The notes under the pieces: model-generated
Told to the model about the DNA's origin: nothing
Seen by the model: the letters and a program-made list of their open reading frames with translations, nothing else
The model's database searches: none
IMG/VR virus record: IMGVR_UViG_3300020577_013140
Span: 1 to 20,380 of that record
Length of the DNA stretch: 20,380 bases
From: a virus
Lineage: Duplodnaviria > Heunggongvirae > Uroviricota > Caudoviricetes
Reading direction: 5' to 3' (one strand)
Position numbers and translations under genes: made by a program
Shown here: positions 1-20,380 of the stretch, in pieces
How the letters are laid out: every line of letters begins with the position of its first letter
How positions within the stretch are numbered: the stretch's first letter is position 1

Positions 1-764
1 AGAATAACCGGATCACCATAACTCACCACGGTGCCTTTCTTTACGACACCGTTCGGCTCAATTGTCGCAAGCTGGTTGTTCAGAAATCGGTTGGCAAAAA
101 TGGCGACATACTTATTCTTACCGATCTCAACACCCATTCGCGCTTCCATGCGCATACGGAAAATCTGCTCGGCTTCGAGCTTCTTTGCACCAGACTCCGT
201 AACCACAAAGGCGTCCTCGAAGTTGGATGAACGATACGGCATCACAGCGGTACGGAGATTTGTGCCCATCGCCATCACACCGTTCTCGTCTGTATAGTTT
301 GACACCGCCAACAGCTCCCCTTTTTTCACCTTATCCCCTACTTTGACTTTCGGTGTGTAATGGATAGAGGTCTTTTGCCCAAGGTTATGGTTGTGGTAGA
401 GGTCAAAGGTTTTTACACCATCTGACGTCTTGATCTTGATTTCGTGATCCGTCACCTCTGTAACGGTACCATCGACGTCGCTCTTCTGGCTCAAGTAGTT
501 CTGCCCGAGCTGCTTAACAAAGGAGTCGTCAGCCATGCGAGCCACACTCTGAACCAACGGTGGTTGGCGATGCACGAGGGAGATGGCTTGCAGTGTGGCT
601 TTAGAACCGATCAAGATACGACCGCCCGACACACCACCAAGGCCAGTAACCAGGTTAGCCGGGTAAGAGAAGAAGTCTTTGGTGGACGCAAACTCATAGT
701 CGTGCCCTTCATCGGCAGGAGTTTTCTTCAAGCGTCCTTTATCGAGGACCGTAATTTCGCTCAT
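1..764 (-). CDS. rpoB: DNA-directed RNA polymerase beta subunit, middle/C-terminal fragment (split RpoB-like; runs off the window at position 1)
   Basis: Manual translation from ATG 764 (in-frame TAG upstream at 782-780), open to the window edge, 254 codons: MSEITVLDKG...SGGRILIGSKATLQAISLVHRQPPLVQS...VKVGDKVKKGELLAVSNYTDENGVMAMGTNLRTAVMPYRSSNFEDAFVVTESG...IEPNGVVRKGTVVSYGDPVI. This is collinear with bacterial RpoB [50 protein letters not shown] and LDESGIVYIGAEV..GDILV. Absent from the ORF track because it has no stop in the window. Confidence 0.92.
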   Translation of the reverse strand, partial: MSEITVLDKGRLKKTPADEGHDYEFASTKDFFSYPANLVTGLGGVSGGRILIGSKATLQAISLVHRQPPLVQSVARMADDSFVKQLGQNYLSQKSDVDGTVTEVTDHEIKIKTSDGVKTFDLYHNHNLGQKTSIHYTPKVKVGDKVKKGELLAVSNYTDENGVMAMGTNLRTAVMPYRSSNFEDAFVVTESGAKKLEAEQIFRMRMEARMGVEIGKNKYVAIFANRFLNNQLATIEPNGVVKKGTVVSYGDPVI

Positions 765-771
765 TTGAGTA

Positions 772-823
772 ATGCTACACTACCGGGTTTCGAATTGCAA
801 TTTCATCTGTACCTGTCTACCAT
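772..823. promoter_or_regulatory. Bidirectional sigma70-like promoter pair sharing one palindromic -35 (TTGCAA, 795-800)
   Basis: AATTGCAATT palindrome at 793-802. Plus strand: TTGCAA-17 nt-TACCAT (818-823). Minus strand: TTGCAA-17 nt-TAGCAT (777-772), predicted +1 about 765, next to ATG 764. Confidence 0.65.
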
Positions 824-833
824 GAAGCTATCT

Positions 834-2630
834 ATGGGGACTCTAATGCGTTCCACGCCAAGCTCAAGACAAAACACTCTGCCGTTCAAGGCCGCAACAG
901 TTGCAGTCGACCTCGACGGCACCTTGGCGAAGCATATATCTGCCAAGAAATTTGATCCAACGCGCATAGGTCCTCCCGTACAAAAGATGATGGACAAGGT
1001 GAAACGTTACCTTGAACGAGGCAAGGATGTGGTACTATTTACGGCTCGCGCCTCGGACCCGAGGAATGTACCTCCTGTGCGTGCCTGGCTGGATCGCCAT
1101 AACCTAAGCAAGGTGAAGATCACAAATCAAAAAACTCCTGACATTGAAGTGATCTACGACGACCGAGCCAAGGGAGTACACAAAAACAAAGGCACGATCA
1201 AAAGTGGTTCTGCTTTCGACAAATTAGCCGCGCTTCCTGGCGTTTCCCTCAAGCCGCACCAACAACGGGTAGTCAATCGTCTTAAGCAACCTGGGACCAC
1301 CGGGCTGCTGGCTCAACATGGGCTTGGTTCGGGCAAAACGCTTTCGTCTATCGCTTCCTGGGACGCCTTGGGGCGCCCACGAACCGCTGTGATCGTACCT
1401 GCAGCATTGCAGGAAAACTACCGTAAAGAGCTGACAAAATGGGTGGGGCAGGTTCCTCCCAACGTCAACATCATGAGCCAACAGCGTGTGGCTCGTCAAG
1501 GTGGCCTTTTAGGGCCTGCTCCAGAGTTGATGATTGTCGATGAACAGCACAAGGCCAGGGAACAAAGCTCGGCTCTACGGGCGGCATTGGCCAACATCAA
1601 GGCTAAAAAAAAGCTTCTATTGACTGGTACGCCAATCTACAACCACCCTCAAGATATTGCCGCAACCGTCAACTTGGCGGCCGGTCGCACCCTTTTACCG
1701 ACAGACCGTGCGTCGTTCAACGAACGATACGTCGCCACCGAGAAAGTTAATCCGCCTCTGTTACAGCGCCTCATGGGTGTACGCCCAGGCACAAAACAGG
1801 TACTCAAAAATCGGGGCGAGCTTGGGCGGATACTAAGGCAGTACGTCGACTATCACCCCAACTCGACTCAAGGCTTCCCTCGTTCATCTGAGGAAACGAT
1901 AAAGGTGCCCATGGGCGGAGCTCAGACCGACATCTACAACGCCATCATGGGCAAGGCTCCTCGCTGGGTGCGTTGGAAAGTGAAAGCCGGGCTACCTCCA
2001 GGTAAAGGTGAGTTCGAGGCTATGCGCGCATTCCTTACTGGAGCGCGTCAGGTTTCCAACACCAACCGCGAGTTCACCCGATCCAAAGAAGAAGCTGCGA
2101 AGATTGAAGCAGCGTTCAAGTTTTTCCAGAATAAGGCTAAGGCGGATCCAAGCTATAAGGCAGTCGTTTACTCGAACTACCTGCGAAGCGGTCTATCACC
2201 TTACAAAGACCGACTAGCGCGAGCAGGCATTCCTTACGGCGAGTTCAGTGGTGACATGGACCGGCGCGCACGTGACGAAATGGTAAGACAATACAACGCA
2301 AATAAGCTGCGTGCCTTGCTGATTAGTTCAGCCGGCGCCGAGGGCCTTGACCTCAAAGGCACCCGACTGATCCAGCTGTTGGAACCTCACTTCAACGAAG
2401 AAAAAGAAAAGCAGATCATTGGACGCGGTATCCGATATGGGTCACACGCCGGCTTGTCGCCTGCCCAACAACATGTGCTCGTGCAACGCTACCTGGCGCA
2501 GCCACAAGGAGGTTGGTTCGACCGACTGTTTGGTAACTCAACAACTAGGGGCGCTGACGAGTACATCCGTAACCTCGCCCTGCAGAAGTCCCAGCTCAAC
2601 AATCAAGTACAGCAACTACTGACGCCTTAA
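834..2630 (+). CDS. HAD-family phosphatase domain fused to SNF2-like (SF2) helicase/ATPase
   Basis: HAD motifs VAVDLDGT, VLFTAR, K, IYDDR, then helicase motifs QHGLGSGKT, IVDEQH, LLLTGTP, LLISSAGAEGLDLKG, QIIGRGIRYGSH. The ORF-track start at 444 lies antisense to the RpoB gene; plausible starts are ATG 822, 834 or 846 (834 fits the promoter). Confidence 0.9.
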   Translation: MGTLMRSTPSSRQNTLPFKAATVAVDLDGTLAKHISAKKFDPTRIGPPVQKMMDKVKRYLERGKDVVLFTARASDPRNVPPVRAWLDRHNLSKVKITNQKTPDIEVIYDDRAKGVHKNKGTIKSGSAFDKLAALPGVSLKPHQQRVVNRLKQPGTTGLLAQHGLGSGKTLSSIASWDALGRPRTAVIVPAALQENYRKELTKWVGQVPPNVNIMSQQRVARQGGLLGPAPELMIVDEQHKAREQSSALRAALANIKAKKKLLLTGTPIYNHPQDIAATVNLAAGRTLLPTDRASFNERYVATEKVNPPLLQRLMGVRPGTKQVLKNRGELGRILRQYVDYHPNSTQGFPRSSEETIKVPMGGAQTDIYNAIMGKAPRWVRWKVKAGLPPGKGEFEAMRAFLTGARQVSNTNREFTRSKEEAAKIEAAFKFFQNKAKADPSYKAVVYSNYLRSGLSPYKDRLARAGIPYGEFSGDMDRRARDEMVRQYNANKLRALLISSAGAEGLDLKGTRLIQLLEPHFNEEKEKQIIGRGIRYGSHAGLSPAQQHVLVQRYLAQPQGGWFDRLFGNSTTRGADEYIRNLALQKSQLNNQVQQLLTP

Positions 2631-2642
2631 CCCACTTCGCCT

Positions 2643-2900
2643 ATGCCTCGCCGACGCATCCCAAAACTACGTATCGTCGAAAGGAAACTTGGAAGAGAAA
2701 AAGCATATGGTCAATGTTTTAGTGGAATGGGGCTCATAGAGATCGACCCAAGGCAAGACTCGAAGTGCTACATGGATACGCTGCTGCATGAGATGCTTCA
2801 TGCTTTCTTCCCAAATGCATCAGAAGAAGAGGTTGAAAAGATTGCCCAACGGATGACACAAGAGTTGTGGAAAAGGCATTTTAGGCGCATAAAGCCTTAA
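2643..2900 (+). CDS. Small HExxH (zincin-like) putative metallopeptidase
   Basis: 85 aa; ..GQCFSGMGLIEIDPRQ..YMDTLLHEMLHAFF.. gives strand-strand-helix(HEMLH), typical of minimal phage metallopeptidase-like proteins; starts 12 nt after the helicase stop. Confidence 0.6.
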   Translation: MPRRRIPKLRIVERKLGREKAYGQCFSGMGLIEIDPRQDSKCYMDTLLHEMLHAFFPNASEEEVEKIAQRMTQELWKRHFRRIKP

Positions 2901-2924
2901 GCTGAAACTGCTTCCAACTATTAC

Positions 2925-2952
2925 TTGCGCCACTACGTTCCTGTGTTACATT
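2925..2952 (+). promoter_or_regulatory. sigma70-like promoter with extended -10; predicted leaderless transcript
   Basis: TTGCGC (2925-2930), 16 nt, TGtTACATT (-10 at 2947-2952); predicted +1 is 2959, the A of the ATG. Confidence 0.55.
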
Positions 2953-2958
2953 GCACCC

Positions 2959-3276
2959 ATGAGTATCGCAGCAAAACAATTACTGGAAGACGTCAATACC
3001 TACTTAAATAACAAGCCTACGCTCAAGAAGATAATCGTCGAGCTCGGGTACGTCTTCTCGGGACGCCACATTCTGGTCAAATTGGCGGAGCCAGACGACG
3101 AGACAAAGCTGACACGTAAGATGGTGGTATTTGAACTGTATGACGCAGACGACTATACCAGGGAAGTACCGTTCTGCTTCCTCTACGACAGACAAGAGGA
3201 AACTGGAGTGATAATGCCGTTTCCGTTCTCAAAATACAAAGATCTCGTAAAGAAAGACACAGCAGTCGAAAGCTAA
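2959..3276 (+). CDS. Hypothetical protein (105 aa)
   Basis: ATG-started ORF bounded by a promoter and a terminator; globular-looking sequence, no recognised motif. Confidence 0.75.
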   Translation: MSIAAKQLLEDVNTYLNNKPTLKKIIVELGYVFSGRHILVKLAEPDDETKLTRKMVVFELYDADDYTREVPFCFLYDRQEETGVIMPFPFSKYKDLVKKDTAVES

Positions 3277-3306
3277 AAAAAGGCCCGGGGGTTTCCCGGG
3301 CCTTTT
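3275..3306. terminator. Bidirectional intrinsic terminator
   Basis: A7-GGCCCGGG-ggttt-CCCGGGCC-TTTT lying between convergent genes (3276+ and 3319-). Confidence 0.9.
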
Positions 3307-3318
3307 GTGTAATAGGAC

Positions 3319-3717
3319 TCAACGTCCTTCAATGACCACTCGATATGCCTCGAGTGCCTTCTCAGCCGTGACACCTTGTCGGACGAGATGCTCGACAACC
3401 TTGTGTTTGCGGTTGTAGTTTCCACCATGACACGCGCGCTTGGTCAATCCGACGTAGGTGTAAAGCGCCTGCCAGACCGGTTGGCGGGCGATGAACTTCT
3501 TGGCGCACCACATCCATAAAGGGCCGTCGAATCCACGGTCACACAGGTAGAGCTGGAACATGTGTACAACGTCGCCAGCCTCTTCTTTCACCCCGCTCCA
3601 ACGCCCATGGAGTAACTCCTCGAGCAACTCAACGACTTCCATCCATACACGCCGAAGGCGAAATCGTATATTTTGCGTGTAGAGCCGACGGTACTCGGAG
3701 ATCTTCATTCTGGTCAA
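3319..3717 (-). CDS. MazG-like all-alpha NTP pyrophosphohydrolase domain protein
   Basis: EVVELLEE...VKEEAGDVVHM matches the ExxE...EExxD spacing of MazG-like folds; ATGA overlap with the upstream gene. Confidence 0.5.
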   Translation of the reverse strand: MTRMKISEYRRLYTQNIRFRLRRVWMEVVELLEELLHGRWSGVKEEAGDVVHMFQLYLCDRGFDGPLWMWCAKKFIARQPVWQALYTYVGLTKRACHGGNYNRKHKVVEHLVRQGVTAEKALEAYRVVIEGR

Positions 3718-4274
3718 GAAGCGGCGACCCAGACAGCTGCTAACGGGATGTGGTTCGCTTTAACGAAGTCAAACAGCGCAGTATTGGGGTCTTTTGCGCT
3801 CTTGCGGAACGCACGCCAGGCTTCGAGGGAGCAAAGCCCCTTTAACGCAAGGTTTTGCACCACGCCTTCATCCGAGTGGTCTAGCGTCTCCTTGTCTTCA
3901 TCCACCGGCACCGCCGGTGCTCCTGATGCTTCCGGTGCGCCAGATTTACCATAAGTTGGTGGGCTGCTGTAAGTTGGCTCGTTTAAGCCAAGCTCGTATT
4001 GTATCACCTGCTCCAAACACGTCATGTATCCATGAATGTCAACGATGTTGTCCCACTTATGGTTCTCCACCTGGCGTGACAACTTCACGCAATTCATGAT
4101 GATTGGAAAGTCACGAGCATTGAGCGGGCGATACGTCCCGTCTGACTTCCGGAACTCATAACCCAGCGCCGAAAGCATACCAGCAATTCGAGTAAAATCG
4201 TGGTAAGGGTGTCCGTAGTCTCGTTGACGTTCAGTCGTTACTAGTGAAGCACCGATTTCTTGGAGGTTGTTCAT
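3714..4274 (-). CDS. DUF6378-like phage protein with low-complexity C-terminal extension
   Basis: ERQRDYGHPYHDFTRIAGML...IIMNCVKLSR...KWDNIVDIHGY fits the R..YG.P...F.rIA / M..lK..R / D...D..GY pattern I associate with DUF6378; ATGA-coupled. Confidence 0.65.
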   Translation of the reverse strand: MNNLQEIGASLVTTERQRDYGHPYHDFTRIAGMLSALGYEFRKSDGTYRPLNARDFPIIMNCVKLSRQVENHKWDNIVDIHGYMTCLEQVIQYELGLNEPTYSSPPTYGKSGAPEASGAPAVPVDEDKETLDHSDEGVVQNLALKGLCSLEAWRAFRKSAKDPNTALFDFVKANHIPLAAVWVAAS

Positions 4275-4528
4275 TGAGTCGTTGGGGGAGTGGGGGAAGC
4301 TTCCGTTCTGGAAACCATGCCTTCGGCGATATGCTGAAGGTTTATTAGATTCTCGACTTCCTCGTCGAAGATCAACACCTCGCCGAGTTTCTGCATGACA
4401 GCCTCAGCCGTTAGCTTGATCACTTGCTCGCCGGTGGCGGCATCGCCCGCAGCGCGCGCTTCCTGCATGCCGGCTACAAGCCCTTCGCATACCGCGCGAT
4501 AAATTACTGTGGATGCTCTAAATTTCAT
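4271..4528 (-). CDS. Hypothetical helical protein
   Basis: Likely start ATG 4528 (AAAGGT upstream, overlapping the RNase H stop), not 4591; stop overlaps the next ATG. Confidence 0.65.
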   Translation of the reverse strand: MKFRASTVIYRAVCEGLVAGMQEARAAGDAATGEQVIKLTAEAVMQKLGEVLIFDEEVENLINLQHIAEGMVSRTEASPTPPTTQ

Positions 4529-5009
4529 TAGCACCTTTTTCTTGAGCGAGTTTTCTGTACTCGCCATGTGCGATTTTGTCGCACTTCTCATTGTACTTGT
4601 TGCCGTCGTGGCCTCTGACCCACGTCACACGCAACACAATTCCGAGGTCGCGTATCATACCAAGAACAGTATCCATTGCAAGCCAAAGAGGAAGGTTTTT
4701 GACGTTCTTCCACCCCTTTGCTTTCCAGGCAAACCGCCAGGTGTTGACACCGTTCACGACGTATTCGGAATCGCTAATAATATGGTAGTCAGGGATTGGT
4801 CCCTGACGCTCGGAGGGCGTACGCTTAATAATCCAGTCAATGGCTTCAAGCACTGCCATCAACTCCATCTTGTTATTGGTGACGCCTTCATAAGCCTTGC
4901 TGTGAGGCTCCTCCGTACCATCAGGGTGCACCGCAATGAACGCCCAGGCACCATACTGAGTTTTGTAATGCGCCGAGCCGTCCGTGTAGATTTGAATTGT
5001 TTCAGCCAT
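4518..5009 (-). CDS. rnhA: Ribonuclease HI
   Basis: IYTDGS, TNNKMELMAV, IISDSEYVVNG..W..KGWK, WVRGH.GNKYNEKCDKIA: all D-E-D-(H)-D catalytic motifs of RNase HI. Start ATG 5009 (MAETIQIYTDG). Confidence 0.97.
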   Translation of the reverse strand: MAETIQIYTDGSAHYKTQYGAWAFIAVHPDGTEEPHSKAYEGVTNNKMELMAVLEAIDWIIKRTPSERQGPIPDYHIISDSEYVVNGVNTWRFAWKAKGWKNVKNLPLWLAMDTVLGMIRDLGIVLRVTWVRGHDGNKYNEKCDKIAHGEYRKLAQEKGANEI

Positions 5010-5217
5010 TCTCAGCAAATACAGAATGTACGTTGGCTGGGTCCGTGACGTCAAGGACATCCACGACACCATTACCAAACTGGTCCTCGTGCTCCTTGAC
5101 TATTTCTTTGATTGTCAGATGCGTGGTAAATGGTCTCCACTTCGTAGTATTGTTCATGTGACTTCCGATCAAGGTACCTTCGACCCATATCAGAATCAGG
5201 TGTCTTTGTTTATTCAT
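5002..5217 (-). CDS. Hypothetical protein (71 aa)
   Basis: Overlaps both neighbours by 8 nt in a coupled minus-strand run. Confidence 0.65.
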   Translation of the reverse strand: MNKQRHLILIWVEGTLIGSHMNNTTKWRPFTTHLTIKEIVKEHEDQFGNGVVDVLDVTDPANVHSVFAENG

Positions 5218-5566
5218 GGGCGTCTGACTGCTGCAGTCGCTCTAGTTGCTTTCCAAGTTTCTTAACTCGGGTGGAGAGTGCTTTTACAAGCTCTCGTAAC
5301 TCCTCGAGGTTCCCCGTACCGACGCTCTTCGGGCCATCGCACTCTCGCACAATGTCTTCGTCGCCATAGCCCCCGATCACGTATCCTCCCTCGCCGTTCT
5401 CTCCGGCGTCCTTGTCAAAGAACGTAAACTCGTAAACCGGACCGCCGCAATACCCGCCTTGCTTTTTGTTGGAGAGACATTTGGCAGGACCGGAATATCC
5501 TCGATGCAAGTTGCTACCAGGATCTTCGATCCAGTACCACTTACCTACTGTTAGTTTGATTGGCAT
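5210..5566 (-). CDS. Hypothetical protein, beta-rich N-terminus with C-terminal coiled coil
   Basis: 118 aa; ends in heptad-like LEELRELVKALSTRVKKLGKQLERLQ. Confidence 0.7.
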   Translation of the reverse strand: MPIKLTVGKWYWIEDPGSNLHRGYSGPAKCLSNKKQGGYCGGPVYEFTFFDKDAGENGEGGYVIGGYGDEDIVRECDGPKSVGTGNLEELRELVKALSTRVKKLGKQLERLQQSDAHE

Positions 5567-5578
5567 ATGTTGCTAGCT

Positions 5579-5606
5579 AAAAAAGGGCGCCGATGAGGGC
5601 GCCTTT
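5579..5606 (-). terminator. Terminator-like hairpin
   Basis: Minus strand reads GGCGCC-6 nt-GGCGCC-C-T6, downstream of the lysozyme block. Confidence 0.55.
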
Positions 5607-5631
5607 GTGCCCGTCTTTCGACGGTAAGTAA

Positions 5632-5835
5632 TCAACCAAGCATCGAAAGGCTTTCGCCTTCGCTTGGCCGATATTCCGGATAGCCCGGAAGGGTAGAAAG
5701 ACACGGCGCAGGAGGAGGAGGAGCAGGCTCGTCTTCGTGCCACCGCTTTTTCGGAGAGCGACGAAGATCTGCAGCTGGTCGATCAATTGCCTCCAACGGA
5801 TGCGGCCGCTCGCCCCAACGTCGAAATCCCATCAT
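5632..5835 (-). CDS. Small Pro-rich hypothetical protein
   Basis: ATGA overlap with the lysozyme stop; a competing ORF exists in another minus frame (5577-5786). Confidence 0.4.
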   Translation of the reverse strand: MMGFRRWGERPHPLEAIDRPAADLRRSPKKRWHEDEPAPPPPAPCLSTLPGYPEYRPSEGESLSMLG

Positions 5836-6227
5836 AGGTACCTCCTGACTTTTTGCCAGTATCCTTCGGTGGCCTTGCGTTTCCAGCCGGCTGGTCCACC
5901 GTTCCAGATCCTGGCCAAGTCCTCCGGTGTCGGAGGACGTCCAAGTTGTTTTTCACTTCCATAGAAGGAGAGGTACTTGTTGCATACCTCGATTGCCTTC
6001 GCCCGGTTGCGCATCTCGCGATGCGTGTATTTGGTGCCGTACAGCCTGTTCACGTCTGCAACGACCGCCGAGTGCACCTGTAACGGCCCGATGGCCGAAC
6101 CCTCATCTCCGACCACGTGGTCACGTCCAGAGGACTCGACCTGAATCAGTGCGTCGATGAGCCTTGGATCAGCGGCGGAGCACGTCCCACTGAATCCCAG
6201 AGCGAGGAGAAGTACTAGAAGTTTCAT
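5832..6227 (-). CDS. Lysozyme-fold muramidase/lytic transglycosylase (i-type/destabilase-like) with N-terminal signal peptide
   Basis: ALIQVESSG (catalytic Glu helix), GPLQV, ARIWNGGPAG. MKLLVLLLALGFSGTCSA/AD is a Sec-type signal. AGGGA lies upstream of ATG 6227. Confidence 0.85.
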   Translation of the reverse strand: MKLLVLLLALGFSGTCSAADPRLIDALIQVESSGRDHVVGDEGSAIGPLQVHSAVVADVNRLYGTKYTHREMRNRAKAIEVCNKYLSFYGSEKQLGRPPTPEDLARIWNGGPAGWKRKATEGYWQKVRRYL

Positions 6228-6372
6228 AGTGTTCCCTGACAGGTTCAACCACATGAACCCGGCGTTCCGACAAGAGCTGCAGCCGCGTCATGACCTCACG
6301 GAGGGCAGGACTGCGGACATCAAGCTCTGTCGATGGTTGAAAAGGGATTTCCTCCAGTATCAGTGTTTTCAT
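6169..6372 (-). CDS. Hypothetical protein (67 aa)
   Basis: ATGA-coupled to the upstream gene, but its 3' end overlaps the lysozyme start by 59 nt. Confidence 0.45.
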   Translation of the reverse strand: MKTLILEEIPFQPSTELDVRSPALREVMTRLQLLSERRVHVVEPVREHYETSSTSPRSGIQWDVLRR

Positions 6373-6668
6373 CCTCTGACCTGGTTGACGTGTTTCACGG
6401 TGACACCAACCTCCTCCGGGTTGGCGAGAACCAGCGTTCCGACCGCCTCGATGGCGGTCTTTCCGCGCGCCTCCGTACTGGGAAGATTATCCAAGTCGGC
6501 GGTGAAATACGGGCCGTCCGTAGAAGTAAGGTGGGTAACCACCAACTCACGAGGCTCTTCTCCTTCGTCGAGAAGTTTGGAGCCTTGCCAGGTCAACCCG
6601 ACGACGATCAGGAATAACACCACCACTCCACCAACAAAGCCGAGACTGAAGGACATTGGGTCGATCAT
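6369..6668 (-). CDS. Membrane-anchored protein with HicB-like domain
   Basis: N-terminal TM segment FSLGFVGGVVVLFLIVVGLTW; GPYFTADLDNLPSTEARGKTAIEAV resembles the HicB N-terminal pattern (Y.a..pdLPg..t.G.T.eEA). Confidence 0.5.
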   Translation of the reverse strand: MIDPMSFSLGFVGGVVVLFLIVVGLTWQGSKLLDEGEEPRELVVTHLTSTDGPYFTADLDNLPSTEARGKTAIEAVGTLVLANPEEVGVTVKHVNQVRG

Positions 6669-6697
6669 ATAATCGGATAGAGCTTAGTTGTTGCGGT

Positions 6698-7210
6698 TTA
6701 GCGTTTCACAGCGATCGGACGAATTCCTTTGCTGATCCGAGCAGGGATTGGTGACCGGAACATGCCGGCGAACGTCATGCGAACGGTCTTCCGTCCGACA
6801 GGCGGGACATCCAGTATCTGGCTGAGTTTCCTTGCTGAGACCCGATACACGTGCAGGGCCAACAGCGGAAACCTGGCGTTGACTTCGGCCATCAGGAGCT
6901 CCGAGGAGCTGGACTGAACTTCAGCGCAGCCAAGTTGAGGCACGACAGGGCGACCGGGCCGCCGGGATGAAGACAGCTGAATGGCGTGCCACGGGAGCAC
7001 CCGGTCAGCCAGAAGAGGGCACAGGCGAGTCACGACAAGCTCAGTACCGAAGTACACAGGCAGGATCTGCCGGTTTGTCGGACCGTCCGGATAGTACATG
7101 TAAAGGCACCAAATGGGCGTAACGTTTCGACCGACCAAGGCCAGGACCGTAGTCGAGGTGCCAGGGGCGGTGAGCAGCATTGTGGCGGTGAGTGCTTGGA
7201 TGGGGTACAT
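6698..7210 (-). CDS. Hypothetical protein (170 aa)
   Basis: AAAGGA SD upstream of ATG 7210 and a promoter motif at 7282-7297. Confidence 0.65.
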   Translation of the reverse strand: MYPIQALTATMLLTAPGTSTTVLALVGRNVTPIWCLYMYYPDGPTNRQILPVYFGTELVVTRLCPLLADRVLPWHAIQLSSSRRPGRPVVPQLGCAEVQSSSSELLMAEVNARFPLLALHVYRVSARKLSQILDVPPVGRKTVRMTFAGMFRSPIPARISKGIRPIAVKR

Positions 7211-7281
7211 ACCGTAGTATTCCTTTCTACTGACAGTTAATAATGGGGTGACGGCTTAATCGCCGGAGAGACTTAGTGCTC

Positions 7282-7297
7282 TCAGGTTATTATACCA
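7282..7297 (-). promoter_or_regulatory. Extended -10 promoter, copy 1 of GGTATAAYAACCTGA
   Basis: Minus strand TGGTATAATAACCTGA (TGn-TATAAT), just downstream of a terminator. Confidence 0.7.
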
Positions 7298-7335
7298 CAA
7301 ACCCCCCCTTTATTTACCCCGGGTACCGGGGGGCT

Positions 7336-7355
7336 AAAAAAAGGGGTTGCCCCCT
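7336..7355 (-). terminator. Intrinsic terminator with GNRA loop
   Basis: Minus strand AGGGG-GCAA-CCCCT-T6, just after the stop at 7362. Confidence 0.8.
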
Positions 7356-7361
7356 GTGTTT

Positions 7362-7766
7362 TTACCGGGACCACCCGCGGCCCGGCTGATAGTAATAGAC
7401 CGTGACGCAGTCCTTCCGCAGGAACCGCGCATGGTCGAGGGCATCCTGCACCAACTGAGCGTGGTGCGTTCCCCGGCCTGCTTCGACCAGGATATACACC
7501 CGGCTGCTGCCGGGGGCACAGGTCTCGGCCCACCCAAGGGAGGCCAAGTGCTTATCCAGCCATGGGGCCAGATCGTCGGCTTCACCAGGGATATGCTCCA
7601 CGTGGTGATTGGACCGGCGTGCCATGCCGGTGGGTCGAGGGCTGATGTTCATCAGCTGCCTCATGACCGAGCCTCCGTCGACAGCGCGTTCGCTGCCGAA
7701 GATGGAGGTGTCATCGTTCCCATGGGCGATCGCCAGGGTGTGATGGTGGATGGTGGAATCAAACAT
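7362..7766 (-). CDS. Hypothetical protein (134 aa)
   Basis: Flanked by a promoter motif (7812-7826), an AAAGG SD and a terminator, which favours this ORF over the overlapping alternatives. Confidence 0.65.
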   Translation of the reverse strand: MFDSTIHHHTLAIAHGNDDTSIFGSERAVDGGSVMRQLMNISPRPTGMARRSNHHVEHIPGEADDLAPWLDKHLASLGWAETCAPGSSRVYILVEAGRGTHHAQLVQDALDHARFLRKDCVTVYYYQPGRGWSR

Positions 7767-7811
7767 AATCCAGACCTTTCCGTAGAAAGTTCGATGGGCG
7801 TGATTGCGTCA

Positions 7812-7826
7812 TCAGGTTGTTATACC
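7812..7826 (-). promoter_or_regulatory. Promoter motif, copy 2 (GGTATAACAACCTGA)
   Basis: 14/15 identical to 7282-7296. Confidence 0.6.
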
Positions 7827-7929
7827 CTCCTTCCCGGGTTTTCACCACTACGGGCCCGACCCTCCCCCTCTCCTAGTTAATATATACTACAGCCATGTTC
7901 CCCTACTTCGTACCTGTGCCTGCCTAAGG

Positions 7930-8058
7930 GTGTTCCTTTTACCTTCACTCTCCTCTCCCCTACCCTTTCCCTTACCCTCTTCCAATCATTCAACAGCCAT
8001 ATCCCTTTATGTTTACGTTAGTTAGCCCTTTCCCCTCCTTTCTCCCTCCCTCTCTCAT
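7930..8058. other. Polypyrimidine(+)/polypurine(-) tract with G-quadruplex-type motifs at the strand switch
   Basis: Almost only C/T on the plus strand over long stretches. Minus strand 7977-7957 = GGGTAAGGGAAAGGGTAGGGG; 8050-8026 = GGGAGGGAGAAAGGAGGGGAAAGGG. Confidence 0.7.
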
Positions 8059-8086
8059 TTGACAACCCCCCATCCTGTGATACCTT
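8059..8086 (+). promoter_or_regulatory. sigma70-like promoter for the HUH gene
   Basis: TTGACA (8059-8064), 16 nt, TGaTACCTT; predicted +1 about 8093, in-frame GTG at 8098. Confidence 0.7.
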
Positions 8087-8097
8087 GTCTCACTACT

Positions 8098-10341
8098 GTG
8101 GATCGCTTTAATCGTGACATCGTTGAGATCGCCCTCTCCTTGGAAGAAGGAGAAGTGGTTGATTTACACTCGTTTATGACTCGTGCCTTCCCCCACAGGA
8201 AGGTTTCGGATCGCTACAAGCACGGAAATTATCACACGAATGCCGAGGCTATCGTCCTGAGCTCCTGGTCCAATCGCAAGGCCTACATCATGTGTGGAGC
8301 CCCCGGATACGCTGGCGTGCCCTCCTGCTGCCATCAGACCCTCGTCTGTGAGGCCTGCTGCAAGAAGGCTGCAGCACGCATGTACGTCCGCTACCAACAC
8401 GCCTTTGAACAGGCACAGCACTGGTACTCGATCACCTACTCCTTCAAGACGAATATCTTCCTCGACACTGCCACCAAGGAAGAGTTCCTGAACCGCTACA
8501 AGGTGGCAGACGCGTTTATCCGCTCCCTGCGCTCCGCTGGCCTTATCCATGGGGCTGTCGCCGTACGTGAAATATCCATCAATTCCTTTCAGGGCAAGGC
8601 TGTATTCCCTCACACGCACGTCGTCGTCAACTCTGACCGCTCCGACCTTATCAATGAAGACGGTACCTATCACACCGCCATTGCAGAGGAGGCAGCCCGC
8701 ACAGGCGTCTCCATCAAGGTCACACGCATCACCGATTCCTCTGTATTCCTTACTCAGCTCAAATACCCCCTGAAGCCTATCAACATCAAGTCCCTCTACG
8801 AACAGGAGGCAGTCAACTATGATTACAATGAAATAAACCTGGGCTTGGATACTGTCCTGTGCCGCCTCACCGAATACGGCAAGGGTACCCCACGTATTGT
8901 TTATTATGGCAACATGGATGCTCGCTGCAAGGATTACATGGGAGAGGACATGAACCAGCAGAAGAGGGCAAAGCGCGCCCTGGCTCGGGCACAGGTCGCT
9001 CCTCAACAAACTAAAGAATTGAATTCTGCCTCTGCCCCCACTAAAATGGTCACAGTGCAGCTAGACCCTGCAACTACGACTATTATGCCCTATGCTCCTC
9101 AACCGGTGATGCCTCCCCAGACCCAGGCACCGCAGAAAAAGAAGAACTTCTGGGGGCCTCTCGCTCTCGGTGTGGGTGCCGGCATTGCAGGTCTCGGTGC
9201 ATACGACCAGTTCGCCAATCATGGGCGGGCTACCAGTGCGGTCCTGAATAGCCTCAAGAGATACTTCCCTTCCAGTGCACAATCGAGCGTAATGCCTCCT
9301 CCAGTCGCTCGTAACCCTGTTCCCCTTGGTCCTGCCCGCACCGAGGCCGCTGTCATCGCAGACATGACCGCAGGACGCGTAGGTGGTCACTTTAATGATG
9401 CTGGTCGTAATGCCTTGCCTGATTGGCTGCGTCTGCAACGTGATGTGGCCAAGGACACCACCTTCGCTGGTATTCCGGGACACGCTGTTTCCACTGGTCC
9501 TTCGCCTGTGGCTCGAGTTGCTTCTGACCCTCGCTTACCTCGTATATTTACTTCCCCTGAGGGTCAGGCGGCCTATCGTGCCTTGTCTTCACAGCAACCT
9601 GACACTGGAGCTGCCCTCGGTACGTCTGACCTTTTGTCGAATGTTATTCCCACTGGTGCGGCAGTCGCTGACATCGGCGTATTTGGTGTTAATGCTTCAG
9701 GAGGACTATCCGGGTTGCTGAGCAAGATTCTTCCCAAGGTAGGTATTACTTCTCCCAAGGTGCTTGGTCCGCTGTCTCGTATTTCCTCCTTTGCTTCCCG
9801 GCCTATATTCGGTGGTCCTAGTGCGGCCGGTTCCATTACGCGGGCCACCACGCCTATCCTTGGTGGTGCGATGGGTTATTCCGTTGGCTCCAACCCGCTG
9901 AACGTTGAAGCCTACATGGATGCCTTCAAGGATTTGCCTCCTGAACGTGCTGCCTTGGCTTCTCGTTTATTTGGCACGCTCGGCGGTTCAGCGATCGCCC
10001 GGCGCTCTCCTTTTCTTGGAAGTTCTCTTGTAGCAGGCGCAGCAGGACTCGTAGGGCGTGCTAGCTCGCAGATAGAAGACATGACCGGCTCTGTGGCTGA
10101 GCGTGGGGCCTTTGGTGATGTGCTGAACCGTTTGTATCGAGGTGCTCGTGCTGGTAACCCTGAGTACCGCATTGCGTTGGAAAATGCATTGAAATACGTC
10201 GACAGTAATCCACAGCTCGCCGGAGCCATTGCTGGTAAAGAACAACCCTGGTACCGCTCTTGGCCTGTTACGGAACAGATGGGTGACTCTCCGGCGCTTC
10301 AAAGTTTGATTAACAAATCCAGACAGGCTATCCTTGAGTGA
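8098..10341 (+). CDS. Rolling-circle Rep-type HUH endonuclease fused in frame to a Pro/Gly/Ala-rich probable virion protein
   Basis: Zn-knuckle C(8293)...CCHQTLVCEAC, motif I-like YSITYS (about 8425-8442), HUH PHTHVVV (8608-), motif III KYPLK (Tyr 8764). After about 9050 the sequence is low-complexity, with a hydrophobic GPLALGVGAGIAGLGAYD helix. No stop between the two parts. Confidence 0.75.
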   Translation: MDRFNRDIVEIALSLEEGEVVDLHSFMTRAFPHRKVSDRYKHGNYHTNAEAIVLSSWSNRKAYIMCGAPGYAGVPSCCHQTLVCEACCKKAAARMYVRYQHAFEQAQHWYSITYSFKTNIFLDTATKEEFLNRYKVADAFIRSLRSAGLIHGAVAVREISINSFQGKAVFPHTHVVVNSDRSDLINEDGTYHTAIAEEAARTGVSIKVTRITDSSVFLTQLKYPLKPINIKSLYEQEAVNYDYNEINLGLDTVLCRLTEYGKGTPRIVYYGNMDARCKDYMGEDMNQQKRAKRALARAQVAPQQTKELNSASAPTKMVTVQLDPATTTIMPYAPQPVMPPQTQAPQKKKNFWGPLALGVGAGIAGLGAYDQFANHGRATSAVLNSLKRYFPSSAQSSVMPPPVARNPVPLGPARTEAAVIADMTAGRVGGHFNDAGRNALPDWLRLQRDVAKDTTFAGIPGHAVSTGPSPVARVASDPRLPRIFTSPEGQAAYRALSSQQPDTGAALGTSDLLSNVIPTGAAVADIGVFGVNASGGLSGLLSKILPKVGITSPKVLGPLSRISSFASRPIFGGPSAAGSITRATTPILGGAMGYSVGSNPLNVEAYMDAFKDLPPERAALASRLFGTLGGSAIARRSPFLGSSLVAGAAGLVGRASSQIEDMTGSVAERGAFGDVLNRLYRGARAGNPEYRIALENALKYVDSNPQLAGAIAGKEQPWYRSWPVTEQMGDSPALQSLINKSRQAILE
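9019..9047 (+). promoter_or_regulatory. Internal near-consensus sigma70 promoter inside the HUH fusion ORF
   Basis: TTGAAT (9019-9024), 17 nt, TAAAAT (9042-9047); predicted +1 about 9054, with in-frame GTG 9055 and ATG 9085. Confidence 0.65.
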
Positions 10342-10342
10342 T

Positions 10343-11194
10343 ATGACGACAGATCCGTACACACAATTTAAGCAGGCCTTTCTTGACCAGGCGTTATTGA
10401 AAGGCTACGACGCTGACTTCCTTGAAGGGTTCTTCAAGCGGGCCGAGGACGAATACTCTCAATGGGAGACCTTGGTTGAGTTGACCTACAAGGGCGACAC
10501 TGCTCTTTGCAAGCAGGCCTACGCCGAGTTGGCTGCTTCCTTGGGTACTTATGGAGTAAGCGATAAGATGGCTGAAGCTTCCGGCATGGGGCCTGAGATC
10601 CTTGGGTTGCTCACCCGCCTTGGCGGCAGCACTGCTGGCATGTTTGGTCAATCAGGTGGGGCAGGACTTGGTGGTGCTCTGGTCGGGGGTGGAGGCGGTT
10701 TATTGATCGGGCTCATTCTCTCCCAGATGCTCGGTATCCCTCTTTCCACTGGTATGTTGCTCGGGGCCCTTGGTGGTGCTGGTCTCGGATATGGTGCCGC
10801 AGGTACCCCGGCAGGACAACACTCCATCTTTGGTTCCCCAGATGCTCCGCCGCCGAAGCTACCGAATGCCTCTCAACCTGCACCAGCACCGAATCATTCG
10901 GCTGCCAATGACGTTGCGGCCAATCAGGCGGCTTCAAACCAGGCTGTGGCTGGTGTGTCCCCCAAGCCCCAAGCTCCGTTGCCTGGGCCTGGTGGGCAAC
11001 CCGTCGCTCCTCCTGAGCAAATGGGGCCTCCACCAGCACCAGAAAAACTAGGCCCGCCGCCAGCTCCAACACCTGCTCCTGCTCCGAATGCCGGCGCCCC
11101 TCAGCCGCTCCGACCAGGCACACAATCTCCCGGTATTCCACCAATCGGTGCACCGGCTCTACCCACACCGCCAAAACCACCAGGAGCCAAGTAA
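10343..11194 (+). CDS. Glycine-zipper membrane-type protein with Pro-rich tail; probable virion protein
   Basis: ATG 1 nt after the upstream TGA; GGAGLGGALVGGGGGLLIGLIL..GMLLGALGGAGLGYG; four K-x-A motifs in the N-terminal 80 aa. Confidence 0.8.
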   Translation: MTTDPYTQFKQAFLDQALLKGYDADFLEGFFKRAEDEYSQWETLVELTYKGDTALCKQAYAELAASLGTYGVSDKMAEASGMGPEILGLLTRLGGSTAGMFGQSGGAGLGGALVGGGGGLLIGLILSQMLGIPLSTGMLLGALGGAGLGYGAAGTPAGQHSIFGSPDAPPPKLPNASQPAPAPNHSAANDVAANQAASNQAVAGVSPKPQAPLPGPGGQPVAPPEQMGPPPAPEKLGPPPAPTPAPAPNAGAPQPLRPGTQSPGIPPIGAPALPTPPKPPGAK

Positions 11195-11195
11195 T

Positions 11196-12074
11196 ATGAA
11201 CGATCTTTATATCGAGGAACTCATTGATGGGCTACAGGCCGCGTTATCCAAACGTGGCAACGATCTTTTCAGTAGCTCTCCAAACGGAGCCTCATTATTC
11301 CCTTCCATGACCTCACAGGCAAAGTGGAAATTCGCCAAAGGCGAGAACTTTCTACGATTGCACGACGGGCAGAAGGTCTACGCCTTTAAGCTGCCCACAG
11401 GCCTTTCTCACACTGAGGACTTTGCCGCTCATCGAGAAGCGGACCTGGACCCCAGTGTTTTTGCCGAAGGGGCCACACAGCAAGGACTGGCGCAAGTACA
11501 TCGAGCTGACCCAGGATCCATTTACTTTACCTTGCAGGAAGGACGGGATAACCCAACCTTCACGTTAAAGCACACCGGAGAAAGTAACTGGCGAGGTACT
11601 CCAAAGAAACGCAAGGCGAAGGAACTGGTGGTACCAAACATCGATCATGCTGCCATGGCCGAAGGGATCAAGGCGGCTTTCGACGGGAAGAAAGAACCTG
11701 TTAAAAAGGCTGACTTCGCCCCTTTTAGTTTCGCTGCAGGTCCCGGCGCCCATGCCCTGCAGCGTCTTGCTTTTTCCCCGGGCGAGTTAGTGCATCGACT
11801 AGGTGATGGTGGAAAAAACAATTTCCTTGGTGCCCTCGGTGCCGCCGGACTTGGTGCCGGCGCTGGTGCGGCTTACCATCTTGGAAAGCGTACCTTGTAC
11901 AACACAGAGGACGAGAACCAAATGGAAGATGAACAAGGGAGCAAACCACTACTGAGGCGCATGCTGACTCCTGCGCTTGCCGCTGGTGTAATCGGCGGAG
12001 CACAATCCTCGTTGTTTGACAACCAGTACAACTTGCTCGAGAGCGGAGCAGGGATGGGCACGAAAGTATTTTAA
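11196..12074 (+). CDS. Glycine-zipper protein; probable virion protein
   Basis: ATG 1 nt after TAA; ELIDGLQAALSKRG leader; FLGALGAAGLGAGAGAAYHLGKR and ALAAGVIGGA segments. Confidence 0.8.
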   Translation: MNDLYIEELIDGLQAALSKRGNDLFSSSPNGASLFPSMTSQAKWKFAKGENFLRLHDGQKVYAFKLPTGLSHTEDFAAHREADLDPSVFAEGATQQGLAQVHRADPGSIYFTLQEGRDNPTFTLKHTGESNWRGTPKKRKAKELVVPNIDHAAMAEGIKAAFDGKKEPVKKADFAPFSFAAGPGAHALQRLAFSPGELVHRLGDGGKNNFLGALGAAGLGAGAGAAYHLGKRTLYNTEDENQMEDEQGSKPLLRRMLTPALAAGVIGGAQSSLFDNQYNLLESGAGMGTKVF

Positions 12075-12457
12075 TGAGTACGACAATCCTCAGCAAATTG
12101 CGCTCATTGCGTGTCGGACGCCCTCAACAACCTGCTGAGGCGCCACCAGTGCCGTCCTTTGATGGCCCTGCCCTGCGTAGTGCGATCAACCGCGATAGTA
12201 GTCTCTCAAAGGCCGAGCAGTCTGAGTTACATGGCTGGCTGGATAATCCAGAGACAATCAAGGGGTTGCAAAGCGGGGGCATCGGTGCAGCTCTGAGCTA
12301 TATGGTCGCCAAGTTCCTCAAACTCAAGCCACAAACCCAACTTTTGTTATCGATTGCGGGCTTCGGAATTGGTAAGATCATCTACGACTACAAGACCAAC
12401 CCAAAGAAGTTTAGCTCCTATAACGAGCAGTTACGAATGTATGAAATCCACAACTGA
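12074..12457 (+). CDS. Small protein with two hydrophobic Gly-containing helices
   Basis: TAATG overlap; GGIGAALSYMVAKF and LLLSIAGFGIGKIIYDYK. Confidence 0.8.
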   Translation: MSTTILSKLRSLRVGRPQQPAEAPPVPSFDGPALRSAINRDSSLSKAEQSELHGWLDNPETIKGLQSGGIGAALSYMVAKFLKLKPQTQLLLSIAGFGIGKIIYDYKTNPKKFSSYNEQLRMYEIHN

Positions 12458-12836
12458 TTTGTTGCCGGCGGAAGCACTGGCCTCTCATCTCAAGTGCGCC
12501 CTGGCGCTAAACCTCGGCAAGGCCGGGCACAGCCTGTATGAGCTGGAAGAGGCGTTGGCCGCCAAAGACACTGAAAAGACCGCCAAGCTGCTGAAGGCTG
12601 CAGGCGACTCTCCGCTCTCGTCGTTGAAATCCCTGTTTGACGTAGCCAGCGGAGGGCTGATGATCGGCGCAGGCACCGCGGCAGCTGCTGGCGGCGTCGG
12701 TGCTGCCGGCCTCTACGGGGCTTACAAGGGGCTACAGGACTCTAAGAAAAGAATCGATGACGCAAACGCCGTTCGTCAACGTATGGATATTGCGCGTCGA
12801 GAGCTCGAAACAGAGCTGGCCGGGCACGCACGCTAA
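12441..12836 (+). CDS. Gly/Ala-zipper protein with C-terminal coiled coil
   Basis: Likely start ATG 12441; EKTAKLLKAAG, GLMIGAGTAAAAGGVGAAGLYGAYKG, then a heptad-like tail. Confidence 0.8.
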   Translation: MKSTTDLLPAEALASHLKCALALNLGKAGHSLYELEEALAAKDTEKTAKLLKAAGDSPLSSLKSLFDVASGGLMIGAGTAAAAGGVGAAGLYGAYKGLQDSKKRIDDANAVRQRMDIARRELETELAGHAR

Positions 12837-12841
12837 GAATT

Positions 12842-13186
12842 ATGAATCGCGAGGCATTTAGCGATCTTTCTGACTTGTCATCCAGGGACGTTCCACCGGA
12901 GCGTGATTTGGAGGCCGAGCTGTTTAATAGACGGTCCATCAAGGACATGGTCACCAACATGGAAAAAGAGTTGGGGCTGTCTCCTGGGAAAAAGGCAAAG
13001 GAAGTAAGACGCCACGTCGACATCCTTGCTCCCGGGCGAGAAGAGGACGGGCAAAAGCTTTCTCGTATCTTGAATGACGACAAGACGTACCGGATTATCA
13101 TGTGGAAAGACACCTGGACTGTACACGGTGACTTCCGCGTGTTTCTAATTTATGAAGAGTTTGTCGACGACAAAAAGGCAAAGTAA
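12842..13186 (+). CDS. Hypothetical protein (114 aa)
   Basis: Tightly spaced in the operon; charged, with a beta-rich C-terminus (YRIIMWKDTWTVHGDFRVFLIYEE). Confidence 0.8.
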   Translation: MNREAFSDLSDLSSRDVPPERDLEAELFNRRSIKDMVTNMEKELGLSPGKKAKEVRRHVDILAPGREEDGQKLSRILNDDKTYRIIMWKDTWTVHGDFRVFLIYEEFVDDKKAK

Positions 13187-14040
13187 TGAACACCAAACAA
13201 TCTAACTGGGCCGGCACTCTAGGTGCTTCGGCCGCCGTCGGCAGCGGAACCTTTGCCCTCGGCGCACTCATCCAAGAAGTCATGCGTCAGCGCGATGCTA
13301 ACGCCCAACGCAACCGGCAGCAACTGCCAGACAACGCTCTGGTAATTGACCTGCCGCGTAGAGCGGAGAAGAAAGCAGCCGACTTGTCTGCTCCTTTCCT
13401 CAAACAGGCAGACGGGATGCTCTCAACCGCCTTGGCACTGCTAGCTGGTGCGCCTGCCGGGTACCTCGGCACAAAGGCACTTTACGACGGAGTCAAAAAG
13501 AAGCAAACGGACCGCGAAATCGGTGACGCTAACTTGAAGTACATGCAGACGCTGCAAGCACTTCAACAAAAGACCGCCGCGCTTTCTTTGCCGTACGTTG
13601 AACAGTTTTGCAAGGCTGCGGCTGAGAACCTGGTCAAGGACGCCGGACTGGAAAAGGTATTGCCGTGGCTGGCTACGCAAGGAGCAAAAATCCCAGGTGC
13701 TGCGCGTACCGGTCAATGGGTGACCAGCCATGCTCCACAACTAAAGCGATCACTGCCTGCCCTCGCCGGCGGAACCGCTGCTGGTGTTGCCGCCGACGAC
13801 TTTGGTGCGTTCGACTGGCTTAAAAGCAACCCAGCCACCCCAGGACCTGGAACTTTTGGTGCGATTAAAGATGGCGCAAAAGACGCGTGGCTCACGATGG
13901 CTGTCCTTTCCGCCTTAGGTGGAGCTGGTGCCATGGTGCATGCCAACAACAAGAAGACCAACCGGGAAAACTCTGGCCCTCCTTCTGCTGTCGCGTTGAA
14001 CTACGAGGATATTCCTCCTGCCGCTGCGTTGCAGCACTAA
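13186..14040 (+). CDS. Multi-Gly/Ala-zipper protein; probable virion protein
   Basis: TAATG overlap; four hydrophobic Gly/Ala segments separated by K-x-A motifs (KKAA, KQAD, KTAA, KAAA, KDAG). Confidence 0.8.
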   Translation: MNTKQSNWAGTLGASAAVGSGTFALGALIQEVMRQRDANAQRNRQQLPDNALVIDLPRRAEKKAADLSAPFLKQADGMLSTALALLAGAPAGYLGTKALYDGVKKKQTDREIGDANLKYMQTLQALQQKTAALSLPYVEQFCKAAAENLVKDAGLEKVLPWLATQGAKIPGAARTGQWVTSHAPQLKRSLPALAGGTAAGVAADDFGAFDWLKSNPATPGPGTFGAIKDGAKDAWLTMAVLSALGGAGAMVHANNKKTNRENSGPPSAVALNYEDIPPAAALQH

Positions 14041-14044
14041 CTGT

Positions 14045-14677
14045 ATGGATCGTGACGCCTTTTACGCAGGTTACGCCGAGGCCCTTTCAAAGAATGCAGG
14101 CATGGTTAATTGGGCTCGGGAAACGTTTGGTCAACCGCTGGTCCAGGGACACATTGATGGTCACTACAGCGGGCTTGGCCGATACAATACCTCGACAGGC
14201 GGCGTTGATCCACATACTCGCAACGCCCTTCAAATGGTGATGGGTAATACCCCTGAGCCTGTGGGTGTAACCGGACACTCCTCCATTCCGTACATGGATA
14301 GCATGCGTAAAGCCATGTACCAGTTTGGCTCCAGCCGCTTTGGGAAAATGCTGGGTGACCGCATAGTTCCTCCGAGTACCGTCAACAACCGGCTTACCTC
14401 TGCGACTGGTGGGGTATTCTCAGCAGGCAATGACGGAGTACAGGTCGACCGATCTAAAATTCCTGGAGCGTTGTTTAACAAAGTCAAGGATTGGGCGAGC
14501 TCACATGGCAACTTGCTAAAAGGCCTAGGCTTCGGAGCTGCGGCTCTTGGGCTTGGCGCCATGGCTTTCAACGGGCGTCAAAGCAACCAGAGACAGGTCG
14601 CTGCACCAGCCGGGCAACAAGCGGCACCGTTCAACGGGCGCGAAGGAAATACCTTTACCAAATACCAGGAAGTCTAG
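14045..14677 (+). CDS. Gly-rich protein with AFYAGYAEALSKNAG leader and C-terminal hydrophobic helix
   Basis: MDRDAFYAGYAEALSKNAG...LLKGLGFGAAALGLGAMAFNGR. Confidence 0.8.
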   Translation: MDRDAFYAGYAEALSKNAGMVNWARETFGQPLVQGHIDGHYSGLGRYNTSTGGVDPHTRNALQMVMGNTPEPVGVTGHSSIPYMDSMRKAMYQFGSSRFGKMLGDRIVPPSTVNNRLTSATGGVFSAGNDGVQVDRSKIPGALFNKVKDWASSHGNLLKGLGFGAAALGLGAMAFNGRQSNQRQVAAPAGQQAAPFNGREGNTFTKYQEV

Positions 14678-14683
14678 TATAAC
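14654..14683 (+). promoter_or_regulatory. Possible promoter for the RpoB N-terminal fragment
   Basis: TTTACC (14654-14659), 18 nt, TATAAC (14678-14683), giving +1 = 14690, the A of ATG; an overlapping TAGTAT is an alternative -10. Confidence 0.45.
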
Positions 14684-14689
14684 GTCGTT

Positions 14690-15382
14690 ATGTCTGCTCA
14701 CGTACCAGGAATGCATGATCTCGAAATCCCTGACCACGCCAGGGCTTTTTTTGATCCCGATAAAACCCGTAAGTGGGTGCAAGAGAGCACGATTCAAGGT
14801 CTCCACGAGCATCTGAACAAACTGGAGACCCCAGACTTCAAGTTGCGTGTAAAAGATCTTCGAGTCCAGGATCCTAACAAACGATTCAACCTGCAGGAGC
14901 AGAAACAGGCGACCCTCGATCGGCATGATTTAACGCAAGCAGTTAAAGGCACAGTTGAACTAGTCAACAAAAAGACCGGCGATGTGGTGGACACCAAGAA
15001 GGATCTCACACTGGTCCATATCCCTTGGGTTACCGACCGTAACACCGTTATCTACAACGGGTCTGAGTACAATATCACCAGCCAGCAACGGTTGAAACCT
15101 GGTGTCTACGCCCGTGTCAAGGATACAGGCGACATCGAGGCACACGTCAACGTAAAGGCCGGAACAGGTAGCGGCGGTAAAGTCATTTTCTTTCCAGACA
15201 AAGCGTTGTTTATCTACCAGGTAGGCACTACCCGTATCAAGCTGTACGGGCTGCTTCATTCCCTTGGCGTATCGGACGCTGAGATGGAAGAAGCCTGGGG
15301 CAGCGAAATCTTTCACAAGAACAAGCTGGCTCATGAAGGGAACGAGCTGGAAAAGATGCACGACAAGCTCTTCACCTATTGA
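14690..15382 (+). CDS. rpoB: DNA-directed RNA polymerase beta subunit, N-terminal fragment (split RpoB-like)
   Basis: LVHIPWVTDRNTVIYNGSEYNITSQQRLKPGVY matches RpoB G.IPLMT..GTFvING.ERVIVSQL.RSPGVy; the preceding ..DLTQAVKGTVELV.. and following KLYGLLHSLG also fit the RpoB N-terminal lobe. Stops after 230 aa. Confidence 0.88.
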   Translation: MSAHVPGMHDLEIPDHARAFFDPDKTRKWVQESTIQGLHEHLNKLETPDFKLRVKDLRVQDPNKRFNLQEQKQATLDRHDLTQAVKGTVELVNKKTGDVVDTKKDLTLVHIPWVTDRNTVIYNGSEYNITSQQRLKPGVYARVKDTGDIEAHVNVKAGTGSGGKVIFFPDKALFIYQVGTTRIKLYGLLHSLGVSDAEMEEAWGSEIFHKNKLAHEGNELEKMHDKLFTY

Positions 15383-15407
15383 CAGCCTCCCGATCGTGGT
15401 GTAACGT
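15379..15407 (+). promoter_or_regulatory. sigma70-like promoter
   Basis: TTGACA (15379-15384, overlapping the rpoB-N stop), 17 nt, TAACGT (15402-15407); +1 about 15414, ATG 15416. Confidence 0.7.
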
Positions 15408-15415
15408 AGCAACTC

Positions 15416-15667
15416 ATGGACAACATAGTATTTCCAAAAGGGATCGGCGAGATCACGGACGAGATTCTGCAGAAGTATCGTTCGGACCTGGCCGAGGCGG
15501 CAACAGCAACCGAGAATGCCGTCCGACAGCTGCGTCAGCAGCTGACCCAAATGGAGCGTAACTTGGTAGCGATCAATGCGCAGAAGGCGCTGATTGATAC
15601 CTTCGAAAAAGACCTTGCTGCGAAAGTAACCGAACATGCCACGCCAACGCAACCAACCGGAGCCTGA
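15416..15667 (+). CDS. Small coiled-coil protein
   Basis: AVRQLRQQLTQMERNLVAINAQKALIDTFEKDL heptads. Confidence 0.75.
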   Translation: MDNIVFPKGIGEITDEILQKYRSDLAEAATATENAVRQLRQQLTQMERNLVAINAQKALIDTFEKDLAAKVTEHATPTQPTGA

Positions 15668-15878
15668 GACCACTGACGCCGCGCGAGACGCGGAACGTGT
15701 TTATAACCTGACCCTTGATCTGAAGAGGGCCAAGCGTGAGAAGAAAGAAGCCGTACGGATGCACAACGAAGAAATTCGGCGAGTACAGGCGGAGATCGAT
15801 GAGATCATCAACCGCGAACCTTCTCAAGAGGACGAGCCACAGCCTGATGGTGGCACGCCTACTACACCTTCTGAATAG
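15636..15878 (+). CDS. Small coiled-coil protein with acidic tail
   Basis: LKRAKREKKEAVRMHNEEIRRVQAEIDEII; followed by a terminator. Confidence 0.7.
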   Translation: MPRQRNQPEPETTDAARDAERVYNLTLDLKRAKREKKEAVRMHNEEIRRVQAEIDEIINREPSQEDEPQPDGGTPTTPSE

Positions 15879-15904
15879 CTAGTCGCCAAGGAGCGAACCC
15901 TGCG

Positions 15905-15940
15905 CCCGCTGTTGATACGTCGACAGCGGGTGTTTTATTT
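15905..15940 (+). terminator. Intrinsic terminator
   Basis: CCCGCTGTTGA-tacg-TCGACAGCGGG-TGTTTTATTT. Confidence 0.85.
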
Positions 15941-15946
15941 ATGGAA

Positions 15947-15975
15947 TTGTTTTCCGGCCTTTCCTCGGGTATGCT
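15947..15975 (+). promoter_or_regulatory. sigma70-like promoter
   Basis: TTGTTT (15947-15952), 17 nt, TATGCT (15970-15975); +1 about 15982, ATG 15984. Confidence 0.55.
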
Positions 15976-15983
15976 GTGACTGT

Positions 15984-17699
15984 ATGCCGGACAGCTTCTT
16001 AACCTCTATTCTTCGCGACATTGGGCCATTTACTGCCGAGTATTTACCTGTACCGGTTGCAGAAAAGCCCGCTGTAGGATGCGATGTCCCCGCGGCTGTG
16101 CCCAGCCGTCTCCGTCTCCCGACGCTTCCAGTGGTCAACAACCAACTGGACTGTAATCTAAACTTCATTCCCGCACCAATTGTTCCGGTGCCGTTTATCC
16201 CGCCCTTCGAGGGTCCGTGTCCGGATGGCTTCCACTTCGAGGCGCAGTACGTACCCAGCCCCGGACAGTGTTTAACCCAACTGGCTGCCTCCAACGGTTA
16301 CCGACCAATCGTTTTCCAAAACTTCACATCAGAAGACGCAGGAATTACTGAGCAAACCGAGCAGGTACTCCCAGATATCCGCCTCACTTTACCAATTACC
16401 AACTCTGGGACGGAAGTATCCGGTGCGTACAAATATGCGATTGTGACCGGACAGGTGTACACGGTGGAGCTAACGAACTACAATTCTGCCAGCGATCAAA
16501 CAAAAGGTATCGTGTACAACGGGAAGCTCTACAAGAACGGTCAAAGCTTTCGCGGCGTCGCCGGACAAGGATTCGCTGCAGCTTCCCACGCCGGGGACAA
16601 CGCCAGGATAAAACTGAACAACGTCCAGCATCGGCAGATCCTGGACTACGACCGTACCCCCGGAGGAAACGTAGTTTACGTCCACCAGGACGGTTTTGTT
16701 CTGCCTAACAATAACCCGGTGTGCGCCTTTACGTTAAATCGCCTGGTAATCGGAGCCAGCCAGGAGAAAGAAACCGGAGGCAACATTGCTTTCATACAAG
16801 AGCCTTGCGGTGGAAAGCTTGTGGGCGAGATCAACATCAACTTCGACGACCTCAATATTCCCTGCGCTGATGGCTTTACTTTCGATGCCGGTTATAGCCC
16901 CAAACCAAGTGAGACCATCTTGGTTACGAACGGCAACAAAGTCAGCTCGACAACAGTAGACTTGGTGTCGTTGGTGCCAACAGGTGTGAGCCCTGAAACT
17001 GGGTTAACCTATCCCATGCCGCGTATCCGGGTCAATACTACTGGAAACACCTGGGTGGAAGCACAGGTAACCTCCGTGCATGACGACGTGGACGGCACAT
17101 GGTTGGTGACGAGTGGTCTTCCAAATGGAACATACTCGACGTGGTATTTGCAACGAATCAATGTAGTGGCTGGTTCACCGACTGGCGGGCAATTCGAATT
17201 TGTCAAGCAAGGCTCGTGTGGAGGAAAGCTTATTGGGGAGATTCGTATTGACGTTCCTACCCTTGAGACCCCTTGTGCGACTGCGTTGCAGAACAATACA
17301 CTGATCACACCATCTACGAATTTCGGAGTCGGTGCCGATCTCTCTCACCCCAGCGACTGGCGCGCATTAAAACACGTCGATAGACTCCGAACCAACTCGA
17401 CACCTAACCAAACTGGGTGGGTTACAGATCCTCCAAGTCCAAAGACATTTACGCTTGCGAGCTACGCCGAGGCCTGTAACTACAAGCTGGGGTTTAGTGG
17501 TGGAGCCGAAATCAACTTGCCTGACATCCAAATTCAGCTTAGGATCGGCAACGATGGTCAATGGCAGAGGTTCCAACGCCGATACACCGACGGTGTCACT
17601 GACACGGTTACATTTGAGGCCACCGTCGACAAAGGGCAGTTGGGTGACACAGGGAACGGTAACGGTGCTTCCTGCCTTAGCTGCTGCCGCTGGTCCTAA
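15984..17699 (+). CDS. Probable virion structural protein (tail/baseplate-type) with Cys-containing internal repeats
   Basis: Start ATG 15984 (the track's 15912 lies inside the terminator). Beta/Gly/Thr-rich; repeats CGGKLVGEI / CGGKLIGEI and PCPDGFHFE / PCADGFTFD. Confidence 0.7.
   Translation: MPDSFLTSILRDIGPFTAEYLPVPVAEKPAVGCDVPAAVPSRLRLPTLPVVNNQLDCNLNFIPAPIVPVPFIPPFEGPCPDGFHFEAQYVPSPGQCLTQLAASNGYRPIVFQNFTSEDAGITEQTEQVLPDIRLTLPITNSGTEVSGAYKYAIVTGQVYTVELTNYNSASDQTKGIVYNGKLYKNGQSFRGVAGQGFAAASHAGDNARIKLNNVQHRQILDYDRTPGGNVVYVHQDGFVLPNNNPVCAFTLNRLVIGASQEKETGGNIAFIQEPCGGKLVGEININFDDLNIPCADGFTFDAGYSPKPSETILVTNGNKVSSTTVDLVSLVPTGVSPETGLTYPMPRIRVNTTGNTWVEAQVTSVHDDVDGTWLVTSGLPNGTYSTWYLQRINVVAGSPTGGQFEFVKQGSCGGKLIGEIRIDVPTLETPCATALQNNTLITPSTNFGVGADLSHPSDWRALKHVDRLRTNSTPNQTGWVTDPPSPKTFTLASYAEACNYKLGFSGGAEINLPDIQIQLRIGNDGQWQRFQRRYTDGVTDTVTFEATVDKGQLGDTGNGNGASCLSCCRWS
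16806..17250 (+). repeat. Intragenic protein repeat CGGKL[VI]GEI
   Basis: Copies begin at 16806 and 17217, 411 nt (137 aa) apart. Confidence 0.75.
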
Positions 17700-17704
17700 T
17701 CCAT

Positions 17705-20380
17705 ATGCTACGATTCAAATACGTGGCACCAGTACACGCTGGTGACACCATTTCCAGCACTAGTCATAACGACTTGGCTCTCGCTTTCAACCAACGTATC
17801 CTGGCCGGAGCCGGTGATGCAGCTTGGCGTATTATATGGAACGCACACAGTTTGATGCGCCAAGTTCGCAATCCCTCTGGCGACCTGTTGCTACCTGGTA
17901 CGCAACAGTGGCCAGCCTCTGACGAGTGGTGGAAGATGTACGCATTGGTGGATAACGCCAATCAGTGCGGAGCAGCAAATGACGCCTGGTATTGGCCGAT
18001 TGCTGGGCCAGGAGAGGAGGAAGGAGCAAACGTCGCCAACCCAATGATGGCTTTTGTTTTCGGCCGAGATTATATCAGCCCAGGTCTTCGAGATTTTGAG
18101 CCTGAAGTAAACCGGCTAACCGATGGTCCATCGGACGGAGGAAATAGCTTCGAACTGATTGATGTGGCCTCATTATCTGGCGACCCAAGCGTGGACGCTT
18201 CAAGCACCTGGATACGGGCTAAAAGCCAACGCGGCATTATTGAGCGTACCGCACCATATCGCGCGCATACACCAGCGTTCGAGGCTGCGCACAGCACCTA
18301 TGCTTGGAGGTACAACGCCCGGGCACCGTATCTCAAAAACTACACCTGCTTTGCACCAGTTCCCAGGGACGAGGGGAGCTGCCCACGTATTGACGACGTC
18401 ATACCGCCATACTGGCATGCGAAGTTTACTCCCCTGGTTCCTGGATACCCGGCGTTATCTTTCCCTACTTGCCCCGGAGTAAGTGGGCATCTTCAGTACA
18501 TTGCCCGACTGACCGATCGTTACGTCTTGTATTTCCAGGACGCTCCGGCCATTACGCTCCCTTACACGGTGTATCTGGAAGGCCCTTACGACGGAGGAGG
18601 AGCACTTGCGAAGAGCCATTCCGAAATCCTGACGATGGCACTCAACAAGTTTATTGTCGAGATGCGCGGCAGCTACGCGAACCGGGTAGACGACGGCTGC
18701 TATCAAATTGAGGATAACGCCTTTGACTTCCAACGTTTCTTTTCAACGCAATACGCATTGGCGCCAGCCGCTTGCGGGCAAGTTAATGAAGAAACTGGCG
18801 CACTCGAGTCGCTAGATTATCCAACGTATTCAATGGTGTTCTCTGGGGCAGGAAACGAACAAGCAGTCCCTGCCGGCACCATCTTGCCTCTAACCCAGGC
18901 ACATCCAGACGACACAAGCGACACGCACTATTTCGGAGCACCCTTCGTCTTTAGTGCAGTCATGGTGGAGGTAGCCCATACCACTTCAAGCTTTGAGCTG
19001 GAGTTCCTTGACGAGAACGACAATCCGATCCATTTGGGTCAGCCTGTTAAGCCTTGCGAACCTGCGAGCAGGAATGTTTATTCGTTAACCGTTCCTTCCT
19101 CACCAGAGACCATCCGCACCATTGTTGCGTTCCTTGGTACGCCGGTCAACCCGGGCAGCTTGCGTGTACGTGTCAAGACACCGACGCGGATGACGACAGG
19201 TGGCAGCATTGTGGTGGAGATCCTCGAGCAAATTACTTACCTGCCGGACGTACAAGACGCTTACGCTGTATTACGCTGCGGCACAACCAATGGATCAGAA
19301 GACGGGCCGGACAGCTATGGTGGAGTGATCGACAAGGAGAAGCTGCGGAATCTATCGAACTTTTACTTTACGTACGGCTGCATCATCAATCTAGACGGAC
19401 AGCGTAATCTTGGGTTTCACGCCACAGGTGTGAATTTCAACTCGATTTATGAGTCGGCTCGTGAGTTGATCAATGAAAATCTCCGCATGGTCCCTCGTAC
19501 ACAGGTGAACCAGTACAAGGTAGTCGACGGGAATAGCGAACTGTACTTTGACCGTTATGCGCGAGGCACCGGCAATAACGCGCCAGGCACTCGTACAATA
19601 GAAACCGAGGTCAAGCCCATCATTGGCTCGCAGGTCATCACCCCATTGGCTGAGACTGAGCTAAAGCCTTACATCGAATACGTTGTCCGTCGCACAGGAA
19701 AAGACAACATCAAGCCAACAGGTGTAACTGACCCTTCGTTCCAAGGAGCGGTGAACTTATGGGCGAAGCTCCCCTTCGACTGCTACACGGTCACAGGTCC
19801 TGTCACTTACTGCGACGACTACGTGTTATACGGAAACGTCAAGTATGTCGCACCTGGCTACAACTTTGCCACTTCCGTAAATAGCTCCGTAGAAAACGAT
19901 TACCCGAGTGACCGTAACAATAACTATGACCATGTTATTGTCGGGATGCCTATCCCTTCCTACTCAGTACAAGACCAGGTGCCGGCAGGCTACATAAAGT
20001 TGGTCGAAGACACCAATGTAAAGACCAGGGTGCGCAACGACGTGAGCAGAACTCGTCAGTATGTGGACGCTTTCGGACAAACACGTACGGAGATCGTACG
20101 CACGGCACGCATTGACTGGATGTCGCTCACCACTTACGGCAAGATGGAGGAGGTAAACAGCAATTGGCAGCGAGTTACAGAGTGGAAGAACCTGACATTG
20201 CATGAAGCTCCACAGCAAAATGCGGGTGACCCTGGCACACCTAGCCCGTTCCTTTACAAGAACGGCTTCCGTTATGCAGTGCAAGCCCGTCATTGGGTAC
20301 AGGCAAATAATTCATGGACAGACTGGGAAACAGTTGCAAGCGGCATATCGAATGACCCCAACGCCCAGGGTACATATGGC
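17705..20380 (+). CDS. Large probable virion structural protein (>892 aa, runs off the window end)
   Basis: Manual translation from ATG 17705 (MLRFKYVAPVHAGDTISSTSHNDLALAFNQRILAGAGDAAWRIIW...) is stop-free to 20380; aromatic/Pro/Gly-rich. Absent from the ORF track. Confidence 0.85.
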   Translation, partial: MLRFKYVAPVHAGDTISSTSHNDLALAFNQRILAGAGDAAWRIIWNAHSLMRQVRNPSGDLLLPGTQQWPASDEWWKMYALVDNANQCGAANDAWYWPIAGPGEEEGANVANPMMAFVFGRDYISPGLRDFEPEVNRLTDGPSDGGNSFELIDVASLSGDPSVDASSTWIRAKSQRGIIERTAPYRAHTPAFEAAHSTYAWRYNARAPYLKNYTCFAPVPRDEGSCPRIDDVIPPYWHAKFTPLVPGYPALSFPTCPGVSGHLQYIARLTDRYVLYFQDAPAITLPYTVYLEGPYDGGGALAKSHSEILTMALNKFIVEMRGSYANRVDDGCYQIEDNAFDFQRFFSTQYALAPAACGQVNEETGALESLDYPTYSMVFSGAGNEQAVPAGTILPLTQAHPDDTSDTHYFGAPFVFSAVMVEVAHTTSSFELEFLDENDNPIHLGQPVKPCEPASRNVYSLTVPSSPETIRTIVAFLGTPVNPGSLRVRVKTPTRMTTGGSIVVEILEQITYLPDVQDAYAVLRCGTTNGSEDGPDSYGGVIDKEKLRNLSNFYFTYGCIINLDGQRNLGFHATGVNFNSIYESARELINENLRMVPRTQVNQYKVVDGNSELYFDRYARGTGNNAPGTRTIETEVKPIIGSQVITPLAETELKPYIEYVVRRTGKDNIKPTGVTDPSFQGAVNLWAKLPFDCYTVTGPVTYCDDYVLYGNVKYVAPGYNFATSVNSSVENDYPSDRNNNYDHVIVGMPIPSYSVQDQVPAGYIKLVEDTNVKTRVRNDVSRTRQYVDAFGQTRTEIVRTARIDWMSLTTYGKMEEVNSNWQRVTEWKNLTLHEAPQQNAGDPGTPSPFLYKNGFRYAVQARHWVQANNSWTDWETVASGISNDPNAQGTYG

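Follow-up and report, generated by a model that had tools for sequence, protein, structure and literature searches.

The first 20,380 bases (the window) of a 182,660-base phage contig, an 83% complete fragment with which the window shares its numbering, contain two genes on opposite strands that resemble different parts of the bacterial RNA polymerase (RNAP) beta subunit. This raises the question of whether a beta subunit divided between distant genes still forms a polymerase, and from what kind of enzyme it was derived. To our knowledge, the only phage multisubunit RNAPs known to be encoded in separate pieces are those of the phiKZ/AR9 group; how they came to be split is debated, an ancient multi-piece enzyme being one view and secondary fission through intron mobility the other. 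An earlier note, made from the letters of the window, had described an RpoB N-terminal lobe with its own stop codon and a minus-strand gene, open at base 1, with an 'RALMG..Q'-like region and NFED. It had proposed a beta subunit in at least three pieces, with fragments 14 kb apart on opposite strands, and had viewed these within a phiKZ-like frame.

The source is an uncultured giant phage with a genome of about 225 kb, of which approximately 40 kb is absent from the contig, and it encodes its own bacterial-type RNAP. Its beta pieces (designated N, M and C) are, very probably, free-standing parts of one ancestral gene which were scattered and which make up a four-polypeptide multisubunit RNAP; the count of four was derived from relatives that are 87-94% identical in protein, as the contig holds only 254 aa of C and no beta' parts.

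Identification of the beta subunit pieces

Both window genes were found as the earlier note had described them, and both proteins align to RpoB (Table 1). The C-piece protein matched Pfam RNA_pol_Rpb2_6 (8.9e-11), and residues 21-264 of a full-length relative align to E. coli beta 650-894, a stretch which in the C piece contains NFED and the 'RALMG..Q'-like region (GGRILIGSKATLQA). No Pfam match was obtained for the N-piece protein, which comprises the N-terminus of beta, its beta1 domain and the beginning of the beta2 lobe. A profile of the N piece and 21 relatives matched bacterial beta chains in the PDB (1.6e-10) at beta residues of about 72-200, with profile positions 96-141 corresponding to E. 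coli beta 113-158, and an AlphaFold model of N aligned to B. subtilis beta 32-243 (Z 8.4, rmsd 14.3 A, 189 aligned residues) as well as to E. coli beta 30-373. Both proteins also matched phrog_24349, a PHROG of 1191 positions, far beyond chance (profile positions 61-151 for N and 612-835 for the window part of C).

The middle of beta is in neither gene, for which the earlier note had required a third gene or, alternatively, a large deletion. The missing segment was found outside the window as the M piece, which excludes a deletion. M matched Pfam Rpb2_3 with 24.6 bits, above the cut-off of 21. In alignment it corresponds to residues 403-576 of E. coli beta, and it covers the remaining lobe/protrusion together with the fork domain and its rifampicin-pocket region. 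Along the contig the layout is C(-), 14 kb, N(+), 12 kb, M(-), the RNAP genes being scattered over approximately 28 kb and two strands, while N, M and C taken in turn follow the beta order of protrusion/lobe, fork (Rpb2_3) and hybrid-binding domain (Rpb2_6).

Table 1. Positions of the RNAP pieces and neighbouring features on the contig.
Feature	Position	Strand	Details
C piece, RNAP large subunit	764 to <1	-	254 codons, ATG at 764; ORF 764..3; Arash gp206 residues 475-726
SNF2-family helicase with N-terminal HAD/PNKP-phosphatase-like domain	834-2630	+	divergent from C piece
N piece	14690-15382	+	230 aa, own ATG and TGA; Arash gp206 residues 8-228
Terminator-like hairpin	15902-15933	+	strong; 14 pairs, 8 G-C, T-run
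M piece	27684-28373 (L005:7304-7993)	-	229 aa, own ATG and stop; Arash gp206 residues 224-470

N, M and C are three ORFs with their own starts, on two strands, and not one ORF as in Salmonella phage Arash, where together they cover residues of about 8-726 of gp206 end to end. A search of the contig placed gp206 residues 18-210 at 14777-15346 (+), 231-469 at 28367-27690 (-) and 484-725 at 737-6 (-). In a joint alignment on gp206 the end of N (residue 228), the two ends of M (224 and 470) and the start of C (475) met with overlaps or gaps of at most about 5 residues, which leaves no room for extra domains. The three pieces are homologous to one ancestral gene and tile it seamlessly.

This tiling bears on the possibility that the pieces are rejoined into an unbroken beta chain by split inteins or trans-splicing group I or group II introns, in the manner of a 'fractured gene' such as cyanobacterial dnaE. 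Mobile splicing elements do target this RNAP gene family: in Vibrio phage D181 the fused gene is interrupted by a group I intron (RF00028 at 100.7 bits) which carries a homing endonuclease, and in a sister lineage (G003), in whose locus no intron was found with Rfam, DxDGD contains a LAGLIDADG intein that is spread over two ORFs, with an N part of 13 aa and a C part of approximately 475 aa. Intein halves, however, would not fit between pieces which meet so closely. The C-terminal ends of N ('...KLFTY', an end conserved across its free-standing homologues) and of M (conserved as '...IPE[VH]') lack both intein blocks and a Cys/Ser/Thr +1 context, Pfam detected neither a Hint nor an intein domain in N, M or C, and no intron was found by Rfam in contig bases 1-40380. 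Relatives retain the separate ATG and stop of each piece, and rejoining by splicing is considered highly improbable.

The C piece and its relatives

Base 1 is the end of the contig as well as of the window; the C gene is open there, and as it runs off the contig start the rest of it has no sequence here. In the nearest relative, a collinear 226.5-kb contig, the full C gene (L054:12619-15603, minus strand) encodes 994 aa and is 87% identical over the 254 aa. The Pfam domains of that protein are Rpb2_6, Rpb1_1 and Rpb1_2; alignment places it on residues 650-894 of E. coli beta and 180-516 of beta', and it reaches gp206 residue 1524. Across the C-piece alignment of relatives, DxDGD and two lysines of the double-psi barrels (DPBB) were invariant, and the catalytic residues are kept in relatives. 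The full C gene of the present phage is expected from this comparison to encode approximately 994 aa, namely the beta C-half (region E, SBHM, DPBB and flap) fused to the beta' N-half with DxDGD; the fusion is present in the nearest relative and in other three-piece genomes, and the gene here is cut at codon 254. From the window alone the fusion of the minus-strand gene is not visible.

The earlier note had also proposed a search for beta' in the rest of the contig, and this came back empty: no beta' match was obtained in the contig with Rpb1_2 or Rpb1_5. The NADFDGD-type motif is absent from the record because the C gene runs off the contig, and the beta' parts are missing owing to the contig end and not because the phage lacks them. 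The gene for the beta' C-half encodes 617 aa in the nearest relative, where it follows the C piece (1.6 kb from it in relatives).

When N, M and C were each used as a single protein to scan IMG/VR, nothing was found, and an alignment-based search was needed to recover relatives. The same three-piece layout was then observed in IMG/VR loci L016-L031 (more than 15 contigs obtained from other samples) and in a 204-kb genome that is complete and has terminal repeats. In addition, 103 free-standing homologues of the N piece were found in metagenomes, from many assemblies, mostly of 216-260 aa and 45-88% identical. One such phage genome, of 226 kb, is deposited in GenBank as a contig of 'Candidatus Dependentiae'.

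The present contig comes from a metagenome and begins within the C gene, features which would also be seen if a chimeric or mis-joined assembly had put the parts of one gene in three places. Identical order and orientation were nevertheless found in NCBI and Logan assemblies, made independently, of a different phage (the nearest relative, 70-75% nucleotide identity), as well as in the contigs and the complete genome listed above, and the start and stop codons of every piece are proper ones whose positions correspond among homologues. An assembly artefact is barely credible.

Conservation and direction of the split

Comparison with the nearest relative gave a dN/dS of 0.041 for both N and M, with synonymous sites near saturation, while pN was 0.105 against a pS of 0.805 for the C piece. 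The lengths of the ORFs were fixed among relatives down to 41% identity, with starts and stops at homologous positions, and functional motifs were invariant. The split is conserved under strong purifying selection. These values weigh against the pieces being decaying, non-functional remnants of a rearranged RNAP gene in a phage that relies on the host polymerase, as might be supposed from their dispersal on both strands and from the failure to detect a sigma factor or beta' in the contig. As the beta' parts adjoin the C piece in collinear relatives and are missing here through the contig end, decay is given very little probability.

In a tree with bacterial RpoB and Carin-5 as outgroups, the Arash-type family formed a branch of its own (SH-aLRT 100) in which the three-piece forms were a single clade (SH-aLRT 100) nested among fused forms. 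As the split state is nested within the fused forms, the tree gives the direction of change. It separated two-piece from three-piece forms (SH-aLRT 96), but with an AU test value of P = 0.054 the M|C break may have had one origin or two.

Modelling of N and M as a complex

Multimer modelling, which the earlier note had suggested, was in favour of an association between N and M. M on its own was modelled poorly by AlphaFold (mean pLDDT 48.6). The N+M complex scored 0.81 compared to 0.12 for the best of three controls, with at least 92% of contacts common to three runs and a partner pLDDT of at least 80. Among solved complexes 58 of 80 reach this mark, as do 2 of 110 mismatched pairs; a pass here may reflect likeness to known structures, since bacterial beta has already been solved. 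From the model we infer that the pieces would assemble non-covalently.

Comparison with Arash-type and phiKZ-type enzymes

Arash gp206 (1525 aa) comprises beta and the beta' N-half (Rpb2_2/3/6 and Rpb1_1/2) and gp216 (606 aa) the beta' C-half (Rpb1_4/5). These proteins and a pair of 1527 and 609 aa in Vibrio phage D69 are of the same family as the pieces described here, with 27-33% identity over all three pieces. The order of beta followed by the beta' N-half and the separate gene nearby for the beta' C-half are shared, whereas beta and the beta' N-half are one ORF adjoining the portal gene in Arash and D69 and three genes over 28 kb, on both strands, in the present phage. In the paper on Arash, gp206 was annotated simply as 'beta', and the fusion and the split relatives are undescribed there (PMC10585845). 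Two-gene forms were also observed (L034 and L035); in two-piece forms an insert of 4-6 kb carries genes for a 2OG-Fe(II) oxygenase and a DUF6321 protein, and no homing endonuclease was recognisable in it, nor any direct trace of a fission mechanism.

On sequence grounds the enzyme belongs to the Arash/D69 family and probably not to that of phiKZ, and the phiKZ-like frame of the earlier note was given up. Several observations could nonetheless be taken to favour membership of the phiKZ/AR9 family, as a virion or non-virion set. The C piece matched phrog_3295, which holds phiKZ gp71-73 (3.9e-21, over the DPBB only), and its N-terminus lies within about 20 residues of that of gp71 relative to region E (motif residues 47-62 in the C piece and 29-44 in gp71, the break being just upstream in both). 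Furthermore, beta' is broken after the DPBB in phiKZ-type enzymes (PMC7598289) as it is in Arash-type relatives, and group I introns with homing endonucleases have targeted both phiKZ gp72 and the D181 RNAP gene. Separately encoded beta and beta' parts, dispersed genes and the lack of alpha and omega are likewise common to the present enzyme, phiKZ (non-virion RNAP: gp123 betaN, gp71-73 betaC, gp55 beta'N, gp74 beta'C and gp68) and AR9 (gp105, gp089, gp270, gp154 and gp226).

Against this, the best matches were to Arash/D69 and to bacterial beta and beta' (1e-41), with no phiKZ or AR9 chain among the PDB matches listed, and the comparison of the C-piece alignment with gp71 by hhalign was weak (58 columns, probability 9.5%). 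In the C piece of relatives (994 aa) one chain combines the beta C-half with the beta' N-half, for which phiKZ has distinct proteins (gp71-73 and gp55, respectively; PMC8287921), while betaN, here cut in two, is described as one protein for phiKZ-type enzymes (PMC7824862). Only one RNAP set (matches to gp206 and gp216) was found in a complete relative (G004) and in a 93%-complete one (G005), compared to two sets in phiKZ-like phages. The three-piece enzyme appears to be of a distinct family, much closer to bacterial beta and beta', and its inclusion in the phiKZ/AR9 family is improbable.

The earlier note had expected the split points to differ from those of phiKZ-type enzymes, and this held for one of the two. 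For the N|M break, which falls within the beta lobe, no counterpart was seen among the published phiKZ-type descriptions consulted. The M|C break is within about 20 residues of the break between betaN and betaC of the phiKZ non-virion enzyme, a comparison that draws on offsets in PHROG profiles and on one short motif read by eye; Rpb2_3 was undetectable in phiKZ.

Comparison with cellular split RNAPs

With regard to domain order only, the M|C break presumably resembles the archaeal B''|B' break, as both come after the fork (Rpb2_3) and before the hybrid-binding domain (Rpb2_6). Large subunits that are naturally split and assemble non-covalently are found in archaea (Rpo2 B''/B' of methanogens and halophiles) and in cyanobacteria and plastids (RpoC1 gamma/RpoC2 beta'); the C piece of the relative ends at about residue 550 of the 624 of Synechococcus gamma, the beta' break falling after the DPBB. 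Cellular split genes are adjacent and co-oriented, while those described here lie about 12-14 kb apart on opposite strands. The beta splits of phiKZ do not match the archaeal one (Sokolova et al., PMC7598289).

The N|M break is in the same beta2 lobe as E. coli beta-i4 (dispensable region I or SI1, residues 226-345; PMC2939025). The start of M corresponds to about residue 385 of E. coli beta, a few tens of residues past beta-i4, and B. subtilis beta has about 100 extra residues exactly between the end of N (243) and the start of M (about 340-368), which shows that the site tolerates insertions. Bacteria have an insertion at this lobe site where the phage has a chain break. Functional E. coli RNAP was reportedly reassembled by Severinov and colleagues in the 1990s from beta fragments cut in dispensable regions.

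Neighbouring genes and transcription signals

The SNF2-family helicase gene diverging from the C piece has the identical layout in the nearest relative. An association of SNF2 helicases with RNAP genes of phages has been noted by Iyer et al. 2021 (PMC7824862), and this neighbour is possibly an RNAP-associated factor. The terminator-like hairpin comes after the N piece and a pair of small ORFs (15416-15667 and 15636-15878) and probably marks the end of the N-piece transcription unit. No promoter motif common to the N, M and C genes was found, a search for 7-mers enriched upstream of 232 rough gene calls being empty; a sigma-70 pattern scan gave 15 sites compared to 9.2 +/- 3.1 in shuffled sequence, which is not clearly above background, and none of the three starts was flagged. 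By eye, a TAnnAT-like box was seen 6-9 nt before the ATG in many relatives, with no Shine-Dalgarno sequence.

No clear sigma-like factor was found in the contig in a Sigma70_r2 search, which gave only a sub-threshold match in a complete relative and clear matches in Arash. No alpha homologue (RNA_pol_A_bac) was found in two near-complete relatives or in Arash.

Proposed origin and significance

The ancestor would have had a single gene for a protein of approximately 1500 aa, beta with the beta' N-half, as in Arash gp206 and D69. In a clade of uncultured phages of approximately 205-226 kb the beta part would then have been cut twice, at poorly conserved linkers, after which rearrangement would have scattered the pieces into the present C(-), N(+) and M(-). 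Made as separate polypeptides (N of 230 aa, M of 229 aa and C of about 994 aa), these would join non-covalently with the beta' C-half (approximately 617 aa) to give a four-polypeptide RNAP without alpha, like other split RNAPs. Arash virions contain RNAP, with gp206 and gp216 among the most abundant virion proteins (PMC10585845); virion packaging is known solely for this fused enzyme, and by analogy the RNAP of the three-piece phage may also be packaged and carry out early transcription.

A broader reading, put forward tentatively and at slightly less than even odds, is that the Arash-type family is a living series of RNAP gene fission, in which splits were derived as mobile elements invaded repeatedly and rearrangements took place at a small set of permissive linkers. 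As part of that reading its members would be one-gene (Arash and D69), intron-interrupted (D181), two-gene (L034 and L035) and scattered three-gene forms (the present phage), together with the form that has an intein in DxDGD (G003). If this is true, one linker was used independently here and in phiKZ, and split RNAPs are not relics of a primordial multi-piece polymerase, the origin that was proposed for phiKZ-type enzymes by Iyer et al. in 2021 (PMC7824862). With its N|M cut, the beta lobe would then offer a new and naturally validated split site, and the 994-aa chain with both catalytic barrels would be a natural bridge towards single-chain two-barrel polymerases.

The annotation of metagenomic phages is also affected, as 230-aa 'hypothetical proteins' in more than 100 of them are pieces of RNAP beta. 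For structural work on RNAP assembly without alpha, the family offers small, separately expressible modules and one polypeptide with both catalytic double-psi barrels. It is a second family of split RNAPs, much closer to bacterial RNAP, in which fused, two-piece and three-piece forms exist side by side. It thereby provides a natural experiment on which cuts in beta are compatible with assembly, the lobe site included, and indicates that the gene for an essential enzyme can be broken step by step while the enzyme still works.

A third gene carries the middle of beta

The window spans bases 1-20380 of a single linear virus record of 182,660 bases, estimated to be 83% complete, which has no terminal repeat and carries an unrelated gene at its far end; since the minus-strand C gene exits both window and contig at base 1, its C-terminal part is missing from the record. 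N, M and C denote the three separately encoded pieces of an ancestral RNA polymerase (RNAP) gene, beta fused to the N-terminal half of beta' (Table). C matched Pfam RNA_pol_Rpb2_6 (8.9e-11), a Pfam search of N gave no match, and both fell on phrog_24349 (1191 positions; N at 61-151, C at 612-835). A profile of N with 21 relatives matched bacterial beta chains (1.6e-10), positions 96-141 corresponding to E. coli beta 113-158, and structural alignment of N's AlphaFold model (pLDDT 81.6) placed it on B. subtilis beta 32-243 and on E. coli beta 30-373. The best structural match (Z 8.4, 189 residues aligned) had an rmsd of 14.3 A, a high value which fits two domains whose orientation is altered in the isolated model. 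The RpoB motifs named in the earlier note, with their E. coli positions, were correct.

The closest annotated phages were Salmonella phage Arash and Vibrio phages D69, D148 and D181, and the matches to N and C fell within a single ORF in Arash (gp206, 1525 aa) and in D69 (1527 aa). When gp206 was compared with the whole contig, three matches were obtained: aa 18-210 to 14777-15346 (+), aa 231-469 to 28367-27690 (-) and aa 484-725 to 737-6 (-). The earlier note had called for either a third gene elsewhere or a large deletion; the third gene is present, as M, and includes the rifampicin-pocket region. M matched Pfam Rpb2_3 with a score over the cut-off, and its profile aligned to E. coli beta 403-576, where the fork and the rifampicin pocket lie. 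In a joint alignment (Arash numbering) N extended to aa 228, M covered 224-470 and C began at 475, so that the pieces tile gp206 seamlessly. A 148-aa Cys-rich protein (DUF6171, 1.7e-06) is encoded at contig 27237-27683 (+) (L005:6857-7303), ending exactly one base from the stop codon of M, with which it is convergent.

Features of the phage contig and of its nearest relative, GenBank RXKB01000001.1
Feature	Sequence	Position	Strand	Description
C	contig	764..3	-	254 aa from ATG, open-ended
SNF2-family helicase	contig	834-2630	+	N-terminal HAD/PNKP-phosphatase-like domain; divergent from C
DUF6378 gene	contig	3714-4274	-	between C and N
RNase H gene	contig	4518-5078	-	1.5e-26; between C and N
SLT transglycosylase-like gene	contig	5832-6254	-	between C and N
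N	contig	14690-15382	+	230 aa, own ATG and stop
Cys-rich ORF	contig	15912-17699		573-595 aa; ahead of the ~3175-aa frame
~3175-aa open frame	contig	17705-20380 (window), on to 27232	+	most of the N-M gap
M	contig	27684-28373	-	229 aa, own ATG and stop
beta'C	relative	9177-11030	-	617 aa, Rpb1_5
two unknown genes	relative			between beta'C and C
C	relative	12619-15603	-	994 aa; 87% identity over the 254 aa present here
SNF2 helicase	relative		+	divergent from C
N	relative	29048-29740	+	230 aa, 88% identity
M	relative	near 42.1-42.8 kb	-	229 aa, 94% identity

Conservation of the split

A length-restricted search identified 103 N homologues encoded as free-standing genes (216-260 aa in most cases, 45-88% identity) with a conserved C-terminal end, on contigs of up to 226 kb. 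Among 38 IMG/VR loci, L016-L031 repeated the layout C(-), N(+), M(-) with 4-9 kb between pieces, and a complete 204-kb genome with terminal repeats carried exactly the N, M and C pieces plus beta'C, the C-terminal half of beta'. Compared with the nearest relative, dN/dS was 0.041 for both N and M, and C gave pN 0.105 and pS 0.805. Together, these findings rule out both an assembly artefact and pseudogene decay.

The complete enzyme

The Pfam order of gp206 (Rpb2_2, Rpb2_3, Rpb2_6, then Rpb1_1, Rpb1_2) identifies it as beta fused with the N-terminal half of beta', while Arash gp216 (Rpb1_4 and Rpb1_5) is the C-terminal half of beta'. Neither Rpb1_2 nor Rpb1_5 was found in the 182,660-base contig. 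The 226,528-base GenBank relative is collinear with it at 70-75% nucleotide identity, base 1 of the phage contig corresponding to about base 14,840. In the relative, C contains Rpb2_6, Rpb1_1 and Rpb1_2, and its match to E. coli covers beta 650-894 and beta' 180-516. Six aligned C pieces all keep DxDGD and both DPBB lysines. On the pattern of these relatives, with the beta C-half and the beta' N-half in one chain and beta'C apart, the enzyme probably consists of four polypeptides. The relative's sequence, which carries phage RNAP pieces, was deposited as part of a 'Candidatus Dependentiae bacterium' assembly; the contig is a jumbo-phage genome that was binned together with the bacterium, whose own rpoB and rpoC lie on a separate contig.

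Gene neighbourhood and gene starts

The ~3175-aa frame (3181 aa in the nearest relative) probably encodes a virion protein; its first 892 aa had no Pfam or PHROG match. The SLT transglycosylase-like protein is a weak assignment, scoring exactly at the Pfam cut-off. The nearest relative has kept the 69-base spacer between C and the helicase, AATTGCAATT included, and in Arash too helicases lie beside the RNAP genes, one of them virion-associated. No Shine-Dalgarno sequence was found upstream of 764 (-), 14690 (+) or contig 28373 (-), and in many relatives a TAnnAT-like box lies 6-9 nt upstream of the ATG, some C genes also having TTGATA ~17 nt higher; together these hint at leaderless mRNAs, on which pattern scans spoke neither way.

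Fission is derived

A single ORF of 1440-1527 aa was present in L033, L036-L043, Arash and D69. N and M were fused (483-493 aa) in L032, L034 and L035; in the latter two a 1023-aa C gene follows 4-6 kb downstream on the same strand, and the L032 locus ends before any C gene could show. The remaining loci had three pieces. In a tree rooted with two bacterial RpoB and the beta of Cobetia phage Carin-5, the three-piece forms were a single clade (SH-aLRT 100) nested among fused forms, and fission is therefore derived. The two-piece forms were placed beside fused forms (SH-aLRT 96), and an AU test for one clade uniting two- and three-piece forms gave p = 0.054. Carin-5 (PV155638.1, 154 kb; L059:720-7545), used here as outgroup only, carries two RNAP genes (1083 and 927 aa) after a sigma factor gene, another and more distant phage multisubunit arrangement. 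L058 (CAKLQF020000005.1, 'Acinetobacter phage MD-2021a', from a phage collection) was rejected as a phage: its gene content (tuf, secE, nusG, rplKAJL, rpoB, rpoC) is that of a bacterial chromosome fragment, and the 'phage rpoB' matches are host genes.

Cut sites and mobile elements

Both cuts lie in linkers of variable length and poor conservation in the fused proteins. On E. coli beta, the N model extends to about 373 and M starts near 385, which places the N/M cut within the beta2 lobe, shortly past the beta-i4/SI1 insertion site (E. coli beta 226-345; PMC2939025); B. subtilis beta has about 100 additional residues exactly between the segments matched to the end of N and the start of M. The M/C cut, at about E. 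coli beta 616-630, is past the fork and just ahead of conserved region E. Against the profiles of phrog_18919, which is phiKZ gp71, and phrog_3295, of which gp71 is also part, C was offset by at most 1 position near residue 125-200, and a region-E-like motif lies at residues 29-44 in gp71 and 47-62 in C; the M/C cut is therefore no more than about 20 residues away from the betaN/betaC cut of the phiKZ non-virion enzyme. As phiKZ-type betaN is described as one protein (PMC7824862), the N/M cut has no counterpart in published phiKZ-type descriptions. The suggestion that the split points may differ from those of phiKZ is thus half borne out, for N/M but not for M/C. Among open-access papers and preprints, none was found that describes the gp206 fusion, the clade of split forms or the N/M site.

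In Vibrio phage D181 (OZ196140.1; L062:2104-3015) a group I intron (RF00028, 100.7 bits, E 1.6e-26) breaks the RNAP fusion gene into CDS of 514 and 1006 aa, and a gene annotated as a homing endonuclease comes after it. The break lies about 40 residues downstream of the M/C site, a short way upstream of conserved region E; in the sister phage D69 the gene is one unbroken CDS. In the sister lineage of G003 (G003:C1, the IMG/VR record behind L012; L061:765-5313 and L061:7643-9001) and G001, the C gene stops within the catalytic DxDGD ('...GYGAD' plus 13 residues). The next ORF there (573 aa, different frame) has an intein splicing domain with LAGLIDADG, which ends '...KN/SDGDQLNV...' and runs on into the final ~95 aa of beta'N. 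It may be an atypical split intein, with an N part that is very short and a C part that is long, or else an intein carrying a frameshift. The beta'C gene of this lineage also has a Hint module. Both elements fit the idea of Lavysh et al., as presented in PMC7598289, that intron mobility followed by rearrangement gave split phage RNAP genes. No recognisable endonuclease was found in the inserts of the two-piece forms.

Assembly and place of the enzyme

Since no intein or intron was found at the breaks by Pfam of the pieces, the tiling alignment or Rfam (contig bases 1-40380), assembly is likely to be non-covalent. Modelled by itself, M scored poorly (pLDDT 48.6), in keeping with a piece that does not fold independently. 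The N+M complex model scored 0.81, where the best control (of three) had 0.12; the level reached was passed by 58 of 80 solved complexes and by 2 of 110 mismatched pairs. Three runs shared at least 92% of contacts, which numbered about 340, and the partner's pLDDT was at least 80. This pass may reflect likeness to solved bacterial beta; the model shows N and M fitting as in beta, and speaks for fit, not binding. No alpha homologue was found in two relatives or Arash, and of the phage contig, a complete relative and Arash, only Arash had clear sigma-like genes.

The three-piece enzyme would work in the manner of the phiKZ and AR9 split RNAPs but very probably lies outside their family; it belongs, as a fragmented variant, within the Arash-type family. 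In Arash virions gp206 was the protein detected most abundantly and gp216 was in the top five (PMC10585845), and by analogy with Arash only, the three-piece enzyme would be packaged in the virion and act in early transcription.

Follow-up and report, generated by a model that had tools for sequence, protein, structure and literature searches.

Conserved fusion of a Rep-type HUH endonuclease domain to a putative membrane anchor, with a promoter-like DNA element in its linker, in a clade of large tailed phages

We analyzed a 20,380-nucleotide stretch of tailed-phage DNA (here called the window) and found that one of its genes joins an HUH Rep-type endonuclease domain, through a variable linker, to a hydrophobic, Gly/Ala-rich C-terminal part with a putative membrane anchor. 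The fusion, the fold of the N-terminal domain and its catalytic residues are conserved among homologs, and the linker contains a promoter-like element, P2, that is conserved at the level of DNA. The fusion is best explained as a single gene, ancient and conserved, in a clade of uncultivated phages whose genomes measure ~180 to 226 kb; the full account of its expression and function given below stands, taken as a whole, at about even chances. The features of the gene and its surroundings are as follows.

7880..8058, + strand: polypyrimidine tract of ~180-200 nt (C/T content of the + strand 70-90%), immediately 5' of the gene within the divergent intergenic region
8059..8086, + strand: P1, TTGACA, 16-nt spacer ending in TGA, TACCTT (extended -10); sigma-70-type, the gene's own predicted promoter
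8098..10341, + strand: single coding sequence, GTG 8098 to TGA 10341 (747 aa, 80.3 kDa), with Rep domain, linker, hydrophobic helix and Gly/Ala-rich C-terminal part
8098..8967, + strand: Zn-ribbon and HUH/Tyr endonuclease domain (residues 1-290), assigned from an AlphaFold model, structure matches and motif conservation
8293..8358, + strand: four-Cys cluster C66, C78, C84, C87, a putative zinc ribbon, from conservation and structural neighbors with Zn_Tnp_IS91
8422..8445, + strand: HUH motif I, WYSITYSF (residues 109-116) with T113, strand beta-1 (modeled strand 108-116)
8599..8625, + strand: HUH motif II, AVFPHTHVV (residues 168-176) with H172-T-H174 (modeled strand 168-179)
8761..8799, + strand: HUH motif III, KYPLKP (residues 222-227) with Y223-x-x-K226, plus Y234, from conservation
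8968..9147, + strand: linker rich in Pro, Gln and Thr (residues 291-350), variable in length and sequence except for blocks conserved as DNA
9009..9047, + strand: P2, AACTAAAGAA, TTGAAT (-35, 9019-9024), 17-nt spacer, TAAAAT (-10, 9042-9047), conserved at the DNA level
9085..9087, + strand: conserved in-frame ATG (Met330-Pro), candidate start of a 418-aa, 43.2-kDa isoform
9133..9204, + strand: Lys cluster and Gly-zipper hydrophobic helix QKKKNFWGPLALGVGAGIAGLGAY, putative membrane anchor with the N terminus inside the cell, from hydropathy and conservation
9205..10338, + strand: C-terminal part of ~380 aa rich in Gly, Ala, Ser and Pro, of no known family
10306..10334, + strand: second promoter-like site, TTGATT-17-TATCCT, at the gene's 3' end, 8 nt before ATG 10343 of the next gene

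The program-made list of open reading frames gives the frame as 8059-10341 (+). Its TTG at 8059 is part of the -35 hexamer of the upstream promoter rather than a protein start, and conservation of the protein begins at GTG 8098 (V/M-DRFN). The gene is the first of a + strand block that follows a divergent intergenic region, and this synteny holds in 10 loci. Fourteen close homologs (699-795 aa, 38-99% identity) align with it end to end, and every one keeps the fusion. Far relatives with ~23% identity in the N-terminal domain are fused as well, with the same order of Rep domain, Lys cluster, Gly-rich helix and long tail (P0016-P0023, P0103, P0131, P0145 and P0146). The initial annotation had described a Rep domain read through into a Gly/Ala/Pro-rich hydrophobic protein, which the homologs bear out; its alternative, a recent loss of the Rep stop codon, is refuted by fusion in all 14 close homologs and in the far relatives. 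IMG/VR, JGI metagenomes and GTDB genomes were also scanned and yielded no further useful loci. The protein found no match in Pfam, PHROGs, NCBIfam or PDB sequence searches (single sequence and profile) or by tblastn against phage records.

The two halves of the gene differ in codon usage, with C3 at 0.46 and T3 at 0.21 in the N half and C3 at 0.26 and T3 at 0.39 in the C half. This shift from C-rich to T-rich third positions, first noted by eye, is confirmed by a codon-usage profile that places its onset upstream of the joint, at ~8750-8900. Amino-acid composition was rejected as its source, as the shift persists within four-fold codon families, and it is seen in 11 of 11 loci. Since it begins 150-250 nt upstream of P2, extra transcription from P2 is no simple explanation. 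The difference in codon usage is the sole hint that the fusion might be an artifact or recent accident, in which an assembly error or a lost stop joined two separate genes. We regard that view as vanishingly improbable, given that the fusion recurs in 14 close and at least 10 far homologs from independent samples and that no homolog has a stop codon near the joint. An independent DNA assembly (run X1) is also identical to the window over 8068-12500, and two RNA-library contigs, 8739-9363 and 8950-9116, bridge the joint. No homolog was found in which the C-terminal part is a stand-alone gene, and there is thus no independent sign that this half works alone.

The N-terminal domain was modeled with AlphaFold from a 115-sequence alignment (pLDDT 97.3, pTM 0.92), and this model was used in place of a poor earlier one built from 13 sequences (pLDDT 60.6). 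It aligns with a TM of 0.64 (rmsd 4.0 over 242 residues) to ESM Atlas clusters with Rep_1 in 97-100% of their members, and the TM ranges from 0.59 to 0.64 across Rep_1, Zn_Tnp_IS91, REP_ORF2-G2P and IS91 Y2 transposase clusters. Plasmid Rep proteins in AFDB Swiss-Prot match with E values of 1e-7 to 7e-6, including P03862 (Protein rep, S. aureus), which we take to be the pC194 Rep. Other Swiss-Prot structural matches are the IS801 transposase, the pIJ101 Rep and P2-type replication endonucleases; AFDB clusters named "Replication protein" match at E 5e-10, and microvirus replication initiators match as well. Solved Rep domains reach Z scores of only 6-8.5, mixed with other ferredoxin-like folds, and Foldseek against the PDB gave no useful answer with either model, its matches being amidohydrolase and ribosomal S6-like ferredoxin folds. 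A profile search gathered 221 relatives (clusters, E <= 0.001), and a stand-alone relative sits last in an element ordered integrase, HTH_17, DUF3987, relative.

Conservation of the motifs agrees with the fold. C66, C78 and C84 are invariant in 115 diverse relatives and C87 is kept in at least 90%; Y223, which ends modeled helix 214-222, and Y234 are invariant in the 115 sequences, with K226 in at least 90%. Among 137 remote relatives, H172 is found in all, H174 in 136 and T113 in 127. S-I-T113-Y-S fits the motif I pattern, the middle residue of motif II is V/A/I/L/S in relatives and Thr here, and G152, E158 and P171 are also kept across relatives. The Rep-like set named in the initial annotation (Cys cluster, SITYS, PHTHV, YPLK) is therefore present in full, and structure and conserved motifs both agree with Rep families. 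Judged by the model, the N-terminal 290 aa are a real HUH Rep-type domain of the Rep_1 (pC194/pUB110) and IS91 structural kind, and by alignment the catalytic set of H172, H174, E158 and Y223-x-x-K226 is complete. We infer that the domain nicks and joins single-stranded DNA. Pfam Rep_1 (PF01446) has no match to the window's protein at E <= 0.1, and 2 of the 115 relatives reach E 0.014; we therefore label the domain Rep_1-like by fold and not a Pfam member. CTTGATA, the canonical Rep_1 nick site, is neither conserved near the gene nor enriched, its count in the genome being that of chance. The 15-mer at 9009-9023, which is unique in the genome, and the polypyrimidine tract (7880-8058) are candidates for a nick site or origin.

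Beyond the linker, the Lys cluster and the Gly-zipper helix are kept in close and far fusions. The Lys-flanked segment described earlier as a membrane helix is thus present, with a hydropathy that is only moderate (Kyte-Doolittle 19-residue mean of 1.26). This segment is the probable anchor in the cytoplasmic membrane, and the Rep domain would then lie inside the cell. The C-terminal part has two more weakly hydrophobic segments (residues 513-531 and 639-657), and its conserved block ends in SPALQSLINKSRQAILE. Feature matches for this part in the ESM Atlas score only 0.78, under the useful level.

The gene's own predicted promoter, P1, ends 11 nt before GTG 8098, so its mRNA would be nearly leaderless. 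TTGACA and TGnTAnnnT are found in 10 of the 10 loci shown, around a spacer of variable sequence, and the genome has 3 sites of the P1 type against 0.2 expected. This conserved sigma-70-type promoter hints at transcription by the host RNA polymerase, and would fit an intracellular rather than a structural role. The polypyrimidine composition of the adjoining tract is kept in 12 of 12 related loci, and the tract is the sole 150-nt window with at least 78% pyrimidine or purine in the 182-kb genome. The DNA contigs of run X1 break at this tract (7880-8058).

Taken alone, P2 would attract little attention. It matches at 9 of 12 positions, and the 8.5-kb region has 4 such sites against 4.4 expected by chance. 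The initial annotation had called TTGAAT-17-TAAAAT at 9019-9047 a near-consensus promoter; the element is there and is conserved in 11 of 11 loci, while "near-consensus" overstates a match of 9/12. Comparison among loci is more telling. Four-fold sites in the gene are saturated, with pairwise identities of 0.28-0.47, and AACTAAAGAATTGAA (9009-9023, 15 nt) is the sole invariant run of at least 8 nt in the gene. Across 9 loci, 12 of the 134 columns with an invariant residue use a single codon, and 4 of those 12 are the consecutive T-K-E-L. The 6-codon window at residue 304 ranks 1st of 643 in third-position conservation (0.94; mean 0.58, sd 0.10). TTGAAn-N17-TAnAAT occupies one shared column in all 11 loci and scores 8-10 of 12, its spacer always 17 nt long and free in sequence, and P2 alone among the promoter-like sites in the 11 genes is common to them all. 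Locus L013 has an altered peptide (TKSLKS), yet it retains ACTAAA and TTGAA, and the -10 letters T, A, A and T persist under the peptides PTM, TKM, ATL, STI, PIM and NTM. By these comparisons, selection acts on the DNA of P2 itself and keeps it constant to a degree that the protein does not require.

Two other readings of the linker were rejected. The hairpin AGAAT-TGA-ATTCT is lost as a conserved element in L004, L012 and L013. TKELNS does not hold up as a protease cleavage site, given that L013 changes the peptide and keeps the DNA blocks, and for that reason its invariance is better explained as a by-product of DNA constraint. The second promoter-like site, at the gene's 3' end, stands at the same column in 7 of 11 loci; it lies within a strongly conserved peptide, so constraint on its DNA is inseparable from constraint on the protein.

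The saturated synonymous sites, the invariant run, the pair of blocks at fixed spacing and the conserved Met-Pro downstream together favor P2 as an internal promoter that would give a 43-kDa membrane isoform, which is the best reading and a slightly better than even one. P1 likewise consists of two conserved blocks and a free spacer, so promoters of this kind are in use in the clade. P2 differs in lacking the TGn extension found in P1 and the two other strong sites. The extended P2 motif, including the 15-mer, occurs once in the 182-kb genome, so P2 does not belong to a repeated class of phage promoters. The extended block AACTAAAGAA, 5' of the -35, exceeds the needs of a plain sigma-70 promoter, and its uniqueness would also suit a Rep recognition site.

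The candidate start of the short isoform is conserved as well. Each of the 11 loci has a Met-Pro or Met-Ser 19-37 nt past the -10, and conservation of the protein resumes exactly at Met330. ATG 9085 had been pointed out earlier together with GTG 9055 at the predicted +1; the ATG is retained among the loci, and the GTG is present here but in only 2 of 11. Genes of this phage generally lack Shine-Dalgarno sequences, so the absence of one at ATG 9085 is normal. With P2 conserved in 11 of 11 loci and Met330 conserved after it, nested long and short products are plausible. Three wastewater metatranscriptome runs cover the region as low-depth contigs that may derive from DNA. Contigs end at 9042 and start at 9057 in one of these runs, and 8510-8710 is uncovered in all three; we give this pattern no weight for or against a transcription start.

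The main rival to an internal promoter is a Rep nick site or origin within its own gene, as in phiX174. AACTAAAGAATTGAA, perhaps with the TAcAAT block, would then be where the Rep itself recognizes or nicks DNA, its likeness to a promoter being secondary, and the block could be origin and promoter at once. The phiX174 gene A and the phage P2 gene A carry the origin inside the Rep gene, and their Rep proteins are cis-acting; this precedent speaks for an origin here, as do structural neighbors from the Rep_1, phiX/microvirus, P2 gpA and IS91 group. Rep_1 proteins nick at CTTGATA (PMC10378824), with which the TTGAA of the conserved block may be compared, the canonical site itself being conserved nowhere near the gene. 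The 15-mer is also unique in the genome, AT-rich against a genome of ~54% GC and longer than a -35 hexamer needs. A nick site does not, however, predict a T-A-n-A-n-T block exactly 17 nt downstream in 11 of 11 loci across a free spacer, and the three bases beside TTGAA that differ in L013 (GAA to TCG) are unexpected next to a nick. The loss of the small hairpin from three loci and a cumulative GC skew without a turn at 9 kb in the window add to the case against, and we consider an origin inside the gene rather unlikely. It is improbable that the Rep nicks at a 15-mer serving as both promoter and origin, stays linked covalently to the 5' end and so tethers a replicating or even packaged 200-kb genome to the membrane. 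If true, large tailed phages would have a way of initiating replication or anchoring the genome that has not been described for them.

Two further views concern what the protein does. The domain may no longer cut and may instead be a membrane-tethered, sequence-specific DNA-binding module that, for example, positions or segregates phage DNA, with the conserved linker block as a regulator or operator site. PMC13595969 describes inactivated Rep derivatives in other virus groups, but HUH, E158 and Y223-x-x-K226 are invariant in the phage proteins and in the 115 diverse relatives, which argues for retained chemistry and leaves this view, both parts together, with little probability. Still slightly less probable is the covalent pilot proposed in the initial annotation, in which the Rep-fused long form would be a virion component attached to the genome end that pilots or tethers DNA in packaging or ejection, and the short form a structural or ejection protein. 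Covalent 5' phosphotyrosine linkage is indeed well established for HUH enzymes (PMC5714925), and the gene heads a block of proteins that each have a Gly/Ala-rich hydrophobic segment. The protein and 3 other + strand genes of the block that were tested nevertheless show no similarity to 50,697 phage records, and no PHROG structural family was matched. The operon's conserved sigma-70-type promoter, with its perfect TTGACA, is more in keeping with genes that act inside the cell than with late structural genes. The terms "virion-type," "ejection" and "covalent pilot" are thus not supported.

We return to the reading of P2 as an internal promoter of a membrane-anchored Rep nickase, with a long form from P1 and a short form from P2, an account that as a whole could equally well prove right or wrong. 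P1 (8059-8086) would give a nearly leaderless mRNA for the full 80-kDa protein, and P2 a second transcript starting most likely near 9054. On this second transcript, Met330 (ATG 9085) would begin a membrane protein of 43 kDa that lacks the Rep domain, and the same transcript would provide extra expression of the downstream operon. The long form would nick a specific site in the phage DNA and remain bound to the 5' end via Tyr223. Because the long form would be anchored in the membrane, the nicked or replicating genome would be held there. A possible purpose of such tethering is to start rolling-circle (concatemer-forming) replication at the membrane, with the short form supplying the membrane part in excess.

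Known systems share parts of this design. The Rep_1 initiators (pC194/pUB110, PF01446) resemble the domain in fold over ~240 residues (TM 0.61-0.64; Swiss-Prot E values of 1e-7 to 7e-6) and in the order of motifs, a Thr strand, P-H-u-H and K-Y-x-x-K. The KYPLKP wording of motif III is presumably also close to that of the Rep_1 family, which we treat as a lead only. Unlike these initiators, the phage protein has an N-terminal four-Cys zinc ribbon, is fused to a putative membrane anchor and a 380-aa tail, belongs to a ~200-kb phage rather than a small plasmid and has neither a PF01446 match nor a conserved CTTGATA near its gene. The IS91/IS801 transposases (Zn_Tnp_IS91 and Y2_Tnp) likewise have a zinc-binding N terminus followed by an HUH domain, with a TM of 0.59 to the IS91 transposase cluster and E 7e-5 for the IS801 transposase. 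They differ in their tyrosines, which in IS91 TnpA are the pair Y249 and Y253 (PMC5714925), whereas the phage protein has no YxxxY, Y223 and Y234 being 11 residues apart. The phage gene is also single-copy in its genome, syntenic across related phages and fused to a putative membrane part, and so is not a mobile insertion sequence.

The phiX174 gene A/A* and Ff gene II/X are HUH Rep genes that give two in-frame products from one frame. They are phage genes, as is that of P2 gpA, and phiX174 and P2 have a conserved internal cis site; microvirus initiators and P2-type endonucleases are moreover structural neighbors of the phage domain. In phiX174 and the Ff phages, an internal translation start yields a short product that is itself part of the Rep, whereas the predicted short product here would lack the Rep domain, be a putative membrane protein and arise from an internal promoter. 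The genomes of P2, the Ff phages and phiX174 are also smaller, by a factor of ~6 to 40. Among solved structures, the SIRV1 ORF119 Rep (PDB 2X3G) is the best match (rmsd 4.5, 114 residues), with a Z of 8.5 that lies in the range reached by ferredoxin-like folds generally. It shows that an HUH Rep can occur in a large, linear dsDNA virus, in this case archaeal, with its own replication strategy. In contrast to the phage protein, it is a minimal domain of 119 residues (15% identity) without a zinc ribbon or membrane part.

Two broad overviews of jumbo phages do not mention HUH enzymes or rolling-circle initiation (PMC7824862, PMC13282480). A whole clade of ~200-kb phages from rivers, freshwater, wastewater and activated sludge keeps, at the head of a conserved operon, a predicted Rep_1-like nickase with intact catalytic residues, joined in every case to a putative membrane anchor. 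Because Pfam, PHROGs and NCBIfam all miss the 221-cluster family, annotation would gain from a new profile. The linker shows clearly how a regulatory DNA signal can lie within coding sequence, hidden in a single sequence at the chance-level match of 9/12 and made unmistakable by conservation at synonymous sites. It predicts a transcription start near 9054 and a 43-kDa product beginning MPYAPQ. If the nickase is active, it would suggest that the life cycle of a large tailed phage includes site-specific nicking and the linking of protein to DNA at the membrane.

The open frame called at the locus (760 aa) spans 8059-10341, and its TTG at 8059 is the -35 hexamer of the upstream promoter rather than a start codon. 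Protein conservation sets in at GTG 8098, where every homologue reads V/M-DRFN, and we therefore place the gene at 8098-10341 (747 aa, 80.3 kDa). The start codon is GTG here; 2 of the 10 loci compared have ATG instead. The IMG/VR record holds 182,660 bases (completeness 83% by CheckV), the window being the first 20,380, and a DNA assembly from a separate study is identical to it over 8068-12500. The features discussed are as follows:

7880-8058: polypyrimidine tract (~200 nt; C/T makes up 70-90% of the + strand), adjoining the gene's promoter upstream
8059-8097 region: conserved upstream promoter P1, TTGACA-N16(TGn)-TACCTT, ending 11 nt before GTG 8098
8098-10341, + strand: gene for the Rep-type domain, linker, hydrophobic helix and C-terminal part
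9019-9047: promoter-like pair P2, TTGAAT-17-TAAAAT, inside the linker coding sequence
9085: in-frame ATG (Met330)

A word-indexed search recovered 14 homologues with 53-99% identity in the N-domain, all 699-795 aa long and aligning end to end. An exhaustive profile search with the same domain returned 221 proteins at E <= 0.001, the best 12 of which are all 662-802 aa. Even at about 23% identity, four proteins (P0103, P0131, P0145 and P0146) keep the domain order of the window's protein: Rep-like domain, basic linker, Lys cluster, Gly-rich hydrophobic helix and long tail. In all 10 loci with gene calls, the gene heads a tightly packed + strand block after a divergent intergenic region of ~300 nt. 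The initial annotation had offered recent loss of a Rep stop codon as an alternative; this is excluded, since near and far relatives keep the fusion, none has a stop codon at the joint, and a search for a stand-alone gene for the C-terminal half found none. The fusion of a Rep domain to a putative membrane-anchor part is real and old.

The N-terminal domain found no match in sequence-family libraries; failing the PF01446 HMM, it is therefore not a Pfam member of Rep_1. The Cys, HUH and Tyr motifs named in the initial annotation all lie where it placed them in the 747-aa protein, and its assignment of a Rep-type HUH domain is borne out by residue conservation and fold matches. Across 115-137 diverse relatives, the conserved residues are those that an HUH nickase carrying a zinc ribbon should have:

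C66, C78, C84, C87: Cys set
T113: motif I
P171-H172-u-H174: motif II
Y223-x-x-K226: motif III
G152, E158, Y234: further conserved residues

An AlphaFold model built from a deep alignment (pLDDT 97.3, pTM 0.92) has the core beta(108-116), alpha, beta(152-163), beta(168-179), alpha, beta(204-211), alpha. It superposes on Rep_1, Zn_Tnp_IS91, REP_ORF2-G2P and IS91 Y2 transposase clusters of the ESM Atlas with TM 0.59-0.64 over about 240 residues; among the matched clusters are some with PF01446 Rep_1 in 97-100% of members and others with PF14319 Zn_Tnp_IS91 or PF23343 REP_ORF2-G2P. The best eight matches among Swiss-Prot models are rolling-circle plasmid Rep proteins, including P03862 of S. aureus, which we take to be pC194 Rep, followed lower down by IS801 transposase, pIJ101 Rep, P2-type replication endonucleases and pGT5 Rep. 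BFVD matches are microvirus initiators. Solved structures gave SIRV1 ORF119 Rep (Z 8.5), the Helitron HUH domain (Z 7.8) and vientovirus, RepB, nanovirus and geminivirus Reps (Z 6-7), a list not decisive alone because Rep matches are mixed with generic ferredoxin-like folds. On this evidence we assign the domain to the HUH superfamily, with a Rep_1-like fold; unlike IS91, it has no YxxxY tyrosine pair. Since all catalytic residues are kept, we expect a working nicking-joining enzyme. One stand-alone relative sits in an integrated element, after an integrase, HTH_17 and DUF3987; other relatives come from contigs as long as 298 kb.

The linker had also been said to encode a near-consensus promoter. 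In the single sequence, P2 matches at 9 of 12 positions, which is at chance level (4 such sites found, 4.4 expected), but its DNA is conserved, and among promoter-like pairs scanned in 11 genes and mapped on the alignment it alone is common to all 11. Four-fold degenerate sites are saturated among these loci (pairwise identity 0.28-0.47), and the 15-mer AACTAAAGAATTGAA (9009-9023) is the sole invariant run of at least 8 nt in the 2.2-kb codon alignment. A single codon is used in all nine loci at just 12 of 134 invariant columns of degenerate residues, four of them the consecutive T305-K-E-L308. When 643 windows of 6 codons are ranked by third-position conservation, the one at residue 304 comes first, with 0.94 (mean 0.58, sd 0.10). 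The -10-like block (TAAAAT, TACAAT, TACACT or CATAAT) always lies exactly 17 nt downstream of the -35 hexamer, across a spacer whose sequence and amino acids vary freely, and its letters T, A, A, T are retained under the changing peptides PTM, TKM, ATL, STI, PIM and NTM. This pattern indicates that the linker contains a DNA signal under selection. From the -10 block to the next Met-Pro/Ser, present in every locus (ATG 9085 here), the length is free (19-37 nt), and protein conservation restarts at Met330 (MPxxPQPVxPPQ..KKK..W..G). The GTG at 9055, put forward as lying at the predicted +1, occurs in two loci only.

Upstream, P1 carries a similar pattern of conserved blocks in the non-coding DNA of related loci: TTGACA, 16 nt ending in TGn, and TAnnnT, 10-11 nt before the start codon. 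Since P1 shows this signature and the genome has three extended -10 promoters of this kind where 0.2 would be expected, the clade evidently uses sigma-70-type promoters, a type that suggests transcription by the host RNA polymerase. The other two members of the class occupy genome positions 28594 and 33028. Another pair, TTGATT-17-TATCCT (10306-10334), falls within the gene's last 12 codons and stops 8 nt short of the next gene's ATG 10343; 7 of the 11 loci have it at this alignment column. Because the pair sits in the strongly conserved peptide LINKSRQAI, selection on its DNA is inseparable from selection on the protein.

The most economical explanation of P2, and one we consider somewhat probable, is an intragenic promoter yielding a 43-kDa isoform. 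P1 would give the full 80-kDa Rep-anchor protein; it ends 11 nt from GTG 8098, and the mRNA would therefore be nearly leaderless. P2 would give a transcript that extends over the downstream operon as well and encodes a 418-aa protein starting at Met330, with a Gly-zipper helix behind a brief cytoplasmic tail rich in Lys. None of the starts inspected, including 10343, 12074, 13186, 14045 and 14690, has a Shine-Dalgarno-like sequence before it, which suggests a host or initiation mode independent of such a sequence. As this phage's genes generally lack one, its lack before ATG 9085 is no objection.

The main rival, which we regard as unlikely, is that the 15-mer is the Rep domain's own origin or nick site inside its gene. 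This arrangement has precedent in phiX174 and P2, relatives of the domain whose Rep acts in cis on an origin within its own gene, and the 15-mer occurs once in the genome and contains TTGAA. Rep_1 proteins nick at CTTGATA (PMC10378824), and this canonical site is not conserved near the gene. The exact -10-like block at fixed spacing favors a promoter over an origin, as do the base changes adjoining TTGAA in the most distant locus (L013), where the peptide is altered to TKSLKS while ACTAAA and TTGAA are retained. The element may also be promoter and origin at once. A second candidate target of the enzyme is the polypyrimidine tract, the only one in the 182-kb genome, whose composition is kept in 12 of 12 related loci; lying beside a Rep gene, it could serve in unwinding or as an origin-like element. 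In an independent run, DNA contigs break at this tract.

The shift in third-position usage seen by eye is real in all 11 loci and starts around 8750-8900 rather than at the joint: at four-fold sites of 8098-10338, C falls from 0.52 to 0.26 and T rises from 0.21 to 0.44 between the N and C halves, both poor in A-ending codons compared with neighboring genes. The next-highest clusters of third-position conservation (8338-8361 and 8419-8424, residues 81-88 and 108-109; 0.85-0.89) cover the Cys-rich TLVCEACC and the WY of motif I; codon bias or some other constraint on DNA or RNA may account for them. Of the seven proteins of the downstream operon (10343-14677), six contain a single hydrophobic stretch rich in Gly and Ala (Kyte-Doolittle means over 19 residues of 0.96-1.80; G+A up to 31%). 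None of four operon proteins matched in a Pfam scan, and the two compared with phage records (10343-11194 and 13186-14040) had no match. Elsewhere, 444-2630 encodes a 728-aa fusion protein. Its N-terminus resembles a HAD/PNKP-type phosphatase (residues 149-245), and its SNF2/DEAD-type helicase part matches phrog_62 (E 5e-39).

The proposed virion or pilot role is unsupported: the window's protein and three other tested + strand genes gave no hit among 50,697 phage records and match no PHROG structural family, and the promoter type points to the host RNA polymerase. Searches with the C-terminal 380 aa found no matches. The Lys cluster and hydrophobic helix predict a membrane-anchored protein with its Rep domain facing the cytoplasm. 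Our best mechanistic guess, a tentative one, is that the enzyme would nick phage DNA at a specific site and attach to it covalently at the membrane, which could, for instance, initiate rolling-circle replication.

A Rep protein in a dsDNA phage has precedent (P2 gpA), and so do nested Rep isoforms, classically in phiX174 (A/A*) and Ff (II/X). Such isoforms also occur in plasmid pIGRK (PMC6854812). Two overviews of jumbo phages (PMC7824862, PMC13282480) mention neither HUH enzymes nor rolling-circle replication. New here are a Rep_1-like family that present-day profile libraries miss, the constancy of its fusion to a putative membrane anchor, its conservation in a clade of ~200 kb phages, and a predicted short product without the Rep domain, which would arise from a promoter embedded in coding sequence.

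Follow-up and report, generated by a model that had tools for sequence, protein, structure and literature searches.

A shared N-terminal leader ending in K-x-A in a block of orphan phage genes is probably a signal for capsid loading and trimming

What do seven adjacent orphan genes do at positions 10343-14677 of a 20,380-nt stretch of a contig from an uncultured large tailed phage (the window), and does the motif K-x-A that recurs in their products carry a function? The first-pass annotation read this motif, with a leader of the form [FL]xxG[FYL]...KxA, as a possible code for protease maturation or targeting. In Pfam and PHROG scans neither the seven proteins (B283 included) nor their neighbours matched any family. 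Cultured phages gave no match to the region or to G284 by megablast and tblastn, and viral contigs gave none to G284 or to the head protease discussed below. Five of the seven proteins contain uncharged Gly/Ala-zipper segments of membrane-spanning length, and the block is best explained as encoding small, mostly Gly/Ala-zipper proteins in the structural region of a large phage of the Arash type. When the seven families were compared by hhalign with one another and with Arash gp213 and gp218-gp228, nothing exceeded 30% probability, thus paralogy of the seven proteins beyond their leader is not supported. The features discussed below are collected in Table 1.

Table 1. Coordinates of the orphan proteins, their leaders and the K-x-A sites considered here (nucleotide positions in the window unless given as residues)
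Feature	Position	Strand	Remarks
PFKAAT (K-x-A) immediately ahead of HAD domain, HAD-SNF2 helicase	882..899	+	QKMAT in relative
FDKLAA (K-x-A) at HAD/SNF2 junction	1215..1232	+	PKTAS in relative
B283 orphan protein	10343..11194	+	two leader-like units; conserved K-x-A at K10, K32, K57 and K75
B283 type-1 leader unit YDADFLEGFFKRAED	10406..10450	+	residues 22-36
B283 long hydrophobic Gly-zipper segment	residues 104-166		Pro-rich tail also present
C292 orphan protein	11196..12074	+	N-terminal leader, conserved middle domain, two Gly-zipper segments
C292 N-terminal type-2 leader MNDLYIEELIDGLQAALSKRG	11196..11258	+	
D127 small orphan protein, same operon	12074..12457	+	no K-x-A site
E131 small Gly-zipper protein	12441..12836	+	contains EKTAKLLKAAG
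E131 LLKAAG	12588..12605		16 residues ahead of hydrophobic segment
F114 soluble orphan protein	12842..13186	+	K-x-A sites are basic KKA runs
G284	13186..14040	+	three hydrophobic Gly-zipper segments; 7 K-x-A sites
G284 FLKQAD	13396..13413		immediately ahead of segment 2
G284 FCKAAAENLVKDAG	13606..13647	+	
H210 orphan protein	14045..14677	+	N-terminal leader; C-terminal Gly-rich segment
H210 N-terminal type-2 leader MDRDAFYAGYAEALSKNAG	14045..14101	+	

All the strings on which the motif had been based occur in the genes named for them (FKQAF, FFKRAE, LCKQAY and DKMAE in B283; KKAA, FLKQAD, QKTAA, FCKAAA and LVKDAG in G284), but ALSKRG, at the end of the C292 leader, is K-x-G and not K-x-A. K-x-A is enriched in the seven proteins, with 20 vs 12.2 expected from composition (1.6-fold; p 0.012 when whole proteins were shuffled, 0.004-0.012 when shuffling was local) and no excess in the remaining proteome (209 vs 215.8), but the enrichment is weak: the motif ranks third among 121 X-x-Y pairs, behind PxP and IxG, and the excess is not significant because the post-hoc choice of motif must be allowed for. 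In the same count series, a hydrophobic residue stands at position -2 in 7 cases vs 2.8 expected (p 0.02). The bare K-x-A rule is too loose, as D127 and F114 illustrate (Table 1), and the proposal that the motif lies just before a Gly-rich helix is true of G284 (K73 and K232) but only loosely of the other proteins.

These counts, together with the failure of hhalign to detect homology among the seven families and the lack of enrichment in the proteome overall, would suit an explanation in which K-x-A in the seven proteins arises by chance and composition in amphipathic Ala-rich helices, and the likeness of the leaders is that of ordinary conserved helices of membrane-associated proteins, unrelated to head maturation. 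We consider this improbable, since orthologues retain the sites almost twice as often as control pairs: in four orthologue sets, K-x-A was kept in the same column at a rate of 0.64, compared with 0.35 when the K and A of a control pair stood at another spacing (73 pairs; Mann-Whitney p 4e-4). The distribution of the leader, to which we now turn, also speaks against it.

At least three of the proteins (B283, C292 and H210) bear a leader of ∼15-20 residues with the pattern [DE]-A-F-x-x-G-[FL]...K-x-A/G, and F114 begins with its first half only (MNREAF). The leader was kept in every orthologue of the three bearers; FFKRA/FMKEA of the B283 type-1 unit is present in all orthologues, and the C292 leader, K-x-G in this genome, ends in K-Q-A in two of four. 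Moreover, the acidic and aromatic leader behaves as a portable module. In relatives, proteins of 311, 316, 143 and 99 aa that are otherwise unrelated to H210, C292 and B283 have leaders matching theirs, and unrelated proteins within the relatives' head-morphogenesis operon carry it. Similarity between unrelated bearers ends after ∼14-19 residues; an H210 orthologue and the 316-aa protein of a relative, for instance, have 10 of 14 leader residues in common and nothing beyond. In this genome, copies also head a Gly-zipper pair located 95 kb away (276 and 73 aa; 106330-107160 and 107166-107387), which also speaks against chance.

A leader HMM built from two sequences placed H210 on top, but its E of 1.6 did not surpass what the reversed proteome gave as a control. 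Due to this weakness, anchored BLOSUM scoring over the 205 proteins of the genome was used instead. With the leaders of the relative's 311- and 316-aa proteins as independent seeds, H210 ranked first of the 205, and with leaders from two of a relative's head-operon proteins as seeds, the type-1 unit of B283 was the top match in the proteome, a result that speaks against chance and composition.

The motif is far denser in head-assembly proteins of relatives. Three protein sets have K-x-A as their most enriched X-x-Y pair, i.e. the 363-aa protein of this genome (15 vs 2.4 expected, z 8.1), five head-operon proteins of a 226-kb relative, including protease, scaffold-like and capsid proteins (58 vs 19.3, z 8.8), and gp220, gp222, gp223 and gp225 of the cultured Salmonella phage Arash (32 vs 11.0, z 6.3). 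Other spacings and orders (K-A, K-xx-A, A-x-K and similar) are at expectation in these three sets, and the spacing excess is repeated in three further metagenome relatives. In the relative's protease, its scaffold-like proteins and the N-arm of its capsid protein, no other spaced motif stands out as K-x-A does. Site positions are conserved between phages only 28-31% identical; the capsid protein of the relative aligns with Arash gp226 at E 1e-36, with K-E-A at the same position of the N-arm in both. Site retention, the portable leader and top-pair enrichment in three protein sets thus lead us to regard the K-x-A pattern as real.

A real pattern could still be structural. The leader may be a shared scaffold-like helix-turn unit that docks its bearer to a common partner such as scaffold, capsid interior or portal, with K-x-A remaining uncut. 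Leader-like units do occur as internal repeats, three of them in a 258-aa protein of the relative and others in Arash gp223 and gp225, and the conservation of H210 continues straight past the site without a linker. The 363-aa protein is ambiguous here. All 88 of its 88 homologues contain 10-17 K-x-A (median 14 vs 2.7 expected) at conserved positions, and its model is confidently folded (pLDDT 89) and has K-x-A at fixed positions, roughly one to each helix, so a structural role would fit too. The sites are also spread so evenly that the largest fragment would be 40 aa (P 0.0013 for random placement), which fits dicing. Nothing in the PDB matched its model, the BFVD matches are all uncharacterised viral proteins, and the protein has no match in cultured phages. 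Against a docking unit, many K-x-A of a 364-aa scaffold-like protein lie in Pro/Thr-rich, non-helical stretches, which suits a short linear signal better than a structural repeat. In the 311- and 316-aa proteins K-x-A stands immediately ahead of Pro-rich linkers, and in the protease of the relatives the sites flank the catalytic domain, like the self-cleavage sites of T4 gp21 and SPN3US gp245. We regard the uncut docking unit as rather unlikely.

If K-x-A is cut, a protease is needed, and the annotation had postulated one for the lineage. A close relative encodes a 463-aa homologue, which matches phrog_18299 ‘head maturation protease’ at E 3.5e-5, as does Arash gp222 at 2e-6; the two proteins align at BLASTP E 2e-28, with K-x-A aligned N-terminally and after the catalytic domain. 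These putative self-sites stand at positions conserved as far as Arash. The gene itself was not found in this 83%-complete contig. Profiles of Peptidase_S77, S78, phrog_18299, phrog_2774 and phrog_2522 had no match in it, nor did Peptidase_S21, in a search whose control was likewise unmatched, and PHROG/Pfam scans of ∼30 other long contig proteins revealed no gene for a capsid protein, a portal or a protease. The syntenic 226-kb relative has its protease gene inside the stretch that is missing from this contig. Because protease and capsid genes are not in the contig, the link rests on relatives that are 44-57% identical.

The family matches of the protease are limited to phrog_18299 and phrog_2774. 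A Pfam scan of the relatives' proteases and Arash gp222 with E up to 10 returned no S77, S78, S21 or other family, PDB sequence searches gave only spurious repeat matches, and an AlphaFold model from three sequences reached pLDDT 32. An Atlas feature search with the protease listed S77, S78 and S80 clusters at 0.91-0.92, which we take as a lead only. By eye, the invariant H87/H89/H90 and S141 (W-S-M-A) are candidate catalytic residues. A limited literature search found no published K-x-A rule for a phage protease.

K-x-A had also been noted at both domain starts of the HAD-SNF2 helicase. Both sites exist and are conserved in a relative, and the Arash helicase gp217, which has no HAD domain, starts just past the point of the HAD/SNF2 junction. 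Over the whole HAD-SNF2 protein, K-x-A is rarer than expected (2 vs 4.6).

With the leader on small membrane-type proteins and the same motif crowding the head-assembly proteins of relatives, we propose from these comparisons that the leader is probably a signal for capsid loading and trimming. More specifically, we give a probability of about one half to the reading that the leader system plays the part in this lineage that the capsid-targeting sequence (CTS) plays in T4, and that it is cut at K-x-A by the phage's own head protease. The leader, resembling the repeat unit of scaffold-like proteins, would carry its bearer into the assembling prohead, after which a head-maturation protease of the Arash gp222 type would cleave at the leader's terminal K-x-A. 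Further substrates of this enzyme would be the scaffold-like proteins, diced at their many K-x-A, the capsid protein, trimmed in its N-arm, and the protease itself.

In T4, the CTS is found on the internal proteins IPI-III and Alt and is removed by the prohead protease gp21 (Mullaney and Black 1996, cited in PMC10052503; review PMC9026906). In both systems a short N-terminal tag is common to otherwise unrelated proteins, which are small and encoded near head genes, and the end motif of the tag also marks scaffold, capsid protein propeptide and protease. However, T4 uses L/I-x-E and cuts after Glu, whereas the putative site here is (hydrophobic)-x-K-x-A; the tag here is longer, with a conserved Gly and scaffold-repeat likeness; its bearers are hydrophobic Gly-zipper proteins rather than basic, DNA-binding ones; and the protease of the relatives, unlike gp21, has no Pfam Peptidase_S77 match. 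phiKZ gp175 and SPN3US gp245 are the prohead proteases of giant phages that package an RNA polymerase in the virion (PMC10052503, PMC5694885, PMC7411985). This lineage resembles them in large phages with multisubunit RNA polymerase subunits in the particles (known here from Arash) and, if the predicted role of the leader holds, in many head-internal or ejection proteins with N-terminal propeptides and a self-cutting protease. The motif there is A/S/G-x-E, however, those proteases have no detectable sequence relation to the one here, and the RNA polymerase pieces here show no K-x-A excess.

Herpesvirus assemblin (MEROPS S21) recognises release and maturation sites of the form (V/L/I)-x-A↓S. As in those sites, Ala would occupy the presumed P1, followed by a small residue and often preceded by a hydrophobic one two to four places upstream, and self-processing of protease and scaffold is predicted here as well; the assemblin rule has no Lys at P3. 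By this analogy K-x-A, the inferred cleavage site, would probably be cut after Ala.

A further close system is the head module gp218-gp226 of the cultured phage Arash (OQ632216; PMC10585845), in which gp222 and gp226 are true homologues of the lineage's protease and capsid protein. Arash has the same K-x-A excess and a Gly-zipper protein, gp221, with an LVDGLLKAAG leader, and its RNA polymerase and helicase adjoin the head genes. It differs in being only 28-31% identical and in having the Gly-zipper genes interleaved with head genes, whereas here they form a separate operon across the helicase. The seven orphan proteins have no detectable Arash homologues, and Arash structural proteins found no match in this genome by tblastn. 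In purified Arash particles the Gly-zipper proteins gp213, gp220, gp221 and gp224 were detected along with the protease gp222 (PMC10585845). That proteome, a table of coverage and spectrum counts, lists 116 ‘virion’ proteins, and the list is not stringent since ribonucleotide reductase is among them (PMC10585845).

The detection of these counterparts in particles speaks against another explanation, that the leader is a targeting or insertion signal for host-membrane proteins made during infection (for example holin-like or for superinfection exclusion) and is handled by host machinery. The leader is amphipathic, and the membrane-spanning length of the zipper segments would agree with such a role, but it is also acidic, is unlike Sec, Tat or lipoprotein signals and, in the 311- and 316-aa proteins, precedes soluble domains and Pro-rich linkers. 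The same module moreover occurs in the head operon beside protease, scaffold and capsid genes. We find a membrane signal very unlikely. Returning to the capsid-loading signal, the seven orphan proteins would enter the head, and at ejection their Gly-zipper parts would act on membranes. The first suggestion, that membrane-active segments or enzymes are set free inside the head by cleavage, is speculation.

A wider reading, which we offer tentatively as a possibility, is that Arash-type phages load changeable cargo by a tag mimicking the scaffold repeat (A-F-x-x-G-F...K-x-A), while a Lys-x-Ala protease trims, cuts and dices. The cargo would be Gly-zipper membrane-channel proteins, perhaps also enzymes such as the HAD-SNF2 helicase; the uncatalogued protease would split multidomain cargo between its domains and dice a dedicated core protein of 350 aa into peptides of at most 40 residues.

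The system would be of a known kind, the T4 CTS with its prohead protease, which it would extend by one more lineage and by a variant of the leader without bringing in a new principle. The idea can be tested in culture with Arash on Salmonella Typhimurium, at the predicted cut sites in gp220-gp226. If true, a portable capsid-loading tag would be useful, like the T4 CTS, for packaging foreign proteins in phage heads, and a substrate rule would be defined for a head-protease lineage without a Pfam family. It would also give a first functional handle on this block of seven orphan genes, and a handle on a widespread 350-aa orphan family with at least 89 protein clusters in phages of the 200-kb class.

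The source contig (182,660 nt, rated 83% complete), whose first 20,380 nt form the window, carries an operon in which seven orphan proteins, B283 to H210 (numbers give the length in residues), follow A760. Pfam and PHROG scans of these seven matched no family and no match was seen in any cultured phage; the operon is found entire, with gene order kept, in four metagenome relatives at 44–61% identity. Uncharged Gly/Ala-zipper segments of 19–63 residues occur in A, B, C, E and G. The N-terminal 320 residues of A760 hold a PHTHVVV motif that recalls HUH rolling-circle proteins; the C-terminal half is rich in Gly, Ala and Pro and has a single Gly-zipper segment. Fragments of the beta subunit of a multisubunit RNA polymerase lie inside and beside the operon. 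Elsewhere in the genome, a run of paralogous proteins with a common N-terminal F-L-N-x-N-T-[LM]-R-[SN]-[YF]-P-[LI] box looks like a tail-fibre or baseplate family.

Features discussed in the text (L006, retrieved stretch of the same genome; L013, L016 and L020, stretches of relatives; K-x-A as observed vs expected)
Feature	Coordinates	Strand	Remark
HAD-SNF2 helicase	444-2630		
Block with RNase H and lysozyme-like protein	window	-	
A760	8059-10341	+	first gene of plus-strand operon
B283, C292, D127, E131, F114, G284, H210	10343-14677	+	after A760, tightly packed
F114	12842-13186	+	
RNA polymerase beta subunit, N-terminal fragment	14690-15382	+	same operon
Two small genes, L595, 3175-aa giant protein	after polymerase fragment	+	downstream part of operon
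RNA polymerase beta-subunit fragment	3-764	-	
363-aa orphan protein	173062-174153 (L006:10062-11153)	-	15 K-x-A
Paralogous protein run	175518-182636	-	extends to contig end
311/316-aa tandem paralogues	L016:9044-9994, L016:10001-10936		relative; H210-type leader; stretch absent from own contig
850-aa head protease	L020:4726-7278	+	relative
1041-aa large terminase	L013:12916-16041	-	relative
457-aa protein, head operon	relative		15 vs 5.1
463-aa protease, head operon	relative		10 vs 3.7
258-aa protein, head operon	relative		8 vs 2.7
364-aa scaffold-like protein, head operon	relative		21 vs 6.2

The first-pass annotation had read Lys-x-Ala (K-x-A) in the orphan proteins as a possible cut site of a head-maturation protease. 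All strings it quoted are present, with ALSKRG being in fact K-x-G. K-x-A occurs 20 times in the seven proteins where 12.2 are expected (shuffle p 0.012 for whole proteins, 0.004–0.012 for local shuffles), and the remaining proteome 209 where 215.8 are expected. K-x-A ranks third of 121 spaced pairs, so that this count, taken by itself, is too low to offset the freedom with which the motif was chosen. A760 is not enriched (5 vs 3.8), and D127 has no site. For the window's proteins only, chance and composition are a rival explanation. A stricter form, with L/I/F/M/V at -2, gives 7 sites vs 2.8 in the seven proteins (p 0.02) and 63 vs 61.9 in the whole proteome. Moreover, across four orthologue sets both residues are kept in the same columns at 64% of K-x-A sites, compared with 35% for 73 differently spaced K/A pairs that served as controls, the value predicted from 57% identity (Mann–Whitney p 4e-4, which is not a clean probability as the orthologues are related). 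The stricter count and this retention favour K-x-A sites in the seven proteins. As first noted, K-x-A also marks both domain starts of the HAD-SNF2 fusion; both sites are conserved in a relative, and the helicase of the cultured Salmonella phage Arash starts just past the second, evidence that is suggestive only because these are just two sites in an otherwise K-x-A-poor protein.

An N-terminal leader unit is conserved in all orthologues of B, C and H. In type 2, seven residues separate Gly from Lys (M-[DN]-x-x-A-F-x-x-G-x-x-x-x-L-x-K-x-A in H, similar in C), and in type 1 three (D-F-L-E-G-F-F-K-R-A in B). Two further bearers lie 95 kb off in the same genome, a 276-aa Gly-zipper protein (YAFADGLLKAA) and a 73-aa protein (YLDSLVKEAA). 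In the syntenic 225,782-nt relative, the 311- and 316-aa paralogues begin MNERAFFEGLG..LCK.A[SG]P and continue into a Pro-rich linker, and the N-termini of a 143-aa protein and a 99-aa Gly-zipper protein read MKQAFIKGFLKEA and MSQEAFIRGFFKAA, respectively. With these four leaders as independent seeds, the N-terminal regions of all 205 proteins of the own genome were scored: both type-2 seeds ranked H210 first, in exact register, and both type-1 seeds ranked B283 first and the 276-aa protein second. By BLASTP, an H orthologue and the 316-aa protein align over residues 1–14 only (10/14 identical, nothing beyond), and hhalign among the seven families found no homology past the leader. A likeness confined to residues 1–14 is what a portable tag would give, and the leader is judged real and portable. 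F114 opens with MNREAF, which corresponds to the first half of a type-2 leader. Neither the Gly nor the K-x-A is present, and this may be a partial leader or one that has decayed. The 311/316-aa paralogues share a Cys-containing C-terminal domain (NINSIACN..GGCTPE) and are flanked by polymerase pieces of 997 and 617 aa; the polymerase pieces have no K-x-A excess.

A per-protein scan of the own genome returned a single outlier, the 363-aa protein (15 K-x-A vs 2.4, Poisson 4.5e-8). Its 88 homologues, 24–86% identical and from phage contigs of up to 237 kb, all keep 10–17 K-x-A at conserved positions, and genes of this family, which counts at least 89 clusters of proteins of about 350 aa, always adjoin the large terminase in 200-kb-class phages. 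The sites are evenly spaced, the biggest fragment being 40 aa (P 0.0013). AlphaFold gave a confident model (pLDDT 89), which matched no solved fold; a weak DUF6582 match was also found. The folded family and the internal repeats of scaffold-like proteins speak for another reading, in which the leader unit is a docking helix that stays uncut. The 363-aa protein is a candidate substrate of the protease, as a core or scaffold-like protein.

The own contig is short by about 43 kb, and that stretch was walked in the 225,782-nt relative. K-x-A is in general excess in its head operon, and likewise in three more relatives; pooled over five head-operon proteins of the 225,782-nt relative, it is the top X-x-Y pair (58 vs 19.3), with K-A, K-xx-A, A-x-K and R-x-A at expectation. 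In Arash, reached via its helicase, gp220, gp222, gp223 and gp225 hold 32 K-x-A vs 11.0, nearly all with L/M/I/V/F at -2, and in the RNA polymerase, helicases, portal and giant protein the counts agree with those expected. The capsid proteins of the relative and Arash match at E 1e-36 and have in common K-E-A in the N-arm. A leader acting as a host-membrane signal is a further alternative; the Arash Gly-zipper proteins gp213, gp220, gp221 and gp224 were detected in particles, but the list that names them runs to 116 proteins and is not a stringent one.

The prohead protease sought by the first-pass annotation was found in the relative, with K-x-A sites in it. Arash gp222 and the relative's 463-aa protein match phrog_18299, 'head maturation protease' (E 2e-6 and 3.5e-5), and each other (E 2e-28), with K-x-A matched near residue 28, past the catalytic domain and further on; these sites are invariant in three closer homologues. 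No Pfam family and, by sequence, no PDB relative was found for the protease, and its PHROG label and an Atlas feature give a lead to kinship with the S77, S78 and S21 families. A search of the own contig found neither a protease nor a capsid gene, which we take to fall in its missing 17%. In one relative's head protease the conserved protease motif is interrupted by roughly 390 residues that look like an intein, with a Cys start right after GAYEGTG and a His-Asn end before Ser-Asn-Arg, and a relative's large terminase has an Intein_splicing match; several packaging and head genes of the lineage seem to be intein targets.

For the window's own proteins, the loading and cutting that we infer stand at about even odds; the enrichment is weak and D127 has no sites. 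The mechanism class is already known; the literature searched mentions neither a Lys-x-Ala rule, nor a Gly-containing leader on Gly-zipper proteins, nor this branch of proteases, which is uncatalogued. K-x-A is one motif with exact spacing. The scaffold-like proteins are enriched in it, as are the protease and the capsid N-arm; some sites fall in disordered Pro/Thr-rich stretches, and the motif also closes the portable N-terminal tag. In T4 (gp21, CTS; L/I-x-E) and phiKZ/SPN3US (gp175/gp245; A/S/G-x-E) the same pattern belongs to a proven cleavage motif. We therefore favour a sharpened form of the original idea, in which the leader would be a scaffold-like loading tag and K-x-A the site cut by a gp222-type protease.
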